Origin: an uncultured Ignavibacteria bacterium | GTDB taxonomy: Bacteria > Zixibacteria > MSB-5A5 > SM1-73 | Assembly: GCA_964588305.1 (NCBI GenBank) | Contig: CAZPOP010000017.1 | Coordinates: 230 to 64,229 of the forward strand | DNA length: 64,000 nucleotides | Direction: 5' to 3' | In this document: one piece after another, positions 1 through 64,000 of the stretch | Layout: every line of letters begins with the position of its first letter | Position numbering within the stretch: position 1 is the stretch's first letter | Made by a program: the position numbers and the translations under genes | Notes under the pieces: generated by a model | What the model saw: only the letters and a program-made list of their open reading frames with translations | Databases searched by the model: none | What the model was told of the DNA's origin: nothing

Positions 1-53
1 ATAAGTCAAGGAAAATCCCTATAGAGGATCAGGTTGCCTAAAACGCGCTTCAA
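1..53. repeat. About 55-bp repeat (ATAAGTCAAGGAAAATCCCTATA...TCAGGT...CGCTTC), copy 1, truncated by the window edge
   Basis: About 85% identical to 2631..2692. The two copies bracket the C25 peptidase gene. Confidence 0.6.
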
Positions 54-226
54 ATCAGGGCTCAGGCTCAAAACCGATGGCTTCTAAGGAGCCGGAGGAC
101 GTTTTGCCGCTTGACGGAAACCTGCCTGTGACGGAAGCTTGTTGTCTGATGATTTACAAAGGAAAAAGCGGAGAGGGGAGCCCTTCTCCGCTTTTTCAAA
201 AGCGCATCCCGGTTTGTCTCTTGATA

Positions 227-2548
227 TCAGTTACAGATCAGCGACCCACCGAGAAACAGATAATTGACGAAATGAACGACATCCGCGACATCAAGCACCC
301 CGTCATTGTTGACGTCTCCGGTTTGCATGGGATCAGGGGCAGAGCCGTCCTTGAAGAGGTAATTAATCAAATAGGTCAAGTCTCCCACGTCTATTATTCC
401 GTCTTCGTTGCAGTCGCCGCAGGTGTATATGCCCACAGACAGCGCATCCGACCAATAGCTCTCGTGATCATGTGTATCCTTGGCCTTTACCTTCACCTCA
501 AAGATACCGCCGTAGGTCCAGGCGTAAGAGGCTGTGCAGGGATCGCCAGAACTGTACGGCCCTAGCCAGTCACTATCGGCACCGTTTCCCCAGTCAAAGA
601 AATAGAATATGTTATCTGCTTCAGGATCGGTCGTGCTGGTTGAAAAAGAATACTCTGATCCTACCTCTCCTCTGTCTGGTCCGGACGGCGTAGCCGGTGT
701 CTCCGGAGGATAGCTGGAAACTACGGGTGCCATGCCCAGGTTAGGGTTGCCCCAAAGCGCTCCCCACTCGAACATCTCATACTTCATCAGGGACCAAAGA
801 CCGTAGGTATACATGTCTCTCAAAGCCTGCTGATGGGCACTGCCCTGGGTATAATACCCTGAAGTGGTGCGGGTGGTAAAGAAGTAGTCCATTGACTGGC
901 TGGAGCCATCATAGGGATCGTTCCAGCCGGGACACCCCAGCGCAACCTTGGTAGCCCCTACAAAACCCACGGCACCCTGTTGCAGCATGGCCTGGCCGAT
1001 GTTAAGATAATCGGTGTCGGAATTGCTGCAAGCATCAGCAAACACGATTGCCGGATAGTCGTCGTTGAGGCTGGGGCAGGTAGAGTTGGTAACGAAAGCC
1101 GATCCCTTGGAGTACATGATGTGGCACGAGGTGGGCGAACCGTGACCGGCCCAGTCCACAAAGGCGTAAGTGCCGGAGGACCATACCGAAACCACGTTGC
1201 TGTAGTTCAGGTCGTAGTCCGAGGGATACAGGGAATGTCCCTGCTCGTACATGCGGGTCATGGTCCAATCTAACATCCACATCTGGTTGACCTTGGCTTC
1301 CATAAGAACTGCATTGTCCGTGTCCGACCAGAAGTAGGCGCCCAAAAGAAGAATGTTTTTCTTGAAGGCCGGGTCATCGTTCTGTTCATAAGCAACGGAT
1401 TTCTCACAGATATGCAAAACGTCAGCCGGGCTGCTCCAGGGAATTCTTCCGACATTCACCTCAGAGTAGAAATCGATGTTATCAGAGTCCTCACCCCAGC
1501 GATGGTTCTGGTCGTCATCCCAGGACTCGGAGTCAGGAAGGGAGAGCTCAGCATAGTATAAGTCAGTCTCTGGGTTTCCATATCCGATATCCTGCCAGCA
1601 ACGGCGCATGGGCACGTCATTGTAATTCCCAACCAAAAGCACATCTTCTATGCCCCATTCACCGGAGGGGTACTTCTCCCTGAGGAAATTTCTCATCTTC
1701 TCTGCCAGATCATAGCCGGTATATTTGGAGTTGATCCAGGAGGTGGTCACCACCTCGACCCTTCTTCCTTTCGAGAGTTCCCAGTCCACCAAGGGCGCTA
1801 TCGAAGAGGTCAGCTCATCTAAAGTGATGATAACAAAGTCATGAAGGCCTTTGCCCATATCGATATCTCTTGGGTACCAGTTCTGAGCTTGATCATAATT
1901 CAGGATCAACTCCCCTGCGACCTGTTCTGTCCGGGGAAGGTTATCGATCATGATATCTTCCGGAGAGAAATCTTTAGGCACGGTATAGCTTACCAGGACA
2001 GTGACGTCAGGATGATAGGTGAGCTGACCGGACAGAGGACGATAGCTGAAAGGCATGACTCTCACATCCACCAGGTTGTATTTTCTGTAACTAGCCGTAC
2101 GGATGAAATCCACAGTATTCTGCGGATAGGCCTCATCGCTTCCATAGACAGAATTGTAGTTTTCCTCATACATCTTTTTGTCTCGTTCATAGATGAGGGG
2201 ATCTTCCTGACCTATAACTCTGGGCAATCCGACGGGAGTAATCTGGTAGGTTCCGGGAAGCGTTACACGCTCACCGGCAGTGAAGGTAACCCCAAGAACC
2301 TCAGCTCCGGGCGGAATGGCTATGGCAAAGATCTTTGAGGGCAGGTTTGGCTTTCCCGGGACCAACAGACGACCGAAGTTCTCAACAAGGATTTCCTGTT
2401 CCTGATCGGTGTATTGAATTTCATACGCACCGACAGGTATGGTCACGTTGATTTCACCATCAGCACTCTGGGCAGCGCTGCCTGCCATCAGCATGATCAT
2501 AGAACAAACCACTGCTATTACATATTTTTTCCCGTTCGCCTTTTGCAT
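227..2548 (-). CDS. Secreted clan-CD gingipain-like (peptidase C25 family) cysteine peptidase with C-terminal type-I dockerin
   Basis: ORF 227..2605. Start moved to the ATG at 2548, which follows a GGAGG RBS and gives a signal-peptide-like N-terminus (MQKANGKKYVIAVVCSMIMLMAGSAAQS). His-Gly ('VDWAGHGSPTS') and Ala-Cys ('VFADACSNSD') dyad in the order typical of clan CD/C25. C-terminus has two calcium-binding dockerin repeats ('CNEDGIIDVGDLTYLINYLF' and 'DVNNDGVLDVADVVHFVNYLF'). Confidence 0.7.
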   Translation of the reverse strand: MQKANGKKYVIAVVCSMIMLMAGSAAQSADGEINVTIPVGAYEIQYTDQEQEILVENFGRLLVPGKPNLPSKIFAIAIPPGAEVLGVTFTAGERVTLPGTYQITPVGLPRVIGQEDPLIYERDKKMYEENYNSVYGSDEAYPQNTVDFIRTASYRKYNLVDVRVMPFSYRPLSGQLTYHPDVTVLVSYTVPKDFSPEDIMIDNLPRTEQVAGELILNYDQAQNWYPRDIDMGKGLHDFVIITLDELTSSIAPLVDWELSKGRRVEVVTTSWINSKYTGYDLAEKMRNFLREKYPSGEWGIEDVLLVGNYNDVPMRRCWQDIGYGNPETDLYYAELSLPDSESWDDDQNHRWGEDSDNIDFYSEVNVGRIPWSSPADVLHICEKSVAYEQNDDPAFKKNILLLGAYFWSDTDNAVLMEAKVNQMWMLDWTMTRMYEQGHSLYPSDYDLNYSNVVSVWSSGTYAFVDWAGHGSPTSCHIMYSKGSAFVTNSTCPSLNDDYPAIVFADACSNSDTDYLNIGQAMLQQGAVGFVGATKVALGCPGWNDPYDGSSQSMDYFFTTRTTSGYYTQGSAHQQALRDMYTYGLWSLMKYEMFEWGALWGNPNLGMAPVVSSYPPETPATPSGPDRGEVGSEYSFSTSTTDPEADNIFYFFDWGNGADSDWLGPYSSGDPCTASYAWTYGGIFEVKVKAKDTHDHESYWSDALSVGIYTCGDCNEDGIIDVGDLTYLINYLFKDGSAPDPMQTGDVNNDGVLDVADVVHFVNYLFLGGSLICN

Positions 2549-2630
2549 TTTTTCCTCCTTTAAGCTTGAGGGGAAGGTCACACTTGGTTTCTCTGAATCC
2601 ATCACATCAGTATTATAACCTAAAAACGAA

Positions 2631-2692
2631 ATAAGTCAAGGGAAATCCCTATATGGACGCATCAGGTGGACCGGAAGCGCTTCTCAACACAA
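2631..2692. repeat. About 55-bp repeat, copy 2, in the upstream region of the C25 peptidase gene
   Basis: ATAAGTCAAGGGAAATCCCTATATGGACGCATCAGGTGGACCGGAAGCGCTTCTC versus window positions 1..53. Confidence 0.6.
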
Positions 2693-2891
2693 CAATCAAG
2701 GTCTAAACAACTTAGCAGTGGCCAAGGGCAAAAAGGTGTTTGTTCGCTTTGGAGAGGGCGTTTATCTTTTACCTGACAACTCCTGAAAGGAGGTAACCGC
2801 AAGGCTTGCCGCCGCGCTTTTCTGTTTCTTTCCTCTGCAAATCTCCCCAGATGTGAGAGAGGTCTCTGAAAAACTATTCAGAGAGGGGAAT

Positions 2892-3083
2892 CTGGAGTGT
2901 TCACCTTCCTTCGACCCTTCGACAAGCTCAGGGTGCTGAGCGAAGCCGAAGCACAAGCTCCCTTCGGGTCTGAGCCTCAAGGTCGAAGACAGGACGGTGA
3001 GCAAAGTCGAACCGTTAGGTGAACCTATAAGAGTTGATTGTTTTTCAAGAGGTTTTAGGTCAAGCTGAAGCTTGACACTCCAG
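2892..3083 (+). repeat. Structured palindromic repeat family, copy A (5' arm GGAGTGTTCACCTTC ... GGTGAACC ... 3' arm GGTCAAGCTGAAGCTTGACACTCCAG)
   Basis: Outer stem GGAGTGT/ACACTCC, inner perfect palindrome GTCAAGCT-GA-AGCTTGAC. The same arms recur at 13535, 21706 and 30119. Flanked by further IRs TCTCTGA/TCAGAGA at 2862..2886 and 3107..3122. Confidence 0.7.
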
Positions 3084-3302
3084 GAAAACCTTTGTTGATT
3101 CGACTTTTTCAGAGATCTCTGAGATTCTCCTTGACGCCACCTCCTTCTGACCTTTCTTAGAAGAAAGATTCTTAGAGATGGTACGTTGTGTCGAAGGACA
3201 ATATTGAGGAGAGGAAGGGACGACCAAAAGCGGGATTGTCTCGATAATCTCGTTTTATCCTCCGGACCTCTAACCCAAATTACCGTTGATAGGAGGTGTG
3301 GC

Positions 3303-3515
3303 ATGAAGTACGGAGCCAGAAATCAGTTAGTCGGGAAGGTGAAGGAGATCAAGAGGGGCACGGTGATGAGTCAGATCAGACTAGACATTCCCGCTGATTC
3401 ATCGGTGAGCTCGGTCATGACAATAGACTCGCTGGACGAGTTGGGCATTAAGGAGGGCGATAAAGTGAGGGTGGTCATAAAGGCAGTGAACGTGTTATTG
3501 GTTAAGGAGGAGTAA
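3303..3515 (+). CDS. Mop/TOBE-domain molybdate-binding protein (about 70 aa)
   Basis: Internal start 'MKYGARNQLVGKVKEIKRGTVMSQIRLDIPADSSVSSVMTIDSLDELGIKEGDKVRVVIKAVNVLL' matches the Mop/TOBE fold pattern (SARNxL.G.V......G....V.L..G..L...IT..S...L.L..G..V...IKA..V). Strong AGGAGGTG RBS directly upstream of the ATG at 3303. Confidence 0.6.
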   Translation: MKYGARNQLVGKVKEIKRGTVMSQIRLDIPADSSVSSVMTIDSLDELGIKEGDKVRVVIKAVNVLLVKEE

Positions 3516-3647
3516 GGAAGCGGATAATTGCGGAGGTGCATATCTGAGGAAGCGGGGCGGGAGCCCAGATTCGCGCGCAGGTACACTGAGCCAGGGTCCA
3601 AGAGACGACCAGCGGTCGCTTTGACAAGATCATGAGGAATTCGGCAG

Positions 3648-5768
3648 CTATTCCGCTGTGAATCCACCTACCCAATCCGGCTGAGGGGGCCTTTGGCTTT
3701 CCTTGCCCATCTTTTGCCATTTCTCGTCTGTCAGGCGATCGTCCAAGGGGTGCTTGAATTCGTAATATGAAAACACGCCTCCGCGACACAGCCTTTTGCC
3801 TTTGGCGTCCTCAACTATGACGAAGATATCAAACGGGGAGCCGACACCTTCCTCAAGAACCTGTTTCGTATTGAGATCGGTATGAACGTCAGCTATAAGG
3901 TCCATCCGTTCATCGGCGCCGGACGTTATTTTTTGCATGATTTCCGGGGAGAAGCGTTTCAGTGAAGCCAGCTTTTCACCAATATTCCAAATAAGCTCAT
4001 ACTCCTCGTCACTCAGGATTTTGCAGTCAAGCTCCTTTTCGGATATCGCTTTTAGCTTGGCTAAGATATTCTCAAAGGATTTTAGCTTCTCATGTACACC
4101 TTCAGGTGCAATGCCCAGCGTGTCGAGATTATCCCTTAAGTCTCTCATCATCTCTTCTAATCGTCCATAGACTTCAGGATAGGGTTCGACATAGCCAAAG
4201 GTAAGTTCAGGTCTTGAGGGCATTCCAGTGGCCACCATGGGATAGCTTTGTTTTGCATACAGGATGACGTCGTGCCTTAATTCTGCCCAGGAGCCGAGCG
4301 TGGTTTGCAGCTCCTTGTCGGTCCAGGCCGTGCTCTGCATGAACTCAGGTGCGCTATCTTCTTTGTCCTCTTCCAGAAGCGGTAATAAACAATATAACCA
4401 TCTGAAGTAGAGATTCTGTTTCCAATCCTGGGCAGTCAAAGAGGAAAACTCTTGTTTCAGCTTGTTCAGTTGTTCATAGTAGTATTCATATTCCGTATCC
4501 CCATCCTTCTCCAAGATTTCCAACGCTCTCTTTGATCCAAGCACGGCGAGTATATCCAAACCACGCGGGAATGCTCTGCCCGGTCCCCGATTTACGATGA
4601 TTTCCATGGTAAAGGGCTTTTGATTACCCGTATACCTCAAAATTTCCACCGTGTCCTTCCTTCCGAAAACCAATTCCTGAAACATATATGAATCGGGAAT
4701 AAACCTTTGGCCCATGAATCTGAAACCTTTTGTCGTGACTGCAAATTCCCCATCCTCAACAAAAGCCGCACCCGAGAGAATTCTTGGAGGTCTCAGTTCT
4801 GCCGCCCGATCAATGAATTCCGACAACCTGCTTCTATCACCATATGCATCGACCGCACCGCCGGCGGGGAATATCTCGTTGAGAAGTTCCATGTAATCAT
4901 CAGCATGCAGATCGTCGGTTTTTCCGACAAAATATAACGTCGGTTCATATATCTCCTTCCAAAGCCGGTAAGCTTCCTGATCTTTTCTAAGAGCATCGGT
5001 CATCAGGAGGGCTTGAAGGGTCATCATCCGGCCGTGGGATGCGGCCTCTTCAGTTTTGCCGGGTTTGAGTTTGAAATCGATTCTTCCATACCACATCATG
5101 GCCTTGAAATAACTTTTGAACTTCTCGTTTCTGGTGTAATGACCCCTGGGAAGGTACTGGCTGTAATCTTCAAGCGCGTAGATAGCCGGGGTCTTCACGT
5201 ATGTCAGAAGCTCTCTGGGTCTTAGACCCTCATGCTCCTCAATGTTCCTGATTTCCTTAGCTACAATATCTTCCAACTCATATCCAACATGGTAATCAGG
5301 ATCAAACGACCTTTTGGCAACGGTAAAAAACCCAATGTTTAGTCTTGCTGCTTCCTTAACGTCCGCATTTGTTGCCTGGTTATACTGCTGGATCGATAGA
5401 TCGATCATTCTGTCGGTAAGCTCCGAGGCTTTATCATAAAGCTTCTCTATCTCCAGGATTCGCAAAAGGTAATCGAAGAATATATGGGACGTGTGCAGAA
5501 CGGCGTCTGTCGTGACAAAGATTGGCTGTCTGCGTTTCTTACACTCTCTATATACATCGAATATCTCTTTTTCACGCCCCGGAGTGACGACGAAGCCATT
5601 CTGTTTTAGGTACTCTTTGGCCTCATCCGGGAGATGAAAGTATTGAAAAGAATCTTCCAAGCCCTGAAACGAAAAGCCCTGTGCTTTGGCCTCGTTTGCA
5701 CCTCCGCTTGAAACTATCTGAAACAAGCAGATTAGAAGGACGTTAGAGCATAGAATCAGCCTTTTCAT
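3648..5768 (-). CDS. Large secreted protein of unknown function (possibly DUF3160-like), with N-terminal signal peptide
   Basis: ORF 3648..6128. Start placed at the internal ATG at 5768 (MKRLILCSNVLLICLFQIVSSGGANEAKAQG, signal-peptide-like), which is preceded by a GGAAGGAAG RBS. 707 aa with no recognisable catalytic motif. Confidence 0.5.
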   Translation of the reverse strand: MKRLILCSNVLLICLFQIVSSGGANEAKAQGFSFQGLEDSFQYFHLPDEAKEYLKQNGFVVTPGREKEIFDVYRECKKRRQPIFVTTDAVLHTSHIFFDYLLRILEIEKLYDKASELTDRMIDLSIQQYNQATNADVKEAARLNIGFFTVAKRSFDPDYHVGYELEDIVAKEIRNIEEHEGLRPRELLTYVKTPAIYALEDYSQYLPRGHYTRNEKFKSYFKAMMWYGRIDFKLKPGKTEEAASHGRMMTLQALLMTDALRKDQEAYRLWKEIYEPTLYFVGKTDDLHADDYMELLNEIFPAGGAVDAYGDRSRLSEFIDRAAELRPPRILSGAAFVEDGEFAVTTKGFRFMGQRFIPDSYMFQELVFGRKDTVEILRYTGNQKPFTMEIIVNRGPGRAFPRGLDILAVLGSKRALEILEKDGDTEYEYYYEQLNKLKQEFSSLTAQDWKQNLYFRWLYCLLPLLEEDKEDSAPEFMQSTAWTDKELQTTLGSWAELRHDVILYAKQSYPMVATGMPSRPELTFGYVEPYPEVYGRLEEMMRDLRDNLDTLGIAPEGVHEKLKSFENILAKLKAISEKELDCKILSDEEYELIWNIGEKLASLKRFSPEIMQKITSGADERMDLIADVHTDLNTKQVLEEGVGSPFDIFVIVEDAKGKRLCRGGVFSYYEFKHPLDDRLTDEKWQKMGKESQRPPQPDWVGGFTAE

Positions 5769-6063
5769 AAAGTCTTCCTTCCATTTTGAGGTTGACCCTT
5801 CCTTTTTATATCCTATACAATTTTGATACGGATATATTCCCTGCCACGACCAAGTTTTAATGAGACAACAGATGGTCGGGGTCCGGGCCGACTTCGTGCC
5901 GCACTTCGTCCTGCCCTTCGCCCGGTGCCCCGGTCTGCCCTCCATAGGCGGGTAAACTTGGCAGACCGGGTATATCCGTGACCTAGCTTCAATGAGGGGG
6001 TGGTTGGTAGCCGTCCATATGGATGCGGCAGAAACCGAAAAAAATGCGAAAACTCCACCGTTG

Positions 6064-6117
6064 CCATTTATGGTGAGCGAAGTGAACCATTCATGGTGAC
6101 CGAAGAGAACCATAAAA
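6064..6117. repeat. Tandem 23-bp direct repeats (CCATTTATGGTGAGCGAAGTGAA / CCATTCATGGTGACCGAAGAGAA / CCATAAAATAAC) in a divergent intergenic region
   Basis: Seen directly in sequence, immediately 5' of a TTGACA-N15/16-TATAAA promoter-like element. Confidence 0.6.
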
Positions 6118-6121
6118 TAAC

Positions 6122-6149
6122 TTGACATTGGAGAGGATCACCTATAAAT
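6122..6149 (+). promoter_or_regulatory. Sigma70-like promoter (TTGACA-N15/16-TATAAAT) upstream of the restriction-modification operon
   Basis: cttgacattggagaggatcacctataaattt. Confidence 0.45.
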
Positions 6150-6265
6150 TTACTTATTGATTTACAGAGTCAAGATACCAAGAGAAGTCAGGAGCACGGG
6201 CCTCCTAACCTAAACGGCTATCGAAAAGACCTTAATCGTTAATGAAAAGAAGGTAGAATCCCCTT

Positions 6266-7135
6266 ATGGCAGAACTCTGGAACAAAGAGGTTGAGAAGAC
6301 ATTCTTTACCGAATCCTTTAAATTCGCCACCCCAGAGCAGTTGTTCTATGTTACCGATAAAAATCGATATCTCGCCTATTGGCCCAAAGGTTACGAAAGC
6401 AAGAAAAGCACGCTTCAGAGCAGAAATTCACTAATCGGGAGCTTTACTGAGAAATGGACAACGGATCTAATCCAAGAGGCGGTCAAGGAGAAGGGATTGT
6501 TTGCTGTGCAAGGTGCAATCTGTGACGAGATTGCCTTGACAAATATGTCCCCTGCAGATGTTGTCATTTCAAAGAAAAAGAATGTCAATCAGCAGCCAGA
6601 GGATATCTTGGCCATAATTGAAGTAAAGATGTCCATCGTATGGAACTGGGAATTGCTCAATGGCAAGTTATTGTCTTGCATCGGAGATTATAAGACACAT
6701 CAAGGCAATCCCGGCCTTCTACGTTCCGATTCAATGTTGAAGGCCATCGGCAAGAGCATTAACATAAGAGTTTCGAGCTTCAAGGCTGCTACGATCCCTA
6801 TTATTGTGATGGGCAACACACCTATCACAAACAGCTATTATCCGAAGGTTGACCATCTAAAGGTTGCCGGTATTATACAAGGCTTCTGGTCTGCGAACCC
6901 GAAGCCGTTGGATGACAATGGCGAGAATATAAAGAAGACCGAAAAACAGGCATTCTACAGGTTTGATCATTTTGAAGAACTAAGGAATGCCTTTAGTGTT
7001 TTGCTGTCAGAAGAGATGAACTTCTTTTCCACCATGAAAAGCAAAAAAGAGTTGGGTAAGATCATTGAGACTGCAAATCGTCAAGAAACATACGAAAAGA
7101 AAGCCTCGGTATTCCTCAAACTTATCAAGGAATAA
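6266..7135 (+). CDS. Putative type II restriction endonuclease (PD-(D/E)xK-like)
   Basis: Sits immediately upstream of a DNA methyltransferase gene on the same strand, 6 bp apart. Contains a 'SPAD...(about 20 aa)...IIEVK' motif compatible with PD-x(n)-(D/E)xK. AT-rich relative to its neighbours. Confidence 0.5.
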   Translation: MAELWNKEVEKTFFTESFKFATPEQLFYVTDKNRYLAYWPKGYESKKSTLQSRNSLIGSFTEKWTTDLIQEAVKEKGLFAVQGAICDEIALTNMSPADVVISKKKNVNQQPEDILAIIEVKMSIVWNWELLNGKLLSCIGDYKTHQGNPGLLRSDSMLKAIGKSINIRVSSFKAATIPIIVMGNTPITNSYYPKVDHLKVAGIIQGFWSANPKPLDDNGENIKKTEKQAFYRFDHFEELRNAFSVLLSEEMNFFSTMKSKKELGKIIETANRQETYEKKASVFLKLIKE

Positions 7136-7141
7136 CAAGAG

Positions 7142-8107
7142 ATGAAAGTAAATAAATTCAGACGAGATGGAACAAAAACAAGTTCTTTTGGGACACCGGG
7201 GCGTGTCAATCATGATTCCTCGGAGTTTTACGACAGTAAAATGTATGCTGGTAAGCATCCTCCTGAAAGAGTTAAGTTTATTGAGAACCATATCCCGGCT
7301 AAGAATCTCGACAAAATCTATTGCAAATCAAGTGAAGTAATGGAGGACGTACCTGATCACAGTATCCACCTGATGGTTACTTCGCCACCATACAATGTCA
7401 AGAAGGAGTACGATAAAGACCTTTCCCTTGATGAATACAAAGCATTGCTAAAGAGGGTGTTCGCAGAGACTTACAAAAAGCTTGTAACAGGCGGAAGAGC
7501 TTGCGTTAATGTGGCTAATCTCGGCAGAAAGCCCTACATACCGCTTCATGGCTGCATCATTGAGATCATGCTTGAACTCGGCTATCTGATGCGCGGTGAA
7601 ATCATTTGGAACAAGGCATCAAGCGCTAGCCCTTCCACAGCATGGGGGAGCTGGCAGTCAGCCGCAAACCCTGTATTACGGGACATTCACGAATATATTC
7701 TGATTTTCTCAAAGGAATCATTTTCAAGAAAACGTAGCCACAAAAAAGATACCATTAGCAAAGAAGAATTCCTCGAGTGGACAAAAAGCGTTTGGACTTT
7801 CCCAGCGGTGTCAGCCCGCAGCGTCGGTCATCCTGCCCCTTTTCCAGAAGAATTGCCCCACCGTTTAATCCAGCTGTATACTTTCAAGCAAGATGTTGTC
7901 TTAGACCCGTTTTGCGGCAGTGGGACCGCTTGTGTTGCTGCACTGAAGGACGGGAGGCATTACATTGGATATGATATTGAGTCTGAGTATGTGAGATTAG
8001 CAACTCAAAGAATCGCGGCTTACTCAAGTCAGAAATCCTTATTTGAATACGAAAGACCTTCCCCAACTATGAATCCAAACGAAGAGCGGCCACAGCAAAG
8101 CATGTAG
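7142..8107 (+). CDS. Beta-class amino DNA methyltransferase (N4-cytosine or N6-adenine; SPPY motif IV precedes FxGxG motif I)
   Basis: Motif IV 'LMVTSPPYNV' lies upstream of motif I 'VLDPFCGSGTACVAA'. This order is typical of beta-class MTases such as M.PvuII and M.BamHI. Confidence 0.8.
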   Translation: MKVNKFRRDGTKTSSFGTPGRVNHDSSEFYDSKMYAGKHPPERVKFIENHIPAKNLDKIYCKSSEVMEDVPDHSIHLMVTSPPYNVKKEYDKDLSLDEYKALLKRVFAETYKKLVTGGRACVNVANLGRKPYIPLHGCIIEIMLELGYLMRGEIIWNKASSASPSTAWGSWQSAANPVLRDIHEYILIFSKESFSRKRSHKKDTISKEEFLEWTKSVWTFPAVSARSVGHPAPFPEELPHRLIQLYTFKQDVVLDPFCGSGTACVAALKDGRHYIGYDIESEYVRLATQRIAAYSSQKSLFEYERPSPTMNPNEERPQQSM

Positions 8108-8114
8108 AATTTAC

Positions 8115-8324
8115 GTGTTGCCTCAGGAGCTTACTTTTCCCGGACAGGGAATCATGGCGACTGGCGCCATTAAAGAACACGGATTTTGTTTCATTATGCG
8201 CTTCGAGATCTTCTCCAAAATTCTCAGCCAAACAACCATCAAAACTTCCCTCGATGAATATGGGACCGAGGATTTAGAGGAGATGCAGCAAAACTGCCAA
8301 GAAACAATGCATGAGCTATTTTAG
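8115..8324 (+). CDS. Hypothetical small protein
   Basis: ORF only, downstream of the R-M pair. No recognisable motif. Confidence 0.25.
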   Translation: MLPQELTFPGQGIMATGAIKEHGFCFIMRFEIFSKILSQTTIKTSLDEYGTEDLEEMQQNCQETMHELF

Positions 8325-8329
8325 CATTT

Positions 8330-8536
8330 ATGAGTAAGTACGACCAGCTTAGGGCCTTAATAAGAAGAAGGGCCAGAACATCCCACATATGTGCGTGTTG
8401 TGGTCGACCAATTGAATCAAACGAATTTTACTATTCGGAAGAGCTAAATCAAAGAATCAACGTGTTCTTTAAGAAGAGAAGTTTTTGTGAGCCGTGCTAC
8501 GAACAGTCCGGTGACAAGTTGTTGGCCCTGAAGTAA
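8330..8536 (+). CDS. Small hypothetical protein with CxxC...CxxC zinc-ribbon-like cysteines
   Basis: 'ICACCGRPIES...FCEPCYEQ'. ORF followed by a hairpin at 8598..8623. Confidence 0.35.
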   Translation: MSKYDQLRALIRRRARTSHICACCGRPIESNEFYYSEELNQRINVFFKKRSFCEPCYEQSGDKLLALK

Positions 8537-8597
8537 TATTAGTTAATGCGTCAGGTCTGCTGCGCACCTGACCCTGTTAACTGGTTGAGTTTTATAG

Positions 8598-8623
8598 TTC
8601 AAGCATAGCGCAGCCTGCTTGAC
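8598..8623. terminator. Hairpin TTCAAGCAtagcgcagccTGCTTGAC (copy 1 of a 26-bp palindromic element), 3' of the small ORF at 8330..8536
   Basis: Near-identical reverse-complement copy at 36386..36411 between two convergent genes. No clean U-tract. Confidence 0.35.
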
Positions 8624-8766
8624 AAATCCTCTTATTTCCCACCTCCACGCTAGGAAAGCAAAATCACCCCAACTTTGATGGTGATGCCGATACCCCGCAC
8701 GTATATGAGAGACCAAATACGGGTTTTGTAGACAAATCCTCTATTCTGGCGGAAAGGATATTTCAT

Positions 8767-9309
8767 ATGAACGGTCTGATCGATGCTACCCCTGAATCTA
8801 CCCGAAGAGAAGAGCCTGACGATTTGCAGCTCGTAGAAACACTGATCGACAGGATCATTAAGAGATTGGAAGAGAACACCTTTCAGCCAAAAGTCCAGGA
8901 TGTCTTAAGAGCTATTCAACTCAAGCAGAAGTTGAGCGAAGCGAAATCCGGAGGACCGGATAAAACTTCTGAGGCCGAAAAAAAGTTTTGGCAGGAAATA
9001 GACGAGATAAGAAAGTCCGAATCGGAAAGGTTAGAGAATCTGGAAAGCCAAACAGAAAATCTCCAGGCTCAAGTCCTAAAGAACATGCTCCGGCTCAAAT
9101 ATGAAGTGAAAAACGGTTTGCTTCCGGTGAAGACCATCACCGACGCTCTTAATCAAGAAAAATCCAGGGAACACCGGTTTACTTATCAGCGGATTGGCAG
9201 GCTCCTTACCACCATGGGATTTCAGAAGGCAAGAGCCGGAAACAATTCCGCCATCCTATGGAACGAAGACCAGATCGATCGAATGTTCGAGATTTTTTCT
9301 TCGGGATAA
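8767..9309 (+). CDS. Hypothetical protein (acidic, coiled-coil-like N-terminus; basic C-terminus)
   Basis: 180-aa ORF with AGGA-like RBS. No recognisable family. Confidence 0.4.
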   Translation: MNGLIDATPESTRREEPDDLQLVETLIDRIIKRLEENTFQPKVQDVLRAIQLKQKLSEAKSGGPDKTSEAEKKFWQEIDEIRKSESERLENLESQTENLQAQVLKNMLRLKYEVKNGLLPVKTITDALNQEKSREHRFTYQRIGRLLTTMGFQKARAGNNSAILWNEDQIDRMFEIFSSG

Positions 9310-9621
9310 CACACGAAAGGCACGAAAGCCACGAAACACACGCGGTCGTCGTGGCTATTCCTTTGTGCTGTTTCAACTTAAGAAAGAGAATAGATGACTG
9401 AAGGAATTTTTCAAAAAACACGAGAAACGCAAGAAACACAAGAAACACAACCTCTCAACCCCGCGTTGGTCGGGGGTCACCTTCCCGGTGAATCCCTTCA
9501 GCATGAACCCTGCCCTATGAGTGATAAGTTCTTGTAGCCCATAGGGGCGGGAATTCATCCCGTCCCCAAGCGGAACTTTTTTAACACCCCCTTACGCTCC
9601 GCTCCTACGTTGTGCTGCTTC

Positions 9622-11184
9622 CTAACACGACGGCGGTGATCCTCCGATAAACAGGTAGTTGATAAGATGGACGGCGTCGGCAACGTCGACCACCTCGTCG
9701 CAGTTGGCATCAGCATTCTCCAAAGGATCGGGCGCAGAACCACCTATGAAAAGATAATTGATTAGCTGGATGATATCCGCTATGTCCACGGTCCCGTCCC
9801 CGTTGACATCCCCATGCGAAAATTGAGAATACTTTATGGTGGTATAGTCCAGGTTGTTGGGATAGGTGCTGCTTTGGAAACTTGAACCTGCCACATAAAC
9901 ATTGCCGGAAGCGTCCAAGGCTATAGCATAGGCGTAATCCTCGTAGTTTCCCTCTCCGTTGTATGTCCTTGCCCACATCTGGTTCCCCTCTGAATCATAG
10001 CTCACGGTGGCATAATCAGAAGGTGTTCCCGCAGTGCCGCTGAGGCCGGTGACGTAGACATTGCCAGAGCCGTCTACGGCCAGATCATAAGCCCAATCTA
10101 TACTACCTCCCGGTCCGTCAAATCGTCTTACCCAGGCAGTATCTCCGTTGGGATAATACTTTATCGTTGTATAGTCCTCGTAGGTCTCAGTACCCGCGTA
10201 AGCCTCGCCGGTGACATATACATTACCGGAATCATCCACGGCCAGGGCATATGCATAGTCCACGTCGTTAGCAGGTCCATCGTACCTTCTTACCCAGGCA
10301 GTGTCTCCGTTAGGATAGTATTTTATGGTGGCATAGTCTGGCTGTGCCCCAATGCCGTAGCTTTCTCCGGTTACGCATACGTTGCCCGAATTATCCACGG
10401 CTATGGCGACAGCAAGATCCCTGGAGTCATTCGGTCCATTATATCTTCGGGCCCACAACTCATTCCCCGATGCGTCGTACTTCAGCGTGGCATAGTCGCT
10501 GCCGGACTGATCGCTCCAGCTGTCTCCGGTCACATATACATTTCCGGACTCATCCACAGCTATGGCCTTGGCGCAATCGCCGTATTGGGTCCCCGGGCCG
10601 TCGTACTTTCTGACCCAGGCAGTGTCTCCCTCAGGATAGTACTTTATCGTGGTATAGTGGGCGTCGGCCTCTCCGGTAACATATACATTTCCGGAACCAT
10701 CCACGGCGATGTCCCAGGCGTGATCGCTACCGGTTTCTGCTCCATTGTATCTCCTCACCCAGGCGGTATCTCCGTTGGGATAATACTTTATGGTGGCATA
10801 GTCGTTGCCAGTCGCGATGCCACCGCTATATCCAGTTACATACACGTTGCCAGCATCGTCTACGGCGATAGCACGAATCCCGTCGTTGTCGCCTCCGGGC
10901 CCGTTGTACCTTCTCGCCCATGCGGTGTCTCCATTTGGATAATATTTCACGGTAGCGTAGTCGTCGCCTGTACCGCTGCCGTCACTCCTGCCGCCCACGT
11001 AGACATTGCCCGACGCGTCTACTGCTATGGCAAGAGCCTGATCATTGCCGGTTCCCTGGGCGTTGTAACCACTTACCCAGGCAGTCTCCACGAAAACACC
11101 AGCAGAAGAAGGCAAGGCCCACAAGACATAGTTTGACAGGCCGACCATACCCAGGAACAGAATCATTAGAACCTTCTTATGCAT
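9622..11184 (-). CDS. Secreted SBBP beta-propeller-repeat protein with C-terminal type-I dockerin
   Basis: About 10 tandem repeats of the 'YATIKYYPNGDTAWVRRYNGP...AIAVDxSGNVYVTG' unit (SBBP/PF06739-like). Signal peptide 'MHKKVLMILFLGMVGLSNYVLWALPSSAG' begins at the ATG at 11184, which is preceded by a GGAGGTG RBS. Dockerin repeats 'GDVNGDGTVDIADIIQLINYLF' and 'DANCDEVVDVADAVHLINYLF' at the C-terminus. Confidence 0.8.
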   Translation of the reverse strand: MHKKVLMILFLGMVGLSNYVLWALPSSAGVFVETAWVSGYNAQGTGNDQALAIAVDASGNVYVGGRSDGSGTGDDYATVKYYPNGDTAWARRYNGPGGDNDGIRAIAVDDAGNVYVTGYSGGIATGNDYATIKYYPNGDTAWVRRYNGAETGSDHAWDIAVDGSGNVYVTGEADAHYTTIKYYPEGDTAWVRKYDGPGTQYGDCAKAIAVDESGNVYVTGDSWSDQSGSDYATLKYDASGNELWARRYNGPNDSRDLAVAIAVDNSGNVCVTGESYGIGAQPDYATIKYYPNGDTAWVRRYDGPANDVDYAYALAVDDSGNVYVTGEAYAGTETYEDYTTIKYYPNGDTAWVRRFDGPGGSIDWAYDLAVDGSGNVYVTGLSGTAGTPSDYATVSYDSEGNQMWARTYNGEGNYEDYAYAIALDASGNVYVAGSSFQSSTYPNNLDYTTIKYSQFSHGDVNGDGTVDIADIIQLINYLFIGGSAPDPLENADANCDEVVDVADAVHLINYLFIGGSPPSC

Positions 11185-11583
11185 CCTGCACCTCCAATGA
11201 GAGCAAGTTAGAAGTGAAAAGCTTAAAGCTGATATTTTTCTCGAATGTAAGAAAAAAATAACACCCACATCCACAAAAGTCAACCAAAATCGTGCGAAAA
11301 GAGGAAAAGATTTGATGAGTATTCGGGCATCACTTGGGAGTGAGCAGTTGTAAGTGTCCAGTCGAATCTAACTGTAATCTCACCAGGTCGAGGGTCGCAG
11401 AGACCTACACTTGCCCAGGAGGGTAGGGTGAAAGGATCGCGCGCTTACTGTTATCGCAAACGAACTGAGGCAATCTCTTCATTCCCAATAGATTGCCTCG
11501 TCGCTTGCGCTTTTCGCAATCACGGAAGACATCATATGAATGAAGCGGTATTCTCCTCTTTTTTTGCGGGGAGTCTCAATGAC

Positions 11584-13482
11584 CTATTGCTTTGATTTTT
11601 CCACGAACCTGATAACTCCGTCGCAGATGGCCTGGGCACATTTTCTCTGGAATTTCTCGGTGCGGAGAAGTTGCTCTTGTTCGGGAATCATCATGAAGGC
11701 GCACTCAACCAATACCGCTAAGAGCTGGCTGGGTCGGGTCAAGACCAGGTTTCCATAATAGACTCCGTAATCTGGCAGCTGCAGTTTCCTCAGCAACTCT
11801 CTCTGAATCTCTTTGGCCAGGGCCAGGGATTGAGGGTGGTAATAATATGTGCTGGTTCCGTTATTGTAAAAAGGATTTATCCCATCGGGAAGGGCATTGT
11901 TATGGACGCTGATCAGGATGTCGCAGCCTTCTTCGATGGCAATTTTGGGGCGATCGTAAAGAGCCAAGCTGTCCATCCAGCTGCGCGTCATGATGACTTC
12001 TGCGCCATTCTTCTCCAGGATACTCTTCAGCTCTTTGGCTATCTCCAAATTGACAACCTTTTCCTCCAGGCCGGTAGGCCCAACAGCACCAGGATCAGGA
12101 CAATGCCCTGGATCCACGGCGATTTTCAGACCTTCAAGTTTTTTCTTCAGCCTGGGCTGATCCTTTATCTCCAGTATCAAGGCGCTCCCCTCATAGAAAA
12201 CATCATACCCCCAGTGTTGTTCCAAGTTCAGATAGACCTTGAGCTGGTACACCTCATCCTTAGGCTGAGCCCACTGTATCTCTTTGATCACCTGGTCTGC
12301 AAGATCGTACCTAATCCAATCCGTGTTGGAGGTAACTCCATAAATGGTCAAGAACAAGGCGGGCGGCTTTGTTTTCTGCTCAACTCTGAAAGGCAGTTTT
12401 TCCTGGAGGAAAATCCGGAGCTGTGTTTTTCTGTCTTCTGTTTGTGTTCGCATGGAAGTCAGAAAACTTTTGGGAATGGATGTGCCCAAAGGCAGATATT
12501 TTATGCTATCTTCGCGAACCCATGCATTCTCTCCTTCAGCCAACTTCAACCGCACCCACTCCCCGATCCTTCCGGTTGCAACCGCTCTTATGCCGGGCGG
12601 TTGGTACAAGAGAAGATAGCCTAGTTTGGGACCGGATCGGGCAATGAGGGAGGAACCTGTAAACTCCACTATTTGTGGAGTCTGATCTTGTCTTATGGTG
12701 ATTCTGCTTTGAGACGTATCGGTGATGACGTTCGTGCTGTCGTCATTCTTCCTGGACAATTGGAATACAATTCTGACACTATCGATTTGGTCTGTATTTT
12801 TTATGATATAAGAACCGGTGTACACTCCTTTGAGGAAAAGCTTTTCCGGCACCAGGCCCTTTCCAAATACCTCTTTTCCCCAGTAGGGCTGTCTTTTGGG
12901 AGGTGCTTCGGTCATGGGAATATCCGAAATCAAACCCTCTATGGAAAAAGAAGCCTGGCAGTCAGGAGTCCCTCTGAATTTTATCTCCAATACGTCACCT
13001 GCGGTTAAGATCATGTCTTTGTTGGGAGATACGCTTCCCTTGACGATACAGAAACTGTCTTCGGGCACGGAGAGAATGGGCTCAGGCACTTTCACTTTCA
13101 GTCGTTTAGTGGAGATGCCTGCCTTATTCGAAGCGATCAATTCAAAAACGAAGTTCCTCCCGCCTTCGGCGGGACTTTCAGCGGGCTCGAGTGGGAGGAA
13201 GGCTAAGAAAGCCCCGTTCGGATGGACTTTCACCTTGAATCCGTTTATTCTCAATTCCGATTCGGGAGCCACGGACCCAAAAATGAAGGTAGAATCGGAG
13301 ACGCCAATTCTGGCGCCCTCTTTGGGATAGATTACCGATATTTCGGGGAGCGAATCCTCTTCGGTGGCAGCGTCAATTCTTGTGTCTTCGCCCGACACAA
13401 GCGATAGAAAAACAATTATGGGAATAAAAAAAACAAAAGCTAGCTTTTTGCTAATCATCTTTTTCCTCTTGGTAGCCTGCAT
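11584..13482 (-). CDS. N-acetylmuramoyl-L-alanine amidase (Amidase_3 family) with long N-terminal extension
   Basis: C-terminal domain 'KIAVDPGHCPDPGAVGPTGLEEKVVNLEIAKEL...ILISVHNNA' matches the Amidase_3 (AmiC-like) zinc-ligand pattern. N-terminal signal/TM segment 'MISKKLAFVFFIPIIVFLSLVSG'. Confidence 0.8.
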   Translation of the reverse strand: MQATKRKKMISKKLAFVFFIPIIVFLSLVSGEDTRIDAATEEDSLPEISVIYPKEGARIGVSDSTFIFGSVAPESELRINGFKVKVHPNGAFLAFLPLEPAESPAEGGRNFVFELIASNKAGISTKRLKVKVPEPILSVPEDSFCIVKGSVSPNKDMILTAGDVLEIKFRGTPDCQASFSIEGLISDIPMTEAPPKRQPYWGKEVFGKGLVPEKLFLKGVYTGSYIIKNTDQIDSVRIVFQLSRKNDDSTNVITDTSQSRITIRQDQTPQIVEFTGSSLIARSGPKLGYLLLYQPPGIRAVATGRIGEWVRLKLAEGENAWVREDSIKYLPLGTSIPKSFLTSMRTQTEDRKTQLRIFLQEKLPFRVEQKTKPPALFLTIYGVTSNTDWIRYDLADQVIKEIQWAQPKDEVYQLKVYLNLEQHWGYDVFYEGSALILEIKDQPRLKKKLEGLKIAVDPGHCPDPGAVGPTGLEEKVVNLEIAKELKSILEKNGAEVIMTRSWMDSLALYDRPKIAIEEGCDILISVHNNALPDGINPFYNNGTSTYYYHPQSLALAKEIQRELLRKLQLPDYGVYYGNLVLTRPSQLLAVLVECAFMMIPEQEQLLRTEKFQRKCAQAICDGVIRFVEKSKQ

Positions 13483-13534
13483 GAAGTATGCTACGTGAGA
13501 TCTCCGAAAAAGTCAGATCAGGATGAGAGAATTT

Positions 13535-13617
13535 GGAGTGTCAAGCTTCAGCTTGACCTTGAAATCCTCAAGAAGCTTGGAACTCCTGTTTGGTTCACCT
13601 GAAGGTGAACACTCCAG
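13535..13617 (-). repeat. Structured palindromic repeat family, copy B (reverse orientation), in the 139-bp gap between epimerase and amidase genes
   Basis: Reverse complement reads CTGGAGTGTTCACCTTCAGGTGAACC...GGTCAAGCTGAAGCTTGACACTCC. Confidence 0.7.
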
Positions 13618-13621
13618 TCTA

Positions 13622-14626
13622 TCAACTCTCCTTGGGCATAACACCCAATCCTGGTGAATCAGAAAGATAAAGTCTTCCTTTCTCCAGTCTTACCCCGACG
13701 TAAGGATCATTGGTCAACAGAAGATTTCCATCCAAATCCAGAAAGTCCACTAAAGAACCAATATGGGCGGCAGCGGTGATGCCCACTGAGCTTTCGATCA
13801 TGCATCCGATCATAACCAACAGATCGTGCGCCCTTGCCACGTGGATCATCCTTAAGGCTTCCCGGATTCCTCCACATTTCGCCAGCTTGATGTTTATCCC
13901 ATCACACAACCCCACAAACTGCAAAACATCTTTTGAGGTCATAAGATGCTCATCTATTATAATCGGAACGTCCACATTCTTTTTGATCTTTTTCAATCCC
14001 TCTTTGTCCTGTGGGTCTATCGGCTGTTCCACGAACTCGATGTCGTATTCCTTCAGCTGACTGATCTTCTCGATAGCTTCGTCGCCCGTCCACCCTGCAT
14101 TTGCATCCACTCTGATCTTAGCATCGGTTGTCTCCCTTACCGCTTTAACCATTTCGATATCGTTTTCCACACCCACCTTGACTTTGTAGATCAAAAAACC
14201 CTTTGCTTCTTTGGTCTTCTCCTTCATTTTCTCCGGCGTGTCGATTCCTATGGTATAAGAAGTAACTAATGGCACTTTTCCATTGAGTCCAAGAAGTTTG
14301 TAAAGCGGAACTCCCAGCCTCTTCCCCATTAAATCATGAAGAGCCATGTCGATGCTTGCTTTAGCAGAGAAATTCCCGGTGATTTTTTCATTCAGTTTTG
14401 AAAGAATGAGTTCTATCTGGAATGGATCGTCTCCAAGCTGGTCTTTCACCTTTTCCAGAGACTCGATCACAGTGTCCGCATTTTCGTTATAATATTCTGA
14501 TGGAGCCGCTTCGCCAATTCCTTCATCAATGTTCACAATAACATTCCTCTTAACTTGAGCTACCGAACGGGAGATTCGGAAGGGATGCTTGAGTTCAAGA
14601 TCGATGGTGTGATAAGTTAGGTGCAT
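13622..14626 (-). CDS. Enolase-superfamily dipeptide (L-Ala-D/L-Glu) epimerase-like enzyme
   Basis: MLE-subgroup signatures: KxK 'LIYKVKVG', metal ligands 'RVDANAGW', 'FVEQP', 'IIIDEH', and second Lys 'NIKLAKCGG'. Adjacent to a murein amidase, consistent with peptidoglycan peptide recycling. Confidence 0.6.
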   Translation of the reverse strand: MHLTYHTIDLELKHPFRISRSVAQVKRNVIVNIDEGIGEAAPSEYYNENADTVIESLEKVKDQLGDDPFQIELILSKLNEKITGNFSAKASIDMALHDLMGKRLGVPLYKLLGLNGKVPLVTSYTIGIDTPEKMKEKTKEAKGFLIYKVKVGVENDIEMVKAVRETTDAKIRVDANAGWTGDEAIEKISQLKEYDIEFVEQPIDPQDKEGLKKIKKNVDVPIIIDEHLMTSKDVLQFVGLCDGINIKLAKCGGIREALRMIHVARAHDLLVMIGCMIESSVGITAAAHIGSLVDFLDLDGNLLLTNDPYVGVRLEKGRLYLSDSPGLGVMPKES

Positions 14627-14646
14627 AAGACTTTTCAGTTATACTT

Positions 14647-15240
14647 CCCCCCTCTCCCTAACCCTTCGACTCCGCTCAGGGCAAGCCCTCTCCCCCAACG
14701 GGAGAGGGAACTTCTGTTATTTCCCCTCCCTTGATGGGAGGGGATTAAGGGGAGGGTGACATAAGCTGTTTTCCGTTCCTTAATCACCCTCTCCCTAACC
14801 CTCCCCCATCAAGGGGGAGGGAATTATAAACAATTCTCCCTAATCACTGTCAAAACACCGTCTGTATTGTTTATCACCTCATTGTTCCAAAATCTTAGAA
14901 TCCTGAAGCCTTGTTCCTTAAACCACTTATCTCTTTTAGTATCCTTATCTTTCTCTATCTGATGCTGACTGCCATCTACCTCGATTATCATGCGCTTTTC
15001 AAAACAGACAAAATCCACAACATAATTTCCGATTGGCTCTTGCCTTCTGAATTTATATCCTTCTACCTGTTTTGCTCGTAAATGTCTCCATAATAATCTT
15101 TCTGCAACAGTAGACGATTTTCTAAGGTTCTTGGCTATTTGAGTAATGCCATCACTCAATTCTTTATCACCCTCTCCCTACCCTTCGACTTCTCTCAGGG
15201 CAAGCCCTCCCCCATCAAGTGGGAGGGTTTGTTTGATCTC
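14647..15240 (-). mobile_element. Repeat-flanked DUF559 insertion: GC-rich about 60-bp direct repeats (consensus ATCACCCTCTCCCTAACCCTTCGACTYCKCTCAGGGCAAGCCCTCCCCCATCAAGGGGGAGGG) bracketing the DUF559 gene
   Basis: Full copies at 14647..14712 and 15161..15240. Deletion variant at 14784..14822 and inverted fragment at 14729..14760. Each has CCCTCTCCC/GGGAGAGGG-type hairpins. The repeats abut both ends of the DUF559 ORF, and the right copy overlaps the 3' end of alr. Confidence 0.5.
14824..15159 (-). CDS. DUF559 (Vsr-like restriction-endonuclease fold) domain protein
   Basis: 'LWRHLRAKQVEGYKFRRQEPIGNYVVDFVCFEKRMIIEVDGSQH...RDKWFKEQGFRILRFWNNEV' is the canonical DUF559 pattern. ORF is bracketed by GC-rich direct repeats. 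Confidence 0.75.
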   Translation of the reverse strand: MSDGITQIAKNLRKSSTVAERLLWRHLRAKQVEGYKFRRQEPIGNYVVDFVCFEKRMIIEVDGSQHQIEKDKDTKRDKWFKEQGFRILRFWNNEVINNTDGVLTVIRENCL

Positions 15241-16388
15241 TGTTTATAGACTACCGGCAGTCTCTTTCCCATTCTGGTCATGATCTCATAGGCAAAGGTG
15301 CCCGTCCATTTGCCAAGATCGTGAGCGGTGATTTCATCATCTCCCTGTCTGCCCATCACCACCACCTCATCCCCCACCTTCGTCTCAGGAATGTCAGACA
15401 CGTCTACCATAAAGGCATCCATGCAGACTCTCCCCACCACCTTTGCCCTTTTCCCTCTGATCAAAACCTCGCCTTTATTGGAAAGTAGCCGACTGTAGCC
15501 GTCCGCATATCCTAATGGTATGGTAGCGATTTTGGTCTTCTTCTCAGCTATATAAGTTTGCCCATAGCTGATGGGAGTCCCTTTCTCAACCTCCTTGATG
15601 AAGATCACCTTGCTTTTAAGGCTCATGGCAGGTTTGACCTCTATCGATTCCGAAGTCTCAAGCGATGGATAAAGACCATACAGAAGATGTCCCACCCTGA
15701 CATGATTAAAGTAGCTTGCAGGAATATCCAACACCGCGCCGCTATTGGCGATGGATTTGATGGGGATGTGATTGGAAAAGGACTCCAATTCGTCCAGAGT
15801 TTTTTTGAAGATCGAGAGTTGGTGAAAGGCGAAGTCCTTTTTTCTTTGATCGGCGGTGGAGAACTGGGAAAGTATACCTTTCAGCCGGACATTTCCCAAC
15901 TTCTGTATCTCTTTCACCACCCCTATGGTCTGCTGCGGAGGTACGCCATAGCGTCCCAATCCTGTGTCTATTTCGATGAAAACGCCGGAAGACTTGTTTT
16001 GTCTTTTTGCCTCCCGGGAAAGGTGGTTTACGAATTCCAGATCGGTTATCACCTGGCCTATGTCATACTCCACGATCTTTGCTGCCCTTTCAGGCGGCTC
16101 CGGGAACAGGTTCACTATGGGAGCATTTATCCCTTTTTGTCTCAGTCGGATTGCCTCCTCCAGAATCGCCACTCCCAGGGAGCCAGCTCCGTTCTCCACA
16201 GCCAGCTTTGCCACTTCGTAGGCTCCATGACCATAGCCATCCGCCTTCACTATGGCCATTAGCTCGATGTCTTTTCCCAATTTCTTTTTGATGTTGGTGA
16301 TATTGTGGGCTAAGGCATCTAAGTCGACCTCTAAATAAGCGGGGCGTAGAAGCTTGTTATTCTCACTCGTCATAGTCTTATGTCCCAT
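15195..16388 (-). CDS. alr: Alanine racemase
   Basis: PLP-lysine motif 'MAIVKADGYGHGAYEVA' and overall Alr architecture. The last ~10 codons read into the GC-rich repeat at 15161..15240. Confidence 0.9.
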   Translation of the reverse strand: MGHKTMTSENNKLLRPAYLEVDLDALAHNITNIKKKLGKDIELMAIVKADGYGHGAYEVAKLAVENGAGSLGVAILEEAIRLRQKGINAPIVNLFPEPPERAAKIVEYDIGQVITDLEFVNHLSREAKRQNKSSGVFIEIDTGLGRYGVPPQQTIGVVKEIQKLGNVRLKGILSQFSTADQRKKDFAFHQLSIFKKTLDELESFSNHIPIKSIANSGAVLDIPASYFNHVRVGHLLYGLYPSLETSESIEVKPAMSLKSKVIFIKEVEKGTPISYGQTYIAEKKTKIATIPLGYADGYSRLLSNKGEVLIRGKRAKVVGRVCMDAFMVDVSDIPETKVGDEVVVMGRQGDDEITAHDLGKWTGTFAYEIMTRMGKRLPVVYKQRSNKPSHLMGEGLP

Positions 16389-16675
16389 TTTCCTTTTCGA
16401 TAATTTATGTTCTTGGAAAAGAATAAAATTCAGGACTGCACTTATATATTTAAATTTGACTCACCTGTCAAGAGGAAATCTCTTCTGTTGTTTCGGGGAT
16501 ACCCTTCGGGCGGAGCCTCCGGGCAAGCCTTACCCCGAAACATGAAGAGGTCACGGGTGAGGGCACCCGTGATCAACGGGTATTTATCATCGTCCGATAC
16601 AAATCCCTTTAGGATAAACTCGGACGGTACGATCTTTCCCTCGCAGGCCGAAGGGCGTGCTGAAAAAGCCATATT

Positions 16676-16765
16676 GTCATTCTGACGGAGTCCATATGGA
16701 CGACCGAAGAATCTCTTCGACCTATACGGAGATTCTTCCCCCGCCAAAGGCGGGGTCAGAATGAC
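16676..16765. repeat. Nested inverted-repeat element (GTCATTCTGAC ... GTCAGAATGAC, 11-bp perfect outer IR with three internal hairpins)
   Basis: Internal GTCCATATGGAC palindrome, GAAGAATCTC/GAGATTCTTC stem, CCCCGCC-aaa-GGCGGGG stem. Lies between alr and rarA. Confidence 0.6.
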
Positions 16766-16826
16766 ACGCCGTTAGTTCAAGTTTTTCAACAGTCCCTGAA
16801 GCCTGCGGCTGCCAAAACCTAAGTCC

Positions 16827-18182
16827 CTAATCTTCTTGTCCCTTATCTCTTGCCCCTGGCCCCCTTTTTTTCTTCCACCAGTCCAATCTTTTCTTGATTT
16901 CTTTTTCAAAGCCGAAATCGGTAGGCCGATAGTATTTTCGATTTTTCAGATTTTCAGGAAGATAGGTTTCATCCACGAAATGATCTGGAGAGTCATGCGG
17001 GTATTTGTAGTCCTTACCGTAACCTAAATTCTTCATCAATTTGGTAGGGGCGTTGCGGATATGCAGGGGCACGGGCAAAGTCTGGGTTTTCTGAATATCC
17101 TCCCGAACTAGATTGAATGCCTTGTAGGCTGCATCGCTTTTGGGCGCAGTGGCCAGATAAATCGCCGCCTGGGCCAGAGCCAACTCACCCTCAGGCGATC
17201 CCAGAAAGTGATAAGCTTCTTTGGCGGCAATTGCCACCTGAAGTGCCTGGGGATCGGCATTTCCTATATCCTCGGAAGCCATTCTTACCATCCTTCTGGC
17301 GACGTACAGTGGGTCCTCACCTCCTGCCAGCATCCTTCCCAACCAGTATAATGCTGCATCCGGATCCGATCCCCTCACGCTTTTGTGCAAAGCTGAGATT
17401 ATGTTATAATGCTCCTCTCCTCCCTTATCGTAGACCAAGGCTTTCTTCTGCATGGTGTCTTCGGCAATCTTCAAATCTATTTTTCTTATCCCCTTCTTGT
17501 CGGGAGGTATGGTCATGACCGCGAATTCCAAGGTGGACAAAGCTATGCGGGCATCCCCGTTTGCCATTTGTGCAATGTAGTCCAGCGCTTCCTCTTCCAA
17601 TTCCACATTCAGATTTCCCAAACCTCTATCTTTATCGTTTAGTGCCTTGTTCAGTATGATCTTCAATTCCTCTTCCTTCAATGGATTCAGTGTGTAGACC
17701 CGGGTTCTGGAAAGCAGAGCGGAGATCACCTCAAATGAGGGGTTTTCGGTTGTGGCGCCGATCAGGACGATGTTTCCCTTTTCCACATGGGGCAGAAAAG
17801 CATCCTGCTGGGCCTTATTGAAACGATGTACCTCATCCACAAACAGGATGGTCTTCCGATTGTATAATTCTTTCATCCTGGCGCCTTCAGCCATAACCTC
17901 CTTTATCTCCTTTATGCCGGAAAGGACTGCGGAGAAGGAGATGAAATGCGCACCCGTGACTTTGGCGATGATGTGGGCCAGGGTGGTTTTCCCGGTTCCG
18001 GGCGGTCCCCAGAAGATAACGGACTGAATCTTGTCCTCCTCTATGGCTTTTCTCAGAACCGAACCCTTTCCTAAGATGTGCCTCTGCCCCAGGAACTCAT
18101 CCAGAGTCTGGGGCCTCATCCTGTCTGCCAGAGGAGTTCTTTTGACGCTCTTATCCTTTTTCTCTCTTTTGAATAGATCCAT
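16827..18182 (-). CDS. rarA: Replication-associated recombination protein A (AAA+ ATPase, MgsA/WRNIP1 family)
   Basis: Walker A 'GPPGTGKTTLA', Walker B 'ILFVDEVHRFNKAQQD', and MgsA C-terminal domain. Confidence 0.9.
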   Translation of the reverse strand: MDLFKREKKDKSVKRTPLADRMRPQTLDEFLGQRHILGKGSVLRKAIEEDKIQSVIFWGPPGTGKTTLAHIIAKVTGAHFISFSAVLSGIKEIKEVMAEGARMKELYNRKTILFVDEVHRFNKAQQDAFLPHVEKGNIVLIGATTENPSFEVISALLSRTRVYTLNPLKEEELKIILNKALNDKDRGLGNLNVELEEEALDYIAQMANGDARIALSTLEFAVMTIPPDKKGIRKIDLKIAEDTMQKKALVYDKGGEEHYNIISALHKSVRGSDPDAALYWLGRMLAGGEDPLYVARRMVRMASEDIGNADPQALQVAIAAKEAYHFLGSPEGELALAQAAIYLATAPKSDAAYKAFNLVREDIQKTQTLPVPLHIRNAPTKLMKNLGYGKDYKYPHDSPDHFVDETYLPENLKNRKYYRPTDFGFEKEIKKRLDWWKKKRGPGARDKGQED

Positions 18183-18318
18183 AGATCGGTTTTTCTCCGC
18201 ATAACAAAGCCTTTATGGCTGTGGGCGGAGCCGTGAAGGCTCCGCTACGCGACGTTTTGTTTTTCAATTAGGTCCATGAGGATCGAAATCCTGTAGGGGT
18301 GAATCTGAAGATCCGCTC

Positions 18319-19947
18319 CTACCTTTTTAGCTTTACAAGCCGAAGAACGCGTTGTAGCTCTTCCACCTTTAGAATACGTGAGAATACGGAATAACTTGCT
18401 GATCCCAGAAGAAGAATTATCACCAGGCTCAGGATTTTTTGGGCTAAGGGAGCGGTTATCAAATCCAATCCAAAAAACTTCAAGTAAACCCACAATCCTA
18501 ATCCCATGAGAATAGCCGAAGATAATATCTTAAGGAGCGTCACGGCAATGTCCTTTCGGTCCAGGGGGCCGATTCTTTTGTCCAAAATCATAAGCAGCAA
18601 GAAGAGATTTGTCATGGCGGCAATCGATGCTGCCAGTGCCAATCCTCTGAATCCCAAAGGATGCATCAAAAGGAGATTCAAGATGATGTTCACACATACC
18701 GCCACGGCACTGGTCTTAACCGGCGTTTTTGTATCACCCATAGAATAGAATGTGGATGCGGTCAATCGGACGGAAGAATAGGCGAAAAGTCCGATGCAAT
18801 AAAACATCAAAGCCTGGGAGGTTGCCACCGTGTCTGGATGAGTAAATCTTCCGTGCTGAAATAGGACCGAGATCACCGGCTGAGATGCGACGGCCAAAAA
18901 GACGGCTGATGGTATGGTCAGAAAGAAAACCAGTTTCAAGGACGAGGTGAAGGTAGAAAGGACCTGACCCATCTCCTTTTTGGCAGCAAAGGCAGAGACT
19001 ATGGGGAAGGTCACCGTGGCCACCGCCACCCCAAAGACCCCGATGGGAAATTGCATTAACCTGAAACTGTAGTTAAGATAGGATACGGAGCCTTCCGGTA
19101 ATAGAGACGCAATCAGGGTATTTACAAAGATGTTGATCTGGGTGGAAGCCAGACCTAAGGTTGCAGGAACCATCAAAATCAAAATCCTTTTTACGCCGGG
19201 ATGTCGAAGATTTAGGGTGAAGCGGTACCTGAAGCCTAGCTTTCTCAAAGAGGGCAGCTGGATGGCCAATTGTCCGAATCCTCCCAGAAGCACTCCAATC
19301 GCCATCCCGACGATGGGGGGATCGAACCAGGGTGAGATGAAAAGGCCGCCTATGATCATCCCCAGGTTGAACAGGGTGGGCGCCAAGGCGGGAATGCCGA
19401 ATCGTCTGAACGTGTTTAACATCCCCATGGCCAGGGCGGCTAAGGCAATGAAAAGCAAAAAAGGAAACATGATTCGGGACAACAGAGTGGTCAAGTCTTG
19501 TTTCCCCGCCTCATCGCCGAAACCCGGGGCGATCACCCGAACGATGTAAGGTGAAAAGAGGATTCCTAAGATTATTACTAAACATAAAGTAACCAAAAGC
19601 AAATTGAGCACCAGGTTGGCCAATTCCCAGGCTTTTTCCTTTCCCTGGTTGGTGACGTGGTCGGTAAAGACCGGTATGAAGGCAGAGGAGAGGGCACCCT
19701 CGGCAAACAGATCCCTCAATAGATTCGGTACGCGGAAGGCGGCGATAAAGGCGTCGGTAGCGTAACCCGCCCCGAAAAGATAGGCGAACACCTGCTCCCT
19801 GGCTAAACCCAAGACCCGGGAAAGGAAGGTGGCGGAGCTTACGATGCCGGTGGATTTGGCAATCTTGTCCTGATCTTTTTCTCTAATCGGTTCTTGCGTA
19901 TGCAAAATTCTGAACACAAAAATGTGGTTGGTCGATTTGCCGAACAA
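18319..19947 (-). CDS. murJ: Lipid II flippase MurJ/MviN
   Basis: 'GLAREQVFAYLFGAGYATDAFIAAFRVPNLLRDLFAEGALSSAFIPVF' matches the conserved MurJ N-terminus. 12 or more predicted TM segments. The real start may be a non-ATG codon downstream. Confidence 0.85.
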   Translation of the reverse strand: MFGKSTNHIFVFRILHTQEPIREKDQDKIAKSTGIVSSATFLSRVLGLAREQVFAYLFGAGYATDAFIAAFRVPNLLRDLFAEGALSSAFIPVFTDHVTNQGKEKAWELANLVLNLLLVTLCLVIILGILFSPYIVRVIAPGFGDEAGKQDLTTLLSRIMFPFLLFIALAALAMGMLNTFRRFGIPALAPTLFNLGMIIGGLFISPWFDPPIVGMAIGVLLGGFGQLAIQLPSLRKLGFRYRFTLNLRHPGVKRILILMVPATLGLASTQINIFVNTLIASLLPEGSVSYLNYSFRLMQFPIGVFGVAVATVTFPIVSAFAAKKEMGQVLSTFTSSLKLVFFLTIPSAVFLAVASQPVISVLFQHGRFTHPDTVATSQALMFYCIGLFAYSSVRLTASTFYSMGDTKTPVKTSAVAVCVNIILNLLLMHPLGFRGLALAASIAAMTNLFLLLMILDKRIGPLDRKDIAVTLLKILSSAILMGLGLWVYLKFFGLDLITAPLAQKILSLVIILLLGSASYSVFSRILKVEELQRVLRLVKLKR

Positions 19948-20074
19948 AATCAGAGCCCAATGAATTGGGCAGCCACAAAAGCTTGACTTGAGCGCAAATC
20001 ATAGCGCTTCGCATCGATCCTACGCATGGTCTATTCCGTCCGTATGGGCGGATGAAAACGACAGTTTTTTAAGC

Positions 20075-20102
20075 TTGACAAGACGGGTTTTGTGTTTATA
20101 TT
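20075..20102 (+). promoter_or_regulatory. Sigma70-like promoter for rpsT (TTGACA-N16-TATATT)
   Basis: ttgacaagacgggttttgtgtttatatt, about 20 bp upstream of the S20 ORF. Confidence 0.5.
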
Positions 20103-20120
20103 CAAGAGTCGACATGTAGC

Positions 20121-20414
20121 ATGCAGCCTCAAATAAAGGAGTTGGATTTGCCTATTCATAAATCGGCTAAGAAAAGACTGAGACAAAGCAAGAAGGCGAA
20201 CATACAGAATCGGTCGATCAAATCAGAGATAAAGACATTAGTCAAAAAGGTGGAAGCTTCTCTGGATGAAAAGGATCTGAAATCGACTGTCTCGCTTTTG
20301 GATAAAGCCGCCAGGAAGAGAACCGTTCACAAAAACCAGGCTTCAAGGGTCAAGTCCCGGTTGAGCAAGTTGGTGAAGCAGAAGGCTTCCGGTACTCCTC
20401 AGGATGCCACCTAA
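20121..20414 (+). CDS. rpsT: 30S ribosomal protein S20
   Basis: 'HKSAKKRLRQSKKANIQNRSIKSEIKT...KAARKRTVHKNQASRVKSRL' is the S20 pattern. A sigma70-like promoter lies at 20075..20102. The true start may be a non-ATG codon near 20148. Confidence 0.9.
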   Translation: MQPQIKELDLPIHKSAKKRLRQSKKANIQNRSIKSEIKTLVKKVEASLDEKDLKSTVSLLDKAARKRTVHKNQASRVKSRLSKLVKQKASGTPQDAT

Positions 20415-20476
20415 CAGGTTTGTTCCAAAATCGGCCATTTTCTCTTTTTGTCGAGATTGGAATATAGATCTACACC

Positions 20477-21658
20477 TCACCACACCAAGTGTCTCAGCAA
20501 GAACAAAAGCCTGGGGCTTGATCTCAGGATGGTCTTGACCACAGGAATTGGGTCTATGCTGGTGACCGTCTTCCCGTCAAAGCATCCTTTCAGGAACGAA
20601 ACGGCCGCATCGAAATCCTCGTCGGTCATTCTTAAAAATATGGCCCGACAGTAGGAATAAAACCGCAATAAGCTCCCCTTGGACCGCATAAGTTCATCAT
20701 AATACTTCTTAAGAAACGAAACGGATAGATTCCCATCTTTGACATACTGGCTCACCACCGATCCGGCGATCTTTCCGGAGAGCAAAGCATTGGAGATTCC
20801 GGCCCCGGAAAGCGAATCGACCACTCTTCCTGCATCCCCAACCAGAAGGAGGTTCTCCTTAACTAAATTTCTGCTTCGATCAAAACTGGGAACTGCCCCC
20901 ATCATGGATTCCAGTATTTCGAAATCAGAGAATCTTTTCGCCACAAAGTCATCCAGCAGGTCTTTGGCCTTTTTGTTGGCAGGATCAGGCGTCACTGCCA
21001 ACCCGACATTGGCAAGATTCTCTCCTTTGGGAAAAACCCAGGCATATCCACCCGGGGCCACGGAGCATCCCAAATAAAACTCCACGCAGTCTGGTTCTAT
21101 ATCCACCTCTCCTAAGAGATATTGGGCACATGATTCTATCTGGTTCAATCTTAAAGAGGAATCCATCCCCGCCCACCCGGCTACGCACGACTCCACGCCG
21201 TCTGCTCCGATTATCACCTTGGCCTGGTATTCTTTTTCTCCTCCATCCTCCAGGACTCTAACTCCACACAGCTTTCCTTTTGTGTTTTTCATAAGCCCAA
21301 TGGCCTGGACGTTCGTTTTCAGACAGGCCCCGGCAGAAGCGGCTTTTTCGGCTAATCTCCGGTCAAAGAGTCTTCTGTTCAAAACTAAGCCGACGTCGGG
21401 ATGGTGAACCTTCATTCTGATCCCCTTTGGGCTGACCAGGAGCATATTTTGACTATAGGTGCTGACCCATTCCGGATCGAGCGGAACAAAATCGGTTAGC
21501 CCGGAGAGGCTTATGGCCTCGGCACATGACAGGGGAGATCCGATCTGCGAATGCTTCTCCAGAATCAAAACGGCGACCCCATTTTCAGCCAGAACCTTGC
21601 CGGCCATTGACCCGGCGGGGCCAGCTCCTACCACAATGCAATCGAATTCGTCGCTCAT
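20477..21658 (-). CDS. Geranylgeranyl reductase family FAD-dependent oxidoreductase
   Basis: FAD-binding 'FDCIVVGAGPAGSMAG', 'GADGVES', 'LVGDAGRVVDSLSGAGI'. Start set to the ATG at 21658, which is preceded by GGAGG. Confidence 0.8.
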   Translation of the reverse strand: MSDEFDCIVVGAGPAGSMAGKVLAENGVAVLILEKHSQIGSPLSCAEAISLSGLTDFVPLDPEWVSTYSQNMLLVSPKGIRMKVHHPDVGLVLNRRLFDRRLAEKAASAGACLKTNVQAIGLMKNTKGKLCGVRVLEDGGEKEYQAKVIIGADGVESCVAGWAGMDSSLRLNQIESCAQYLLGEVDIEPDCVEFYLGCSVAPGGYAWVFPKGENLANVGLAVTPDPANKKAKDLLDDFVAKRFSDFEILESMMGAVPSFDRSRNLVKENLLLVGDAGRVVDSLSGAGISNALLSGKIAGSVVSQYVKDGNLSVSFLKKYYDELMRSKGSLLRFYSYCRAIFLRMTDEDFDAAVSFLKGCFDGKTVTSIDPIPVVKTILRSSPRLLFLLRHLVW

Positions 21659-21705
21659 CTCTGATTTAGAAAGACCTCCGAAAAACCATCCCAAGAAGGC
21701 GGATT

Positions 21706-21788
21706 GGAGTGTTTACCTTTAAGACAACCCTGCATAAGCTTTTTGTCTTTCGAGGGCTTAAAGGTCAAGCTGAAGCTTGACACTCCAG
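21706..21788 (+). repeat. Structured palindromic repeat family, copy C, between ferredoxin and geranylgeranyl reductase genes
   Basis: GGAGTGTTTACCTTTAAG...CTTAAAGGTCAAGCTGAAGCTTGACACTCCAG, with compensatory inner stem ACCTTTAAG/CTTAAAGGT. Confidence 0.7.
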
Positions 21789-21815
21789 CAAAATCCTCGT
21801 CCGAAAGGCCATCTC

Positions 21816-22022
21816 CTACCTGCTCTTCCCGAGGGTTATCTCCTCGGGAGTGTCGGTCATTCTCAGCGCTCCTACCGGACAGAAAACTACGCAGTTTTGG
21901 CAAAGTGTGCACAAGTCCGGTTTGATTAAGAGTCCTGAGACAAAAAGCTCCAAAGCTTGATGCGAACAGACCGCCACGCAGCCCCCGCATTGTCCGCACA
22001 GTTTTGGCTCTACTTCCAGCAT
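21816..22022 (-). CDS. 2[4Fe-4S] ferredoxin
   Basis: Two CxxCxxCxxxC(P/S) motifs: 'CGQCGGCVAVCS' and 'CTLCQNCVVFCP'. Confidence 0.8.
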   Translation of the reverse strand: MLEVEPKLCGQCGGCVAVCSHQALELFVSGLLIKPDLCTLCQNCVVFCPVGALRMTDTPEEITLGKSR

Positions 22023-22243
22023 GTTGAGCGTCTTGACGCGAAACAGGTCTCGCTACTTCGGAACTTGGCCTTTTCTATCCATAAAAAATGCTGGGGTAAT
22101 TTAACCCCAGCATTAACGAATATCAAGATGTTTTTTGTGTTAGACTCTATGATGGGGCAGGGATCTGACCCCTGCCCCAACTTATCTGCTAATCCTTGTC
22201 AAATCAACTCCACGGATCCTTCTGATCCGCTCAGTCCGTTGAT

Positions 22244-24058
22244 CTACTTCAACAGGACCATTCGTTTGGTCTGGGTAACCTCGCCCGCACTCAACTGACA
22301 GAAGTAAATGCCGCTGGCCAAGTCTCTACCCTTTTGATCCTTTCCATCCCAATTCAAGGTCTTGGTTCCTGCTTCCTGGCGGCCGTCGACCAATGTTCTC
22401 ATCTTCTGGCCCAGTATGTTGTAGATGGTCAAAGTCACCCGGCAAGGCTTGAGGAGATTATATTTGATGAGGGTCTGGTTGTTAAACGGATTGGGATAGC
22501 TCTGGTAAAGCTCGAAATCCTTTGGAGTTATGGCACTCCCTTGGTCCTCCTCTTCGACCGCAGTAGACTTGGGGCAGATCATGACCGCATATTCCACTTC
22601 GGTGGCATAGAAGATCACGTCGTCTTTGGGTGCCGGTTTGGTGACGGCTATGAATTTCTCCGGAACGTTTAGGCCAGAGTATTTACGGACGCCGTAGGGG
22701 TAATTAATCTCCCAGAAAGGATTGCCCTGGCTGGGTGGGTCAGGGGTCAGGTTGCTTTGGTACATGTCGTGCGAGACGTTGGATGGATCGTTGTGCAGAG
22801 TGGCGTCATATTCCCCGGAAGGTGGATGTAGTGGCGGCCTGATCCTGCCTGGGGCACCGTGTACGGCTCCGTCCCAGTCCGGATCGCTGATGGCGATCTT
22901 CAAGGAGTCGGAACACACTCCGGCCATGGTGACAAAATGCCCGCCCTCTCTATGCCACTCCAATCCGTCGGCCGACCACCAGAAGCCCAGAAGCAGGATG
23001 ATATCCTGGGACCTTTTCAGCGAGTCCTCCATTTCGTGGAAGTTGGGCATCTCGAAGGTGGATTCCTTAAGGGCGAATTCAAAGTCCTGGAAGTATTGGT
23101 CCAGTGCCATCTCCATGGTGTCGACGTAGGTTCCCTGCCCTGGATTGCAGTGCATGCGCGCTGCCAGGCTATCTATCAGCTGAGGGGGAGTCCATCCCTG
23201 GGGTACGGCATCATACCACCACAGGCAGTTGGCCACGGCGGTGGGGCCGCAATAAGCCACCCACTGATCCTGATTCTGGTCAAAATCGGGCATGCCGCTG
23301 GGAGAATTCCCCGTGTCGTCTTTCCAATACCAACAGCTCTCCGGATCACACTGCTGGGTATAGCCGGTTATCCGCATGATCGGGTATCCGGGGACTGGAG
23401 GCGACCAGAAGTCTGACCACTCGAAATACCAGTACTGCTCCTCCCAGAAGTACCAAGCCCAGGCATCACAGGTGTCCGCCGGGTTTGTGCTCTCGTTGGT
23501 CATGGTTAGACTGGGATATGGCGGATTTGATTCGCCGGTGTATAGAATCTCCAGAAAGAACGGGTCACGTACACAACAAAGCGAGTCCAGGTCCAGATGA
23601 ATCGTGTCTGGATAAGCGGAATCGCTGTGAATGGTGTACACCTGAGAACACAAGATATCTCCGGGACCATTGCACTTGTCTCCCTCATACAAGTCCCGTA
23701 TATTGACTTCAATCTCCACCGGCCAAGTATAGTCCTCGGGGTCGTAGAGATAAAAATGTACATCCGTTATCTTGAAGGGATAAGGATCCGGCAGCCCGCA
23801 CTGTGCCGGGTCCAGATATAACGCAAATCCGTCACCCCCTTGAAAATCGCCGAAGTAAGAGGCTACCGCGTCATTATCGCTTTGAATCAGGCAGAAACCC
23901 TTGCCACCACCTGGGGGGGCAGGTGAGGATGGAATAATCTGATCCGCGGGGACCTTTTGGGGAGTTAGTTTGTCAAAACCTTCCGCAGCCGCATTTGAAG
24001 TGAAAATGCCAAAAACGAACACGCCCGCCAAGATCAGCATCGTTAGTTTTCTTATCAT
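22244..24058 (-). CDS. T9SS-sorted secreted protein with papain-fold Cys/His domain (paralog 1)
   Basis: Signal peptide. Conserved 'YCGPTAVANCLWWYDAVPQG' (candidate Cys) and 'REGGHFVTMAGV...ISDPD' (candidate His/Asp). C-terminal T9SS CTD 'YQSYPNPFN...GIYFCQLSAGEVTQTKRMVLLK'. Confidence 0.65.
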   Translation of the reverse strand: MIRKLTMLILAGVFVFGIFTSNAAAEGFDKLTPQKVPADQIIPSSPAPPGGGKGFCLIQSDNDAVASYFGDFQGGDGFALYLDPAQCGLPDPYPFKITDVHFYLYDPEDYTWPVEIEVNIRDLYEGDKCNGPGDILCSQVYTIHSDSAYPDTIHLDLDSLCCVRDPFFLEILYTGESNPPYPSLTMTNESTNPADTCDAWAWYFWEEQYWYFEWSDFWSPPVPGYPIMRITGYTQQCDPESCWYWKDDTGNSPSGMPDFDQNQDQWVAYCGPTAVANCLWWYDAVPQGWTPPQLIDSLAARMHCNPGQGTYVDTMEMALDQYFQDFEFALKESTFEMPNFHEMEDSLKRSQDIILLLGFWWSADGLEWHREGGHFVTMAGVCSDSLKIAISDPDWDGAVHGAPGRIRPPLHPPSGEYDATLHNDPSNVSHDMYQSNLTPDPPSQGNPFWEINYPYGVRKYSGLNVPEKFIAVTKPAPKDDVIFYATEVEYAVMICPKSTAVEEEDQGSAITPKDFELYQSYPNPFNNQTLIKYNLLKPCRVTLTIYNILGQKMRTLVDGRQEAGTKTLNWDGKDQKGRDLASGIYFCQLSAGEVTQTKRMVLLK

Positions 24059-24457
24059 TTGTTTCCTCCCTTTGGTTTAGAGATTTATAAAATCAGCAAA
24101 CTTTCATCAATTAGTCCTTTGTCCCACCTCCTTTTTTGTTTTTAGAGTTTCGCCAAAAGTCACCTATAAAAAGTTTTCCATGAAGTATATGGTTGAGGAT
24201 TTCAAAAAGCAAGAGATTTATCGGCGCAAACTGAAAATAACAATTTCGCGTTTTCTTCAAGACAGGTTCCTGCCCAGCTATCCTCTCCAGCCAGATGGTT
24301 AAGCGTCTGCCCAGGCGCGGAGAGAGACCTGACCACGAGATTTGGCCAAGCCTTATTTGTGTTACATCTTTCTACATGGTATCTTTTGATCCTCTTGTTG
24401 GTATGTTCAAGATCAAATCAAATCCGCTGCATCCGTCCGGGCGTTTGACTCGTTGAC

Positions 24458-27400
24458 CTACTTTAGAAGCACCAGACGTTTTGTCTCTTTGACCTCACCG
24501 ACCTTCAACTGGTAGAAGTAGATGCCAGTGGATAGGTCATTGCCTTTTTCGTCCGTTCCGTCCCATCTGATGCTCTGGAGACCTGCCTGGCTGCGTCCCT
24601 TCACGAAGGTTTTCACCTTCTGCCCCAGAACGTTGTAAATCGCCAAGCTGACCTCAGCCGGCCTTCGCAGATCGAACTTGATCAGGGTCTCGGCGTTGAA
24701 TGGATTGGGGAAGTTTTGATAAAGCTCAAAGTCCTTTGGAGTCAGAGCCGCTTCCTCCTCTCCCTCCACTGCGGTGGGCTTGGGACAGATCATTACCGCA
24801 TACTCCACCTCGGTGACAAAGACGTCCATCGCGTCTTTGGGCGCCGCTTTGGTCGCAGCCCTGAATTTGTCCGGAACGTTCATGCCGGAGAATCCACCTC
24901 GGGCCCAGATATAGTCGATTTCCCAGAAAGGATTGCCCGGGCTGGGGAACGGGTTGTCAAGCAGGCTTTGGTACATGTCGTGGGAGACGTAAGTTGAATC
25001 GTTATGCAGTTCAGGCGGATAGAGTCCGGCTCCCGGATGCCACGGAGGTCTGACTCTGCCAGGTCCACCTTCCACTGCCGCATCCCGGTCCGGGTCGCTT
25101 AGGGCAATCTTCAGAGACTCGGAGCATACACCGGCCATGGTGACAAAATGTCCGCGCTCCCTGTGCCACGTTCCCCCGCCCGGACAAGCGGGAAAGCCGG
25201 CGCAGCCAAGAGCATCCGACGTTGGATCCACGCCGCAATCCGGAAATGGGGGAGGCAAGTCGGGACCAGCCATGTAGATATAGTCATAGAGAGCTATGCT
25301 GTCGCCGGAATCCAATACCCCGTCATCGTTAGCATCGGCAGCATCATCGCACGGAAAAGGTGGTCCGGTCAGCCAATAAGTTAAGTCGGCCGTGTCAGTG
25401 ACTCCGTCCTGGTTTAAATCTCCCCGGATGAACTGCTGCGGTTCTCCCTCATACCACCAGAAACCCAAGAGCAGGATGATGTCCTGACACTTCTTGAGCG
25501 AATCCTCCATTTCGAGGAAGTCGGGCATCTCGAAAGTGGATTCCTGGAGGGCAAATGCATAATCCAGGAAATACTGCTCCAGTCCCGCCTGCATGCTGTC
25601 GACGTGCGTTCCCGAGTCGGGGTCGGTTTGAAAGTATCTGGCCAGCGTATCGATCAACTGAGGCGGAGTCCAACCGGGCGGAACTGCATCATACCACCAC
25701 AGGCAGTTGGCTACTGCCGCGGGCCCGCAGTAGGCTATCCATTCGTCCTGATCCTGATCAAAATCGGGCATGCCGCTGGGGGCGTGGGCGGTATCTGGTT
25801 TCCAGTACCAGAGCGAATCGGGCTTCACCAAATGCACCCAGGTGGTGCAATAGTCAGCGGCACCATCCTCGTCGGTCAACCCGTGGATGACCATGTGGGT
25901 ATCGCAAGGGGTGCAGCCGTCAGTGTACCAGGTGATCTCCCAGGTGCCGGATGAAGTTCCCTGTCCTGAGATTCTGGTTATGAAATAGTCGCTGCCGCAG
26001 CCGGGCTGAATGTCAATGGAGGCTTCGTTTTGAATAGAATCCCCGTCCGGATCCGTGCCGGTGATGGTATACTCCACCGCATCGTCCACATTGCCCTCAA
26101 GGAAATCGGGCTGTTCGATCTGGGGCGGGTAATTCGCGTCCGGGTTGGGGCAGATCATGACGGCTGCTTCCACTTCTGTACGCCAATACTCCAAATGCTC
26201 GGGCGCTGCCCTGGTGACGGGCCGGAACCTCTCCGGAACGTTTTTGTTAAAGTATATCAGTGGCTCGTAGCAGTAATCTGCCAGTTCCCATAAGTCGCTG
26301 GCCGGGCTGGGAAATTCCGGGTTAAGCAAGCAGATATAGGCGTCATGGGAGACGTATTGGGTGTCGTTGTGATAGGTGGGGTCGTAACCTCCCCAGGGAA
26401 GGTGCTCTTCCGTTCTGACTCTGCCCGGCCACCAGGAGTACAGTAAACATTGATCCCGATCCGGATCGGATATGGCTACCTCCTTTTTCTCGGAGTTGAC
26501 CCCGGCCATGGTTACAAAATGCCCGCCTTCACGGTACCACTTCGCAGAGTCGTCATCCCACCACCAGAAACCCAGAAGGAGGATGACATCCTGGCAGACC
26601 TTGAGCGAGTCTTCCATCTCGTAAAAGTCCGGCGCCCAATAGGTGGTCTCCTTTAGGGGGAGCAGGTAGTCCTCGAAGTAACTGTCCAGGCCCGCTTGAA
26701 TGGAATCCACGTCGGTGCCAGCAGGGCCGGTGCCGAAGTACCCTGCCAGCAGCTCGATGAACTGGGGAGGCTGCGTTCCTTGCGGGACGGCATCGAACCA
26801 CCAGAGGCAATTTGCCACTGCTGTGGGTCCGCAAAAGGCTGTCCACTCTTCCTGGTTCTGGTCGAAATCGGGCATGCCGCTGGGGGCAGTGGCGGTGTCC
26901 GGCTTCCAATACCATTCTCCGCACTCGGTCTGTTCCTCGCCGCAATATCCACTTATGCCCAGCACGACCCATCCCGGAACGGAAGGTGTCCAAGCCTCAT
27001 ACCACTCCGACCAGGCTGGCTGACCAGACCAGAGCCATTGATAGCAGGTATCGACGGTGACCGTGTCAAAAAACACGCTGGGAATTGAGCCACTCACTCC
27101 GCTCATATACTCCAGATTGAAGAAAAATGGCTTGTCGAGACAGACGGTGTCCGGGAACGAAATTTCTACAGAATCAGGATAGAACGTGGTGATATGGTAA
27201 AGCTGTGATCTCCATATCTCGGTCCCTGGTCCATCGCAAATGTCAGGGCAGACTATCTCCGCACTGAAGCGTACATCCACCTGCCCGCTTCCCGAATAAT
27301 CGTTAAGGTACAACGACACACCAGTCAACTGGAAAGGGTAGTTAGAGGGATTCCCGCAGTCTTCCGGGTCGAAGTATATGGCTACCTTGTCGCCGGATTT

Positions 27401-27622
27401 AAAACCACCCCAGAAATAAACAGGTGTCCAGTTGGTGTGCGACAGCACACAATAGTTTTCCTCGCCGGTTAGGGCCGGAGGTTTGAGAGGGATTATCTTG
27501 TCAGGGGGAATCGGAATCACCTTCCTGGTGGGCATCACCGCGGGCTGTTGAACTGTGGCTGAAGAAAAGGTGATCAGACTTAAGGCCAGGATGCCCAAAA
27601 AACATATTGATCTTTTGTTCAT
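24458..27622 (-). CDS. T9SS-sorted secreted protein with duplicated papain-fold Cys/His domain and internal dockerin insertion (paralog 2)
   Basis: The 'FCGPTAVANCLWW...GGHFVTMAGV' module occurs twice. Between the 'GFWW' and 'GHFVTMAGV' segments of the second copy lies a dockerin-like pair of Ca-binding loops ('GDLNQDGVTDTADLTYWL' and 'DANDDGVLDSGDSIALYDYIYMAG'). T9SS CTD 'YQNFPNPFN...GIYFYQLKVGEVKETKRLVLLK'. Confidence 0.65.
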   Translation of the reverse strand: MNKRSICFLGILALSLITFSSATVQQPAVMPTRKVIPIPPDKIIPLKPPALTGEENYCVLSHTNWTPVYFWGGFKSGDKVAIYFDPEDCGNPSNYPFQLTGVSLYLNDYSGSGQVDVRFSAEIVCPDICDGPGTEIWRSQLYHITTFYPDSVEISFPDTVCLDKPFFFNLEYMSGVSGSIPSVFFDTVTVDTCYQWLWSGQPAWSEWYEAWTPSVPGWVVLGISGYCGEEQTECGEWYWKPDTATAPSGMPDFDQNQEEWTAFCGPTAVANCLWWFDAVPQGTQPPQFIELLAGYFGTGPAGTDVDSIQAGLDSYFEDYLLPLKETTYWAPDFYEMEDSLKVCQDVILLLGFWWWDDDSAKWYREGGHFVTMAGVNSEKKEVAISDPDRDQCLLYSWWPGRVRTEEHLPWGGYDPTYHNDTQYVSHDAYICLLNPEFPSPASDLWELADYCYEPLIYFNKNVPERFRPVTRAAPEHLEYWRTEVEAAVMICPNPDANYPPQIEQPDFLEGNVDDAVEYTITGTDPDGDSIQNEASIDIQPGCGSDYFITRISGQGTSSGTWEITWYTDGCTPCDTHMVIHGLTDEDGAADYCTTWVHLVKPDSLWYWKPDTAHAPSGMPDFDQDQDEWIAYCGPAAVANCLWWYDAVPPGWTPPQLIDTLARYFQTDPDSGTHVDSMQAGLEQYFLDYAFALQESTFEMPDFLEMEDSLKKCQDIILLLGFWWYEGEPQQFIRGDLNQDGVTDTADLTYWLTGPPFPCDDAADANDDGVLDSGDSIALYDYIYMAGPDLPPPFPDCGVDPTSDALGCAGFPACPGGGTWHRERGHFVTMAGVCSESLKIALSDPDRDAAVEGGPGRVRPPWHPGAGLYPPELHNDSTYVSHDMYQSLLDNPFPSPGNPFWEIDYIWARGGFSGMNVPDKFRAATKAAPKDAMDVFVTEVEYAVMICPKPTAVEGEEEAALTPKDFELYQNFPNPFNAETLIKFDLRRPAEVSLAIYNVLGQKVKTFVKGRSQAGLQSIRWDGTDEKGNDLSTGIYFYQLKVGEVKETKRLVLLK

Positions 27623-27945
27623 GTTTTTGACTCCCTAAGTTCAAAATTCGAGGTAAGACTGGTCCTCAGCAATGAGTTTAAGCTGTCATTCATCACCGGA
27701 GATCAACCCAAGTACGAAAGCATAGCTTAAGGCCCTGCTTCCTTTTTTGCTTGAAGTCCTGCCAAAAGTTGCCCAAGAATATCTTCATTTTACGTTTTCA
27801 TTATAATATATCAACGGGAAACTCGGAAGGCAAGGAATTTGTGGGTACAAGAGTTGAAAATCACGCATCTTTGCACTGGCCGACGAATTCATCACTAAGG
27901 TATGGGTGGAAGAAATCCTATCCGCACAGGGTCAATACCGCTTTT

Positions 27946-29850
27946 CTACTTCAACAAGACCATTCGTTTGGTCTGGGTGATCTGGCCAGCCATCAGTTGG
28001 TAGAAATAGATGCCTGAAGGTAAATCCTTGCCCTTTTCATTCTTTCCGTCCCAGCTTACAGTTTTGGCACCTGGCCGCTGGTACTCGTCGACCAACGTTC
28101 TGACCTTCTGCCCCAGAATGTTATACATTACCAGCGATACCGGGCAGGACTTGAATAAGGTATATTTGATCGTCGTTTCGCTGTTGAAAGGATTGGGATG
28201 GTTCTGGAATAGCTGGAAATCTTTGGGAGAGAAAACCTCCTCTTCTTCGTCCACGGCAGTGGACTTAGGACAGATCATGACGGCATATTCCACGACCGCA
28301 TGTACGGGTTCGGAAGGTTCATAGGAGTGAAAATACTCTGTTTGACCGGGCTGGAAGTTCTCTCCTTCGAACCGGCTGAACAGAGAGGTAGTATCATCGG
28401 CATAGAAGTCCTTTATCCTCCAGAGGGTATCCAGGCTATCGCCATAATCGATAACAAACAAAGTGTCTGAGACATAGATATCGTGAGACACATAGAGAGA
28501 ATTGTTGTGAAGCGTATGATCGTCGGGATGAGAGGGGTGTCCCAGAGGGAAGAACCTTCCTTGCCAGGCAAGCTCCGCTCCATCCACCGCAGGATCGCTG
28601 AGTGCAACCCAGGATGACTCCGGGCAAGCACCTGCCAGGGTAACAGCATGGCCCCCGAAACGGTGCCAGGAATCTTCGTAAAATTGCCAAAATCCCAAAA
28701 TGAGAATGATGTTGTGATTCTTTTCCAATGAGTCAGCCGTCTCGCGAAAACTGGGTCGATGGCGGGTGTCCTGGCATAGAGAGAGTCCATATTCGCTGAA
28801 GCAACTGTCTAAGCCGCTCTGAATTGAATCCACTGAAGTTCCACTGTCCGGATCGGTGCCGAAGTAGGTGGACAAAAGTCGGATGAGATCAGGAGGGTCC
28901 GTATCTTGGGGAACTTCATAGAACCACCATAAACAGTTTGCCACAGCAGTGGAAACGTCCAGAGCCGATGAATCGCCGAACTGATACTGGTCAAAATCCG
29001 GCATCCCACTGGGAGCTTTGGAGGCGGTGGGTTTCCAATCCCAACAAGGGTTACAGTCAATAGAATTGGTGTAACCGATTGTTCGCATTATGGGACATCC
29101 TGGAATTGAAGCTCCGGGAGAAGATGGGCCCCAGAACTGGGACCATTCACAGTAGTTCCCATCATAAAGAAACCAGGCCTCGCAGGTATTTGGAAAGTCG
29201 AGGACACTGTCGCTCATGACCAGGCTGGGAAATGGGGGATTGGTTTCACCGGTAAAGATGATCTCTAAAAAAAAGGAATCGGTCAGGCAGCAGGTCGAGC
29301 TTGGATTGGTGAGGGAATCTAAGTCCAAATTAATCGGCCTTCCCAGACTATCGTAACTGGAGTCAATGGGTATGGTGAAGGTCTGGTGATACAAGAGAGT
29401 GCCGGGTTTTCCAAGATCAGGACAGAGGGTATCCAGAGTATCTACTTTCACCTGCCTAATGTTCACCCGAATCTCGACCGGCCAGACGGCGGTAAGCCCA
29501 CCTGCATAATCGTAAAGGTAAAGCCGCACGCCCGTTAGTTTGAAAGGATAGGGATTTGCTCCGGCGCACTTTTCCGGATTCATATATAAGGCGTAACCGT
29601 TGCCCGGAATTGTGTCAGGATAATACCAAGCCAGCGAGTCCTCATCATATTTAATCACACAAAAGCGTTCCCCGCTCACGCCAAAAGTACGGAGAGATTG
29701 CGGTACCCTTTCACCAGCAATCGGAATTGCTTTTATCTTTTGGGCATCAGAATCAGCGGAAGTATGATCTATCCCGAAAGAAAGGAGAAATGCCAAAAGC
29801 GAAAAGAGAAATACTAGTTTTTTGCTCATTTCTTTTTGTGAGATCATCAA
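27946..29850 (-). CDS. T9SS-sorted secreted protein with papain-fold Cys/His domain (divergent paralog 3)
   Basis: 'STAVANCLWWFYEVPQDTDPPDLI', 'GGHAVTLAGACPESSWVALSDPAVDG'. T9SS CTD 'FQNHPNPFN...GIYFYQLMAGQITQTKRMVLLK'. Confidence 0.6.
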   Translation of the reverse strand: MMISQKEMSKKLVFLFSLLAFLLSFGIDHTSADSDAQKIKAIPIAGERVPQSLRTFGVSGERFCVIKYDEDSLAWYYPDTIPGNGYALYMNPEKCAGANPYPFKLTGVRLYLYDYAGGLTAVWPVEIRVNIRQVKVDTLDTLCPDLGKPGTLLYHQTFTIPIDSSYDSLGRPINLDLDSLTNPSSTCCLTDSFFLEIIFTGETNPPFPSLVMSDSVLDFPNTCEAWFLYDGNYCEWSQFWGPSSPGASIPGCPIMRTIGYTNSIDCNPCWDWKPTASKAPSGMPDFDQYQFGDSSALDVSTAVANCLWWFYEVPQDTDPPDLIRLLSTYFGTDPDSGTSVDSIQSGLDSCFSEYGLSLCQDTRHRPSFRETADSLEKNHNIILILGFWQFYEDSWHRFGGHAVTLAGACPESSWVALSDPAVDGAELAWQGRFFPLGHPSHPDDHTLHNNSLYVSHDIYVSDTLFVIDYGDSLDTLWRIKDFYADDTTSLFSRFEGENFQPGQTEYFHSYEPSEPVHAVVEYAVMICPKSTAVDEEEEVFSPKDFQLFQNHPNPFNSETTIKYTLFKSCPVSLVMYNILGQKVRTLVDEYQRPGAKTVSWDGKNEKGKDLPSGIYFYQLMAGQITQTKRMVLLK

Positions 29851-30118
29851 TTATCAAAATCTATTTTCACTCTCTTCTTTGCGTTCGGAGGCGAATCACG
29901 GAGCTTGCCTAATGATTATACAATCGTCCTCTTACAAAAACAAGGGATTTTCTGCGGTCGGTAAAAACAAAAATGAGATGGATCGTGACGAATAGTGCTG
30001 GTCGACAGGTTTTTCGGGTGGGGTAGTTCCTTCCGACGATAAGCCGATCTGCAAAAGGAAGCGGCTCAGGTTCCGGACAATGTAAAGTCAGAGAGAATCA
30101 CTCAACACCTGTCTCTCA

Positions 30119-30144
30119 GGTCAAGCTGAAGCTTGACACTCCAG
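30119..30144 (+). repeat. Structured palindromic repeat family, copy D (3' arm only; partial)
   Basis: Exact GGTCAAGCTGAAGCTTGACACTCCAG, preceded by a TCAGAGAGA...TCTCTCAGG IR. No GGAGTGT 5' arm. Confidence 0.55.
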
Positions 30145-30253
30145 CAAGGCTTTGCCCATCTGACTTTTTTTGGGTTTTTCCCCAATGGGAAAATACCCCG
30201 ATCCTTATGTAGTGGAAGGGGGTATTGGGATGAAGAGCCAAAGAGGCGGTAGA

Positions 30254-31171
30254 TCATTCGTTGAAAAGAGTAACCGACTCCTGATAAAACTTCGCTTTCT
30301 TGGTTTTTATGCGATAAGCCAAAAGCTCTTTTAGAAATGAGTTCTTTTCGAAAAGCGGGGTGTTAGCACTCAGCACTGAGCAAGAAACCTCCAGTCCCAA
30401 GATTCTATTGGGAACAATGAATCTGGTCAGGCCAGAAGGAAGAAGTATGTCCTTTTGAACCAAATCCAGAATCTCCCTTTTGTCAAACCGCGGAATCAGA
30501 TTGATGGCGGAGCTCTTTTGGAAGTGATCAAATACCGAAAGGAGATGATTATCAGAATCCAAATAACATATTTCGAATCTGCCGTTATAGGTGGCGATCA
30601 ATTGATAAAGACTCTTCACCTTGTCCTCAAGTGTAAAGCTTCCGTCGTTGACCACGATTCCGCTCATGTCCTTGAAAAGAAAATAAGAAATGGTCTTTTG
30701 GTGCTTCAAAGCTTCTTTTCTCCACTTCAAAGGACAAGACGATACCTCCAACTTCAGGTCCTTTATCTTTTCGATGACCTCCTCTTTTTGGGCATCAAAG
30801 ATGAGATGATTCCAGGAGGAAAGTTTTACCCTCTCATCTTCATAATTGACGCTCTGGACCAACACGTCCGGAATATTCAAAAGTTTCAAAGCGGAAACAC
30901 GATTGACTCCATCCAAGACAAGCCACTTCTCGCCTTTCTCATGATCTGATTTCTTATCCTCCCCAGTGCTCATATATCCCACCAGCACGGGGTTTTTCAA
31001 ATGCCCGTCCCTTTTGATCTCTTCCGCCAGTCTCTGAGTTCTTTTGAAATCACAGGTCTCGTGAAATATCAGATCGTCCAAATGCAGGAACCTGAGCTCA
31101 AACAAATTCATGTGCATTTCTTTTTCTTCCACCACTTGTGACTGATCCTCTCGTTTAAAAACGCTGTTCAC
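30254..31171 (-). CDS. ParB/Srx-fold (ParB-like nuclease domain) protein, orphan
   Basis: 'LRFLHLDDLIFHETCDFKRTQRLAEEIKRDGHLKNPVLVG...WLVLDGVNRVSALKLLNIPDV' fits the ParB N-terminal domain pattern (DGxxR...A). No partner parA or parS seen. Confidence 0.5.
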   Translation of the reverse strand: MNSVFKREDQSQVVEEKEMHMNLFELRFLHLDDLIFHETCDFKRTQRLAEEIKRDGHLKNPVLVGYMSTGEDKKSDHEKGEKWLVLDGVNRVSALKLLNIPDVLVQSVNYEDERVKLSSWNHLIFDAQKEEVIEKIKDLKLEVSSCPLKWRKEALKHQKTISYFLFKDMSGIVVNDGSFTLEDKVKSLYQLIATYNGRFEICYLDSDNHLLSVFDHFQKSSAINLIPRFDKREILDLVQKDILLPSGLTRFIVPNRILGLEVSCSVLSANTPLFEKNSFLKELLAYRIKTKKAKFYQESVTLFNE

Positions 31172-31676
31172 CTGAAGAGTTGAGCAAATTATATGCCACT
31201 GGAATGGATTTGGGCCACATCTGACTGAGCTTCTTTTGGCAGATTAAGTTATTATGGAATATGGAGTAGTCCAAAAGGCGCAGGGAGCTTAACCAGGGAG
31301 AAAAGATTTTGGCGCCAGGTGGCTGATCGACAACGGGGAAAGTATGCAAAGACATTCATACATCCTGCAAGTTTACAAGATGAAGGATTCTCTCTTGTTC
31401 ACGAGATAACGATTCTGATTTGCTCTTCCATCTGTGTCCCTGCCGGATTCCCAATCGGACGACCGTAGAACTTCTGTGGCGAGTTTGGAAGAGCCGATAA
31501 TTGATGCTTCTCCCCTGGCTCTCTTCTTATGAGGTCAGGCCTGTTGCGGTACGGGTCGCTGCTTTCTGCGGGACCCTCCATTCTTGGATTTAGTGAAACA
31601 AAATACTGATAAGGCTGTCTAATGAGTAGTGATGAATATTAGAACGGACTAAGAAAATATGGGAGGATGAAAGATC

Positions 31677-32549
31677 ATGGAACTATCAATTAGCAATCTT
31701 TGCAAGACCTATGCTAACGGCGTTGTAGCCTTGGACGACGTATCGTTAGATATTCCTACCGGACTCTTCGGCCTTCTGGGTCCCAACGGGGCTGGGAAAT
31801 CCACCTTGATGCGAACAATTGCCACGTTGCAGGAAGCCGATTCCGGCGAGATAACGTTCGAAGGCATCGATGTCCTGAGACAAAAGAGCGAAGTCAAGAA
31901 AGTGTTGGGTTACCTGCCCCAGAGTTTCGGATTCTATCCCAAAGATACAGGATACAATCTGCTGGATCATTTCACGCTACTAAAGGGTGTTAGAGACAAA
32001 AAAGAAAGGAAGGCGAAAGTCGAGGAACTCCTGAAGCGGGTGAATCTCTGGAACGAGCGGAAGCAGAAACTGGGCACTTATTCCAACGGAATGAGACAGC
32101 GCTTCGGTATCGCGCAGGCGCTTTTGGGAAATCCCAAACTCATCATTGTGGACGAGCCCACCGCCGGGCTGGACCCGGAGGAGCGGGTGCGTTTTCACAA
32201 CCTGCTGAGTGAAATCGGCGAGAACGTTGTGGTCATTCTCTCGACACACATCGTTGACGACGTGAGCGATCTCTGCATAAATATGGCCATCATAGATGAG
32301 GGCAGAATCATACTGAAAGAGAACACGCTGGATGCCATGTCGCAACTAAAAGGAAAGATCTGGGAAAAGGAAATTCCGAAGGAGGATTTACCTGCGTACG
32401 AAGAAAAGTACGACGTGATATCGACTCGGCTGTTCGCGGGCAAGACATTCATCTACATCTACAGCAGTATAAATCCTGAAAACGGCTTTTCGTCCATCGA
32501 ACCTTCGCTGGAGATTGCATACTTTTATCATTTGAACAAGGCGAACTAA
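31677..32549 (+). CDS. ABC transporter ATP-binding protein
   Basis: Walker A 'GPNGAGKST', signature 'YSNGMRQRFGIAQAL', Walker B 'LIIVDEPTAGLD'. Confidence 0.9.
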   Translation: MELSISNLCKTYANGVVALDDVSLDIPTGLFGLLGPNGAGKSTLMRTIATLQEADSGEITFEGIDVLRQKSEVKKVLGYLPQSFGFYPKDTGYNLLDHFTLLKGVRDKKERKAKVEELLKRVNLWNERKQKLGTYSNGMRQRFGIAQALLGNPKLIIVDEPTAGLDPEERVRFHNLLSEIGENVVVILSTHIVDDVSDLCINMAIIDEGRIILKENTLDAMSQLKGKIWEKEIPKEDLPAYEEKYDVISTRLFAGKTFIYIYSSINPENGFSSIEPSLEIAYFYHLNKAN

Positions 32550-32631
32550 AGCGATCCAAGATGCCTAAGGTATACAAGACAGACCTTCAACATAAATAAC
32601 TTCACTCACTTTCTACAAGAGGTCAATATCC

Positions 32632-35600
32632 ATGTTTTTTAATATTTATCTGAACGAATTCAAAAGAAACCTGAAAAGTCTTTCCTTTTACATCTTCACT
32701 GCTCTTCTGCTTTTCGGGGCATATATATTCGCATCCAATCTCAATCCGCAGTCATACTTGATGGGATTGAGCATCGGAAAGGAATGGCACAACGCGCCCC
32801 TCCTCATAGCCAAGCTGACGGCGCGGTTCAGCGTGGTGGGGGTGTTATTCGCCATGGTCATGGTGGGGCGTGCAGTGACCCGGGATTTCGCTATCGGGAT
32901 CCACGACTTCTTCTTCACCCTTCCGATGAGCAAGGCTTCCTATCTGGGCGGGCGGTTTCTTGGCGGATTTGTGGCCAATATTCTTATCTATTGCGGCATC
33001 GCCCTGGGATTTGTGGCAGGCTGTCTGGTCATCGATCCCAGATATTACGGCCCGTTTGGCCTGTCGGCGTTCCTGCTTCCGGCAGTGGTCATATTGATTC
33101 CAAACCTGCTCTTTATCGGCAGCATCTTCTTCTCCCTGGCGACTTTGAGCCGAAAGATGGTGACGACCTATCTGGCAGGCGTTGGATTCCTTATGATCTA
33201 TGGCGCACTGCAGGGTGGCTTTACCGGTTGGGAAAACGATACCGCCAAGATCCTTTTGGACCCCTTTGGCATCTCCGCACTGGGCATCCTGACCAAATAC
33301 TGGACGGTGGCCGACATCAACGTCAACCAAATTCCACTGCAGGCTCCCCTCATATGGAACCGAATCATATGGATGGCAGTCAGTCTTAGCATTCTTTTCT
33401 ACACCTGGAGACGCTTTCAGTTCGTTTCGGTCCTGGAAAAGAAAAAGGAAAAACGATTGGACACAGAACAGATCGAATTCAAGGGTGTCCACGCGTTGGG
33501 ACCGATCCGACCAACGATCATCGATGATGCTTTTTCTTTCCAACTGAAAAAGTGCTTCCACCTGGCCCTTAGAGAATTCAAAAGAATCGTTTTCCATCCG
33601 GCCTTCCTGATCCTGACCTTCATGGCTATGGGCGAGCTGGTCGTTAATTTTGCGTTAAATGCCGGCCCCATGGGAGATAACGTTTACCCCCTCACTTCAC
33701 GGTTTCTGGATCAGACCATGCACATCTGGATCTACATGATTCCGCTGACCATCTTGTTCGGCGGTGTAATCATCTGGCGGGAACGAGACTATGAGTCCAA
33801 CGAGTTCTACGATACCCTTCCGGTTCCGGACTGGCTGAGCTATCTCTCCAAGCTCTTCACCATGATGTCCATTCAGCTTTTCTACGTCATCCTGGCCATG
33901 CTCACGGGGATCATCACGCAGGTGATCGGCTTCGGCTATACCGATATCGAATTGGGCCTGTACTTCAAGTACCTGTTCGGCATAACCTTCCTTAAATTCT
34001 GGTTCTTGACCGTTATCGTCTTTTTCATTCACAACCTGGTCGGCAATAAAATTCTTGGTTTCTTCGTCTCCGCCCTTTTTGTAGCCGCCGATCTGATCAT
34101 CTTCGAGGTTTTAAAGGCAGAGAATTTCCTGTTCCGATACGGTCAACTGCCTCCCTTCATCTATTCTAACCTAAACGGGTTCGGGCATTACGGCCCACTT
34201 TTAATCTGGTACTCGATCTACTGGCTTTCATTCGCTGGCATCCTCGGCGTCCTGACGTCACTTTTGTGGCGCCGCAGCGACGAAACCGCCCTGAAGTTCC
34301 GATTCAGGGTGGGCCTGCAGAAGCTGAACAGACGGTTTCATTGGGCATTGGCTATTCTGCTGGTCCTGTTTCTGGCAACGGGCGGGTACATCTCTTACAA
34401 CAAGTACATTCTGAATCAATACACGTCAAGAAACGAGAGAAAGAGAATAAAGGCGGATTACGAAAAGAAATATACACAGTATAAGAACGCTCCGCAGCCC
34501 AGGATAACCGATGTCAACCTGGCCGTGGACATCTTCCCTGAGGAGAGAAAAGCCGACATTCAAGGATATTACGTGTTGAGGAATAAGACCGATCAACCCA
34601 TCAACGAGATCTATATCAACCTTTCGGACAGGTATATCACAAACGAGAACCGACTGGAATTGTCAAATCCGGCAACGCTCGCGCTTCATGGCAAAGAATA
34701 CGGATTCCGCATACTCCAATTAGACACTCCTCTCGCTCCCGGTGAAGATGTTCGACTGGATTTCGAACTCATTGCTCAAGCTGCGGGATTCACTGAGAAT
34801 AATCCAAAAAGTGAGCTCGCCCGAAAGGGAACCTGTTTTCTTCTCACTTCGGACTCACCCGACTACTTTCCGCTCGTCGGGTACATCCAGAACCTGGAGC
34901 TTGAAAAGGAAAGAGATCGGGAGAAGTTCGGTCTTTCGAAACAACCCAAGAGTCCCCCCTTGGAGATGGCAAATAAGTCAATCTGCGAGCTCCGGTTCGA
35001 CCTGGCTGAATATGAGGCGGTTATCAGCACGAGCAGTCCCCAGAAGGTCGTTTCTAACGGGAACCTCATTCGCCAATGGACGGAGAATGGTAGAAGCTAT
35101 TTCCATTACAAGTCCGAAGGTCCGATGGCTACTGAGCTTGTGTTTGCTTCCTCGGAATACGAAGTGGCAAGAGACGAATATGAAAGTATCAAGATCGAGG
35201 TTTATTATGATAAGAAACATCCTGATAACGTGCAGCGCATGATCAAGGGCGTGAAGCGATCCTTCGATTACTGCACCAAGAGTTTCTGTCCCTTCCCCTA
35301 TCGATTCGTCCGAATCGCTCAAATACCTAACTATGTTCACTTTGGGGCGCGTTCCCAGCCCACACTCTTTACCTGGAGGGAGGATGCCGGGTTCATCAGC
35401 AACCTGGAAGACACCGGAGAAATCGACATGGTGTTCGGCGTCTGTACGCACGAGATGGCCCATCAATGGTGGGCGTATATAGTCAAGCCGGCGGAAGCCG
35501 AAGGTGCCGAAATGCTGACCGAGACCATGGCCCAGTATGTTGAGGTCATGTGTTTGGAAAAGGAATACGGGAAGAACATATCGCGTAAGCTCTTGAAAGA

Positions 35601-36219
35601 AGAGATGAACAGGTATCTTTCAAGACGGAAAAAAGACGTTTCCGCTGAGCGACCCCTGATGAGAAGTTACGTAGATCAGTATTACCTGAACTATTACAAG
35701 AGCACAGTGGTAATGTATGCGCTGCAGGATTGCATTGGTGAAGACCGCGTGAACCAGGCCCTGAGGGAGATCGTCAAAGAGTACGGCCACCGGGAAGACG
35801 TGTTTCCCACATCCCTGGATGTGGTAAACGCCTTCAAGGCGGTCACCCCAGACAGCCTCCAGTACTTCATCACCGACCTTTTCGAGACCATTACGCTGTG
35901 GGAAAACAAAGCTGAATCAGCAACTTATGAAGAAATAGAGGATGAGAAATACAAAGTGAATTTGACAGTTTCCACCCATAAGTTCAGGGCAGACAGCATC
36001 GGCAACCAGACGGAAATCCACATCGGAGACTATGTCGACATCGGCGTTCTTGGAGAGAATGGCGAAGAGCTATACCTGAAGAAACACAAATTAACCCAGA
36101 ACGAATCGCCCATTGAAATTATAGTGGATAAAAAGCCGGTTCGGGCAGGGATCGACCCCTACCTGATTTTGATTGACCGGGAGAGAGACAATAACCTGGC
36201 TGGGGTCAAGAGAAAATGA
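32632..36219 (+). CDS. Fusion protein: polytopic ABC-2-type permease fused to a C-terminal M1-family zinc aminopeptidase domain
   Basis: N-terminal ~550 aa have many hydrophobic TM helices. C-terminal domain has 'VCTHEMAHQWWAYIV' (HExxH) plus a downstream 'LTETMAQY' Glu, i.e. HExxH-x18-E of peptidase M1. Confidence 0.75.
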   Translation: MFFNIYLNEFKRNLKSLSFYIFTALLLFGAYIFASNLNPQSYLMGLSIGKEWHNAPLLIAKLTARFSVVGVLFAMVMVGRAVTRDFAIGIHDFFFTLPMSKASYLGGRFLGGFVANILIYCGIALGFVAGCLVIDPRYYGPFGLSAFLLPAVVILIPNLLFIGSIFFSLATLSRKMVTTYLAGVGFLMIYGALQGGFTGWENDTAKILLDPFGISALGILTKYWTVADINVNQIPLQAPLIWNRIIWMAVSLSILFYTWRRFQFVSVLEKKKEKRLDTEQIEFKGVHALGPIRPTIIDDAFSFQLKKCFHLALREFKRIVFHPAFLILTFMAMGELVVNFALNAGPMGDNVYPLTSRFLDQTMHIWIYMIPLTILFGGVIIWRERDYESNEFYDTLPVPDWLSYLSKLFTMMSIQLFYVILAMLTGIITQVIGFGYTDIELGLYFKYLFGITFLKFWFLTVIVFFIHNLVGNKILGFFVSALFVAADLIIFEVLKAENFLFRYGQLPPFIYSNLNGFGHYGPLLIWYSIYWLSFAGILGVLTSLLWRRSDETALKFRFRVGLQKLNRRFHWALAILLVLFLATGGYISYNKYILNQYTSRNERKRIKADYEKKYTQYKNAPQPRITDVNLAVDIFPEERKADIQGYYVLRNKTDQPINEIYINLSDRYITNENRLELSNPATLALHGKEYGFRILQLDTPLAPGEDVRLDFELIAQAAGFTENNPKSELARKGTCFLLTSDSPDYFPLVGYIQNLELEKERDREKFGLSKQPKSPPLEMANKSICELRFDLAEYEAVISTSSPQKVVSNGNLIRQWTENGRSYFHYKSEGPMATELVFASSEYEVARDEYESIKIEVYYDKKHPDNVQRMIKGVKRSFDYCTKSFCPFPYRFVRIAQIPNYVHFGARSQPTLFTWREDAGFISNLEDTGEIDMVFGVCTHEMAHQWWAYIVKPAEAEGAEMLTETMAQYVEVMCLEKEYGKNISRKLLKEEMNRYLSRRKKDVSAERPLMRSYVDQYYLNYYKSTVVMYALQDCIGEDRVNQALREIVKEYGHREDVFPTSLDVVNAFKAVTPDSLQYFITDLFETITLWENKAESATYEEIEDEKYKVNLTVSTHKFRADSIGNQTEIHIGDYVDIGVLGENGEELYLKKHKLTQNESPIEIIVDKKPVRAGIDPYLILIDRERDNNLAGVKRK

Positions 36220-36385
36220 ACACGATTGCAGGATTCTGGGACAATACCACTTTCATCAGAAGGAACAAATCATATAGTCTTATCGATTCGCCGCATCTGT
36301 CTTAGAAACATTTAAGTCTGTAGGTGAACCATCCCGCAGGGCTTGTCGTGAAGCCTTGCGCTGAAGGGTGGTTGACATTTATTTT

Positions 36386-36411
36386 GTCAAGCAGGCTGTG
36401 CCATGCTTGAC
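36386..36411. terminator. Hairpin GTCAAGCAggctgtgccaTGCTTGAC (copy 2), between convergent permease-M1 and MATE genes
   Basis: Reverse complement differs from the 8598 copy at 2 or 3 positions. Confidence 0.35.
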
Positions 36412-36443
36412 CTACTCTACTTAGAGGAATAGGGAAACTCCAC

Positions 36444-37856
36444 TCAAACCTTCTTGGTCTTCCATTTCCCCTGCCTAAACCAAAAGGCTAGTGTGGTACC
36501 CTTGACAATGGTGGTCAGAGTGATTGCCCACCAGATGCCGTTCACTCCCACGCCCCAAAAGATGGCGATGAGATAAGCCAAGGGAACTCTGAGGACCGAG
36601 CCAGGAATGGAGATGGTCATGGGCGGGACGGTGTTTCCAGCACCGGAGAAAGAACCCTCCAACACAATCTCCAAGGCCATGAAGACTTGAGACAAAGCTA
36701 AGATTCTCAGGTAGTCGATGGCGATGTTTACCACTCTTGGATCGGAGATAAAGAACGAAGAGATCCAACGGGGGAAGAGAAGGAACATGATGGAGATGAA
36801 TCCGGTGATCAAGACCACGATCTGAACGGTTTTCCAGGCACATCTTTCGGCTCTCTCCGGCTTTCCTGCGCCCAGATTCTGCCCCACCAAAGCAGCGGCA
36901 GCCTGAGAGAACCCGAAACAGGTAAGAAAGGAGAGAGACTCCATACGATTGCCAATGCCCAAAGCGGCGATAGCCTCGGTGCCAAAAGTGGCGGTGACCT
37001 TGTTGAGAAGAATGTAGACCAAAATGAAGATTATTCCGGAGGCAGATAAGGGGAGTCCTATCTTCAAGATTTTTTTAACTACGGAGAGGTCCAGATTGAA
37101 TCTGGGAAAAAGAGAAAGTCCGAACCTCAGTCTGCCCCTCATGACAAGAAAGACATATATGCCTCCCGCCAACCCCTGAGAAAGAAAGGTCGCTAAAGCC
37201 GCGCCGTTTGTTTCCAACCGGGGGAAAGGTCCGATCCCGAAGATCAACAGGGGATCCAGTACCATGTGCAGGCCCAGGCCGATCAGGAGCACTTTCATGG
37301 GGGTCTTGGTGTCTCCGTATCCTCGAAAACAGGCACCGAAGGTCTCGACTAAGAATAGAAAGGTTGTGCCGGCGAAGACGATGCGCACAAAATCAACTCC
37401 CAGGCGGGTGACCTCCGGTTCCGTCCCCATCAGATGGAAGGCGTATCTTCCACCCACCAGGATCATGAAGACGGCCAGGATTAAGGAAGAGAGAATGGCA
37501 AAGAGATAGGCCTGCCGGGCCACGTATGCGGCTTTGGTCTCGTCTTTTGCTCCCACATATCGGGCCACCAGGGCTACCGTTCCCACAGAGATGACGTCGC
37601 TTAGAACATATATGAACCAGGTCAGGAAGGTGGCTGAGACCACCGCAGCCAGATGCACGGCCCCGAGTTTTCCGACCCAGAACATGTTGGCTATGCCCCG
37701 AGCGGTCTCCACAAACATTGAAATAACGACGGGCCAGGCCAGGCGAAAAATGGTTGAGGTGATGGGACCTTGGGTAAGATCAAGGACTCTCGAATTTCTT
37801 GATTCTGGCTGCATCATGGTCACCTTCTTTGCCCTGGGGACCTCTCTTTTTCGCAA
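36444..37856 (-). CDS. MATE family efflux transporter
   Basis: 12-TM profile. 'PVVISMFVETARGIANMFWVGKLGAVHLAAV' and a repeated MATE half-domain. Likely start at 'MMQPE' (37817). Confidence 0.85.
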   Translation of the reverse strand: MRKREVPRAKKVTMMQPESRNSRVLDLTQGPITSTIFRLAWPVVISMFVETARGIANMFWVGKLGAVHLAAVVSATFLTWFIYVLSDVISVGTVALVARYVGAKDETKAAYVARQAYLFAILSSLILAVFMILVGGRYAFHLMGTEPEVTRLGVDFVRIVFAGTTFLFLVETFGACFRGYGDTKTPMKVLLIGLGLHMVLDPLLIFGIGPFPRLETNGAALATFLSQGLAGGIYVFLVMRGRLRFGLSLFPRFNLDLSVVKKILKIGLPLSASGIIFILVYILLNKVTATFGTEAIAALGIGNRMESLSFLTCFGFSQAAAALVGQNLGAGKPERAERCAWKTVQIVVLITGFISIMFLLFPRWISSFFISDPRVVNIAIDYLRILALSQVFMALEIVLEGSFSGAGNTVPPMTISIPGSVLRVPLAYLIAIFWGVGVNGIWWAITLTTIVKGTTLAFWFRQGKWKTKKV

Positions 37857-37978
37857 CGGGCGTTTAAGTATGGTCGGCCCTGTGGGTGGAACTGTCAGCC
37901 CATGCGCAAAAGGAAAAGTAAGATAACCTTTCTGGCCTTACTTGGCAACACGACTTTGAAGAAACGGTGAGGTTAGGT

Positions 37979-38010
37979 CTAAAGCCCCAGAATTTGAAGC
38001 CGATTTAGAT
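37979..38010 (+). promoter_or_regulatory. Conserved 32-bp motif CTAAAGCCCCAGAATTTGAAGCCGATTTAGAT (copy 1), upstream of the TonB-receptor/kinase block
   Basis: 27 of 32 identical to 56637..56668. Contains the CTAAAG...CTTTAG-like inverted repeat. Confidence 0.4.
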
Positions 38011-38441
38011 ATACAAAGAGATATTGAAGTCCCCACGAAGTCCCCAATCAGTATTCTTTGTAAGATAAATCACTTTGTGTGAAATCAAAGATATTCTCGG
38101 CCAAACGTTGGCAAGACGCGCGTCCCCGCTTTGATCCCCGTCCCCTTCAAGCCTGCGGGCAGGTTTGAAATCAGAACAGATTCTCTTACAGGGAATTTGC
38201 TAACTTGCTAAGCTCCTCGACATTGATACCATCACAAACCGGGCGCCAGCAGGTGAACCGGATCTATGCAAAGAGAAAAGGGTGTTATCTATAATCTAAC
38301 GAAGGTATGTTATGAGATACATGTGCATGTCTCTTTGCTGTTTCACATGGGCGGCTGTTTCATCGGCATAGCTGAATTGTCCATGAAGAAGGAAATCGTC
38401 AAACGTCAAATTTCAGGAAACAACTAAAAAGGTGGGCGAAA

Positions 38442-40418
38442 ATGAAGAAAGGTCTTTTGGTTTTTGGAGTGTTAGGGATTTTGATCTTGGGAATCGGCTT
38501 TGAATTGAGAGCAGAATCTGGGGCAGAGACGGAAGTGGCGAATGAGGAACTGCTCTTTATGAATTTAGAAGTGATAACTGCTTCGAAATTCGTTGAAAAA
38601 TTGTCGGATGCCCCAGGAGTTATATCGGTAGTCACCAAGGACGAATTGGAACGGTTCGGTGGAACCACATTAAAGGACGTCCTAGAGCGTGTACCCAGTT
38701 TAATCGGCAGCACCGTGTATATGACTGATCGCAGTATGATTGCGGTTCGTGGAGACCAGTTCAAACATTCCGGGAATCATGTATTACTGTTGATCAACGG
38801 CCGTCCGGTACGCGAAGTATTAGAGGGTGGAATTAAAAGTGAAATCTATGAGTCATTCCCCGTCAATATCATAGAAAAGATAGAGGTTATCAGGGGACCA
38901 GGCTCCGTTTTATACGGCTCAGATGCCTTTTCAGGAGTGATCAATATTATCACGGAGAAAGCAGAAAAAAATGGCATCGCCATAACGGGATTAGTAGGTG
39001 AAGCAGGTGCATCCGGGACTATGGGAGAAGCAAAGTGCCGACTTGGTGATTTGAGCATTGTAGCTGCAGGACAATACTACGAGAAATCTGATTGGAAGAC
39101 CATATATGATTATGTGGACTTTATCACAGATACTGTTGTTGGCCATAAAGTGGATATCCCAAACAAAGGACCGGGAGCCTATCTCGAAGTGAACTACAAG
39201 AATTTGAGACTCATGTCTACTTATAACCAATGGGAGAACTATTTCTTCCTTCCAGATTACATGGCGTATTTTCAGGCTTTGGGGTATGCTTATTGGAAAA
39301 AGGGCTTTGCGGATTTGGGATACGGTCTGCGGGTAAACGAGAAATGGAATATGGACTTCCATCTCACCTATACACGCTCAACATTTGAGGTCTCCTCATG
39401 GCCCGACATAGAGAGGGATTCCTATGAACTCGTTGCTGAATGGACTAACTTTTTCAATCCAACAGATAAGTTCCGGATGGTTCTTGGAGGATTGTGTGAC
39501 TATATCAAAGGCAAGGAGCTTATGAAGATTCCTGGTGGGCAGATGCCCATAAATGATGACGACCGAACCAGTTTTGGATTCTATACACAGGCGGATTATT
39601 GGTTTCAACAGAATACGAAGTTAATCGGTGGTTTCCAAGTTAATAAAGTTGGGAATATTGACTTGGATATCGTTCCCAGAGCAGGTCTCATCTGGTATCC
39701 GGTCTCCCGGATCAATGTTAAAGCTCTTTACAGTCAAGCATTTCGAGCACCGACTATCAATGAAATCGGATTGAAACACCCGGCCATGCAAGGAAATCCA
39801 AATGTTACGTCTGAAAAGGTAAATACCATCGATGTTGGGGTCAATTATCATGGAGAACAAATCCAGGGTGGGGTGAATTATTTCTTTAGTAGGCAGACCA
39901 AAGTCATCTTTCAGGATCGATCTGGTAAATATGCACTTCCCACCTATGACAATATTGGTGAAATCGATCTTCGGGGCATCGAGTTCGAAGGGAAATATTA
40001 CCTCAACAAAAGCCTCTTGCTCATGGCTTCAATGCTCTATCAGACCAATAGAGATAAGGAGGGAAACGAAAATGTGACCCCAACCGCAAATTTTGGGGCA
40101 AAAGCGGGCATAAGCTATAAATCAGAAAAGGGAGTGACGCTGAGTCTGTTTGATGTATACCAGGGGGATCTGGACAAAAAGTATGATACACAAGTAAACC
40201 CATCTTCCGGGGCATATAATCTAATGAACCTTCATTGTCGATTCAACGTGAATGAATTCTTTGATTTCAAACTCAGCCAAGACCTATCTCTGCTATTACA
40301 GGTGGATAATCTTCTTGATAAAGAGATCTGGCTCCCCAATTGGGGCTTAATTATCGGCAACTCGATTCCTGTAAATCAAGGTAGGACCATGTACTTTGGT
40401 GTGGAGGTATCCTTATGA
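38442..40418 (+). CDS. TonB-dependent outer-membrane receptor
   Basis: Signal peptide and plug domain ('VITASKFVEKLSDAPGVISVVTKDELERFGGTTLKDVL', 'IEVIRGPGSVLYGSDAFSGVINIIT'), followed by a long beta-barrel. Confidence 0.8.
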   Translation: MKKGLLVFGVLGILILGIGFELRAESGAETEVANEELLFMNLEVITASKFVEKLSDAPGVISVVTKDELERFGGTTLKDVLERVPSLIGSTVYMTDRSMIAVRGDQFKHSGNHVLLLINGRPVREVLEGGIKSEIYESFPVNIIEKIEVIRGPGSVLYGSDAFSGVINIITEKAEKNGIAITGLVGEAGASGTMGEAKCRLGDLSIVAAGQYYEKSDWKTIYDYVDFITDTVVGHKVDIPNKGPGAYLEVNYKNLRLMSTYNQWENYFFLPDYMAYFQALGYAYWKKGFADLGYGLRVNEKWNMDFHLTYTRSTFEVSSWPDIERDSYELVAEWTNFFNPTDKFRMVLGGLCDYIKGKELMKIPGGQMPINDDDRTSFGFYTQADYWFQQNTKLIGGFQVNKVGNIDLDIVPRAGLIWYPVSRINVKALYSQAFRAPTINEIGLKHPAMQGNPNVTSEKVNTIDVGVNYHGEQIQGGVNYFFSRQTKVIFQDRSGKYALPTYDNIGEIDLRGIEFEGKYYLNKSLLLMASMLYQTNRDKEGNENVTPTANFGAKAGISYKSEKGVTLSLFDVYQGDLDKKYDTQVNPSSGAYNLMNLHCRFNVNEFFDFKLSQDLSLLLQVDNLLDKEIWLPNWGLIIGNSIPVNQGRTMYFGVEVSL

Positions 40419-40546
40419 TTTGGAATGGCAATTCGCTCTATCGGGGAGATTCATCTATATCTATGTATTCCAGAAGTTGATTGTGAATTAGAGCTTTGTT
40501 GCTTTGCATTAAGCAGCTGTGGGACAGTCTCTTAGAGGAGGGAATA

Positions 40547-42433
40547 ATGAAGAAGAGTCTATTGGTTTTGGCAATTTTGGGGATGTTGATTGTAGGAATT
40601 GGTGTTGATGCTCTGGCTCAGGAAGAAAGAACAGAAGAGGAACTTCTTTTCATGGAGATTCCACAAGTGTTTGCATCCAGCAAGAGGCTACAACCCATTA
40701 CTGAAGCAGCATCAAGCATGGAAATTATTACTGCTGAAGATATTAAACAATCAGGAGCCACCAATGTTGCAGATGTCTTGAGATCGGTTGCCGGAGTGGA
40801 TGTCAGGGAGTCCGATGTAGCTCAACATGTCATCGGAGTTCGGGGCTTCTGTGATACCGGACATCTTCTTGTTACGCTGGATGGTAATAACGTCTTTATG
40901 TATCATGCAAACCATATATTTCTTGACTGGGCACCAGTTGATCTGGAGGAAATTGACCATATTGAGATTATTAAGGGTCCAGGGGCAATATTCTATGGAG
41001 GTAATGCCTTCAGTGGTGTCATCAATATTATTACCAAGACTCCCCAACAGTTAAAAGGAACGCAAGTAAACATGGTCGGTGGTAATTGGGGTACATTGCG
41101 GGGTAACATTTTTTACGCTGGAAGTCATAAGAGTTTGGATTATAGCATTTCTGGCGGTTATCGCCGGGCTGAAGAATGGGAAAAGCCGAAACTGAGGGGC
41201 ATAGAAGGAGAGAATTTTAGAGTCGGCTATTTTTCCGGAAAGGCTATTTATAACCTGGACGAAAAATCCTCACTCTCCTTAATGGCTCGATATTCAGATG
41301 CGAAGAATGTTATATCCACTGTATGTAACCCTAAAACCACCTTTATTGCACTACGCTATGACCAACCCGATTTCTGGGTTCGTCTTTTCTATAACAACCA
41401 CGAGAAAACTTTCTGGGATCATACATATTCGGTAAAGGATGCCAACTATGAGTTTGAATTCTTTCGTGCTTTGAGATGGGGGAAGAATATCACCTCTTTC
41501 GGGGGGTTTGTAAAACACACTGCTTGGGAAGTAGAAACACTTGAGGAGCCTTTCGCGACGGGACCGGAAATCGGGAGCATCGAAACACACGACGTAAAAG
41601 ACGGTGCGCTAAACATAGAAAATGAGTACCATTTCAAGGACCAACTCATTCTTACTCTGGGCGCCCGGGGTGAGCATTATACGCATTTGGATTATATCGG
41701 TCTTGGGCGTGGCAGTATTATCTATAAGCCTGTGGAGAACCAAAGTCTCCGTTTCACGGTTGCCAGTGGCTATTACATCCCCTCTCTTTTCCAGCATACC
41801 AATGAGGGCACGGCATATCCTTTTGCGAAGGGTAATTATTCTCTGAAGGAAGAGAAGATCCTCTCCTATGAATTGAGCTATTACACCCAGCTGGCTGACA
41901 GGGTCAAACTAAAAACTGCCGTTTTCTATAATGATTACCGAGACTTAATTGACAATACACAAACTGGTCCTACCCAGAATGTAGCCGACGCCTATCAAAA
42001 AGGAGGAGAACTGGATTTTGATTTTATTCTGGCCGGTCAATTAACTGGATTTGTCAATTACGCCTATCAAACTATCCACAGGACCGATTATGGCGATCTG
42101 GAAGTGGACCCAGAGAACAAATTCAATCTTGGCTTAAAAGCTAAGCTCGCTAAATGGTCAGCAAACACCACTTTTCACTATGTGGATGAGTATTATGAGA
42201 TTTATCTGACATCCAATCCGGTCTTCGGTTGTGTGGAATCTGGCCCATCAAAGGTAGAATCTTACACTACTGTCGATGCTCGCATCGCCTATAGCCCTAC
42301 AGATAATCTTGAGTTATCTGTTGCTGCCTACAACTTGTTCAGGGATAAACATCGTGAATCGAATGAGGCCGGTTGGCATACAGGAGATCTGATTGATCGC
42401 AGGATCACCGCAAGCTTAGGCCTCAGATTCTAA
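40547..42433 (+). CDS. TonB-dependent outer-membrane receptor
   Basis: Start at 'MKKSLLVLAILGML'. Plug motifs 'IEIIKGPGAIFYGGNAFSGVINIITK'. C-terminal aromatic residue ('...SLGLRF'). Confidence 0.8.
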   Translation: MKKSLLVLAILGMLIVGIGVDALAQEERTEEELLFMEIPQVFASSKRLQPITEAASSMEIITAEDIKQSGATNVADVLRSVAGVDVRESDVAQHVIGVRGFCDTGHLLVTLDGNNVFMYHANHIFLDWAPVDLEEIDHIEIIKGPGAIFYGGNAFSGVINIITKTPQQLKGTQVNMVGGNWGTLRGNIFYAGSHKSLDYSISGGYRRAEEWEKPKLRGIEGENFRVGYFSGKAIYNLDEKSSLSLMARYSDAKNVISTVCNPKTTFIALRYDQPDFWVRLFYNNHEKTFWDHTYSVKDANYEFEFFRALRWGKNITSFGGFVKHTAWEVETLEEPFATGPEIGSIETHDVKDGALNIENEYHFKDQLILTLGARGEHYTHLDYIGLGRGSIIYKPVENQSLRFTVASGYYIPSLFQHTNEGTAYPFAKGNYSLKEEKILSYELSYYTQLADRVKLKTAVFYNDYRDLIDNTQTGPTQNVADAYQKGGELDFDFILAGQLTGFVNYAYQTIHRTDYGDLEVDPENKFNLGLKAKLAKWSANTTFHYVDEYYEIYLTSNPVFGCVESGPSKVESYTTVDARIAYSPTDNLELSVAAYNLFRDKHRESNEAGWHTGDLIDRRITASLGLRF

Positions 42434-42465
42434 GTAATGTCGTGTGCATAAATCTTGGTGTTGAA

Positions 42466-43386
42466 ATGAGAAAAGCTCTTCTCTTATTGATAATTCTTTG
42501 CTTGCTGTTTCCTAACGTCTGGTGTTCTGCGGCAGAGCGAGTAGTAGTTTCAGTTGTTTTCTCGTCTGATATTGAAGCTTACCAACAAGCGTGGAGTGGA
42601 TTTGAGGAATTTCTTGGTGAGAGAAAAGTGTCTTTATCGGTTTCTGAGTACAACTTAAAGGAAGAGGAGCCCGCAGAAGTTTACTCACGAATAAATAAAG
42701 AGAAACCGGATATAGTTGTTACTCTGGGCACAAAGGCATCAAAATTGGCAAAGGAGAAGATAAAGGAGATTCCGGTGGTATTTTGCATGATTTTCAATCC
42801 CAAGAAAATGGTCGGCTCAAATATTACCGGGGTATCGATGGAAATACCGGCCGAGATACAAATTAAGGGAATCAAAGAGATACTTCCTGATGCAAAAAGC
42901 ATCGGGTTGATATATTCGCCCGGATCAAGAGCAGACTATGAGGCAATATCTTGGGTGTACGGACAAAAGGGCTTCAAACTTATCACCAGAAAGGTCGACT
43001 CAGAAGAAGAGCTTTCTGGCGCGCTAAAGGATATTTCCAGTCAGATAGACTGTTTCCTGATGATTCCCGATTCCAAGATATATTCACCCATATCGGTAAA
43101 ACACCTGTTGATTCAAAGCTTGAGGGAAGAATTTCCGGTTATCGGTCTGTCTTCACTTTACACCAAAGCAGGGGCACTGTTTTCTTTTGACTGCCATTAC
43201 GAGGATTTAGGCCGACAAGCAGCAGGAATCACCCTGAGAATACTTAACAGCGAAAAGCCTGGCGACATAGCTCCCTTGATGCCGAAAAAGGCAAAACTTT
43301 CTTTGAATTTGGCTACAGCTGAAAGATTGAGAATAAGAATTCCTTCTCAAATACTAAAAGAAGCGAAGGAGGTCTTCGGCGAATGA
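42466..43386 (+). CDS. COG2984/ABC_sub_bind-family periplasmic substrate-binding protein
   Basis: 'IPVVFCMIFNP', 'NITGVSMEIP', 'IGLIYSPG', 'KPGDIAPLMP', 'LSLNLATAERLRIRIP' match the PF04392-like pattern. Stop codon overlaps the start of the downstream hybrid kinase (ATGA). Confidence 0.7.
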   Translation: MRKALLLLIILCLLFPNVWCSAAERVVVSVVFSSDIEAYQQAWSGFEEFLGERKVSLSVSEYNLKEEEPAEVYSRINKEKPDIVVTLGTKASKLAKEKIKEIPVVFCMIFNPKKMVGSNITGVSMEIPAEIQIKGIKEILPDAKSIGLIYSPGSRADYEAISWVYGQKGFKLITRKVDSEEELSGALKDISSQIDCFLMIPDSKIYSPISVKHLLIQSLREEFPVIGLSSLYTKAGALFSFDCHYEDLGRQAAGITLRILNSEKPGDIAPLMPKKAKLSLNLATAERLRIRIPSQILKEAKEVFGE

Positions 43387-46300
43387 GAGTTGGCATAGCC
43401 AGAAAGGTTAGTCTACTGTGCGTCGGCGCAATTCTTTTCTTGGGTTCACTCATTGGGTATTATCAAGTCCGACATGAAATCGATGGTTTGAATTCTGAAT
43501 TAGAAGAACGAGCAGCTATCCTTCTGAATAGTCTAAATGCCAGCAGTGAATATCCCATTCTAATCAGAGACCGCGAGGCAATTTCCCGATTGGTAAAAGG
43601 AATACTGACTCAGAAAGACGTGGCTTTTTGCAGAATCGAGGATATGGATGGAATTCTTCTTTTTGAAGAAGGAACAAAAAAAGAGAATGATACCAGGGAA
43701 TTTAGCCTTGTAGTTGTTACAAAGAAACTTGGAGGTGGGGGAGACGAGGTGATGATTTTAGGTGCTCCGCCAGAAGTAGAAGAAGAGATTGGAAGAATAC
43801 ACTTAACCATCTCCCTTTCAGGACTCAATCAGAAGGTAAAAAACATACAGAAAACTATACTAGCGTTTGTGGTCGTTACCATCATTCTGGTCTCTTTGGC
43901 CACCTCTTTCTTACTCAAATTCATTTTGAGTGGTCCAATTACCTCGTTGCTTAGGGGCACGGAAAGGATTGCCGCAGGAGACCTAGACTATGCAGTCCCC
44001 GTAAAGAGCGGCGATGAAATTGGAATGCTGGCTGCCTCTTTCAACAAAATGACGAAAGACTTGCAGAAAACAACAGTCTCCCGGGATTATGTAGATAATG
44101 TCCTTCGCTCTATGAGCGACACCCTCATCGTCATTTCGCCGACTGGTTACATTCAGAGTGTAAACTCTGCTGTCTGCAATCTTTTGGGATATGAAGAAGA
44201 AGAACTTATCGGTCAACCGATTGGAAAAATCTTTGAGGAAACAGAAAATTCAATAGTTGATGATTTAATAAAGGAAAGTCACGTCAGCCATGTCGAAAAA
44301 ACCTACCTGTCCAAGGATGACAAAAGAATACCTGTATATTTTTCAGCTTCAGTGATGCGTGGTGATGACAATCGGATTCGGGGGATCGTATGTGCGGCAC
44401 AGGACATCACCGAACTCAAGAGGACTGAGAATGCCTTAAGCGAGAGTGAGAGGTTTCTTCAAAGTGTTTTTGACGGCATTCAGGATGGGATCAGTGTTCT
44501 CGATGAAGAATTTAATATCATTCGGGTAAATGCTTGGATAGAGAAGACATATTCTCCTGGTAAACCTCTGATTGGTGAAAAATGTTATGGGGCTTACCAG
44601 AAAAGGAAGTCCGTATGTCCCTGGTGTCCCTCAGTCAAAACTCTGGAGACTGGCAAAGCACACTCTGAAGTTGTTCCTTTTCCATCAGAAAATGATCCCA
44701 AAGGGTGGATTGCACTTTCCTCTTATCCTTTGAAGGATCATAACGGAAATATCGTAGGAATCATTGAATATGCCAAAGATGTCACCGAGCTCAAGCGGGC
44801 AGAGAGGGCGCTGGTTGAGGCAAAGGAGCAGGCTGAAGAGGCTAACCGGCTGAAGAGCGAATTTCTGGCGAACATGAGTCACGAGATTCGCACTCCCATG
44901 AACGCCATCATCGGCATGACCGGCATAACCCTGGACACAGACCCAACCGATGAACAACGGGAATACCTGAATATAGTTAAGGAAAGTGGCTATGCACTTT
45001 TGGGGCTCATAGACGATATCCTGGACCTTTCAAAAATAGAGGCAGGTCGACTTGAACTTGACACCATCGATTTTGACCTACGCACGACGATTGAGGGAGT
45101 GGCAGATACCTTAGCCCACCGCGCCTCCGCCAAGGGACTGGAATTAGCTTGTATGATTCCCTATGAGGTTCCCGCACTTCTGCGGGGTGACCCTAGCAGG
45201 TTGCGGCAAATCTTGATGAATCTGGGCGGAAATGCGGTTAAGTTCACTGAAAGAGGAGAGGTGGTAATCCGGGCAGAGCTCTCGGAAGAAACCGAAGATC
45301 AAACGAAACTTCTTTTTTCCGTTACCGACACCGGAATAGGTATTCCCGAGGATAAGCAGAACAAAGTTTTCGAAAGCTTCACCCAGGCGGATGGTTCCCA
45401 CACCCGCAAATATGGAGGCACGGGCTTAGGTTTATCCATCTCCAAGCAATTGGTGGAGTTGATGGGTGGCAAAATTGGTGTGGAGAGTCAACCGGGCAAG
45501 GGGAGTCGTTTCTGGTTTGCTTTTACTTTTGAGAAGCAGAAGGGATTCAAACTGAGTTTGCCGTTGCTTCCTCCTGATATACGAGCGATACACACGCTAG
45601 TGGTAGATGATAGCCAAACCAACCGAACCATTTCAGTCAAAATGCTGGAATCCTTTGGATCTTCTGCGGAAGCCGTGGATAGCGGAAGCAAAGCACTTCA
45701 GCTATTGAAAAAAGCAGCTTTTAGGGGAAAACCATTTGACTTGGTTTTGCTGGATATGAGCATGCCGGAGATGGATGGGGAGACGACCTTACGCGCTATC
45801 AAGGCTGATCCTGGAACAAAAGAGGTGGCAGTGATTATCCTTACCTCCGTGGGGATGCGTGGAGATGCGGCTCGGCTGGAGGCGGCAGGCTGTGCCGGAT
45901 ATCTTTTGAAACCTATCAAACAATCGGATTTGTTTGATGGCATCATTGCCGTCGTGAGCCGGCAGAAGACAGGGGTAAAAGAGAAGCCCGACACCATAGT
46001 TACCCGTCATACCGTAGCCGAGGAGAAACGGCGGAGATTTCGCATACTTTTAGCAGAGGACAATCCCACGAACCAGAAATTAGCGGTGACCTTGCTCAAG
46101 AAAGCAGGCTATTCCGTGGATGCAGTGGAAGATGGACGAATGGCAACAGAAGCTCTAAAACGTATAGATTACGAGCTGATCTTGATGGATGTCCAGATGC
46201 CTGAAATGGACGGTTTTGAAGCCACACAGGCAATCCGTAAATGGGAAGGTGATACAAAGCATACGCCTATTATTGCCATGACCGCCCACGCCATGAAAGG

Positions 46301-46490
46301 AGATCAGGAGAGGTGTTTGCAGGCGGGCATGGATGATTACATCTCCAAGCCCATAGAACCCCAAGAGTTGTTCGAGATCATAGAAAAGTGGACCAGATCT
46401 AATGACGGCAGGAAAGCATTCTCAGGCGGACGTAAGTCTGAAAAAAGCGGGCACATGGCAGTAAGAGACAGCTCTCAAATGAACTTCTAG
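43383..46490 (+). CDS. Hybrid sensor histidine kinase (periplasmic sensor-HAMP-PAS x2/3-HisKA-HATPase-REC-REC)
   Basis: HAMP 'IAAGDLDYAVPVKSGDEIGMLAASFNKMTKDLQ'. HisKA '[20 protein letters not shown]'. HATPase '[18 protein letters not shown]'. Two receivers: 'LVVDDSQTN...DLVLLDMSMPEMDG' and '[11 protein letters not shown]...[14 protein letters not shown]'. Confidence 0.9.
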   Translation: MRVGIARKVSLLCVGAILFLGSLIGYYQVRHEIDGLNSELEERAAILLNSLNASSEYPILIRDREAISRLVKGILTQKDVAFCRIEDMDGILLFEEGTKKENDTREFSLVVVTKKLGGGGDEVMILGAPPEVEEEIGRIHLTISLSGLNQKVKNIQKTILAFVVVTIILVSLATSFLLKFILSGPITSLLRGTERIAAGDLDYAVPVKSGDEIGMLAASFNKMTKDLQKTTVSRDYVDNVLRSMSDTLIVISPTGYIQSVNSAVCNLLGYEEEELIGQPIGKIFEETENSIVDDLIKESHVSHVEKTYLSKDDKRIPVYFSASVMRGDDNRIRGIVCAAQDITELKRTENALSESERFLQSVFDGIQDGISVLDEEFNIIRVNAWIEKTYSPGKPLIGEKCYGAYQKRKSVCPWCPSVKTLETGKAHSEVVPFPSENDPKGWIALSSYPLKDHNGNIVGIIEYAKDVTELKRAERALVEAKEQAEEANRLKSEFLANMSHEIRTPMNAIIGMTGITLDTDPTDEQREYLNIVKESGYALLGLIDDILDLSKIEAGRLELDTIDFDLRTTIEGVADTLAHRASAKGLELACMIPYEVPALLRGDPSRLRQILMNLGGNAVKFTERGEVVIRAELSEETEDQTKLLFSVTDTGIGIPEDKQNKVFESFTQADGSHTRKYGGTGLGLSISKQLVELMGGKIGVESQPGKGSRFWFAFTFEKQKGFKLSLPLLPPDIRAIHTLVVDDSQTNRTISVKMLESFGSSAEAVDSGSKALQLLKKAAFRGKPFDLVLLDMSMPEMDGETTLRAIKADPGTKEVAVIILTSVGMRGDAARLEAAGCAGYLLKPIKQSDLFDGIIAVVSRQKTGVKEKPDTIVTRHTVAEEKRRRFRILLAEDNPTNQKLAVTLLKKAGYSVDAVEDGRMATEALKRIDYELILMDVQMPEMDGFEATQAIRKWEGDTKHTPIIAMTAHAMKGDQERCLQAGMDDYISKPIEPQELFEIIEKWTRSNDGRKAFSGGRKSEKSGHMAVRDSSQMNF

Positions 46491-46604
46491 GAATGTGACG
46501 GTGGACAGCTCAAATAAGAGCATCAGAACCCCAGCGTAGGCTGGCAAACTGAACCCGTCCAAAATGGACAATTACGTCATCCATTATCCAAGCGGGGGTG
46601 TATT

Positions 46605-48731
46605 ATGGGACGTATTTTCATATCTTTGTTCTTATTCCACATGGCCGCTTGTCTTGTCCCGCCGAGCGGAATTGCTCAAGAGGGTGGACAGGATCTTAAG
46701 GGTTTGGTGGAAATGAACCTGGAAGATCTCCTGGACATGAAAGTCGTTTCTGCTGCGCGCCATGAACAAAGGATCATAGAGTCCCCAAGATCAATCTCGA
46801 TTGTCACTGCAGAAGAGATCCGAAGGAAAAACTATCGGACCACCCCTGAAGCATTGAATGAGCTTGTCGGTATCCTGGTACAGGAAACCAATTACGGAGG
46901 AGGGTCGCCCATCATCCGAGGGTTGGTAGGAAATCAAATTCTGATTTTGGTTGATGGTATCAGATTGAATAACACCATCTTCCGCCTGGGTCCCAATCAA
47001 TACCTCAACACCATTGACGTTAATCAGATTGAACAGATCGAGGTAGTTCGAGGGCCCGGCTCAGTGCTTCATGGCAGCGACGCCTTAGGGGGTTTGATTA
47101 ACATCATCACAAAGTCCAGAAGAGACGACGGGAAAGACTTTGATATCGGCGCCAGATTCTACAGCCGGTATGCCAGCGCAGATAACGGGAGGACCGGGCG
47201 CATGGAGTTTTTGGGGAACGTTAAGAACGTGGGCCTCACAGGCGGATTCAGCTACAAGCAATTTGGTGATCTGCGAGCTGGTGATGGAGTGGGACTTCAG
47301 CCCTTTACCGGGTATGATGAATGGGACGCCGATCTCAAAATGGACTTTAGATTCTCCAAGCGACAAAGCGTTACAGTCGGTCTACAACGCGTCAATCAGT
47401 CCAATGTGCCCAGGACCGACCGGCTGGTATCGGGCTCCGATTTGAAACGTGAATGGAATCCGGAAACGCGAGATCTAATGTATGTACAATATGAACTAAG
47501 GGAAGCGAATTCCTTCATCAACGCTCTTCGTGCTGGTGTTTCCTATCAAAATCAATCGGAGGATCTGGAAAGAATTACAAGTTCCCAACCAGACATCCAG
47601 CGAGAGCATCACGAAGAGGTTAGGTCAACGGGGTTCACGTTTCAACTGCATTCCCCAGTGGGCGAACGTCAGTTTCTTACCTATGGTGCTGAATACTATA
47701 CGGATGACGTTAGGAGCCGAAGGGTGGACGTTGATATAACATGCGGAACCGGAACAAACAAAGAGGGGACATTTGCTGACGGTTCGACTTACCAGTCCAT
47801 GGCGGCATTCGTGCAGGACGAGATCAAGGTAAGTGGCCCCCTGTCGGCGAACCTCGGTCTTCGATACAGTTGGTTCGATGCCCGAGCAACCGTTGATGAC
47901 CCGGCCACAGGAACCGTTACGGTTCATTCTCAACCAACTGCTCTGACCGGCTGTGCCAGAGCTTTGTATGAGCTAACAGAGAATTTCGTCGTTGCTCTCG
48001 GTGTGGGGCAAGGATTCAGGGCACCCAACATCGACGATCTGACCATCTTGGGAAGCTTCGGCAGTGGGTTCGAGGTTCCTAATACCAATCTCGCACCGGA
48101 GCAGAGCCTAAATTATGAGATCGGCCTCAAAGGACAGCATAGGAAATTTTATGGTTCCCTGAGTTATTTTCTCAGCAATTACGAGGACATGATTGAACGC
48201 GATGGGGGGACGTTCCTTGGTCTTGAGTACCTGGACAACAACGACAACGGCATCCGGGATGAGGGAGAGGAGGATGTCTTCCAGAGAAAGAACATAGGCA
48301 GAGCGCGTATCCAAGGACTGGAGGCAGAGGGACAAATCCTGGTATCACAGGCCTGGACTGTGTTTGGCAATATTGCCTGGATCAAGGGTGATAACTTGAT
48401 CGACGGTAAACCACTCAGACGTATACCCCCGATCAAGGGTAAGCTGGGCTGCGAGTGGAAGTTAAAAAGGAATCTGTGGATAGAGTACTACAATATGTTT
48501 GCCACAAAGCAGGATAGACTCGCACCTGGAGACATAGACGATCCTCGCATTCCTGTCGGTGGCACGCCAGGGTTTGTGACCTTCAATCTTCGAGGAGGAA
48601 TTGATTTCATTAACTGGGGCAATGTCACTATGGCGCTGGAAAATATAACGAACGAAGCTTATCGACTTCATGGCTCTGGCATCGATAGTCCAGGAGTCAA
48701 TCTTGTGATGGGTTACGAATTGTCACTTTAG
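46605..48731 (+). CDS. TonB-dependent outer-membrane receptor
   Basis: Signal peptide and plug motifs ('VVSAARHEQRIIESPRSISIVTAEEI', 'IEVVRGPGSVLHGSDALGGLINIITK'). Confidence 0.8.
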   Translation: MGRIFISLFLFHMAACLVPPSGIAQEGGQDLKGLVEMNLEDLLDMKVVSAARHEQRIIESPRSISIVTAEEIRRKNYRTTPEALNELVGILVQETNYGGGSPIIRGLVGNQILILVDGIRLNNTIFRLGPNQYLNTIDVNQIEQIEVVRGPGSVLHGSDALGGLINIITKSRRDDGKDFDIGARFYSRYASADNGRTGRMEFLGNVKNVGLTGGFSYKQFGDLRAGDGVGLQPFTGYDEWDADLKMDFRFSKRQSVTVGLQRVNQSNVPRTDRLVSGSDLKREWNPETRDLMYVQYELREANSFINALRAGVSYQNQSEDLERITSSQPDIQREHHEEVRSTGFTFQLHSPVGERQFLTYGAEYYTDDVRSRRVDVDITCGTGTNKEGTFADGSTYQSMAAFVQDEIKVSGPLSANLGLRYSWFDARATVDDPATGTVTVHSQPTALTGCARALYELTENFVVALGVGQGFRAPNIDDLTILGSFGSGFEVPNTNLAPEQSLNYEIGLKGQHRKFYGSLSYFLSNYEDMIERDGGTFLGLEYLDNNDNGIRDEGEEDVFQRKNIGRARIQGLEAEGQILVSQAWTVFGNIAWIKGDNLIDGKPLRRIPPIKGKLGCEWKLKRNLWIEYYNMFATKQDRLAPGDIDDPRIPVGGTPGFVTFNLRGGIDFINWGNVTMALENITNEAYRLHGSGIDSPGVNLVMGYELSL

Positions 48732-48782
48732 GTTGGTGCGAACAGGTAGCATTCACGCGGGAAAGATTGCCCAAAAATCCAA

Positions 48783-49394
48783 ATGTCCATGAACAGTTTT
48801 GAATCGACAGTGAATCGCAGAAGGAGTATGCCGAGATTTGCTTTGGCGCTGGCCTTGATATTCTTATGGGCAGCAACGTCCTATTCTCAGACAATGGAAG
48901 TCCCAGTCAAATTGCAGTTAGCTCTGCTTTTCAAAATACTAACCTTCGATCGGAACTTCAAAGAGAGGGTGGGTGATGAGGTTGTTATCGCTGTTGGTTA
49001 TCAGGAAAAACACAGAAGGTCTCTGGATGCGAAAGATGAACTGCTAAGAGTGGTGAAAGAGTCGTCCCTGAAGAGAATCGAGGATATTCCGTTTCGATTG
49101 GTGTCGATTGATATGGATGATACAAATCTGGCAGGCGCCATTTCGAGAAATAAGGTTGATATTCTTTATATAACTCCGCTGCGTGCGGCGAAGATAGAAA
49201 CGATAACTGACGTAAGCCGGGCCAAAGAGATTATGACCGTAACCGGCGTGCCCGATTATGTCGAGGCAGGGTGTGCGGTTGGCATCGGCACGGAAGGAGA
49301 AAAGCCGTTGATCATTATTAACCTGCCCGCGGCAAAAGCGGAGGGCACGGATTTCAGTTCACAGTTATTGAAGTTAGCAAAAGTCGTTGAATGA
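48783..49394 (+). CDS. YfiR/DUF4154-family periplasmic regulatory protein
   Basis: Signal peptide. N-terminal 'LQLALLFKILTFDRNF' and C-terminal 'IIINLPAAKAEGTDFSSQLLKLAKVV' match YfiR-family motifs. Stop overlaps the start of the next kinase (ATGA). Confidence 0.6.
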   Translation: MSMNSFESTVNRRRSMPRFALALALIFLWAATSYSQTMEVPVKLQLALLFKILTFDRNFKERVGDEVVIAVGYQEKHRRSLDAKDELLRVVKESSLKRIEDIPFRLVSIDMDDTNLAGAISRNKVDILYITPLRAAKIETITDVSRAKEIMTVTGVPDYVEAGCAVGIGTEGEKPLIIINLPAAKAEGTDFSSQLLKLAKVVE

Positions 49395-51364
49395 AAAAGA
49401 AGAGAGGTCAATCTATGGAATCATTTCCGAGACTTTTCCTTAAGGCGCAGTTCTCCACAATCAGAGGAAAGCTTGCTTCGCTTATCATATTTCTGATAGG
49501 TGGGATATCTCTTTTTATCTTTATCTATTTTCCCGCCAGGTTGGAGGAGCAAGCGATCAGAGCGATTGCCGCTAAGGCACAAAGCATTACCAGGATGACA
49601 GCCTTTAGCGTCAGCGCTGCGCTGTTTTTTGAAGATCTTGAGAGTATAGAGGGAGCACTCGAGGGAGCAAAACAAAACCAAGATTTAGTCTACGTCGTGA
49701 TACGGGCTGAGTCGGGCCGAGTTACCGCCGCCTTTAACAGAGACAAAGCGGAGGAGGCGAATTTCATTCAGACGAACGAAGATAATCATCTGTCCGGGGA
49801 TGGCATGATTTATAAGACAATGACTCCCATTGTCCTGAATGGTCGCGAAATCGGAGAGCTCTATCTGGGCCTTTCGTTAGAAAAGCTGAGAACCGAGATC
49901 AAGTGGAGCCGAAGGACCATCGCATTAGTCAGCTTGTTCATCTTCATCTTTGGAATGATAGCTGTATACGGTATCAGTGTGGTGGCAACACGCCCTTTGA
50001 GCCAGATGGTCGAAACGGTGGAGCAGATTTCGAAAGGCGATTTGACGCGGAGAGCGGTCATTTCCTCTCAAGACGAGGTGGGTCATCTGGCCAGATCGTT
50101 CAACCTGATGGTCGATAATTTGGAATCGGCCTATGGTGAATTGCAGAACGTAAACCAAAGTTTGGAAAAACGCGCAAAAGAACTACGACAGGAAATAAAT
50201 GAGCGCAAGCGGGCCGAGGAGGCGTTGCGGGAGAGCGAGGAGAGATTCCGCACAATCTCTACCACTGCCAAAGATGCTATCATTATGGTGGACAATAAAG
50301 GGAATATATCCTATTGGAATCCTGCTGCGGAAGGGATATTCGGCTACTTAAGTCAAGAGGCTATTGGCCGGGAATTACATGTATTACTTGCCCCCAAGAG
50401 ATACCATGAAGCTTATCACAAAGGATTCAGCAGGTTCACGGAAACTGGACAGGGTGACGCAATTGGAGAAACGCTTGAGCTGGAGGCCATCAGAAAAGAT
50501 GGCACAGAGTTCCCCATAGAGATTTCTCTTTCTGCCATCAAGATCAAGGGCAGTTGGCATGCCGTGGCAATACTTCGTGACACCACCGAGCGTAAGCAGG
50601 CGGAGGCGAAGTTGAAGCAGACGTTATCCAAGTTGGAACGTTCCAATGGCGAACTTCAACACTTTGCCTATGTAGCCTCGCACGATCTCCAGGAGCCTTT
50701 GCGCATGGTGGCCAGCTACGTCCAGCTATTGCAGCGGCGCTACAAAAGCAAACTCGATGCCGACGCTGACGATTTCATCGCATATGCGGTGGATGGCTCG
50801 AAGCGCATGCAGAATTTGATCAATGACCTGTTGGCCTATTCCCGTGTGGGCACGCGGGGTAAGGAGTTTGAAATGACCAACTGCCAGGTGGTGGTTGACC
50901 GGGCGTTGACAAATCTGCAGGTGAGTGTGGAGGAGAGCGGCGCCGAGATTACCCGTGAACCCTTGCCCACAGTGATGGCTGACGGCGTGCAGCTTGGTCA
51001 GTTGTTTCAGAACCTGATTGGCAATGCGATTAAGTTCCACGGCGACCATCCACCACGCGTCCATGTCTGCGCCCAGGCGAAGGAAAACGAATGGGAGTTC
51101 TCGGTGCAGGATAACGGGATCGGGATAGCTCCCCAGTTCGCCGATCGTATCTTTCAGATATTTCAACGCCTGCATACCAGAACCGAGTATCCCGGCACCG
51201 GCATTGGGTTGGCGGTCTCAAAGAAGATTGTGGAACGCCACGGTGGACGTATCTGGCTGGAGTCGGAGCTCGGAAAGGGATCAACATTCCACTTCACCAT
51301 CCCTAAGGAGATGAGAAAGGAGGTAGACCAGTATGAATATGAAGCAGTCGGGCAGGCCGGTTGA
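49391..51364 (+). CDS. Sensor histidine kinase (TM-HAMP-PAS-HisKA-HATPase; phytochrome-type H-box)
   Basis: HAMP '[33 protein letters not shown]'. PAS. H-box '[16 protein letters not shown]'. '[21 protein letters not shown]'. Confidence 0.85.
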
Positions 51365-51779
51365 GATTCTTTTGGTGGAGGACAATCCGGGCGATGTGCG
51401 CCTGACATTGGAGGCTCTGAGGGAGGGCAAAATGCGCAACAATCTTAGCGTGGTGGAGGATGGAGTGGAGGCGCTGGCCTTCCTGTGCCGGGAAGGCAGG
51501 CATGTTGGCGCACCTCGTCCTGACCTCATCTTCCTCGATTTGAACCTTCCCAAGAAGGATGGTCGCGAGGTGCTGGCGCAGATCAAGGCTGACGAAAACC
51601 TGAAAAGCATACCGGTGGTGGTTCTGACCACATCAAAGGCGGAAGAAGATATCATCAAGACATACAATCTCCACGCCAACTGCTATGTTACCAAGCCGGT
51701 TGACCTGGAGCAGTTTATCAAAGTCGTGAAGTTGCTCGAGGATTTCTGGTTCACAATTGTGAAACTTCCCCAGGGCTAA
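51333..51779 (+). CDS. Single-domain response regulator (Rcp1-like receiver)
   Basis: '[11 protein letters not shown]...[14 protein letters not shown]...VVVLTTSK...CYVTKP'. Overlaps the 3' end of the upstream kinase gene. Confidence 0.85.
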
Positions 51780-51783
51780 TGGT

Positions 51784-56298
<4,515 letters not shown>

Positions 56299-56636
56299 CG
56301 TGTTAGTTCCGGCCTTTTCTTATTTCGTCCTCATGTCCGGGGAAACAGACGGTGAAGTCTGATAAGAGATGCGGTCACGACAACCGCAGCTGACTTTCCG
56401 GGAATCATCGCTGTTGTGGCAGAGCAGCGTCATCCCGCAAGAATACGGTGTTTGCGATCCTCACCCAAAAGGTAAAGGGGGAAGATTCATCTCCCCAGAC
56501 CGGGGCTGCTCCGAGTTAGTCTGGTCTAAGGACAGTCCAAGAAAAAAGGACTCCCACCACCCTAAAAAACAGCAAAGAGGATAACTTTATCGTTTCGCCT
56601 GACAAGATGGCCGTCAAGGGAATATAAGTACTTTAC

Positions 56637-56668
56637 CTAAAGCACCAGAGTTTAGAGCCGATTTAGGT
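56637..56668 (+). promoter_or_regulatory. Conserved 32-bp motif CTAAAGCACCAGAGTTTAGAGCCGATTTAGGT (copy 2), about 170 bp upstream of the frameshifted hybrid kinase
   Basis: See copy 1. Confidence 0.4.
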
Positions 56669-56840
56669 TTAAGGAAAGGATGTCGGAATTCTCACTGGCA
56701 TTCTTTTGAGGAGGTTCCGGTTGTCTGAAGGTATGGACAAGACAAAGAGCAACTCATGCGTGACCTGCTAAGGATGCGCCAACGAATCATTGAATTCAGA
56801 GTATTAGGAGCGCTGGGCGGAGCTGCCCGCGAGGCCAAAG

Positions 56841-59161
56841 ATGAGGGATAAAGGAACAGACCGTACAAGTGCAGCCAAGAGAATGATATTGGCGGGAATC
56901 GGGTTGGGGGGACTATTCTGGATTCTCGAATCCACCATACAATGCCTCGTATTCCATAAGGGCAATCTCATCGAGGAGATATTCAGCCTAAATCCTCAAG
57001 AAATGTGGATGCGCTCGTTGGCGCTTTGCATCCTCATCATGTTCAGCGCGTCTATGCCCGAGGCATTATCACCGAGCGCAAGCGGGCTGAAGAGGGACTC
57101 AGGGAAGCCAAGGAGGAGGCGGAGGAAGCCAACCGGCTTAAGAGTGAGTTTCTTGCCAACATGAGCCATGAGATTCGCACCCCCTTGAACGCCATCATCG
57201 GTATGACCGACATAGCTCTGGACACAGAGTTGACGGAGGAGCAGCGCGATTACCTGAATACGGTCAAGGATAGCTCGCGTGCACTCTTGGATCTCCTAAA
57301 CGACATCCTGGATCTTTCAAAGATAGAAGCGGATCGGATTGAGATGGAAACCATAGCCTTCAACCTGCGGGTCACTGTGGAGGGGGTGGTTGGAGCCTTA
57401 GCTCCTAAGGCTTCCGCCAAGGGATTGGAACTGGTTTGTATGATCCACCCCCAGGTACCTTCTCTATTAGGCGGTGACCCGGGTCGACTGCGGCAAATCC
57501 TGATGAATTTAGCGGGAAATGCGGTGAAGTTCACTGAACGAGGGGAGGTGGTGATCGGTGTGGAGCTTAAGGAGGAAACCGAGGATCGGGCCAGATTGCT
57601 TTTTTCCATCACCGATACCGGAATAGGCATCCCCAAAGACAAACAGGCGAAAGTCTTTGAGAGCTTCACCCAGGCAGATGGATCAACCACTCGCAAATAC
57701 GGGGGCACGGGGTTAGGTCTATGCATTTCCAAGCGGTTAGTCGAGTTGATGGGCGGCAAGATCAGCGTGGAGAGTCAACCGGGTGGGGGGAGTCGTTTCT
57801 GGTTTGGCGTTACCTTGCAGAAGGAGAGAAAGCTCGAAGTGACGTCTCCGACGGCTCCTCGGGATGTACGCGGCATGCGGATGTTGGTGGTGGACGACAA
57901 CGAAACCAGCCGGACCATTCTGGTGAAGATGCTGGAGTCTTTTGGGTGCCAAGCCGAGGCCGTATCAAGCGGTACCCAGGCTTTACAAGCATTGCGGGTG
58001 GTTCAGCAGGGGAAGTGCTTCGATTTTGCGTTGCTGGACATGCGGATGCCAGGGATGGATGGTGAGCAAACCTTGCGTGCGATAAAGGACGATCCTGAAA
58101 TCACTGACGTGCCGGTCGTGATCCTCACCTCTGTGGGAATCCGTGGAGACGCTGCCCGACTGCAGAGTTTGGGCTGTGCGGGATATCTTATGAAGCCGGT
58201 CAGGCAGTCGCAGTTGTTCGATACCATCATCACCGTCCTGAGCCGGCAAGGTAGGGAGGCAAAAGACAAACCCGCCGCCATAGTCACCCGCCATACCATA
58301 GAGGATCAGAGGCGCCGGGCGATCCGCATACTTTTGGCGGAGGATAATCCCACCAACCAGAAATTAGCGGTCACCCTTCTGGGGAGGGCTGGTTATTCGG
58401 CGGACGTGGTGGGAGATGGGAGAATGGCAATAGAAACGCTTGAGCGCTCTTTCTATGACCTGGTACTGATGGATGTTCAGATGCCGGAGATGAACGGTTT
58501 TGAGGCCACCAAGGCAATCCGAGAAAGAGAGGGTGATGAGAAGCATACACCCGTTATCGCCCTCACCGCACATGCCATGCAGAAGGATCGGGAGCGGTGC
58601 CTCGAAGCGGGCATGGACGATTACGTCTGCAAACCGATAGAGCCCCGAGAGCTGCTGGACGTCATAAACAAATGGACCGGATCGCGCGGTCAAGAGAGAA
58701 ACCTTTCAGCCTCCGTGTCACAGCCTGCACACCCGCCAGGAGAGAAAGACATTCCGATTGACTTCGAGAGTGTTCTTTCGAGATTCGACAACGACAAAGG
58801 ATTTCTTAAAGAGGTGTTTGTGGAGTTCTTAGACCATGCACCGAGACAGGCGGAGAGACTGGGTGAGGCCATAAAGAGAGGTGATGCTAAGGCGGTAGAA
58901 ACCGAAGCACATAGCATGAAGGGTGCAGCCAGCAATTTGGGTGTTACGTCCGTTGCCGCTGAAGCCTTGCAACTGGAGCTCCTAGGGCGGAGGGGCGACT
59001 TAGCAGATGCGAAGGAAATTGTTCATAAGCTAAGAAGTGAACTCGAGCGCCTGAAGGAATACGTGGACAAGTTTTTGGACGTGGAGGGCGTGCCAAAATC
59101 CGAATACTCCAACGTCGAATTCGCGGGAGTGAACGATGAGAATACTGATCGCCGAGGATGA
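56841..59161 (+). pseudogene. Hybrid histidine kinase (2-TM sensor-HisKA-HATPase-REC-REC-HPt) interrupted by a frameshift near 57045..57055
   Basis: ORF 56841..57164 (frame 0) encodes an N-terminal 2-TM segment homologous to the N-terminus of the kinase at 60890 ('RMILAGIGLGGLFWILES...[26 protein letters not shown]'). Its continuation '[13 protein letters not shown]...' is in frame 2 (ORF 57005..59161). A single-base indel or sequencing error is the simplest explanation. Confidence 0.6.
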
Positions 59162-59762
59162 ACCGATCTCCCGGAGATTACTGGAGACAACCCTCACCAA
59201 GGCCGGTCATGACGTGATCGGGGTTGAGGATGGAGCAAGAGCCCTGGACGCGATCCAGAAGGAGGCGCCCGATATGCTCATCACCGACTGGATGATGCCT
59301 GAGCTGGACGGATTGGAGTTGTGCCATCGGCTTCGGACTCTCAACCTTCCCGGTTATGTGTACGCGATTCTGTTGACTGCACTAACTCAAAAGGAGAATA
59401 TCACCCAGGGGCTGGATGCGGGTGCTGATGATTACATTACCAAGCCATTCGACAGAACAGAGCTTTTGGCCCGGGTGAGAGCAGGTGAAAGGGTGATCCA
59501 GCTCGAGAAATCACTTCGTGAAAAAAATAAGGAGCTCTCGGAAGCTTTGGCTCATGTAAAGCAACTGAAGGGGCTTTTGCCTATCTGCATGTTCTGCAAG
59601 AAGATCAGAGACGACGAAAACTATTGGCAACAAATCGAGGCATATATAGGTGAGCATACGGAAGCAGATTTCAGTCACAGCATCTGCCCGGAATGCTTGG
59701 AAAAACACTATCCGGATTACGCGAACAAGAAGAGAACTGAAGCTGCAGAGAGAAAGGCCTAA
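59136..59762 (+). CDS. Response regulator: receiver domain plus C-terminal CxxC...CxxC zinc-ribbon-like output
   Basis: REC '[12 protein letters not shown]...[14 protein letters not shown]...ITKP'. C-terminal '[41 protein letters not shown]'. Followed by a rho-independent terminator. Confidence 0.8.
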
Positions 59763-59790
59763 GATATATCGCGTGAATGACTGACGGGAT

Positions 59791-59816
59791 GGGCGGGGTC
59801 TGCTCCGCCCTTTTTC
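59791..59816. terminator. Rho-independent terminator (GGGCGGggtctgctCCGCCC + TTTTTCT) between convergent genes
   Basis: GC stem followed by a T-run immediately after the response-regulator stop at 59762. Also positioned 3' of the minus-strand gene ending at 59860. Confidence 0.7.
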
Positions 59817-59859
59817 TCTTCCTGAGCGACACCCTCGGGTCTTCCTGGTAAGCCCTCCT

Positions 59860-60549
59860 TCAAAACCCTGGTTTCATCATGCGGGAATAGTAGCTTCCAG
59901 CCGTGTAGAGGGCAGCCAGCGGATTATGTCCCAGAACCCGATCCTTTGCGGCTAACACCGTGGTATAAGCATCGGCATATTTAAAAAACAATGAATCATG
60001 CCCCACACATAATCCCAAGAGTATGTTGAACTCGGTCTTCTCCTGGTTTAAGATCTTGGCTTGGGTGATAGAATTGCACATCGGCTCAAATTCGCCTATG
60101 TTTATTTTTTCTTTATCCTGTACTCCGATTTTTTCTTTCGGCACCCTTCCCACTTTGCACATCACCGAGACCACCTCAAAGCCCTGGTTTACCAAAACCT
60201 TGTTCAGAATGGACGCCTCATTCATGAATCCAATACAAAAAGCAATGCCCAATTTCTTGTACCCCATTTTCTTCGCAAACTCGCAGATCTCCTGAACTCT
60301 GGGTTTGACCGGAAATTTAGTATAAGGTTTGATTTCTCTGTGAGCGTAGCATTCCCCTTCCTGGACCGAAGCCTGTCGGGCAAATTCCCCTATCTCCTTC
60401 TTCTCATACTCAGCCATCGCCTCAGTTACCACGTTCTTCTGATTCAATGTAGGACAGAACTTTGGACCTCTTCCTCCCTCCACCAAACAGACTTTTTCCT
60501 GTTTGTCAATCGGGCAGTCAGCGCATCGAGAAACCGTTTTCTTTTCCAC
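59860..60549 (-). CDS. Cys-rich predicted metal-binding protein (DUF1847-like)
   Basis: N-terminal 'CADCPIDKQEKVC...CPT' and further Cys pairs. Family assignment from memory only. Confidence 0.4.
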   Translation of the reverse strand: MEKKTVSRCADCPIDKQEKVCLVEGGRGPKFCPTLNQKNVVTEAMAEYEKKEIGEFARQASVQEGECYAHREIKPYTKFPVKPRVQEICEFAKKMGYKKLGIAFCIGFMNEASILNKVLVNQGFEVVSVMCKVGRVPKEKIGVQDKEKINIGEFEPMCNSITQAKILNQEKTEFNILLGLCVGHDSLFFKYADAYTTVLAAKDRVLGHNPLAALYTAGSYYSRMMKPGF

Positions 60550-60889
60550 GTTTTTCCTCCTCCGTTGAGTTCAGATCATTCTTTTTGATCACAAGCTGTT
60601 GCTGCAGCGCATCGCCAGCAAGGCACAAAACCGGGTCTAACCTGCTCACGCGGAACGGTTCGAAGCCATGCGGGACCGATCTGGGACCTTAAGACGCAAC
60701 TAACATAATCTCTTTGTCCTTATTTGGCAAGAGGACAAATGAAAACAAGTCAAACTTGCACATAAAGTATAGGAAATCCGAGCCGATTATACTCATTACG
60801 AATACCTTATATTCTCCATGAAGTTCCGGCTATGTGAGGCCAACTCCGGCTGACAGGGACGGTCAGTAACGGAGGCACACGTAGATGCT

Positions 60890-62032
60890 ATGGGAGACGC
60901 ACACGGATTGTTTGCAGAAGGAGGAACTGTGAAGCCAACGGGAGCTATTTCGAAGATTGGCATGATGGATAAAGGCACTGGTCGGAAAATCATCGGGAAA
61001 AAAATGATCTTGGCTGCTCTTGGGCTTGGGGCACTATACTGGATTCTTGGGTCTAGCGTAGATGTTCTTGTCTTTAAGGGCGGTAACATTATCGAAGAAA
61101 TATTTACCTTGGATTCGCACAAAATCTGGATGCGCTCGCTGGTTGTGTGTATTCTCATCTTGTTCAGTTTTTATGCACAAGGAATTATTACCGAGCGTAA
61201 GCGGGTTGAGGCCGCGCTTGCCCAGCAAACCAAAAAGTTGCGGCGTGCCAACCAAGAGCTTGAACGCAAGAACGCAGAGCTGGATCAGTTTACTTACGTT
61301 GCCAGCCACGATCTGCAAGAGCCGCTGCGCAAAGTGATGGCCTTTAGCGGCATGCTTCGTCAAGATTTGGGGGATAGACTGCCCGAGCGAGCGGCCAAGG
61401 ATCTTGGTTTTATCCTGGATGCAGCAAGGCGAATGCAGAAACTGGTGCAAGACCTTCTGGCGCTTTCACGCTCGGGAAGAATGGCCATGAAATGGGAGGC
61501 GCTCTCTCTCAACCACTGCGTTGATCAAGCCTTAGAAACGTTGACAATGCGGGCAAAGGAAAGCGGAGCGGAGATCCTCAGAGACGACCTGCCTGAGGCG
61601 TGGGGGGACCGTACCATGCTGACCCAGCTTTACGAGAACCTGCTCTCAAACGCATTGAAATTCACAAAGGCCGACCGGCCACTGATCCATTTGACGTCTG
61701 AGCGAATCGACGGTCGACTCATTCTTGGGGTGAAAGACAACGGCATTGGTGTCGATGCGAGATACGCCGACCAAATCTTCGCACCTTTCAAACGCTTGCA
61801 CGGACGCGGCGAGTATCAGGGCACCGGGATTGGTCTGGCCATCTGCGCCAAGACAGTTGAACGCCACGGGGGCAAGATTTGGGTGGAATCAGAAATAGGA
61901 GGGGGCGCACACTTCAAATTCACCCTGGGGGAAATGTCGTTTGACAAAAAGGAGGAGGTAACATGGGACAATTCGACGGAAAGCCTGCAGTCATACTGCT
62001 TGCCGAAGATGACCCCGGCGATCAAGAGCTGA
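60890..62032 (+). CDS. Sensor histidine kinase (2-TM N-terminus, phytochrome-type H-box, HATPase)
   Basis: '[16 protein letters not shown]', 'GTGIGLAICAKTVERHGGKIWVESE'. N-terminus paralogous to the frameshifted kinase at 56841. Start may be the internal 'MMDKGTG'. Confidence 0.85.
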   Translation: MGDAHGLFAEGGTVKPTGAISKIGMMDKGTGRKIIGKKMILAALGLGALYWILGSSVDVLVFKGGNIIEEIFTLDSHKIWMRSLVVCILILFSFYAQGIITERKRVEAALAQQTKKLRRANQELERKNAELDQFTYVASHDLQEPLRKVMAFSGMLRQDLGDRLPERAAKDLGFILDAARRMQKLVQDLLALSRSGRMAMKWEALSLNHCVDQALETLTMRAKESGAEILRDDLPEAWGDRTMLTQLYENLLSNALKFTKADRPLIHLTSERIDGRLILGVKDNGIGVDARYADQIFAPFKRLHGRGEYQGTGIGLAICAKTVERHGGKIWVESEIGGGAHFKFTLGEMSFDKKEEVTWDNSTESLQSYCLPKMTPAIKS

Positions 62033-62421
62033 CGCGGCGGGCTTTGGAACAGAGCAGAATCCGTAACGAGCTTTACATCGTTGAGGACGGGGAGGAAGCC
62101 TTGGATTATCTGCATCGCCGTGGTAGATACCATGACCCGCTTTCGTCCCCCAAGCCGGACCTGATGCTGCTGGATCTGAACATGCCTAAGATGGATGGCA
62201 AGCAGCTACTGGAGCAGATGCGGGCCGATCCCAGCCTGCGACGGATCCCCGTCGTGGCATTGACTACATCGAAGCAGGAGAGCGACATCATCCGTACCTA
62301 CGACCTGGGAGCGAATTCTTACATCGTTAAGCCGGTAGACATGGATCAATTCGTAAACGCCATTAAGGTTCTGAAAGATTATTGGTTTCAAATCGTGGTG
62401 CTGCCGCCGCGAGGAGAGTGA
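61963..62421 (+). CDS. Single-domain response regulator (Rcp1-like receiver)
   Basis: 'ILLAEDDPGDQ...DLMLLDLNMPKMDG...VVALTTSKQ...YIVKP'. Paralog of 51333..51779. Overlaps the upstream kinase. Confidence 0.85.
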   Translation: MGQFDGKPAVILLAEDDPGDQELTRRALEQSRIRNELYIVEDGEEALDYLHRRGRYHDPLSSPKPDLMLLDLNMPKMDGKQLLEQMRADPSLRRIPVVALTTSKQESDIIRTYDLGANSYIVKPVDMDQFVNAIKVLKDYWFQIVVLPPRGE

Positions 62422-62424
62422 ATT

Positions 62425-63645
62425 ATGGGACGCATAAGAGTCACAGTTCTCGCAATTGAGGACGACCCTGGAGACGTTCAACTTCTGCGCCGTTACCTTG
62501 AAGATATTCCAGAGTGGGAGGTCACGCTTCTTGCCTTCACAGAACCAGCCGAGGGCCTAGCTCAACTTGTCGATCATGCCCCAGACATTGTCCTTCTCGA
62601 CTATCTTTTAGGAGCTACAACAGGTCTTGAGGTGCTGAAAAGGATCCAGCGTTGCGGCTGTCCGTATCCGGTGGTGATTCTGACCGGGTGCGGCACCGAG
62701 GAACTTGCTGCCGAACTAATGCGATACGGGGCAGCGGATTATTTGACAAAGAACCGGTTGTCGGCCAACAGCCTCAAGCGTGTCATCTCCAATGCCATAG
62801 CAAAGTACAAATTGCAGGAAGCACTGGAGGAACATCGCCGACGACTGCAAGAGATGAACCAAGACCTTTTACGCAAAAATGAGGAAATCCGGAATTTCTA
62901 CCACATGGTTTCCCATGAGTTCAGCTCACCTTTGACATCGGCACGGGAGTACGTAACCATGGTACTGAACGAAACGGCCGGTCCGCTGAACGATGAACAG
63001 CGCAAGTTCTTGGAAATCGCCAGGGAAAGTTGCGATCAGATGTGTGTGTACGTCGGAGACCTCCTTGACGTGACCAGGCTGCAGACCGAGAAATTCGCAG
63101 TCTTCCCCTCACGCGTTTCTATTGACAGATTGGTGCATCAGGTTGTGGCTTCAGTCTTTCCTGCCGCCCAGGAGAAAGGCGTTCATCTGAAGCATATCAT
63201 AGAGCCAGGCCTCCCGGAGGTGAACATCGACGAAGCGAGGATTAGTCAGGTTATCTCGAACCTATTGAGAAATGCCCTCAAGTTTACGCCGGAAGGCGGT
63301 CAGATAATGGTTCAATTGGCCGATAACCCGGCTGCTTCAGAATTCCTGATTGTCTCTGTCACTGACACCGGACGGGGCATCGAGCGGGATAAGTTGCCTT
63401 ACATATTTGATCGATTCTATCAGGCCACGAGCAAAGATTGGACGACCCATCGCGGCATGGGGCTTGGTTTGTATATTTGCCGGGAATTGGTCAGGCTGCA
63501 CGGAGGAGAGATCTGGGTTAGAAGTGAACCGGGCAAAGGCAGCACTTTCTCATTCACCATCCCCAAATGTACGCCAGAAGAAACCTCGGATACTGTAACG
63601 GTGTTGGAAAGGGAGGATGCGCTTCAAGAAGAGCCTCCTGAATGA
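62425..63645 (+). CDS. Response-regulator/histidine-kinase hybrid (REC-HisKA-HATPase)
   Basis: REC 'VLAIEDDPGDV...DIVLLDYLLGATTG'. H-box 'FYHMVSHEFSSPLTS'. 'GMGLGLYICRELVRLHGGEIWVRSEPGKGSTFSF'. Confidence 0.85.
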   Translation: MGRIRVTVLAIEDDPGDVQLLRRYLEDIPEWEVTLLAFTEPAEGLAQLVDHAPDIVLLDYLLGATTGLEVLKRIQRCGCPYPVVILTGCGTEELAAELMRYGAADYLTKNRLSANSLKRVISNAIAKYKLQEALEEHRRRLQEMNQDLLRKNEEIRNFYHMVSHEFSSPLTSAREYVTMVLNETAGPLNDEQRKFLEIARESCDQMCVYVGDLLDVTRLQTEKFAVFPSRVSIDRLVHQVVASVFPAAQEKGVHLKHIIEPGLPEVNIDEARISQVISNLLRNALKFTPEGGQIMVQLADNPAASEFLIVSVTDTGRGIERDKLPYIFDRFYQATSKDWTTHRGMGLGLYICRELVRLHGGEIWVRSEPGKGSTFSFTIPKCTPEETSDTVTVLEREDALQEEPPE

Positions 63646-63742
63646 GGACCGTAGGATGATGAGAGAACGCCACCCTTGCTCCCCTAGCACAAGTGTGGAG
63701 GAGATATCTGTAGGGTTCGAGTAAATCTCCCGTTCCAGTAAG

Positions 63743-64000
63743 TTCATTTGAATGCCTGAAAATCCTCGGCGTAGTCGGCTCTAAGCTCTTTGAGAGCTCT
63801 TTCGAGGCTTTTGGGAATAAGCCTTGCCCAGGGCCAATAGTTCTGAATTGCCACCACCATCTTGTCGCGGTTTTTCCTAACCAGTCGCCTGATCCCGTCT
63901 GCCATCATTCCTCGCCTGAGTGCACCCCAGTAGAAATAGTTGGCTCCACGTTCAAATGTCTCCTCGATAGACTTGGCAGGAGCCCCATAGGCAGCACTGA
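63743..64000 (-). CDS. 3' end of a gene running off the window (unknown product)
   Basis: Minus-strand frame translates without stops to '...ETFERGANYFYWGALRRGMMADGIRRLVRKNRDKMVVAIQNYWPWARLIPKSLERALKELRADYAEDFQAFK*'. Not in the ORF track because the start lies outside the window. Confidence 0.35.

Follow-up and report, generated by a model that had tools for sequence, protein, structure and literature searches.

A C25 peptidase and an SBBP propeller with C-terminal dockerins as probable cargo of a Zixibacterial cohesin-dockerin system

The DNA analysed here, a 64-kb stretch referred to as the window, comes from an uncultured Zixibacterium from sediment. It encodes a gingipain-like C25 peptidase and an SBBP beta-propeller protein that both end in a dockerin, which raises the question of whether they are delivered to a cohesin-based assembly or carry this module for another reason. 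The first answer is favoured with some reserve: both genes probably encode Sec-exported cargo of a Zixibacterial cohesin-dockerin system. Such a system would be a protein-degrading counterpart of the cellulosome, since the dockerins are genuine here and cohesins, one of them surface-anchored, are encoded in other Zixibacteria. The kind of system is already known, as it was put forward for two other phyla, the Planctomycetes and the Cloacimonadota, with dockerin-bearing C25 and S8 peptidases and a scaffoldin anchored by a type IX secretion system (T9SS) C-terminal domain (CTD) proposed for the latter in 2021.

The C25-dockerin gene (227–2548, minus strand, as are all features of both proteins) was delineated from its open reading frame and Pfam architecture, and encodes 773 residues plus stop. 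Read directly from the translation, the first ~28 residues (2465–2548, MQKANGKKYVIAVVCSMIMLMAGSAAQS) look like a Sec signal peptide, with a basic n-region, a hydrophobic core and an AQS-A site. The propeptide domain that follows (residues 51–193, 1970–2398) reaches 21.6 bits with Propeptide_C25, marginally short of the threshold (22); most homologs carry it as an annotated domain. The catalytic domain (residues 238–583, 800–1837) matches Peptidase_C25 with an E-value of 2.5e-37. Similarity to RgpB is low (E ~5e-5). When the protein is aligned by phmmer with gingipain R (1CVR, 4IEF), AGHGS falls on the GHGS motif and ADACS on the VAC motif, so that His469 (1142–1144) and Cys507 (1028–1030) form the predicted dyad. 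A PKD-like domain (residues 613–700, 449–712), which matches PDB entry 4XED with an E-value of 4.5e-20 and is annotated as PKD or PKD_4 in homologs, precedes the C-terminal dockerin (residues 707–773, 230–430). The latter scores 36.9 bits with Pfam Dockerin_1 (cut-off 22.9) and 120.5 bits with the family HMM, in a match that runs to the last residue. A loop motif search located two Ca-binding loops, DCNEDGIIDVGD and DVNNDGVLDVAD; the PDB dockerin matches are weak (4DH2_B, 4FL4_A, 2Y3N_B). More than 100 homologs share this architecture at 60–87% identity, those with a named source being from Zixibacteria, and an identical protein is encoded on JGI contig Ga0315541_1021781.

The SBBP-dockerin gene (9622–11184), likewise defined by open reading frame and Pfam, encodes 520 residues plus stop, beginning with a signal peptide. 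The SBBP repeats (residues ~44–452, 9829–11055) were detected by Pfam with an E-value of 3.7e-42 over seven matched stretches. The initial annotation had described a 10-blade propeller; counted by the motif A[VL]D..GNVYV, present in eight copies, there are eight repeats of ~53 residues with a period of 49–54. The propeller is a non-catalytic and presumably binding module. The C-terminal dockerin (residues 454–520, 9625–9825) scores 47.8 bits with Dockerin_1 and 121.1 bits with the family HMM. Its AlphaFold2 model has a pLDDT of 89.6, and the top 33 PDB matches found with Foldseek are all dockerins, mostly with TM scores of 0.6–0.84. Sequence and predicted fold thus agree with the initial description of the C-terminal repeats of the two proteins as type-I-like dockerins. 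A full-length homolog with 52% identity lies at the syntenic position in the closest relative (locus L101).

A third dockerin protein had been proposed in the same neighbourhood. The Ca-binding loop expression matched exactly six times in the six frames of the 64 kb, always in frame, in three open reading frames: the two described above and 24458–27622. The first two are real dockerin proteins. The third, against the earlier count, holds an internal degenerate insert (residues 711–787, 25262–25492, minus strand) within its second C39-like domain, which remains below the Dockerin_1 threshold (20.0 bits, cut-off 22.9) and scores 29.7 bits with a Zixibacteria-specific dockerin HMM; its C-terminus is a FlgD_ig/Por_Secre_tail (T9SS) domain. 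The T9SS CTD is present on three neighbours (22244–24058, 24458–27622 and 27946–29850) and, as had been stated, absent from both dockerin proteins.

Very many peptidases and propellers carry a dockerin in Zixibacteria. An exhaustive profile search for the dockerin family yielded 50,812 cluster representatives, and 475 dockerin stretches were confirmed in GTDB genomes. The best 78 loci (~1 Mb), labelled Zixibacteria, uncultured Ignavibacteria or uncultured bacterium, contain ~177 dockerin ORFs, often in tandem arrays, and in ~95% of these the dockerin ends at most eight residues from the C-terminus. The cargo dockerins consist of a duplicated Ca-binding F-hand module, usually with a conserved Cys pair. 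Among 67 cluster representatives, the cargo comprised FG-GAP (15), C25 (8, the two largest clusters being of this type), beta-helix (5), S8 (2), SBBP (2) and M14 (1) proteins and a single GH116. The cargo is mainly made of peptidases and binding or propeller modules with few glycoside hydrolases, in line with the initial annotation.

No cohesin was found in the 64-kb window with Pfam or with a family-specific HMM applied to six frames, nor in 22 kb around the dockerin array of the closest relative. Cohesins are nevertheless genuine in Zixibacteria, and one of them is on a T9SS-tagged protein. Pfam Cohesin matches at or above the cut-off occur together with the same dockerin type in P0280 (58.0 bits), P0286 (34.1), P0360 (33.0), P0348 (32.4), P0376 (31.6) and P0326 (25.5). 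When a profile of 31 such domains was run against the PDB, every match was a cohesin (best 1ANU, E 1e-8), and the 50 best PDB matches of an AlphaFold2 model of the Zixibacterial domain (pLDDT 84.2) are cohesins. The adaptor P0391, with the architecture Coh-Ig-Doc-Doc-Coh, is encoded on a 670-kb contig; three proteins of this contig, NrdR among them, fall into clusters with NCBI Zixibacteria proteins at an identity of at least 90%. This architecture is kept in 23 metagenome loci at 42–100% identity; the loop-2 Cys of the adaptor dockerins differs in position from that of the cargo dockerins. The divergently transcribed neighbour of P0391 is an Ig-rich protein of 2,320 residues in which 12 Big_9 domains are joined by a T9SS CTD and a cohesin that passes the cut-off at 28.8 bits, and is the sort of anchored cohesin protein that the initial annotation had envisaged; it is seen in one lineage, the sole one for which the flank of the adaptor was recovered. 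Zixibacteria SM1_73 encodes an S8-Doc-Coh-CTD protein, the cohesin of which scores 21.1 bits with Pfam, below the cut-off, and 111 bits with the family HMM.

A cohesin scaffold had been predicted elsewhere in the window's own genome. As cohesins are encoded by other Zixibacteria, this is supported at the level of the phylum, and by analogy the genome may carry cohesins of this kind; the cohesin-bearing Zixibacteria may belong to lineages other than that of the window's organism. In ~1.4 Mb of loci centred on dockerins there are roughly 30 dockerin ORFs for each cohesin-like one, and the data therefore do not show a single scaffoldin of the classical multi-cohesin type.

The proposed sequence of events would begin with Sec export of two kinds of cargo: a gingipain-type cysteine endopeptidase with a propeptide, a His/Cys dyad, a PKD-like spacer and a dockerin, and an eight-repeat propeller with the same kind of dockerin. 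Both would reach the cell surface by a presumed route across the outer membrane. Their dockerins would then plug into Zixibacterial cohesin modules, borne by Coh-Ig-Doc-Doc-Coh adaptors and by surface proteins held through the T9SS CTD. Proteases and binding modules would thus be concentrated on the cell surface, where particulate or detrital protein could be degraded.

The dockerins might alternatively be orphans that bind no cohesin, serving as Ca-dependent stabilizing or adhesion modules with EPS, a mineral or a surface glycan as ligand, or binding one another. The excess of dockerins in the sampled loci and the cohesin-free window and array of the closest relative would fit this reading, and proteins with 3–12 tandem dockerins, some of them T9SS-anchored, are poorly accounted for as plug-and-socket cargo. 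Many non-cellulosomal dockerins are reportedly without a known partner. We nevertheless regard it as unlikely, though worth keeping in mind, because genuine Zixibacterial cohesins very often share a polypeptide with this dockerin type, as in about 40 of the top 150 dockerin representatives, and because the helix motif YLINYLF is near-invariant in dockerins on unrelated cargo, as expected with one common protein partner.

As the two proteins have no T9SS domain, they could instead stay in the periplasm or exit by a type II secretion system or vesicles, with the dockerin as a sorting or retention tag. The three TonB-dependent receptors encoded in the window indicate a diderm host, within the same cargo families some members have a T9SS CTD at their very C-terminus and others a dockerin, and the conserved Cys pair would suit an oxidizing compartment. 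This routing is improbable, as the dockerin fold is not related to known sorting domains, and the gingipain-type peptidases of Porphyromonas work outside the cell. A dockerin and a T9SS CTD occur together on some proteins, so the two are not simple alternatives. A last reading, in which the dockerin hits are EF-hand-like motifs arising by chance or the ORFs are not genes, has nothing but the shortness of the module in its favour and is rejected, given scores well above Pfam cut-offs, conservation of both proteins in homologs, a confident model with a dockerin fold and six loop motifs all in frame in three ORFs.

The cohesin-dockerin assembly favoured here resembles the cellulosome-like complex proposed for the Cloacimonadota 'Ca. 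Stygibacter' (Williams et al. 2021, PMC8542988), also a diderm of the FCB superphylum. There too, enzymes with signal peptides and C-terminal dockerins include an S8 and a gingipain-like C25 peptidase, cohesin proteins are attached by a conserved C-terminal T9SS-type domain, and the proposed target is protein or other biopolymers, not cellulose. It differs in phylum and in its single CTD-bearing scaffoldin of 3,755 residues with tandem cohesins and CBM2/CBM3. No multi-cohesin scaffoldin was found among the Zixibacterial cohesin proteins, which are single-cohesin anchors (12 Big_9-Coh-CTD; S8-Doc-Coh-CTD) and two-cohesin adaptors, and C25 peptidases and FG-GAP propellers predominate in the Zixibacterial cargo. 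The planctosome of freshwater Planctomycetes (Andrei et al. 2019, PMC6461901) is likewise non-cellulosomal and proposed for polypeptide degradation, with a dockerin- and cohesin-bearing adaptor and peptidase cargo, but belongs to another phylum, with a lamin-tail-domain anchor and M12B and M14 metallopeptidases.

Clostridial cellulosomes (type I, such as C. thermocellum CipA) have in common the dockerin fold with duplicated Ca-binding segments, the cohesin fold and profile, and adaptors with both module types. The Zixibacterial host is in contrast diderm, with a T9SS anchor in place of SLH or sortase, almost no glycoside hydrolases in the cargo, a conserved Cys pair in the cargo dockerins and no multi-cohesin primary scaffoldin seen. 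The C25 protein shares with Porphyromonas gingivalis RgpB and Kgp (MEROPS C25) the N-terminal propeptide, the catalytic domain with its aligned dyad and a following Ig/PKD-like domain, but ends in a dockerin, whereas gingipains end in a T9SS CTD and are anchored by way of A-LPS. In sediments, exported C25 peptidases occur in abundance and are transcribed, Zixibacteria being among the assigned lineages (PMC6365825).

In the closest relative, the genes form an unbroken run of SBBP-dockerin, TOBE, two C25-dockerin and a further dockerin gene. In the window, a small Mop/TOBE gene (3303–3515, plus strand, 70 residues by translation), matched at the same place in the relative by a TOBE gene of likewise 70 residues with 80% nucleotide identity, lies between the dockerin genes, which are parted by a block missing from the relative (3648–9309) that holds a DUF3160 gene, a type II restriction-modification pair and small ORFs. 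With these genes intervening, the dockerin genes do not form one operon. A consensus scan found a promoter-like site upstream of the C25 gene (2612–2639, minus strand, TTGACT-16-TATAAT, 11 of 12 matches), which suggests a separate transcription unit.

Both proteins are encoded on the minus strand of the window. Pfam assigns a Propeptide_C25, a Peptidase_C25 and a C-terminal Dockerin_1 domain to the 773-residue product of the ORF at 227-2548, and SBBP repeats followed by a C-terminal Dockerin_1 domain to the 520-residue product of the ORF at 9622-11184. The Dockerin_1 domains, encoded at 230-430 and 9625-9825, score 36.9 and 47.8 bits, respectively, against the gathering cut-off of 22.9 bits for type I dockerins (PF00404). 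The sorting domain of the type IX secretion system (T9SS), recognized as Por_Secre_tail or FlgD_ig, is absent from both proteins and present in three neighbours (22244-24058, 24458-27622 and 27946-29850). The initial annotation, in which both proteins end in dockerin repeats rather than in a T9SS domain, is thus borne out. A plausible Sec signal peptide can be read by eye at the start of each protein.

A dockerin segment was defined as the duplicated 12-residue calcium-binding loop DxNxDGxxDxxD followed by a helix, and the dockerin fold as two long antiparallel helices with a short connecting helix. Two calcium-binding loops per module were found in both window dockerins by regular expression and in the translations, and the segment duplication is visible in the consensus of 181 family modules. 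Over the six frames of the whole 64 kb, the loop expression returned six matches, all in frame in the ORFs 227-2548, 9622-11184 and 24458-27622. The dockerin of the SBBP protein was modelled with AlphaFold2 from 76 family sequences with a pLDDT of 89.6, and consists of helices 22-34, 42-45 and 55-67. Its 33 best PDB matches found with Foldseek are all dockerins, with TM-scores mostly of 0.6-0.84 and r.m.s.ds of 1.5-3.5 Å. Given the Pfam scores and the modelled fold, the modules are therefore dockerins by sequence and fold. Among the 181 family modules, the cysteine at position 4 of loop 2 is conserved in 70% of the cargo modules and a cysteine at the C-terminal end in 80%, which suggests that the two may form a disulfide. 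Clostridial dockerins, in contrast to the Zixibacterial family consensus, do not have this cysteine pair.

A third dockerin protein had been proposed at 24458-27622. This proposal needs correcting, as the dockerin-like stretch is a degenerate internal insert that scores 20.0 bits with Dockerin_1, below the cut-off of 22.9 bits, and 29.7 bits with the family-specific HMM. The protein is T9SS-tagged and contains two C39-like domains, the second of which is split by the insert. The combination of a Peptidase_C39_2 domain, three dockerins and a cohesin close to the threshold in the database protein P0267 hints that C39-like proteins with cohesins and dockerins form a related lineage.

The Peptidase_C25 match of the 227-2548 protein (129.5 bits, E = 2.5e-37) covers positions 1-349 of the 374 of the profile. 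Its Propeptide_C25 match, at 21.6 bits, is just below the cut-off of 22, and the propeptide domain is annotated in most of the close homologs. In a local alignment with gingipain R (PDB 1CVR and 4IEF), which is weak with a domain E-value of about 1, His469 (AGHGS) falls on the GHGS motif and Cys507 (ADACS) on the VAC motif, so that these residues occupy the positions of the catalytic His and Cys of RgpB. Residues 613-700, encoded at 449-712, form a PKD-like domain matching PDB 4XED with an E-value of 4.5e-20. More than 100 homologs with 60-87% identity have the same architecture, and those that are named belong to 'Candidatus Zixiibacteriota'. Two homologs with 59-63% identity (P0105 and P0097) have a second PKD domain in place of the dockerin. 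These are labelled Thermoplasmata or Thermoplasmatales archaeon, one being on a contig of 2.32 Mb; bacteria and archaea may have exchanged sediment peptidases.

In the 9622-11184 protein, tandem SBBP repeats (PF06739) are matched in 7 stretches with 142.4 bits and an E-value of 3.7e-42. By motif count there are eight repeats of about 53 residues each, predicted to form a propeller, and not the ten blades initially counted. No CAZyme domain was found by Pfam in either window protein.

The distribution of this dockerin type was examined with a profile of seven dockerins searched against GTDB genomes, which gave 475 confirmed stretches. The best 78 loci span about 1.06 Mb and carry the label Zixibacteria, uncultured Ignavibacteria or uncultured bacterium. 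They contain 177 dockerin ORFs, which often stand in arrays on one strand with as many as eight genes, and in about 95% of the ORFs the module lies at most 8 residues from the C-terminus. When 1.84 billion representatives were searched exhaustively, this dockerin type was retrieved in 50,812 proteins. A homolog search with the dockerin profile yielded mostly short gene fragments and was unfit for cataloguing the cargo. Pfam analysis of 67 cluster representatives showed FG-GAP (15), C25 (8), beta-helix/NosD (5), S8 (2) and SBBP (2) domains, with single cases of M14, GH116, beta-lactamase, CBM96, LamG and MAM; the two largest clusters belong to the C25 group. With one GH116 in 67 representatives, the cargo is dominated by peptidases and propellers and not by glycoside hydrolases, much as had been anticipated. 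Other members of the same cargo families carry a T9SS domain in place of the dockerin.

Some proteins at the top of the exhaustive search (P0241-P0299) consist of 3-12 tandem dockerins. Five of them (P0257, P0272, P0283, P0287 and P0290) combine a signal peptide, 3-4 dockerins and a T9SS C-terminal domain, and would make a surface-anchored plug array, the reverse of a scaffoldin. Other poly-dockerin proteins are labelled Parcubacteria or Patescibacteria, one of them also with an S8 domain. In eight independent assemblies (L084-L091; for example L084:9392-10249), an 82-residue dockerin-only ORF, P0155, directly follows a Big_5/FG-GAP ORF of 195-201 residues, this part being two shorter ORFs in L091; this conserved arrangement is a dockerin gene that has been split or frameshifted.

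Cohesins, the partners of dockerins in known systems such as that of Clostridium thermocellum, were sought in the window and in other Zixibacteria. None was found in the window, neither by Pfam on all sizeable ORFs nor with a family-specific HMM over six frames, and none beside dockerin genes in the precomputed Pfam annotation of four contig sets. An HMM of the C. thermocellum CipA cohesins retrieved nothing from all ORFs of the Zixibacterial loci, because this model is too narrow. The first lead was a protein of Zixibacteria SM1_73 (locus L037) with an S8 domain, a dockerin, a cohesin-like region scoring a sub-threshold 21.1 bits with Cohesin, and a T9SS C-terminal domain. A homolog search with the cohesin-like region gave no matches, and comparisons by phmmer with the PDB and by hhalign with three CipA cohesins (probability 1%) were uninformative. 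The region was recognized as a cohesin only after relatives had emerged from the exhaustive dockerin search. Six of the top dockerin matches there reach the Pfam Cohesin cut-off (P0280, 58.0; P0286, 34.1; P0360, 33.0; P0348, 32.4; P0376, 31.6; P0326, 25.5 bits), and several more score just under it. With an HMM built from the cohesin domains of the top matches, about 40 of the 150 best-scoring dockerin representatives showed a cohesin-like domain. A profile of 31 such domains matched 33 PDB chains, all cohesins, the best being CipA Coh2 with an E-value of 1e-8. Weaker cohesin-like matches, without Pfam confirmation, occur in loci of two complete chromosomes of Zixibacteria, CP070839.1 and OY970208.1.

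P0391 is a 563-residue Coh-Ig-Doc-Doc-Coh protein (Coh, cohesin; Doc, dockerin) encoded on a 670-kb contig (L097). NrdR and two other proteins of this contig cluster at ≥90% identity with Zixibacteria proteins of NCBI. An AlphaFold2 model of one P0391 cohesin domain has a pLDDT of 84.2, and the 50 PDB structures that match it best are cohesins. The divergent neighbour of P0391 (L097:2267-9226, minus strand) encodes 2,320 residues with 12 Big_9 domains, a Cohesin domain with 28.8 bits against a Pfam cut-off of 24.1, and a Por_Secre_tail/FlgD_ig domain. A putative T9SS-anchored cohesin protein is thus encoded in a relative only. The architecture of P0391 recurs in 23 metagenome loci with 42-100% identity. 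In several of these, small genes for Coh-Doc (about 260 residues) and Doc-Coh-Doc (270-295 residues) proteins adjoin the adaptor gene (L102:2478-3254, L109:2930-3739, L113:3165-4049, L122:707-1501). In the adaptor dockerins of P0326 and P0348, the loop-2 cysteine lies two positions later than in cargo dockerins, which suggests at least two dockerin subtypes, adaptor and cargo.

The best-supported interpretation assigns the two window proteins, as cargo, to an assembly system of cohesins and dockerins in Zixibacteria. It is supported at the level of the phylum, from other Zixibacteria, and unproven for the genome of the window. In such an assembly, proteases and binding modules would be presented on the cell surface; T9SS-anchored cohesin proteins would tether them, and the proteins combining cohesins and dockerins would serve as adaptors. 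The window dockerins would bind Zixibacterial cohesins encoded in the same genome, and the dockerin proteins devoid of a T9SS domain would have to cross the outer membrane. The main rival explanation, that the dockerins act without cohesins, keeps some weight because the sampled DNA contains about 30 dockerins for each cohesin, because proteins of 3-12 tandem dockerins exist, some T9SS-tagged, and because cargo and adaptor dockerins differ in subtype. Against it stand the adaptor and anchor cohesins of other Zixibacteria.

Starting from the cohesin-dockerin assembly, a bolder proposal, which we consider rather doubtful, is that Zixibacteria build a large self-assembling proteolytic mesh on their surface, tethered by the T9SS and comprising dozens of dockerin-tagged proteins per genome. 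Its cargo would be dockerin-tagged C25, S8 and M14 peptidases and propeller binders, wired by Coh-Ig-Doc-Doc-Coh, Doc-Coh-Doc and T9SS-tagged poly-dockerin proteins, and tethered by T9SS-anchored proteins with a single cohesin. The layout would be a daisy chain or mesh and not a linear scaffoldin. If it exists, this mesh could be a main path by which detrital protein is broken down in anoxic sediments.

Zixibacteria are widespread in marine sediments and uncultured. The idea of an assembly of dockerin-tagged peptidases is not new. A cellulosome-like complex was proposed by Williams et al. (2021) in the Cloacimonadota genus 'Ca. Stygibacter', with dockerin-tagged GH18, GH57, S8/S53 and gingipain-like C25 enzymes and a multi-cohesin scaffoldin of 3,755 residues with a C-terminal attachment domain (PMC8542988), and a peptide-degrading 'planctosome' was proposed in Planctomycetes by Andrei et al. 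(2019; PMC6461901). No paper tying Zixibacteria to dockerins was found in the literature searched. In a strict cellulosome, glycoside hydrolases dominate the cargo and the scaffoldin has a CBM. The 67 cargo representatives include only one GH116 and one CBM96, and peptidases and propellers prevail among them; with next to no glycoside hydrolases in its cargo, the system does not qualify as a strict cellulosome. Among the extracellular peptidase genes of marine sediments, those of exported C25 peptidases rank with the most abundant and most transcribed, and the lineages to which they were assigned include Zixibacteria (PMC6365825). This ecological setting fits dockerin-tagged C25 cargo. If the interpretation is correct, the cellulosome principle, here tied to the T9SS, would cover the degradation of protein in a third phylum of diderms, and the cargo dockerin, adaptor cohesin and anchor cohesin would offer module pairs that can be cloned.

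Between the two dockerin genes, the window contains a Mop/TOBE gene, a DUF3160 gene and a type II restriction-modification system, which suggests that the two belong to separate transcription units. In the closest relative (L101, GCA_975959795.1), the order is SBBP-Doc (52% identity), TOBE, C25-Doc (84% identity), a second C25-Doc of 956 residues and a 599-residue dockerin protein. The segment 3648-9309, which comprises a secreted DUF3160 protein, the type II restriction-modification pair (a 289-residue ORF and an N6_N4 methylase) and small ORFs, is missing from this otherwise collinear array. Because the dockerin array of GCA_975959795.1 is contiguous, the segment is an insertion relative to that genome, and it looks like one that split the dockerin gene array. 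The array runs beyond the left edge of the window, where the next gene, read from a contig carrying the identical C25 protein, begins as another C25 paralog. The ORF 2762-3304 (minus strand), which lies upstream of the C25 gene, was assessed as a possible partner and rejected. It has no Pfam match and a low-complexity translation rich in R, S and L, and the genuine gene at this position is the small TOBE gene, on the opposite strand.

Fibre-like secreted proteins adjoin dockerin genes in six Zixibacterial loci (among them L034:3080-5416, L039:12960-14744, L009:7913-9457, L025:81-1619 and L055:8014-9483). A C-terminal Peptidase_S74 domain (endosialidase chaperone) was found in two of the five scanned. 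They were rejected as dockerin receptors, as they gave no cohesin signal. Elsewhere in the window, 32632-36219 encodes an ABC-2 permease fused to an M1 peptidase domain (1,195 residues), and downstream of it, at 38442-63645, three TonB-dependent receptors are interspersed with response regulators and several large hybrid histidine kinases.

Follow-up and report, generated by a model that had tools for sequence, protein, structure and literature searches.

GGAGT-tagged hairpins, an undescribed REP/BIME-like repeat family in uncultured Zixibacteria and other MAGs

The stretch of DNA analyzed here (64,000 nucleotides, referred to below as the window) contains four copies of an intergenic repeat built from one kind of unit, a 5-base unpaired tag, GGAGT, joined to a 7-bp G...C-closed stem and a TTYA loop. 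These GGAGT hairpins form a REP/BIME-like repeat family that had not been described before and that carries a non-canonical tag; a query of the literature with the core sequence as text found no paper. We think it probable that this family of tagged stem-loops has been spread by an enzyme specific for both structure and tag. An initial annotation of the window had read the copies as REP/MITE-like, and this reading is supported: the repeats are dispersed and extragenic, occur as solo units and inverted dimers, have covarying stems, vary in presence at orthologous sites, and carry nested repeats in their loops.

RESULTS

Four copies of the repeat in the window

The same arms had been noticed at four sites, and the 23-mer GTCAAGCTGAAGCTTGACACTCC is indeed exact at all four, where shuffled sequences give an expectation of 0. 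A covariance-model census of the window found five intact units and two decayed partner arms, and no others, which corresponds to four elements (7 units) per 64 kb. The copies and their parts are as follows.

2892..3083 (+): copy A, inverted dimer with outer CTGGAGT/ACTCCAG; exact 23-mer at 3059-3081 (+)
2899-2905 and 3018-3024: partner hairpin of copy A, GTTCACC and GGTGAAC, split by a nested repeat
2908..3016 (+): nested palindromic repeat of 109 nt inside the partner-hairpin loop of copy A, unrelated to the GGAGT family
3025-3058: linker of copy A
3059-3076: core hairpin of copy A, GTCAAGC-TGAA-GCTTGAC, then ACTCC at 3077-3081
13534..13617 (-): copy B, intact inverted dimer; exact 23-mer at 13535-13557 (-); GGAGT tags at 13535-13539 (+ strand) and 13615-13611 (- strand)
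21705..21788 (+): copy C, core hairpin unit intact and 23-mer exact at 21764-21786 (+); partner hairpin collapsed, 21706-21730
30119..30144 (+): copy D, solo unit, core hairpin plus ACTCCAG and nothing more; exact 23-mer at 30120-30142 (+)

The core had been described as an 8+2+8 palindrome; a 7-bp stem capped by a loop of 4 nt describes it better. Similarly, the 5' arm GGAGTGTTCACCTTC does recur, being exact at 2894 (+) and 13601-13615 (-), with 2 mismatches at 21706 (+), and missing from copy D, but it consists of the GGAGT tag plus a second hairpin, GTTCACC-TTCA-GGTGAAC. The segment nested in copy A is unique within the window, both with as many as 3 mismatches allowed and by short-word BLAST, so the proposed resemblance of this segment to the repeats that flank a DUF559 insertion was not reproduced. 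A 40-nt relative of the nested repeat is found at the identical junction in another locus (L050), and the nested repeat marks the partner-hairpin loop as an insertion target.

Unit anatomy and stem covariation

The dominant form of the unit is GGAGT-GTCAAGC-TTCA-GCTTGAC. Units occur solo or as inverted pairs, in the order tag-hairpin, variable linker, hairpin-tag, and either strand of a pair can adopt a 3- or 4-way junction. A second, inverted GGAGT hairpin lies 2-100 nt away in 49/107 copies, and additional copies have decayed partners. Elements measure 85-280 nt, with outer inverted repeats of 9 bp; in one subfamily a longer imperfect palindrome takes in the outer tails described below. Other repeats sit nested in hairpin loops. 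The GGAGT foot served as the search anchor and is invariant by construction; read on the opposite strand, 69/105 copies have an A directly after ACTCC.

Partner hairpins are lineage-specific, and their stem sequences change with full compensation, a strong covariation. For the pairing count the anchor was GGAGT-N7-TTYA, which does not itself require pairing; 64 of 79 distinct sequences pair at six or more of the 7 positions, with more than 20 different stems. Paired cells amount to 81%, compared with 54% in shuffles and 24-43% in slid controls, and all 7 stem pairs have changed on both sides. The covariation score is 0.647 versus 0.19, and 0/500 shuffles reach it, so that the covariation check suggested with the initial annotation gave a positive result.

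Distribution across genomes

The same annotation had called for a count of copies elsewhere. At least 98 further stretches of DNA, from 25 species-level MAGs, contain the exact 23-mer, with up to ~15 matches per MAG among the matches listed. The MAGs are labeled as Zixibacteria, Calditrichota, Ignavibacteria, and others, at least four phylum-level groups, a spread that rests on these labels. A search of 2.9 million viral contigs gave 0 matches to the 23-mer. Most copies (101/107) lie outside long ORFs, and tandem, convergent, and divergent gene contexts are all represented. The genes flanking the copies have no common function; among neighboring gene families there is generic enrichment only, of T9SS-tail proteins and response regulators, and the flanking genes in conserved operons are housekeeping or secreted-protein genes of 300-1000 aa.

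Gene context in the window

The copies had been described as always intergenic and in both orientations, twice inside operons, and this placement holds: all four are intergenic, both strands are used, copy B separates the epimerase and amidase genes, and copy C the ferredoxin and reductase genes. Copy A occupies the divergent region that separates a C25 peptidase gene from a small TOBE-domain gene. Copy B, at the dipeptide epimerase/amidase junction, begins 4 nt past the epimerase stop codon, and 52 nt separate its end from the first ATG of the amidase ORF (13482); a second ATG of that ORF, 27 nt further in, has a better ribosome-binding site. Copy C is placed between the gene for a 68-aa 2x[4Fe-4S] ferredoxin (stop 21816) and a geranylgeranyl-reductase-like (GGR-like) gene (start 21664), and copy D between a 305-aa ORF and a gene whose product carries a T9SS sorting tail. 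Searches of the window for tRNA and tmRNA genes found none, and DnaA boxes form no cluster around the strand switch at ~30 kb.

Outside three of the copies lies a short outer "tail" motif.

2859..2873 (-): tail TTTTTCAGAGACCTC, 20 nt beyond the left end of copy A
3105..3119 (+): tail TTTTTCAGAGATCTC, 23 nt beyond the right end of copy A
13497..13511 (-): tail TTTTTCGGAGATCTC, 23 nt beyond the core-hairpin end of copy B
21671..21685 (-): tail TTTTTCGGAGGTCTT, 20 nt beyond the partner-arm end of copy C

These four good tails all point at gene starts. An outward promoter in the tail, TTTTTCRGAGRYCTC, was rejected as a general explanation: a sigma-70 scan was empty, and across loci the tails point at gene starts in 8 cases versus gene ends in 7.

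Gain, loss, and constraint at orthologous junctions

Two orthologous junctions differ among relatives in the presence or absence of the element. At the ferredoxin-GGR junction it is found in relatives at 73-75% amino-acid identity and is missing at 61-67%. At the epimerase-amidase junction an element with the identical boundary is present in locus L121, a hybrid unit takes its place in L120 and a GTAG REP in L118/119, and L122-124 have no element. Where the element is retained, identity at one locus is 48/50 for arm bases versus 63% for fourfold-degenerate sites (P=4e-8), and at the other 26/26 versus 59% (P=1e-6). Linker identity at orthologous loci is ~50%. Linkers have diverged even within one genome, which makes most copies look old. 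Neither recent, identical copies of full length nor, at any boundary inspected, a target-site duplication was seen. The intact arms could equally be explained by host selection in situ.

Search for a cognate enzyme

When all ORFs of the loci were searched by phmmer, E. coli RayT had a single match, in locus L008, and tblastn with 120 homologues detected no Y1 gene beyond this one in ~800 kb of element-bearing loci. The L008 Y1 gene is flanked by REPs of the GTAG-GTCGAGAT type and not by GGAGT units; five homologues at 52-63% identity (P0002, P0007, P0009, P0019, and P0069) also have GTAG REP flanks only, in what is a small sample of L008 plus these five on seven fetched loci. A Y1 gene flanked by GGAGT units (a REPtron) was found neither in the element-bearing loci nor in the seven RAYT loci. 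The search for a cognate REP-associated tyrosine transposase, proposed earlier, thus came up empty, all Y1 genes examined being flanked by GTAG REPs. The GTAG REPs and their RAYT form a system of their own in these Zixibacteria, alongside the GGAGT units.

The genes bracketed by two GGAGT units are housekeeping genes, which from their translations we take to be M50 protease-like, TolB-like, LpxB-like, isochorismatase-like, Dxr-like, cupin, and polyferredoxin genes. No transposase family is enriched near the copies. The longest composite repeat, in a Calditrichota MAG, was considered as an insertion sequence and rejected, as it measures just 270-450 nt and has no ORF.

DISCUSSION

Origin and maintenance of the family

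In the reading that we prefer, units would be recognized as single-stranded DNA hairpins by a trans-acting enzyme specific for structure and tag, for which the HUH/Y1 tyrosine transposase of the RAYT type serves as a model. Copying or maintenance by such an enzyme would take place in intergenic DNA, often directly after stop codons, and would explain near-invariant arms alongside drifting linkers. E. coli REPs act as 3'-exonuclease barriers or processing sites, and by analogy hairpins co-transcribed in operons, as copies B and C would be, may do the same. Counting against this reading are the failure to find a cognate enzyme or a REPtron in the loci examined, the wrong tag, the atypical breadth, the age of the copies, and the lack of any hallmark of recent movement.

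We propose more tentatively that the GGAGT hairpin may be the recognition element of a novel trans-acting factor conserved across lineages, either a Y1/HUH enzyme class that uses a new guide sequence or a host protein that is not a transposase; the repeats would then be long-lived, vertically maintained, and under purifying selection at individual loci. If so, REP-like elements would include a third "tag class" that has machinery of its own.

Whether the repeats are mobile DNA at all can also be questioned. They could be a host-selected binding or structural signal that spreads only rarely, a site for a conserved host protein such as a nucleoid, topoisomerase, or RNA-processing factor. Conservation of orthologous arms far above the neutral rate while linkers drift, identity of the 23-mer in MAGs labeled as several phyla, and the absence of both an associated transposase and copies in viral contigs all fit such a signal. 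We nevertheless regard it as rather unlikely, given that presence varies among close relatives at one junction, where other repeat types substitute, that hairpin stems have been exchanged wholesale between relatives, and that composite forms break assemblies as mobile repeats do. The neighboring genes share no function, and the repeats take either orientation in tandem, convergent, and divergent contexts alike.

A conventional MITE, derived from a DDE-transposase insertion sequence and moved by cut-and-paste between terminal inverted repeats CTGGAGTGT...ACACTCCAG with target-site duplication, is improbable. Half of the copies are single arms, the inspected boundaries have no target-site duplication, no parent element with a transposase between such ends was found, and the conserved part is a covarying hairpin stem, which is not how DDE-type inverted repeats evolve. 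These observations outweigh the 9-bp outer inverted repeats, the longer imperfect palindrome that includes the tails in one subfamily, and the combination of a size of 85-280 nt with presence/absence polymorphism.

It is very improbable that the elements are transcribed from one strand as a family of small structured RNAs or as a cis-regulatory RNA (ribozyme, riboswitch, or attenuator). The initial annotation had offered small structured RNAs as an alternative, and the fold is a good one, a multi-helix junction with z-scores of -3.2 to -4.3 in which one helix covaries, but both strands fold equally well. Orientation relative to genes in tandem contexts is unbiased (9 same versus 12 opposite for solo units, 16 versus 14 for full elements) and stem mismatches are balanced between strands (5 G:T versus 8 A:C), which argues against a strand-specific RNA. 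Against Rfam 15 the full window has 0 matches at gathering scores, and relaxing the threshold to E of 10 around copy B brought up chance-level matches only. Linker sequence is not conserved, and the elements have no promoter-like or terminator-like site.

Chimeric assembly joins at an adapter-like sequence, the artifact that had been envisaged, deserve practically no weight: some short contigs do end at the repeat, as expected for any multi-copy sequence, but the element has the same boundaries within conserved gene pairs and operons of many assemblies that were made independently, in different projects and with different assemblers, long contigs included.

Significance

REP-type repeats have been studied mostly in Proteobacteria, where they are linked to GTAG tags and RAYT transposases. 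The same architecture is seen here in uncultured Zixibacteria and in MAGs labeled Calditrichota and Ignavibacteria, with three departures: the tag is different, the core is identical across very distant genomes, and the arms are measurably constrained at orthologous sites. The GGAGT family is therefore a clean test case for whether such repeats are kept by a dedicated enzyme or by host selection. It also has practical consequences: metagenome assemblies break at the repeat, spurious ORFs arise from it (with peptides such as VKLKLDTP and WSVKLQLD), and neighboring genes can take their stop codons from it.

Comparison with known systems

The GGAGT family resembles the REP, BIME, and REPIN repeats of E. 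coli and Pseudomonas in having a short stem-loop with a conserved unpaired tag at its foot, solo units and inverted dimers with variable linkers, extragenic positions mostly between same-direction or convergent genes, covarying stems, and loops targeted by other insertions. The two hairpin subtypes in one dimer recall the Y and Z REPs of E. coli. As in REPs generally, the 23-nt unit with its compensated stem is a short palindromic unit (20-40 nt), and inverted pairing of the REPIN/BIME kind is found in 49/107 copies.

Correia elements (CREE/NEMIS) of Neisseria are also abundant intergenic inverted-repeat elements, 100-150 nt long, which are co-transcribed with neighboring genes and shape mRNA processing. 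They are genus-restricted and, unlike the GGAGT repeats, have 26-bp terminal inverted repeats with a TA duplication and are not known to occur as solo hairpin units. A palindrome-associated element derived from IS200/IS605, taken as one with subterminal hairpins at both ends on the same strand and a TnpA(Y1)/TnpB parent, was rejected: the GGAGT hairpins are inverted, not direct, and no TnpA is associated with them. Integron attC sites were rejected as well, the flanks being 300-1000 aa genes in conserved operons and not an array of short promoterless cassettes.

The REP hairpin foot carries a conserved unpaired 5' tetranucleotide, GT[AG]G (PMC6006769), and a second REP superfamily has the tag CGTC (PMC3733652), whereas the foot here is GGAGT and no Y1 gene flanked by it was found. 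REP-RAYT systems are described, in at least part of the published account, as lineage-specific and vertically inherited, and an exact 23-mer across several labeled phyla is therefore atypical; with a core identical in 25 MAGs labeled as at least four phylum-level groups, the GGAGT family does not have the character of a lineage-specific repeat co-evolving with a RAYT. The CGTC-tagged REPs (Di Nocera et al. 2013, PMC3733652), reported in Chlorobi, Bacteroidetes, and other phyla, are likewise a tagged palindromic superfamily without a known dedicated transposase; they differ from the GGAGT repeats in tag and hairpin, and a GGAG-type tag is not reported in that study. A 7-bp stem on a GG[AC]GTG foot also characterizes the REPs that adjoin the Chloroflexus aurantiacus Y1 gene ABY36092.1 (Quentin et al. 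2018, PMC6006769, Table S1). These differ in stem sequence (CGGCAGC-CAT-GCTGCCG) and belong to another phylum, but they share the foot (GGAGTG/GGCGTG) and, after it, a stem of 7 bp with a short loop. A Y1 enzyme can thus be associated with such a foot.

Structure of the GGAGT-tagged repeats

The GGAGT-tagged repeats are a real, previously undescribed REP/BIME-like family. The sequences claimed in the initial annotation are present where it placed them, the 23-mer GTCAAGCTGAAGCTTGACACTCC being exact in four copies (A to D), versus zero matches in shuffled sequence. All four copies are intergenic, as it stated, and assignment of the flanking genes bore out the pairs it named for copies B (epimerase/amidase) and C (ferredoxin/reductase).

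Features of the window around the repeats
227-2605, minus: C25 peptidase gene, left neighbor of copy A
3059-3081, plus: exact 23-mer, copy A
3303-3515, plus: small TOBE-domain gene, 70 aa (Pfam E=1e-13), right neighbor of copy A
11584-13482, minus: N-acetylmuramoyl-L-alanine amidase ORF, neighbor of copy B
13535-13557, minus: exact 23-mer, copy B
13622-14626, minus: dipeptide epimerase, neighbor of copy B
start 21664, minus: geranylgeranyl-reductase-like (GGR) gene, neighbor of copy C
21764-21786, plus: exact 23-mer, copy C
21816-22022, minus: 68-aa ferredoxin, neighbor of copy C
30120-30142, plus: exact 23-mer, copy D
2859-2873, 3105-3119, 13497-13511, 21671-21685: motif TTTTTCRGAGRYCTC

Because of the TOBE-domain gene, which is concealed within a longer TTG-started ORF, copy A lies in a divergent intergenic region. 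Of the two neighbors of copy D, one is a 305-aa ORF assigned to no family and the other encodes a protein bearing a T9SS sorting tail. Between ~28000 and 31700 long ORFs change from the minus to the plus strand, at the cumulative GC skew minimum; a search near this switch gave no DnaA-box cluster, and all four elements lie on its minus-gene side.

Both recurring arms described earlier are present; the core, taken then for a palindrome, was re-read. On either strand, both element ends are one type of unit: an unpaired GGAGT tag, a 7-bp stem with G as its first base and C as its last, and a TTYA loop. Read on the opposite strand, the 3′ arm (core hairpin) is GGAGT-GTCAAGC-TTCA-GCTTGAC; the 5′ arm (partner hairpin) is GGAGT-GTTCACC-TTCA-GGTGAAC. 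Since both arms are such units, the full element is an inverted pair around a ~35-nt linker. Each strand, taken singly, forms a 3- or 4-way junction, one as well as the other (z-scores −3.2 to −4.3). Copies A and B match the 5′ arm GGAGTGTTCACCTTC exactly; copy C, whose partner hairpin has collapsed, departs from it at two positions, and copy D, a solo unit, lacks it. A covariance model of the unit found five intact units and two decayed arms (the A and C partners) over the 64 kb, and no others.

In copy A, an unrelated palindromic repeat of 109 nt (2908-3016) interrupts the loop of the partner hairpin. This second family, CCTTCGACAAGCTCAGG...GGTGAGCAAAGTCGAACC, translates to 'PFDKLRV'-type peptides, is inserted in the GTTCACC hairpin at its TT^TA loop, and has further members in loci of other genomes (L050, at 4858-4897; L080, L094, L087, L077, L099 and L016). 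The L050 version is 40 nt with a junction identical to that of copy A; the window version has an additional piece nested within. Motif TTTTTCRGAGRYCTC includes a short palindrome, AGAG..CTCT. In the window it follows each good element end at a distance of 20-24 nt, occurs nowhere else, and always faces a gene start; across other loci, where it is associated with element ends in one subfamily, its facing is inconsistent (8 starts, 7 ends).

Stem covariation

A recognizable inverted partner unit lies 2-100 nt away in 49 of 107 copies, and the partner stem varies by lineage, fully compensated (GTTCACC/GGTGAAC, GTCAAAC/GTTTGAC, GCCAAAC/GTTTGGC, GTTAGCC/GGCTAAC, GTGAACC/GGTTCAC, GCTCGGC/GCCGAGC). 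To prevent circularity, every GGAGT-N7-TTYA in 778 kb was aligned, pairing not being required. Pairing at ≥6/7 positions was seen in 64 of 79 distinct sequences; 81% of cells were paired, versus 54% in shuffles and 24-43% in slid-register controls. The covariation score was 0.647 versus 0.19, attained by 0/500 shuffles, with double changes at 7/7 stem pairs. The compensatory mutations sought at the outset thus exist, and the hairpin structure is under selection.

Gain, loss, and constraint at orthologous junctions

At the ferredoxin-GGR junction the element keeps its position and orientation in four metagenome relatives (GGR 73-75% identical); six at 61-67% have a short gap without it. At the epimerase-amidase junction, the element of L121 (epimerase 86% identical in the search table, 85% in the codon alignment) has exactly the boundary of copy B (TGATAG-A-YTGGAGTG). 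In its place stand a single hybrid unit in L120 (88%) and a GTAG-type REP in L118/119 (89%); L122-124 (78-81%) carry nothing there. Because presence varies at both junctions, the site is dynamic on a genus scale.

Arm bases of window copy B and L121 are identical at 48/50 positions versus 63% at fourfold sites of the adjacent gene (P=4e-8), the linker being ~50% identical; for copy C and L100 the figures are 26/26 and 59% (P=1e-6). Once present, the arms are held by selection or arm-restricted conversion. Upstream of the GGR start, L102 and L099 differ from L100 by GTCAAGC-TTCA-GCTTGAC becoming GTCCCGC-TTTA-GCGGGAC, three compensated pairs simultaneously. Since these changed together while the linker stayed the same, templated hairpin swapping rather than stepwise mutation is suggested. 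In L099 the loop of the other hairpin also contains a further member of the family.

Search for a cognate enzyme

Probing all element-bearing loci and the window with E. coli RayT gave a single Y1 (REP-associated tyrosine transposase, RAYT) gene, in L008 (Zixibacteria SM23_73_2), with doublets of GTAG-GTCGAGAT-TCCA-ATCTCGAC on each side; judged by these flanks, L008 is a canonical REPtron of a repeat other than the GGAGT unit.

GTAG REPtron with 170-aa Y1 (RAYT) gene
L008, 4632-5267; also L112-L116, L125, L126

Five homologues of this gene (52-63% identity, seven loci) are flanked by the same GTAG-type REPs, a REP type thus conserved across RAYTs of only that identity. With Y1 genes flanked by GTAG REPs, Zixibacteria and relatives possess a classical REP-RAYT system, from which the GGAGT family is distinct. 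GTAG REPs are frequent neighbors of GGAGT units (L011, L021, L077, L121), so both are drawn to the same intergenic sites. The cognate transposase proposed in the initial annotation was not found in the element-bearing loci: tblastn with 120 Y1 homologues gave no further Y1 gene near GGAGT units, neighboring gene families are generic, and pairs of units enclose housekeeping genes, with no REPtron.

We favor, as the most likely reading, a putative trans-acting enzyme that would handle the GGAGT unit as a single-stranded hairpin. The main rival is a binding signal selected by the host, which agrees with the strong constraint on the arms and with the lack of an associated transposase; we regard it as possible but doubtful. 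A classical MITE is improbable, and an assembly artefact scarcely conceivable.

Placement and strand symmetry

Copies lie outside long ORFs in 101 of 107 cases, ~20% of all copies are ≤25 nt from a stop codon, and convergent junctions are modestly enriched (13/70 vs background 48/472). In L100/L101 (~2395-2500) and L120 (~3490-3525) the ferredoxin and epimerase ORFs, respectively, end within or just past the hairpin; they read into the element and use a stop codon at that point, and the insertion has therefore replaced the native C-terminus. Orientation relative to flanking genes shows no preference (tandem-context solo units, 9 same and 12 opposite; full elements, 16/14), and single stem mismatches (G:T 5, A:C 8) favor neither strand as RNA. 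Against these results, and with no Rfam match to the element, the small structured RNA proposed initially is disfavored, and a strand-specific RNA is very improbable. The family most probably acts at the DNA level rather than as a strand-specific RNA.

Distribution across genomes

Further copies, looked for beyond the window, are plentiful: species-representative genomes carry the exact 23-mer in at least 98 stretches of 8 kb each. Among the matches listed these come from 25 MAGs, labeled as deposited Zixibacteria (10), Ignavibacteria (5), Calditrichota (3), Cytophagia (2), Deltaproteobacteria (1), and unclassified (4). Relatives of the window epimerase (78-100% identical) are named Candidatus Zixiibacteriota; from sequence affinity, the window is zixibacterial. 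The 23-mer had no match in 2.9 million viral contigs, and a text search for the core in the searchable literature gave no occurrence. Composite-repeat or tandem-array loci occur in Calditrichota MAG Dive96_bin3.89 (L005, L037, L051, L058, L061, L091, L093) and in L098, L068, and L009: a 270-450-nt composite repeat containing the 23-mer coincides with contig ends and, in the Calditrichota MAG, has no ORF, and other contigs have short tandem unit arrays (periods 54-204 nt).

Comparison with known REPs

The original REP/MITE-like reading is supported, the GGAGT family agreeing with REPs and BIMEs in architecture, placement, and behavior. It differs in tag, in having no REPtron, and in a core far more widely shared than is usual in descriptions of REP families. 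Most REPs in published surveys belong to GTAG- or CGTC-tagged superfamilies, the latter found in Chlorobi and Bacteroidetes and having no known transposase (PMC3733652), and canonical RAYT-associated REPs begin 5′ GT[AG]G (PMC6006769), a tag that the GGAGT family does not carry. Y1 genes of subclass 2.6 (mostly Bacteroidetes) and class 3 have atypical flanking structures (PMC6006769). A Y1 enzyme reading a GGAGTG foot has precedent, because the REPs adjoining a Chloroflexus aurantiacus Y1 gene carry a GG[AC]GTG foot, with a 7-bp stem and a 3-nt loop (PMC6006769 supplementary table).

Follow-up and report, generated by a model that had tools for sequence, protein, structure and literature searches.

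A DUF559 nuclease gene with BoxC-type terminal repeats, inserted after alr in Zixibacteria: a possible selfish, homing-like cassette

Introduction

The BoxC, PIT (potential intrastrand triplex) and triplex-motif repeats became known in the early 1990s, are found in hundreds of bacterial genomes, and have been studied both as formers of triplexes, hairpins and G-quadruplexes and as sources of genome instability. We know of no origin or mobility function for them. In the REP/RAYT systems, a single-copy nuclease-type gene is flanked by inverted GC-rich palindromic repeats, which also exist as doublets and singlets: the RAYTs are HUH/Y1 (IS200/IS605-like) transposases, and the REPs are highly dispersed in the same genome. 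A third arrangement is that of the fungal mitochondrial 3′-end endonuclease ORFs (e.g. in Allomyces atp6), where the host gene has a co-transferred replacement 3′ end and the native one is left as a displaced fragment.

The survey of triplex motifs by Holder et al. 2015 (PMC4666352), which cites the earlier work on BoxC and PIT, defines the TMECO motif by three blocks of 6–15 nt (C-arm, G-arm and G-box) with loops of 1–6 nt; a second loop of TTA makes the motif type A, one of CCG type B. Rearrangements in E. coli are commoner at BoxC/TM loci than at control sites, and mobility genes were not found near these loci (PMC4666352). DUF559 genes are enriched among predicted inversion targets, with an odds ratio of 14.3 (PMC9881135). 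The Vsr fold has a precedent as a homing endonuclease in I-Bth0305I (PMC3239194), and free-standing Vsr-like homing endonuclease genes are described in connection with ‘fractured genes’ (PMC2677866). In the literature searched, which left out most subscription journals, no paper links DUF559 to BoxC-type repeats and no cleavage activity or target is reported for any DUF559 protein.

The locus and its alleles

The window, the whole stretch of 64,000 nucleotides that was analysed, carries four genes of interest on its minus strand: (i) alr, encoding alanine racemase (15195–16388; 397 aa from the first start codon, Pfam Ala_racemase_N and Ala_racemase_C), (ii) a gene for a DUF559/YcjD-type, Vsr-like PD-(D/E)xK nuclease (14824–15159; 111 aa, TTG start, PF04480 E 5e-43), (iii) downstream of the insertion, a gene for an L-Ala-D/L-Glu-type dipeptide epimerase (13622–14626; Pfam MR_MLE_N and MR_MLE_C), and (iv) an Amidase_3 gene (Pfam, 11584–13482). 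The first-pass annotation had described a 111-aa DUF559 gene inserted between alr and the epimerase gene and surrounded by repeats. The ORF is where it was placed, and four copies of a GC-rich hairpin lie around it and nowhere else in the 64 kb. Comparison of the alr–epimerase junction with those of relatives bears out the insertion as well: locus L009 has the order MgsA–alr–(50 nt)–epimerase–amidase, with neither DUF559 nor repeats, and since alr and the epimerase gene are only 50 nt apart there, the DUF559 cassette is an insertion after alr.

Empty, filled and remnant alleles are thus found at a single locus, a presence/absence polymorphism of the kind expected of a homing endonuclease gene. 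The filled alleles are those of the window, L001, L002, L090, L091 and L092, and the empty allele is that of L009. In L007 a different gene, encoding an AAA_15/AAA_21 ATPase, has been inserted at this junction together with a solo hairpin, and L094 has a solo hairpin and an alr fragment without DUF559. The DUF559 gene is absent from L006, L009, L007 and L094, whose alr genes are closer or equally close. The loci compared do not include filled and empty alleles from two near-identical genomes; the boundaries given for the insertion are accordingly approximate, and its target is putative.

No integrase, as would accompany an integron gene cassette, was called in any inspected locus, and no transposase, as in a DDE-type insertion sequence or its MITEs, is present at the cassette. 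A promoter and terminator scan gave no excess over shuffled sequences, and terminator-like matches at the repeats fell only on the non-coding strand; the repeat hairpins are therefore not obvious terminators of the alr–epimerase transcript. A scan of positions 13000–17000 against Rfam 15 (E up to 1) gave nothing at or above a gathering score: the only matches were of miRNA models to generic hairpins, at the level of noise (20–31 bits against gathering scores of 58–160).

Repeat units at the locus

All the repeat units are described here on the minus strand, in the direction of the genes. Repeat D (15166–15227), the 5′ end of the cassette, is of a long form that comprises a hairpin (15205–15227), a nested 22-nt element (15183–15204) and a G-box (15166–15182; gene strand GGTAGGGAGAGGGTGAT). 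The G-box ends 6 nt before the TTG start codon and resembles a Shine-Dalgarno site, so that the 5′ end of the cassette appears also to supply a ribosome-binding-like sequence. In a family survey (below), a unit has the position and orientation of D in 73 of the 80 fetched loci. Repeat C (14784–14824) touches the DUF559 stop codon and is of a short form, [hairpin–TTA–G-box], with the sequence CCCTCCCCC-TTGAT-GGGGGAGGG-TTA-GGGAGAGGG. It is in 5′-end orientation and is the 5′ end of a second cassette that has no ORF, an arrangement that recurs in L010, L031 and L043.

The 24-nt spacer that follows (14760–14783) is the remnant of an internally deleted DUF559 copy. Its gene strand, ...GAA AAC AGC TTA TGT followed by CAC CCT, encodes E-N-S-L-C-H-P, the last codons of a DUF559 ORF, and compares with the protein ends of P0026 (...IRENSLCHPP) and P0058 (...ENCLCHPPLNPLPSREGK); an equivalent spacer is present in L002 and L010. 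Repeat B′ (14719–14759) is a short form in inverted orientation, with the layout of a canonical 3′ end: [C-box TCACCCTCCCC – TTAA – hairpin CCCCTCCC ATCAA GGGAGGGG]. It translates as HPPLNPLPSREGK, matching the tails of P0058 and P0079. Together, C and B′ make a long hairpin of 106 nt (inverted repeat I1, 41-nt arms, 80% complementary), with a predicted RNA fold of −66.4 kcal/mol (z −7.4); D folds into two adjacent hairpins (−29.9 kcal/mol, z −3.4). Repeat A (14647–14710) is a solo unit of the long form [hairpin – nested 22-nt element – G-box], with its hairpin at 14686–14708 and its nested element at 14664–14685, and it ends 20 nt before the epimerase start codon. The module B′-ACAG-A is kept in L002 and L092. 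A and D are 81% identical over 48 nt, and the hairpin cores of C and D 96%. The cassette is adjoined by ORF-less derivatives (C–24 nt–B′) and by the solo unit A.

Three sub-motifs of the repeats have 3, 3 and 2 matches in the window, every one of them at the DUF559 locus, against 0.03, 0.00 and 0.00 in dinucleotide-preserving shuffles. The other ∼63 kb of the window hold no further copy of these sub-motifs, no similar family of C/G hairpins and no second DUF559 gene, which speaks against a dispersed REP as far as the window goes.

The long form needs to be divided. A metagenome scan with its 22-nt insert, aimed at sister cassettes, matched over 120 unrelated contigs; of these, 80 loci were fetched, and a DUF559 gene is lacking from all of them. 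Since its matches lack DUF559, the insert is an independent and very widespread element, and for that reason the scan is uninformative on DUF559 itself. The ∼60-bp repeat consensus proposed in the first-pass annotation is accordingly a composite of a BoxC-type unit and this nested element, and it does not hold at the 3′ side of the ORF, where C is a short form without the 22-nt middle part. The same annotation had direct repeats abutting both ends of the ORF. This is correct for C and D at this locus; across the family the architecture is inverted, and B′ is the proper 3′ end.

Cassette architecture across phyla

The family survey covered 80 loci (L010–L089) from 80 species in more than ten phyla, with their flanks listed. 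The upstream end of this DUF559 subfamily has the form [hairpin – G-box GGGTGAGGGTGA] and the downstream end is an inverted copy of it, [C-box TCACCCTCCCC – hairpin], with mirrored hairpin loops (TTGAT upstream, ATCAA downstream). The cassette is a unit of ∼415 bp (median 415 bp, range 392–477) with three parts: a 5′ end, a DUF559 gene of ∼110 aa and an inverted 3′ end. When upstream ends are aligned with reverse-complemented downstream ends, the mean score is 23.4 against 8.4 for shuffled sequences, and it is at least 15 in 61 of 79 loci. The two ends of a cassette co-vary, because in 14 loci an end's own partner is the best match of all 79. Hairpins are concentrated ∼110-fold at the gene, with 8.75 per kb within 100 nt and 0.08 per kb beyond 1 kb. 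Their arms covary as well: 4 of 9 pairs change on both sides and none of 500 shuffles reaches the observed score, although these hairpins were chosen by a hairpin finder, which biases the percentage paired. The G:U asymmetry that bears on RNA versus DNA structure was compared on the mismatches in the hairpins, which are few. The HPPxxP tail encoded by the C-box is present in 71 of 101 close metagenomic homologues.

Outside the ends there are no target-site duplications in 63 loci; the outer bases merely extend the palindrome. Duplication of flanking sequence, as at alr, was considered as a general rule and rejected: when the upstream flank was compared with the downstream one by tblastx in 70 loci, most matches fell in the repeats, and L076 alone has a long duplicate. 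The contexts of the cassette vary, with the L010 copy lying after a secreted-protein gene and three Nitrospirota loci sharing another downstream gene. A classic homing endonuclease needs a specific target and these cassettes sit in many contexts, which speaks against homing. Carriage on plasmids (40 of 72,556 records) and on phages (1 of 50,697) is rare.

These data bear on how the repeats and the gene came together. The first-pass annotation took the DUF559 gene to be a selfish insertion that had hitchhiked on repeats. The relatives that carry the gene carry the repeats with it, and in 80 other species, too, the repeats go with DUF559, which ordinary REPs unrelated to it would not do. The hitchhiking is therefore to be given up, since across phyla the repeats belong to the cassette itself, as its conserved terminal inverted repeats, and with it the consensus; the insertion, the selfish behaviour and the changed alr tail stand.

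The DUF559 protein

The window protein matches the DUF559 family profile (PF04480) with 145.8 bits against a cut-off of 20.6, over profile positions 3–107 of 109. It is closely matched in sequence by a solved structure, PDB 3HRL (E 4e-33), an endonuclease-like protein of N. gonorrhoeae, which supports a Vsr-like fold; the match to 3R3P (I-Bth0305I) is weak (E 0.036). The residues E60, D62, H66, D49 and E54, of a Vsr-type active site, are invariant in 20 sequences from many phyla, and dN/dS is 0.13–0.31, the mark of purifying selection. From the invariant catalytic-type residues and this dN/dS, it is likely that the protein is an active enzyme. Besides DUF559, profile searches gave only sub-threshold matches to a related restriction-endonuclease family, MTES_1575, and the protein has no features of HUH/Y1 enzymes, which would have made it RAYT-like, or of tyrosine recombinases.

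The NCBIfam model PRK09767 (YcjD) matches with E 1.4e-32 and 112.2 bits, below its equivalog cut-off of 218, so the window protein is classed by sequence as a homologue of YcjD (44% identity) and not as its equivalog. Membership of a defence system was considered and rejected: PADLOC gave no significant family match, only weak DUF559-like domain matches in the defence proteins ProA, Hhe and DpdF, and no defence partner genes adjoin the cassette in the window.

The DUF559 family is very large, numbering 26,637 representatives when clustered at 50% identity, and one of its members is a gene of E. coli K-12. Within the cassette family, identity across phyla is 50–72%, and another Zixibacteria genome has a 72%-identical DUF559 copy in an unrelated context. 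One called protein, P0241, comprises three DUF559 stretches.

Age of the cassette and exchange of the alr 3′ end

The D unit overlaps alr, covering its codons P-S-H-L-M-G-E-G-L-P and the stop (15195–15227), as had been proposed when the last ∼10 codons of alr were attributed to a repeat copy. Residue 381 of 397 is the last one covered by the Pfam Ala_racemase_C match. Most of 120 alr orthologues end in ...RLP[VI]VYK[QR][RK]* or in a short basic tail, and all the DUF559-linked alleles have the tail KQRSNKPS(H/P)L(M/T)GEGLP*. The C-terminus of alanine racemase has been remodelled to this extent, and the change goes further than those 10 codons: it seems that the final ∼55 codons of alr were exchanged along with the cassette.

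The evidence for this is the distribution of divergence. A tract of ∼580 nt (14789–15368, minus strand), running from the final ∼170 nt of alr through D and the DUF559 gene into the start of C, is mostly 97–100% identical to L002 (92–93% in two 60-nt bins), and the rest of alr about 85% (60-nt bins). The corresponding dS is 0.82 for upstream alr, 0.17 for alr codons 335–385 and 0.03 for DUF559. The nucleotide identity of DUF559 to the window copy is 99.1% in L002, 97.0% in L090, 95.5% in L091 and 87.2% in L092. Among four lineages the gene is 95.5–99.1% identical and their alr genes about 80–90%; dS ranges over 0.03–0.46 in DUF559 and 0.60–1.45 in alr, with the alr 3′ end intermediate. All the Zixibacteria loci are metagenome contigs, in any one of which strain chimeras at repeats or conserved stretches could inflate the discordance; four independent samples agree on it. 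Samples with these Zixibacteria populations are JGI 3300031654 and 3300067986 and ENA ERZ25073486 and ERZ25073490. By these divergences the cassette is much younger than its host gene alr in this clade, and related Zixibacteria appear to have exchanged it along with the final ∼55 codons of alr. A homing endonuclease gene presents this picture, being younger than the sequence on either side and accompanied by a co-conversion tract, and the earlier suggestion of a selfish insertion fits a recently moving element whose identity is well above that of alr.

Displaced alr 3′ fragments are found in L002, L090, L091, L092 and L094; the window has none, having lost it or never had it. The L092 junction holds two unknown genes and a third alr fragment. 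In the alr alignment and in L092, the left ends of several displaced fragments lie at or near a purine-rich tract of alr (15429–15458, minus strand; sense GAGGGAAAAGGGCAAAGGTGGTGGGGAGAG, coding for RGKRAKVVGRV), which resembles the G-arm/G-box strand, or at a second, similar tract. This tract might be a site of breakage or recombination. The locus illustrates how an essential cell-wall gene may receive a new 3′ end from a selfish cassette and yet not be inactivated, and the alr 3′ end is marked as an insertion hot spot in Zixibacteria.

Mechanism and alternative explanations

The explanation preferred here, to which we give about an even chance, is that of a selfish, homing-like endonuclease cassette with ORF-less derivatives, and the mechanism that we infer is as follows. 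The nuclease would break DNA at or near sites free of the cassette, which could be sequences like the end units; the G-rich tract of the alr 3′ region may be among them. In repairing the break from a cassette-bearing allele, host recombination would then copy the cassette in, as in free-standing homing, and co-convert flanking alr sequence. Where downstream homology is missing, the join would be illegitimate, and the 3′ end of the resident alr would stay behind as a fragment. Deletion between repeats would give rise to MITE-like pairs and solo units, and in some genomes, such as that of E. coli, these may have multiplied into the dispersed BoxC family.

It is unlikely, in our view, that DUF559 is instead a host-useful nuclease (in repair, restriction-like or anti-phage) with no part in its own spread. 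The flanking units would then be expression signals or recombination-prone non-B DNA, and the gene would be moved by ordinary transformation or recombination, with the repeats and the alr 3′ end as a hot spot. Such a hot spot would take other cargo, as the junction does in L007 (the ATPase gene) and L092 (two unknown genes and the third alr fragment), and TM loci are intrinsically unstable in E. coli (PMC4666352). The purifying selection on DUF559 and the weak DUF559-like domains in ProA, Hhe and DpdF are in keeping with a useful enzyme, and the G-box, a few nucleotides before the start codon, is placed like a ribosome-binding site. A ribosome-binding site, however, leaves the mirrored 3′ end, the co-variation of the ends and the constant ∼415-bp unit unexplained. 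The cassette of the window has no defence partners beside it and no significant PADLOC match, and cassettes are rare on plasmids and phages, the usual vehicles of defence genes.

The units themselves might be what really moves or recombines, with the activity provided in trans. Its source could be DUF559, as a structure-specific nuclease for hairpin or triplex DNA, or else an unlinked recombinase with palindromic modules as its substrate; the ORF would then lie between units like a RAYT between REPs, or like the ORF of an integron cassette beside attC. This is improbable. A gene between inverted units does recall the RAYT genes, E. coli has about 17–23 dispersed units and five inverted pairs for one ycjD, P0241 has its three DUF559 stretches, and in the window, L002 and L092 the ORFs or remnants are separated by arrays of alternating modules, [C-box-hairpin]-ACAG-[hairpin-G-box]. 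Against it stand the ∼110-fold concentration of hairpins at the gene in 80 loci and their absence from the rest of the 64-kb window. The protein, moreover, lacks HUH/Y1 and tyrosine-recombinase features, and a PD-(D/E)xK nuclease alone cannot rejoin DNA; no inspected locus has an integrase, and the co-transferred alr 3′ end points to homologous recombination.

An old, immobile and vertically inherited DUF559 neighbour of alr, its youth an artefact of assembly or of sequence constraint, would fit the alr tail shared by five filled lineages, the fragment junction shared by three (one ancestral event) and the rise of DUF559 divergence with alr divergence, but it can be set aside as very improbable given a 3–25-fold lower dS for DUF559 than for alr across four independently sampled pairs, the lack of the gene in L006, L009, L007 and L094 despite closer or equal alr, the different fragment junction of L091, the 72%-identical copy in an unrelated context in another Zixibacteria genome, and the 50–72% identity of the family across phyla.

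The homing-like cassette leads to a broader proposal, held somewhat more tentatively: that the BoxC repeats stem from a pan-bacterial mobile element with the gene of the DUF559/YcjD nuclease as its only one, in part as its terminal inverted repeats and in part as derivatives that lack the ORF. If this is true, the element represents a new class, nuclease-driven, with homing-type spread and MITE-like decay; DUF559/YcjD would stand to BoxC as RAYT stands to REP, and would have a first function. The physical link between DUF559 and BoxC, in 80 species of many phyla, joins two long-standing unknowns, the function of DUF559/YcjD and the source of the BoxC/PIT/TM repeats, and makes the hypothesis testable in E. 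coli.

Comparison with known systems

A parallel to the proposed mode of spread is offered by the Vsr-like ‘EDxHD’ homing genes: they are free-standing genes for Vsr-fold nucleases, placed inside a conserved host gene or next to it, they show presence/absence polymorphism and are younger than their surroundings, and host sequence at their flanks is co-converted. I-Bth0305I differs in being multidomain and encoded in a phage intron, whereas the window DUF559 is a single domain of 111 aa, chromosomal and almost absent from phages, and sequence similarity between the two is marginal (E 0.036 to 3R3P). Conserved terminal inverted repeats, which bound the cassette, are not a feature of known homing endonuclease genes. 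Allomyces atp6 is resembled, and no more than resembled, by the layout alr – DUF559 – alr fragment in L002, L090, L091 and L092; the nuclease family and the domain of life of the host are different, and the window is without the displaced fragment.

With the REP/RAYT systems the cassette shares a gene with inverted flanking units and non-autonomous doublets and singlets (C–B′ in the window, the pairs in E. coli). It differs from them in its protein, a PD-(D/E)xK/Vsr-type nuclease where RAYT is a transposase, and in having no further unit in the 64-kb window.

YcjD and 3HRL are, like the window protein, small stand-alone DUF559 proteins of the same length with the conserved E..D..H, and YcjD is 44% identical to it over 106 residues, with the PRK09767 score short of its cut-off (112 against 218 bits). 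The ycjD gene, too, has a C-box at its end (...RRSPSP*); behind it come a ∼50-nt duplicate of the 3′ end of the gene and a BoxC unit, a series that parallels C, spacer and B′ in the window. Its 5′ side differs in having another hairpin (TCACCTCATTCTGACAA...), and its 3′ hairpin is decayed.

The cassette end units are, by their sequence, intrastrand triplex or hairpin motifs of the BoxC/PIT/TMECO type, with the order C-arm – loop – G-arm – TTA or CCG – G-box (for BoxC, CCCTCTCCC-TTGA-GGGAGAGGG-TTA-GGGTGAGGG). Units C and B′ satisfy the triplex-motif definition, C with 9-nt arms, the loop TTGAT, a second loop of TTA and a G-box (type A); A and D fall outside it because their second loop holds the 22-nt insert, longer than the 1–6 nt allowed. 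Like BoxC, these GC-rich units lie between genes, singly or as inverted pairs, and mark unstable loci, and the K-12 hrpB–mrcB pair has the exact C–spacer–B′ architecture. The spread of the repeats need not involve copying of the gene, since E. coli has 23 BoxC units, most of them far from its single ycjD. The distribution is different: BoxC is dispersed in E. coli, where K-12 has 23 units and the median over 5,426 genomes is 17 places per genome, whereas here and in 80 other species the units are the ends of a DUF559 gene and are rare elsewhere.

Genes and repeats at the DUF559 locus

Every gene in this region lies on the minus strand. The 111-aa DUF559 ORF (14824-15159; PF04480, E 5e-43) sits downstream of an MgsA-type ATPase gene (16827-18182) and alr (15195-16388; Pfam alr domain), and is followed by genes for an MR_MLE dipeptide epimerase (13622-14626) and an Amidase_3 protein (11584-13482). 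The GC-rich hairpin repeat around it occurs in a long form with a 22-nt insert, A (14647-14710) and D (15166-15227), and a short form without it, C (14784-14824) and the inverted B' (14719-14759). On the gene strand, the order from 5' to 3' is alr, D, 6 nt, TTG...DUF559...TAA, C, 24 nt, B', 8 nt, A, 20 nt and the ATG of the epimerase gene. D consists of a hairpin, CCCTCCCAC-TTGAT-GGGGGAGGG, the insert and a G-box, GGTAGGGAGAGGGTGAT; A likewise reads hairpin, insert, G-box; C, right after the DUF559 TAA, reads hairpin, TTA, G-box; and B' reads C-box TCACCCTCCCC, TTAA, hairpin CCCCTCCC-ATCAA-GGGAGGGG. Within the 64 kb, each of three repeat sub-motifs is confined to this locus (shuffle expectation 0.00-0.03 matches), and a generic hairpin search found no other C-arm/G-arm hairpin family in the window. 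A separate repetitive feature, unrelated to the DUF559 gene and its repeats, is a 553-aa ORF (9622-11283, minus strand) with ...SGNVYVTG...DYATIKY... units and a dockerin-like C-terminal end.

The 24-nt spacer between C and B' translates as ...E-N-S-L-C-H-P-P, running into B', and DUF559 homologues (e.g. P0026 and P0058) have a C-terminus of this type. Because the spacer encodes a DUF559 C-terminus, C-24 nt-B' is read as an internally deleted second cassette, a cassette being the nuclease ORF with its inverted ends; the remnant folds as a single long hairpin (-66.4 kcal/mol, z -7.4). The order of ORF, 5'-type unit, remnant and 3'-type unit is also found in L002, a related alr locus, and in L010, a 72%-identical Zixibacteria copy.

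The 22-nt insert, CTTCGACTYCKCTYAGGGCAAG (14664-14685 in A, 15183-15204 in D), is a different and very widespread element in its own right, identical across unrelated bacteria, so that A and D are composites. The matches listed place exact copies in more than 120 metagenome contigs; 80 of these loci (L098-L177) were fetched, and DUF559 is absent from all of them. In many loci the insert sits at the tip of a GC-rich inverted repeat peculiar to that locus; it lies inside a BoxC-type hairpin in two (L132 and L152), translates as PFDFAQGK or PSTSLRAS and has no entry in Rfam; with the following G-box it folds into a second hairpin.

The repeats are the ends of a cassette

Using a DUF559 alignment to search one genome from each species yielded 594 confirmed loci, of which the best 80 (L010-L089; 50-72% amino-acid identity) were fetched. 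Their hosts are Zixibacteria, Nitrospirota, Thermodesulfobacteriota and other Deltaproteobacteria, Spirochaetota, Brocadiales, Clostridia, Bacteroidetes, Chloroflexi, Binatia, Calditrichales and Alpha-, Beta- and Gammaproteobacteria. In nearly all of these 80 loci, from other species, a [hairpin-linker-G-box] unit immediately precedes the start codon, and [C-box-linker-hairpin] coincides with the ORF end or comes just after it. Across bacteria, the repeats are thus the cassette's own ends.

Upstream ends align with reverse-complemented downstream ends at a mean score of 23.4, against 8.4 for shuffles, with 61 of 79 loci scoring at least 15. In 14 loci the best of the 79 partners is the locus's own, and therefore the two ends co-vary. 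The loops mirror one another, TTGAT and CTTGC upstream facing ATCAA and GCAAG downstream, and cassettes measured from hairpin to hairpin span 392-477 bp (median 415 bp). No target duplication is present at the cassette ends, where the bases outside merely extend the palindrome. In the 100 nt nearest the gene there are 8.75 C/G hairpins per kb; at distances above 1 kb the density falls to 0.08 per kb. Compensatory CG/UA changes occur at 4 of 9 arm pairs in hairpins pre-picked by a hairpin finder, and none of 500 shuffles reached the observed score. In an independent set of close metagenomic homologues, 71 of 101 acquire a C-box-encoded HPPxxP tail by read-through.

The DUF559 family is very large, counting 26,637 representatives with an E cut-off of 1e-3; it is chromosomal and rare on plasmids (40/72,556 records) and phages (1/50,697). 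One protein from the representative search, P0241 (377 aa), contains three DUF559 stretches, probably either tandem cassettes called as a single ORF or a true fusion, and 10 kb of L061 likewise hold several copies and fragments of DUF559. In three Nitrospirota species (L012, L015 and L037) the cassette is followed by the same membrane-protein gene (start MILLLLIIIPLLGGLAAW...), which may mark another lineage-specific conserved insertion site.

Insertion at the alr-epimerase junction

The first-pass annotation had proposed an insertion between alr and the epimerase gene, and comparison with relatives bears this out. In L009, whose alr protein is 86% identical, the order is MgsA, alr, 50 nt, epimerase and amidase, with neither DUF559 nor such repeats in the alr-epimerase region; the cassette is an insertion. 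L001 and L219 represent the window's own locus in other assemblies. Judging by the names of its alr homologues, the window comes from candidate division Zixibacteria, in which this junction is a hot spot for insertions. At it, L007 carries a 560-aa AAA_15/AAA_21 ATPase gene (L007 6393-8075) and a solo [C-box-hairpin-G-box] ahead of the epimerase gene; in L094, which also lacks DUF559, alr is separated from the epimerase gene by a solo long hairpin and then an alr 3' fragment (L094 1395-1660); and L092 has two genes without Pfam hits and a hydrolase gene before a third alr fragment (L092 6167-10432). L006 represents the L002 context without the cassette; the two share 96% identity in the upstream flank but only 87.5% in alr. 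Right after the alr stop of L006 (L006 3322-3365; listed with L002 6939-6985) lies an AT-enriched, decayed hairpin/G-box-like unit, CCTCTCCATAAATATGGAAAGGGGAATTAAGGGGAAGAAG, which suggests an older, eroded visit by the same kind of element.

The proposal that a repeat supplies the last ~10 codons of alr also holds. D encodes PSHLMGEGLP and the stop, and the Pfam domain stops 16 residues before this tail ends. Most of 120 orthologues end in ...VYK[QR][RK] or a short basic tail, while KQRSNKPS(H/P)L(M/T)GEGLP is common to all alleles with the cassette.

Recent exchange of the cassette

For the window gene, the close relatives checked (P0002, P0003, P0004 and P0006; 85-98% amino-acid identity) all lie directly after alr, and behind every one of them is a displaced alr 3' fragment: residues 317-384 in L002, 302-395 in L090, 302-383 in L091 and 341-387 in L092, where the third fragment lies 5 kb beyond. 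One fragment junction is common to L002, L090 and L092 and a different one is found in L091; therefore at least two junction events took place, plus later exchange. Of 70 loci, only one other, L076 (Geobacteraceae), has clearly duplicated flanks around the cassette: in the 1,450 nt searched upstream of DUF559, a 118-codon stretch lies at about nt 290-643, and its counterpart, with 75% amino-acid identity, lies at nt 387-740 of the stretch searched downstream.

At the nucleotide level, DUF559 is 99.1% identical to the window copy in L002, 97.0% in L090, 95.5% in L091 and 87.2% in L092, with alr at about 80-90% in the first three and 76-84% in L092. In the same order, dS (Nei-Gojobori) is 0.82, 0.85, 0.60 and 1.45 for alr codons below 335, 0.17, 0.25, 0.21 and 0.84 for codons 335-385, and 0.03, 0.07, 0.12 and 0.46 for DUF559, whose dN/dS is 0.13-0.31. 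Identity to L002 is about 85% up to alr nt ~1021 and mostly 97-100% beyond it, in a tract (14789-15368) that continues through DUF559 into unit C. These data show recent exchange of the cassette with co-transferred flanking alr sequence, the main caveat being that these loci are all on metagenome contigs.

A purine-rich alr tract, GAGGGAAAAGGGCAAAGGTGGTGGGGAGAG (15429-15458; codons ~310-320), resembles the G-arm/G-box strand of the repeat, and the left ends of several displaced fragments in the relatives coincide with, or fall close to, this tract and a second one, GGTGGTG. Microhomology or target mimicry is a possible reading, a lead rather than a result.

How the cassette may move

The comparisons show a conserved cassette of nuclease and inverted ends, its insertion polymorphism, and ORF-less and solo derivatives; the mechanism is inferential. 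The Vsr-like DUF559 nuclease would make a break, and host recombination would then copy the cassette, as in free-standing homing; illegitimate joins would yield the displaced alr ends, and decay the BoxC-like pairs and solo units. The strongest rival is that the cassette is passive cargo at an unstable hot spot, as the other genes at the junction might suggest, to be weighed against matching ends in many phyla. A REP/RAYT- or integron-like system in which the units move in trans is a somewhat weaker rival, to be set beside the concentration of C/G hairpins at the gene. Vertical inheritance with assembly artefacts is the least likely, given the lower dS of DUF559 than of alr. The first-pass annotation picked out a real feature, and its reading of a selfish gene hitchhiking on repeats was roughly right; the repeats turn out to be the cassette's own ends.

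Comparison with BoxC repeats and Vsr-fold nucleases

Judged by its sequence, the [C-arm-loop-G-arm-TTA/CCG-G-box] unit corresponds to BoxC / PIT / "TMECO", the intrastrand triplex motif of E. coli. Strain K-12 carries 23 of them, five in inverted pairs, each of one type-A and one type-B unit (PMC4666352); that paper mentions neither ycjD nor any endonuclease, and literature searches found no paper connecting DUF559/YcjD with BoxC-type repeats. The DUF559 gene of K-12, ycjD (L096, NC_000913.3 1351040-1351830), is 44% identical to the window protein and ends ...RRSPSP* inside a C-box. Downstream, ~50 nt of the gene's 3' end are repeated (GGAGACGGTGCTGGAGAATATTC...) and a BoxC unit follows ahead of fabI; on the 5' side of ycjD lies a different 17-bp perfect hairpin ending in GAGGTGAT. 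Across all 5,426 complete E. coli genomes, copies of the ycjD-fabI unit occupy a median of 17 places in each. "DUF559 domain-containing protein" is enriched (odds ratio 14.3) among predicted inversion targets (PMC9881135), as would fit genes flanked by inverted repeats.

As an insertion, the cassette is of a familiar sort, a selfish nuclease gene, but what it brings to light is unusual: known, unexplained BoxC/PIT/TM repeats form the ends of a known, function-less DUF559/YcjD nuclease family throughout bacteria. The K-12 hrpB-mrcB pair, [hairpin-CCG-G-box]-12 nt-[C-box-TAA-hairpin], has the architecture of C-24 nt-B' in the window. A Vsr-fold homing endonuclease, I-Bth0305I (PMC3239194), and related free-standing Vsr-fold genes (PMC2677866) are on record, and DUF559 matches the structure of I-Bth0305I (3R3P) weakly.

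Follow-up and report, generated by a model that had tools for sequence, protein, structure and literature searches.

A small ferredoxin gene and, directly downstream of it on the same strand, a gene for a geranylgeranyl reductase (GGR) were identified in the window (the whole stretch of DNA that was analysed, 64,000 nucleotides, from a Zixibacteria-like bacterium of sediment type). By analogy with a methanogen, we consider it probable, with modest confidence, that they constitute a bicistronic ferredoxin-dependent prenyl (geranylgeranyl) reductase system of the Methanosarcina MA1484/MA1485 kind, with ether-lipid chains as the likely substrate. The preliminary description had reported a bacterial GGR homologue starting at 21658, a small di-cluster ferredoxin upstream of it on the same strand, and a 157-bp gap holding copy C of a palindromic repeat inserted between the two genes, and had pointed to an archaeal precedent for a GGR with an adjacent ferredoxin donor; all of these points held up, and the three elements lie as follows.

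20477..21658, minus strand: GGR gene, a geranylgeranyl reductase family flavoenzyme (ORF, ATG at 21658, 393 aa)
21659..21815, minus strand: ferredoxin-GGR spacer of 157 nt, made or enlarged by a repeat insertion (13 nt or overlapping genes in relatives without the repeat)
21816..22022, minus strand: small 2x[4Fe-4S] ferredoxin of 68 aa, the proposed GGR electron donor (ORF and Fer4 families)

From the ATG at 21658 the GGR begins MSDEFDCIVVGAGPAGS..., and nearly all close homologues share the length and N-terminus of this 393-aa form; the alternative in the ORF list (20477..21694, minus strand, 405 aa), whose TTG start at 21694 reaches into the spacer, is probably a miscall. The protein belongs to the geranylgeranyl reductase family by NCBIfam (TIGR02032, 217.6 bits against a cut-off of 158.8) and matched GGR_cat (PF22578, 91.6 bits against a cut-off of 27) and FAD_binding_3 in Pfam. 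Its GxGxxG Rossmann motif is G11-A-G13-P-A-G16, and across 54 homologues G11xG13xxG16, C45, R95/F98/D99, P202GGY205xW207xF209P210 and G274D275 were invariant or nearly so. Both flavin-contact motifs, RxxFD and LxGD, are present (R95, F98, G274 and D275 invariant, D99 nearly), as is the substrate-cavity motif PxxYxWxFP, in the form P202-G-G-Y205-A-W207-V-F209-P210, with P, G204, Y, W, F and P invariant. C45 aligned with the cysteine of the Ta0516 segment GSPVRCGEG and occupies the catalytic-cysteine position, for which the reference is Cys47 of the Sulfolobus enzyme. The AF2 model (pLDDT 88.7, pTM 0.89) has the GGR fold, with Foldseek TM scores of 0.89 to 3oz2 and 0.84 to 3atq, and 3oz2 (Thermoplasma Ta0516) was also the best solved relative by sequence (E 6e-55, full length, 190 bits). 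The RxxFD, LxGD and GxGxxG motifs match those given for archaeal GGRs (PMC10821996).

Within the GGR superfamily (TIGR02032), which the enzyme shares with MenJ (the Rv0561c-type menaquinone reductase) and ChlP/BchP, it scored far below the cut-offs of TIGR02023 (BchP-ChlP, 126.8 against 343.3), TIGR02028 (ChlP, 83.6 against 505.3) and NF045655 (MenJ, 60.6 against 700); a MenJ-like Streptomyces protein that reached 214.7 on NF045655 was only 28.6% identical to it. Neither did it reach the digeranylgeranylglycerophospholipid (DGGGPL) reductase equivalogs NF041160, NF041080 and NF041385 (201.6 against 780, 125.4 against 580 and 83 against 700), and its scores lie well under every curated equivalog cut-off. 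Substrate specificity is unreadable from the sequence. The JGI label "digeranylgeranylglycerophospholipid reductase" carried by its homologues is an automatic name. An NJ tree, star-like, without support values and to be read as a rough placement only, put the GGR within the archaeal-type radiation, apart from MenJ-like, cyanobacterial and haloarchaeal sequences.

FixC is a member of the same flavoprotein superfamily, and its gene is accompanied by one for the small ferredoxin-like FixX. A FixC/FixX-like pair of the ETF-quinone oxidoreductase type, in place of a prenyl reductase, would account for PDB 7koe_C as the second sequence match of the GGR (E 4.8e-17, TM 0.77), and yet 3oz2 fits far better (190 vs 65 bits; TM 0.89 vs 0.77), the FixC model NF007542 gave 57.2 bits against a cut-off of 610, and the GGR-specific catalytic domain PF22578, YxWxFP and the Cys motif are all present. 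Moreover, the ferredoxin is of the full 2x[4Fe-4S] clostridial type and neither the window nor the related loci examined contain etfAB/fixAB genes. We regard this pairing as extremely improbable, being effectively refuted by scores, motifs, absent ETF genes and structure match. Archaeal lipid GGRs supply both the best-scoring specific models and the closest solved structure for the GGR, and by its scores and modelled fold we assign the enzyme to the archaeal-type branch, not to ChlP/BchP, MenJ or FixC. By analogy, it is proposed to hydrogenate prenyl C=C bonds.

The ferredoxin has two CxxCxxCxxxC motifs and Fer4 family matches, and all eight cysteines are invariant across 15 GGR-linked ferredoxins. 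It is 43% identical to the ferredoxin of a Methanosarcinaceae locus (L025) and 45% identical to that of a Methanocellales locus (L031), with the same cluster spacing and 8/8 cysteines aligned, and on these alignments we judge it homologous to the methanogen GGR-linked ferredoxin. The window GGR shares 44% identity with the L025 enzyme, of which 182 residues could be compared, and 38-39% with the Methanocellales GGR. The C-terminal tail of the ferredoxin is unlike that of L210, the closest repeat-free relative.

Among the closest known systems is GGR MA1484 with ferredoxin MA1485 of M. acetivorans (Isobe et al. 2014, J Bacteriol 196:417, in the accounts of PMC4244643 and PMC10821996). In these accounts, co-expression of the upstream ferredoxin gene was a prerequisite for saturation of DGGGP by the M. 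acetivorans GGR in E. coli (PMC4244643; PMC10821996). The window resembles this arrangement in that its archaeal-type GGR gene is immediately preceded, on the same strand, by a gene for a small di-cluster ferredoxin, and differs from it as follows: the host is an FCB-group bacterium and not a methanogen; the pair is split by a REP-like insertion; and its lipid context (GGGPS, G1P dehydrogenase) is putative. Thermoplasma acidophilum Ta0516 (digeranylgeranylglycerophospholipid reductase, PDB 3OZ2) shares the FAD fold, the catalytic Cys, YxWxFP and LxGD with the window GGR. The two proteins are only about 30-32% identical, the window GGR falls far short of the Thermoplasmatales equivalog cut-off (201.6 bits, where 780 are needed), and Ta0516 is reported to use NAD(P)H, not a dedicated ferredoxin (PMC10821996).

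Seven distinct Zixibacteria-like loci offered upstream sequence (L001, L003/4, L005-7, L008, L210, L211 and L212), and in each of the seven a ferredoxin gene of the same strand directly precedes the GGR. These ferredoxins are 56-74% identical to that of the window and keep all eight cysteines; gene callers usually overlooked them. In L210, which has a GGR of 80% identity and no repeat, the end of the ferredoxin gene overlaps the start codon of the GGR (ATGA); L003 has a 13-nt gap, also without the repeat; and in L005 and L008, again repeat-free, the ferredoxin reading frame continues into the GGR start. Outside Zixibacteria, linkage was found in archaea (Methanosarcinaceae L025, Methanocellales L031, Methanobacterium L015, Micrarchaeota L024), in further bacteria (Ignavibacteriaceae L012, Aggregatilineales L014 of the Chloroflexota, Cytophagia L018) and in L206-L209, where the labels KSB1 or Calditrichaeota are attached to the proteins themselves or to near relatives; in the L018-type clade, with its KSB1/Calditrichaeota-labelled relatives, it held in 5/5 loci. 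It is not universal: of the 22 archaeal-type GGR loci outside Zixibacteria, 8 have a neighbouring ferredoxin and about 14 lack one. None was adjacent in the 55 distant GGR-family loci (L032-L086), MenJ-like actinobacterial and cyanobacterial loci included, which sets these apart from the window. Fusion of the ferredoxin to the GGR N-terminus is seen in L019 and in 12 of the 150 nearest cluster representatives. A separate GGR subgroup without ferredoxin (L022, L023, L026, L027) has recurrent methyltransferase neighbours.

These comparisons bear on whether the two genes are neighbours by accident, with the ferredoxin a general carrier and the GGR using NAD(P)H like Thermoplasma Ta0516. Neither Ta0516, the closest solved relative, nor the Sulfolobus GGR needs a specific ferredoxin (PMC10821996; PMC4244643), many archaeal-type loci have no ferredoxin nearby, and 157 nt with a strong hairpin separate the window genes, all of which would suit such independence. 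We nevertheless hold it to be improbable, because the linkage is kept across Zixibacterial GGRs that are 56-80% identical, with overlapping stop and start codons, and is found again in several bacterial phyla and in four or more archaeal lineages, because fusion has been fixed in 12/150 nearest representatives, and because the ferredoxin is homologous to the Methanosarcinaceae type, the one shown to be required in M. acetivorans (PMC4244643). Linkage in 7/7 relatives, touching or overlapping genes, methanogen homology and the fusions thus argue that the pairing is not due to chance. The two patterns that the preliminary description had named as contrary to a dedicated pair were both absent: the GGR did not group with ChlP/BchP or MenJ, by scores (126.8 vs 343, 83.6 vs 505, 60.6 vs 700) or by its archaeal-type NJ placement, and the ferredoxin was GGR-adjacent, not beside unrelated genes, in every testable Zixibacteria-like locus.

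The spacer contains one of four copies of a repeat present in the window, distributed as follows.

3057..3082, minus strand: core of repeat copy A, 3' unit decayed
13534..13619, plus strand: repeat copy B, the most complete doublet of the window, antisense to flanking genes
about 21705..21787, minus strand: repeat copy C, REP/REPIN-like, 83 nt, in the ferredoxin-GGR spacer
30118..30143, minus strand: core of repeat copy D, conserved in the 26-nt unit only

Repetitive extragenic palindromes (REP/REPIN) are mobilised by RAYT transposases. The 18-nt palindrome GTCAAGCTTCAGCTTGAC occurs four times in the 64-kb window (3059, 13540, 21764 and 30120) against 0.08 expected from shuffles, a 26-nt block is identical in all four copies, and an exact 24-mer of the repeat was found in at least 119 metagenome stretches. 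Copy C has a TGGAGT head and a hairpin, GTCAAGC-TTCA-GCTTGAC; it also contains a variable internal stretch and an inverted second unit, which is degenerate, and is closed by ACACTCCA. Its predicted fold (-33.3 kcal/mol, z -3.3) has a terminal stem TGGAGTGT/ACACTCCA; that of copy B reached -35.4 kcal/mol (z -2.85). Thirty different perfectly paired stems follow the TGGAGT head, revealing compensatory changes. An inverted second unit is present in 47 of the 115 distinct instances (modal length 83 nt), copy B being a clean inverted doublet and copy C one with a degenerate second unit, and the copies are dispersed, intergenic and in both orientations; tandem mosaics also occur. REP/REPIN elements and the enterobacterial BIME mosaics share with this repeat the 24-nt unit with conserved head and 7-bp hairpin, the dispersed intergenic copies, frequent inverted doublets, compensatory stems and tandem mosaics. 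The head, in contrast, is TGGAGT and not the classical GTAG/GTGG of REP, although a GTAG head is present in a second hairpin family nearby; and a mobility mechanism for the window repeat is putative. No RAYT (Y1 transposase) gene was present among the annotated ORFs of the 64-kb window, Rfam returned nothing meaningful (whole window at the gathering threshold, spacer at E<=1), and no tRNAs were found in the window. A role of the repeat as promoter or operator was rejected, as copy B is antisense to its neighbours and the family shows hairpin covariation and inverted doublets. By its sequence features we classify the repeat as a REP/REPIN-like element, of an apparently undescribed family of these uncultured bacteria, and as secondarily inserted at the ferredoxin-GGR junction, since relatives without it have overlapping genes or a 13-nt gap.

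An insertion of this kind might have broken the operon through polarity or termination, leaving the GGR poorly expressed or decaying in the source genome; an 83-nt element with a predicted structure of -33 kcal/mol does stand between the cistrons, and the ferredoxin tail differs from that in L210. We find such decay very improbable, since neither ORF is truncated and every catalytic and cluster residue is retained, since L001, L211 and L212 carry related insertions at this junction and have likewise kept both ORFs intact, and since no T-run terminator follows the repeat hairpin in the spacer.

Upstream of the ferredoxin, two further hairpins were recognised.

22037..22056, minus strand: second REP-like hairpin with GTAG head, GTAGCGAGACCTGTTTCGCG, 14 nt upstream of the ferredoxin start
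22087..22114, minus strand: intrinsic-terminator-like hairpin and T run (11-bp stem, 6 G-C pairs, TTTTAT tail)

The GTAG-head hairpin is single-copy in the window; the motif also lies upstream of the ferredoxin in L001 (as a AAGCAAGAC/GTCTTGCG variant), L211 and L212 and, in degenerate form, in L210. A second, canonical copy precedes the GGR in L001, and the hairpin is dispersed elsewhere with compensatory stem variants. It may belong to another repeat family or, alternatively, be a leader hairpin that has been conserved. The terminator-like hairpin, which has equivalents in L210, L211 and L212, would close the upstream secreted-protein gene, so that the ferredoxin-GGR pair is predicted to be a transcription unit of its own. 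A sigma-70 promoter scan was at or under background, and we claim no promoter because the single match overlaps the upstream terminator.

Regarding the substrate, our leading guess, drawn from gene content, is the saturation of ether-lipid-type geranylgeranyl chains, and it stems from a DGGGP-synthase-like prenyltransferase of Zixibacteria and from a UbiA-ferredoxin-GGR-pgsA operon of KSB1/Calditrichota. On L127, a contig carrying the window's REP unit, a UbiA protein scored 228.9 bits on the DGGGPS model PRK12882 (cut-off 296) and 241.9 on PRK12884 (cut-off 269); its homologues (56-100% identity) include Zixibacteria-labelled proteins, one homologue is NCBI-named geranylgeranylglycerol-phosphate geranylgeranyltransferase, and the Omp85-UbiA synteny is conserved in a named Zixibacteriota MAG. 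This DGGGPS-like gene is conserved in Zixibacteria as widely as the GGR, a point in favour of the ether-lipid option but no proof of it. Among KSB1/Calditrichota-type relatives, the ferredoxin-GGR pair is embedded in the conserved UbiA-Fd-GGR-pgsA cluster. All NCBIfam matches of the UbiA in this operon were below 55 bits, with homogentisate phytyltransferase and chlorophyll synthase models scoring about the same as DGGGPS, and no sequence relative was found in the PDB; lacking both a PDB relative and an assignable NCBIfam subfamily, it was not called a DGGGPS. The CDP-alcohol transferase of the same operon resembles ordinary bacterial pgsA.

Pfam annotation of about 40 ORFs revealed no other isoprenoid or lipid genes in the window, and in Zixibacteria the pair adjoins none, its conserved neighbours being rpsT, murJ and rarA. 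MurJ is the lipid II flippase and handles a polyprenyl-linked substrate. About 2 Mb of retrieved loci gave no match to GGGPS with an unverified Archaeoglobus sequence as the probe, and the presence of GGGPS therefore rests here on the literature. All 12 FCB phyla surveyed, including Zixibacteria, have been reported to hold GGGPS and DGGGPS orthologues, and most FCB phyla to be without G1P dehydrogenase (Coleman et al. 2019, PMC6431249). Homologues of GGGPS and DGGGPS, together with GGRs described as "closely related to Euryarchaeota", have been reported from the genomes of Cloacimonetes and other FCB members (Villanueva et al. 2021, PMC7852524; PMC6431249). The window host belongs to the superphylum covered by these studies of archaeal-like lipid genes, and here, as there, a DGGGPS-like gene was found, in our case in Zixibacteria, which the main text of Villanueva et al. 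(PMC7852524) does not name. Neither paper discusses a ferredoxin partner for the bacterial GGR, ferredoxin appearing only where Isobe et al. are cited (PMC7852524; PMC6431249).

A genuine ferredoxin-GGR system might instead act on a quinone side chain (like MenJ or the archaeal menaquinone prenyl reductases), on a dolichol-like polyprenyl-phosphate carrier or on free GGPP, which we rate as unlikely, though to be taken seriously. GGRs are known as promiscuous, and archaeal paralogues have been proposed to act on quinones and polyprenols (PMC10821996); the conserved neighbourhood of the Zixibacterial pair includes murJ, alr, an amidase and an MR_MLE epimerase; GGGPS and G1P dehydrogenase are only putative in the source organism; and the KSB1-type UbiA scores alike on homogentisate phytyltransferase, chlorophyll synthase and DGGGPS models. 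Weighing towards ether lipids, however, the GGR is far from MenJ (60.6 vs 700) and much nearer to archaeal lipid GGRs, murJ is separated from the pair by a convergent rpsT gene and its linkage may be simple synteny, and Zixibacteria retain the widely conserved DGGGPS-like gene.

In the proposed ferredoxin-dependent prenyl reductase system, the 68-aa di-cluster ferredoxin would be reduced by the low-potential metabolism of the cell and would deliver single electrons in succession to the FAD of the reductase, whereupon the reduced flavin, Cys45 and the YxWxFP pocket would hydrogenate the C=C bonds of geranylgeranyl-type chains. These chains would probably be those of (di)geranylgeranylglyceryl-phosphate-type ether lipids, supplied by the DGGGP-synthase-like prenyltransferase of Zixibacteria. 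Ancestrally, ferredoxin and GGR would have been translationally coupled; the 83-nt REP/REPIN-like element would then have inserted between them in this genome, with displacement of the C-terminal tail of the ferredoxin but no loss of either ORF, and its stable hairpin may now, speculatively, tune the relative expression of the two cistrons.

On comparative grounds, the ferredoxin-GGR unit appears to be a solid new bacterial example of the known Methanosarcina-type system. The "lipid divide" question, that is, whether bacteria can have archaeal-like membranes, has so far been argued mostly on GGGPS and DGGGPS genes, and little notice has been taken so far of how the chains are saturated in bacteria and with which reductant. 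The loci described here show that the archaeal-type GGR of several FCB and other bacterial lineages brings its own ferredoxin, sometimes fused, and they flag a small ferredoxin gene often overlooked by annotation pipelines. They also define a two-gene cassette for co-expression in existing E. coli archaeal-lipid strains, and a need for the ferredoxin would explain apparent inactivity of the GGR expressed alone. A wider proposal, which we advance tentatively as possible yet rather doubtful, is that Zixibacteria and wider FCB lineages (KSB1/Calditrichota) make saturated archaeal-type isoprenoid glycerol ether lipids by means of an ancient, horizontally shared ferredoxin-GGR module, with UbiA-Fd-GGR-pgsA as a dedicated bacterial operon. 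If so, the ferredoxin would be the missing electron-donor component for reconstituting full saturation, and the module would be the bacterial counterpart of the Methanosarcina system.

A gene of the geranylgeranyl reductase (GGR) family of flavoenzymes and a small 2x[4Fe-4S] ferredoxin gene lie together on the minus strand of the window:

22087–22114, minus strand: strong terminator-like hairpin, ending the gene upstream of the ferredoxin
22037–22056, minus strand: another REP-like hairpin, GTAG-headed (GTAGCGAGACCTGTTTCGCG), 14 nt ahead of where the ferredoxin ORF starts
21816–22022, minus strand: ferredoxin, a 68-aa ORF with two CxxCxxCxxxC motifs, matching Fer4 families
21659–21815, minus strand: ferredoxin-GGR spacer, 157 nt
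20477–21658, minus strand: GGR, 393 aa from the ATG at 21658, N-terminus MSDEFDCIVVGAGPAGS

The preliminary description had placed the reductase directly downstream of a di-cluster ferredoxin on the same strand, with a palindromic repeat in the 157-bp gap; both genes are indeed minus-strand ORFs at these positions, and the palindrome GTCAAGCTTCAGCTTGAC is present within 21659–21815. The ORF listing gave a longer GGR ORF (20477–21694, minus strand, 405 aa from a TTG), and this TTG start, which appears in one JGI record, extends into the spacer; nearly all close homologues have the 393-aa length and the ATG start. Starts probably miscalled into the repeat or spacer were seen in the record of the window's own protein (P0001, 405 aa) and in a homologue (P0022, 410 aa). 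Since the hairpin at 22087–22114 closes the upstream gene, the pair is predicted to form its own transcription unit. Pfam annotation of about 40 window ORFs revealed no other isoprenoid or lipid gene.

The reductase passed the NCBIfam family model for geranylgeranyl reductase (TIGR02032, 217.6 bits, cut-off 158.8) and matched PF22578 (GGR_cat, 91.6 bits) and FAD_binding_3. Its best solved relative by sequence was Thermoplasma acidophilum Ta0516 (3oz2; E 6e-55, full length), a digeranylgeranylglycerophospholipid reductase, followed by FixC (7koe) and the Sulfolobus GGR at ~60–65 bits; modelled with AlphaFold2 from 54 homologues (pLDDT 88.7), the protein superposed with TM 0.89 on 3oz2, 0.84 on the Sulfolobus GGR and 0.77 on FixC. 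All of the hallmarks named in reviews (PMC10821996) are present, namely GxGxxG (FAD), the catalytic Cys (C45), RxxFD, PxxYxWxFP and LxGD, and they are invariant or nearly so across homologue alignments. None of the DGGGPL reductase equivalog models was reached (201.6 vs 780, 125.4 vs 580 and 83 vs 700). Identity as ChlP/BchP (BchP-ChlP, 126.8 bits vs cut-off 343; ChlP, 83.6 vs 505), as MenJ (60.6 bits vs cut-off 700) or as FixC (57 bits vs cut-off 610) was rejected. The protein lies outside the ChlP/BchP, MenJ, FixC and curated DGGGPL-reductase equivalog families and, since every curated equivalog model was missed, we regard it as a family member of the archaeal-type branch, with specificity unassigned. 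Cluster representatives at E<1e-30 numbered 563 (1.84 billion searched), the nearest from Zixibacteria (48% identity) and TA06 (44%). A rough NJ tree, which carried no support values, placed the window GGR within a Zixibacteria clade, itself inside a star-like radiation with Methanocellales, Methanobacterium, Thermoplasmata and Ta0516, and far from MenJ-like actinobacterial, cyanobacterial, haloarchaeal and MGII sequences. The low ChlP/BchP and MenJ scores, the best solved relative and the NJ placement bear out the archaeal comparison drawn in the preliminary description, against ChlP/BchP or a menaquinone reductase.

Close homologues (56–89% identity) were metagenomic, several with the NCBI label Candidatus Zixiibacteriota, and genes neighbouring GGR encode T9SS sorting domains, a feature typical of FCB bacteria. 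The Zixibacterial loci kept an order of secreted proteins, ferredoxin-GGR, convergent rpsT and murJ, next to which most have rarA and L005/L006 a competence-family gene; alr comes after that position in the window and L001. In the window, 22244–29850 (minus strand) encodes three secreted paralogues, each with a T9SS C-terminal sorting domain, that have internal repeated modules in common (direct repeats D6, D8, D10, D14-D17); in relatives, DUF7451 and faint peptidase C39-like matches occupied this position. Elsewhere (43383–59762, plus strand) large hybrid histidine kinases and response regulators are clustered; their many PAS domains are joined by a recurring ITERKRAEE-type linker (direct repeats D9, D13), and TonB-dependent receptors adjoin the cluster.

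The window holds four copies of the palindrome GTCAAGCTTCAGCTTGAC, where 0.08 would be expected:

3057–3082: repeat copy A, 5' unit only
13534–13619: repeat copy B
about 21705–21787: repeat copy C, in the ferredoxin-GGR spacer
30118–30143: repeat copy D, 5' unit only

A 26-nt block is identical across all four. The predicted fold of copy C is a closed multi-branch structure whose terminal stem is TGGAGTGT/ACACTCCA (-33.3 kcal/mol, z -3.3), and copy B folds likewise. The exact 24-mer TGGAGTGTCAAGCTTCAGCTTGAC was found in at least 119 metagenome stretches (L087-L205), and among the matches listed 47 of 115 distinct instances had an inverted second unit (GTTCACC-TAAA-GGTGAAC-ACTCCA and variants), the whole being most often 83 nt long. 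When all retrieved loci were scanned for a perfect 7-bp hairpin behind a TGGAGT head, 30 different stems were obtained, nearly all with a TTYA loop, so that head and loop are conserved and stems vary by compensatory substitutions. This anatomy matches that of REP/REPIN and BIME elements, and the TGGAGT repeat is a REP/REPIN-like family; neither an Rfam match nor a RAYT gene among the annotated window ORFs was found. At L139 (10735–11103, minus strand) there are four tandem 115-nt mosaic units, each a TGGAGT hairpin unit plus a second hairpin, GGTCGAGGGTACCCTTACCCTCGACC, in a BIME-like arrangement. An inverted short pair (TTGTCAAGCAGGCTGTGCCATGCTTGAC-like; 8595–8626 and 36383–36414, arms 91% complementary, 27.8 kb apart), resembling sequence that comes after one TGGAGT unit in L119, may also belong to this repeat superfamily.

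The ferredoxin-GGR junction itself looks like a recurrent landing site for repeats. In L001, L211 and L212 a repeat unit begins directly after ferredoxin codon 57, supplying the stop codon in L001 and bearing a further nested insertion in L211; copy C lies ~60 nt further downstream, and L210, the window's closest relative, has no repeat there. Both ORFs are intact in all five. The GTAG-head hairpin (GGAGTAGCGAGAC-TT-GTCTCGCG) precedes the start of the ferredoxin by 14–25 nt in several relatives. In its original form or with a slightly altered stem it stands before the ferredoxin in L001, L211 (about 2013–2053) and L212 (2130 and 2238), and L001 has one more copy before GGR (the L001 sites are near 7625, a stem variant, and 7921). 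Compensatory variants are scattered at other places too, and the hairpin could be either a repeat or a conserved leader/operator of the ferredoxin-GGR unit.

By tblastn, a ferredoxin was present upstream of GGR in every Zixibacteria-like locus having upstream sequence (L001, L003/L004, L005-L007, L008, L210, L211, L212; L002 and L009, cut at the GGR start, were left out), with 56–74% identity to the window's and all eight Cys kept. Most of these records have no gene called there: the 57–75-aa ferredoxin gene is mostly uncalled in public annotations of L001, L003-L006, L210 and L212, and annotated in L211 and L207-L209. At repeat-free loci the two genes are tightly packed, the GGR start overlapping the ferredoxin stop (ATGA) in L210 (GGR 80% identical), following after 13 nt in L003 and being reached by the ferredoxin reading frame in L005 and L008. 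Among 80 loci recovered by scanning GTDB species genomes with the GGR alignment, a small di-cluster ferredoxin ORF directly preceded GGR, in the same orientation, in Ignavibacteriaceae (L012), Aggregatilineales (L014), Methanobacterium (L015), a 'Cytophagia' MAG (L018), Micrarchaeota (L024), Methanosarcinaceae (L025) and Methanocellales (L031), and in an Anaerolineae MAG (L019, 5806–7089) it was fused to the GGR N-terminus. The linkage is frequent, not universal, since the ferredoxin was absent at 14 of 22 archaeal-type loci outside Zixibacteria (including WOR-3, Stahlbacteria, Bathyarchaeia, Altiarchaeota and Thermoplasmata); none of 55 distant GGR-family loci (L032-L086, mostly actinobacterial MenJ-like) had one adjacent. 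The same domain layout recurred as fusions with an N-terminal 2x[4Fe-4S] domain in 12 of the 150 best cluster representatives (P0133, P0142, P0157, P0164, P0177, P0181, P0186, P0197, P0203, P0243, P0244, P0245), eight of which group beside the Zixibacteria clade in the rough NJ tree. Another GGR subgroup without ferredoxin (Saprospiraceae and Marine Group II archaea; L022 4530–7703, L023 6001–10111, L026/L027 near 7100–7860) adjoins one or two class I SAM methyltransferases, followed by a UbiA prenyltransferase in L023, and could represent a prenylquinone or tocopherol-like cluster.

[quoted passage not shown] The window ferredoxin aligns readily with the Methanosarcinaceae and Methanocellales proteins (43% and 45% identity). 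Because of conserved adjacency, overlapping stop and start codons, fusions and homology to an experimentally required ferredoxin, a dedicated electron-donor role is the best-supported reading, and we infer that GGR activity depends on it in this bacterium as well. By predicted mechanism and testable features, the pair is a bacterial example of the ferredoxin-dependent GGR system of Methanosarcina, an archaeon. The literature searched yielded no report of a ferredoxin partnership of a bacterial GGR, of the fusions or of the UbiA-ferredoxin-GGR cluster described below.

Among substrates, saturation of DGGGP-type ether lipids would rank first; saturation of a quinone or polyprenol instead is a serious rival, since GGRs are promiscuous and this sequence falls under every equivalog threshold. 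In L018, L207 and L209 alike, purF is followed by genes for a UbiA-family prenyltransferase, the ferredoxin, GGR and a CDP-alcohol phosphatidyltransferase, and then by ftsY; several relatives of the L018 GGR are labelled KSB1 or Calditrichaeota:

4791–7773 of L018: UbiA-ferredoxin-GGR cluster
2058–4993 of L207: the same cluster
3832–6778 of L209: the same cluster
3877–6173 of L208: UbiA-ferredoxin-GGR retained, without the CDP-alcohol transferase

L206 (a 2.6-Mb KSB1 contig) lacks UbiA, and its ferredoxin is frameshifted (4820–5004), a sequencing error or a pseudogene. The UbiA of these clusters fits no curated subfamily (every NCBIfam match <55 bits) and the CDP-alcohol transferase resembles ordinary pgsA; the cluster ties ferredoxin-GGR to prenyl transfer in general rather than to DGGGP in particular. 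A DGGGP-synthase-like UbiA is conserved across Zixibacteria, always downstream of an Omp85-family gene:

10846–11706 of L127, minus strand: DGGGP-synthase-like UbiA, 286 aa
10001–10840 of L213: DGGGP-synthase-like UbiA

L127, a metagenome contig with the same repeat unit as the window, is clearly bacterial, as it bears ruvABC, ispD, ispF, Omp85 and OMP beta-barrels. Its UbiA scored 241.9 bits on PRK12884 (cut-off 269) and 228.9 on the DGGGP synthase model PRK12882 (cut-off 296); some of its best 120 homologues (56–100% identity) are labelled Zixibacteria, one under the NCBI name geranylgeranylglycerol-phosphate geranylgeranyltransferase, and the Omp85-UbiA synteny recurred in a named Zixibacteriota MAG. 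No GGGPS adjoins this UbiA in L127 or L213. Coleman et al. 2019 (PMC6431249) reported GGGPS and DGGGPS orthologues in 12 of 12 FCB phyla surveyed, Zixibacteria included, whereas they detected G1P dehydrogenase in just two, Fibrobacteres and Cloacimonetes.

GGRs of archaeal type, described as closely related to Euryarchaeota, have been published previously for Cloacimonetes and other FCB genomes (Villanueva et al., PMC7852524; Coleman et al., PMC6431249), and the kind of system is not new. What the window locus provides is a direct way to test the saturation step in the pathway by which bacteria have been proposed to make archaeal-like lipids.
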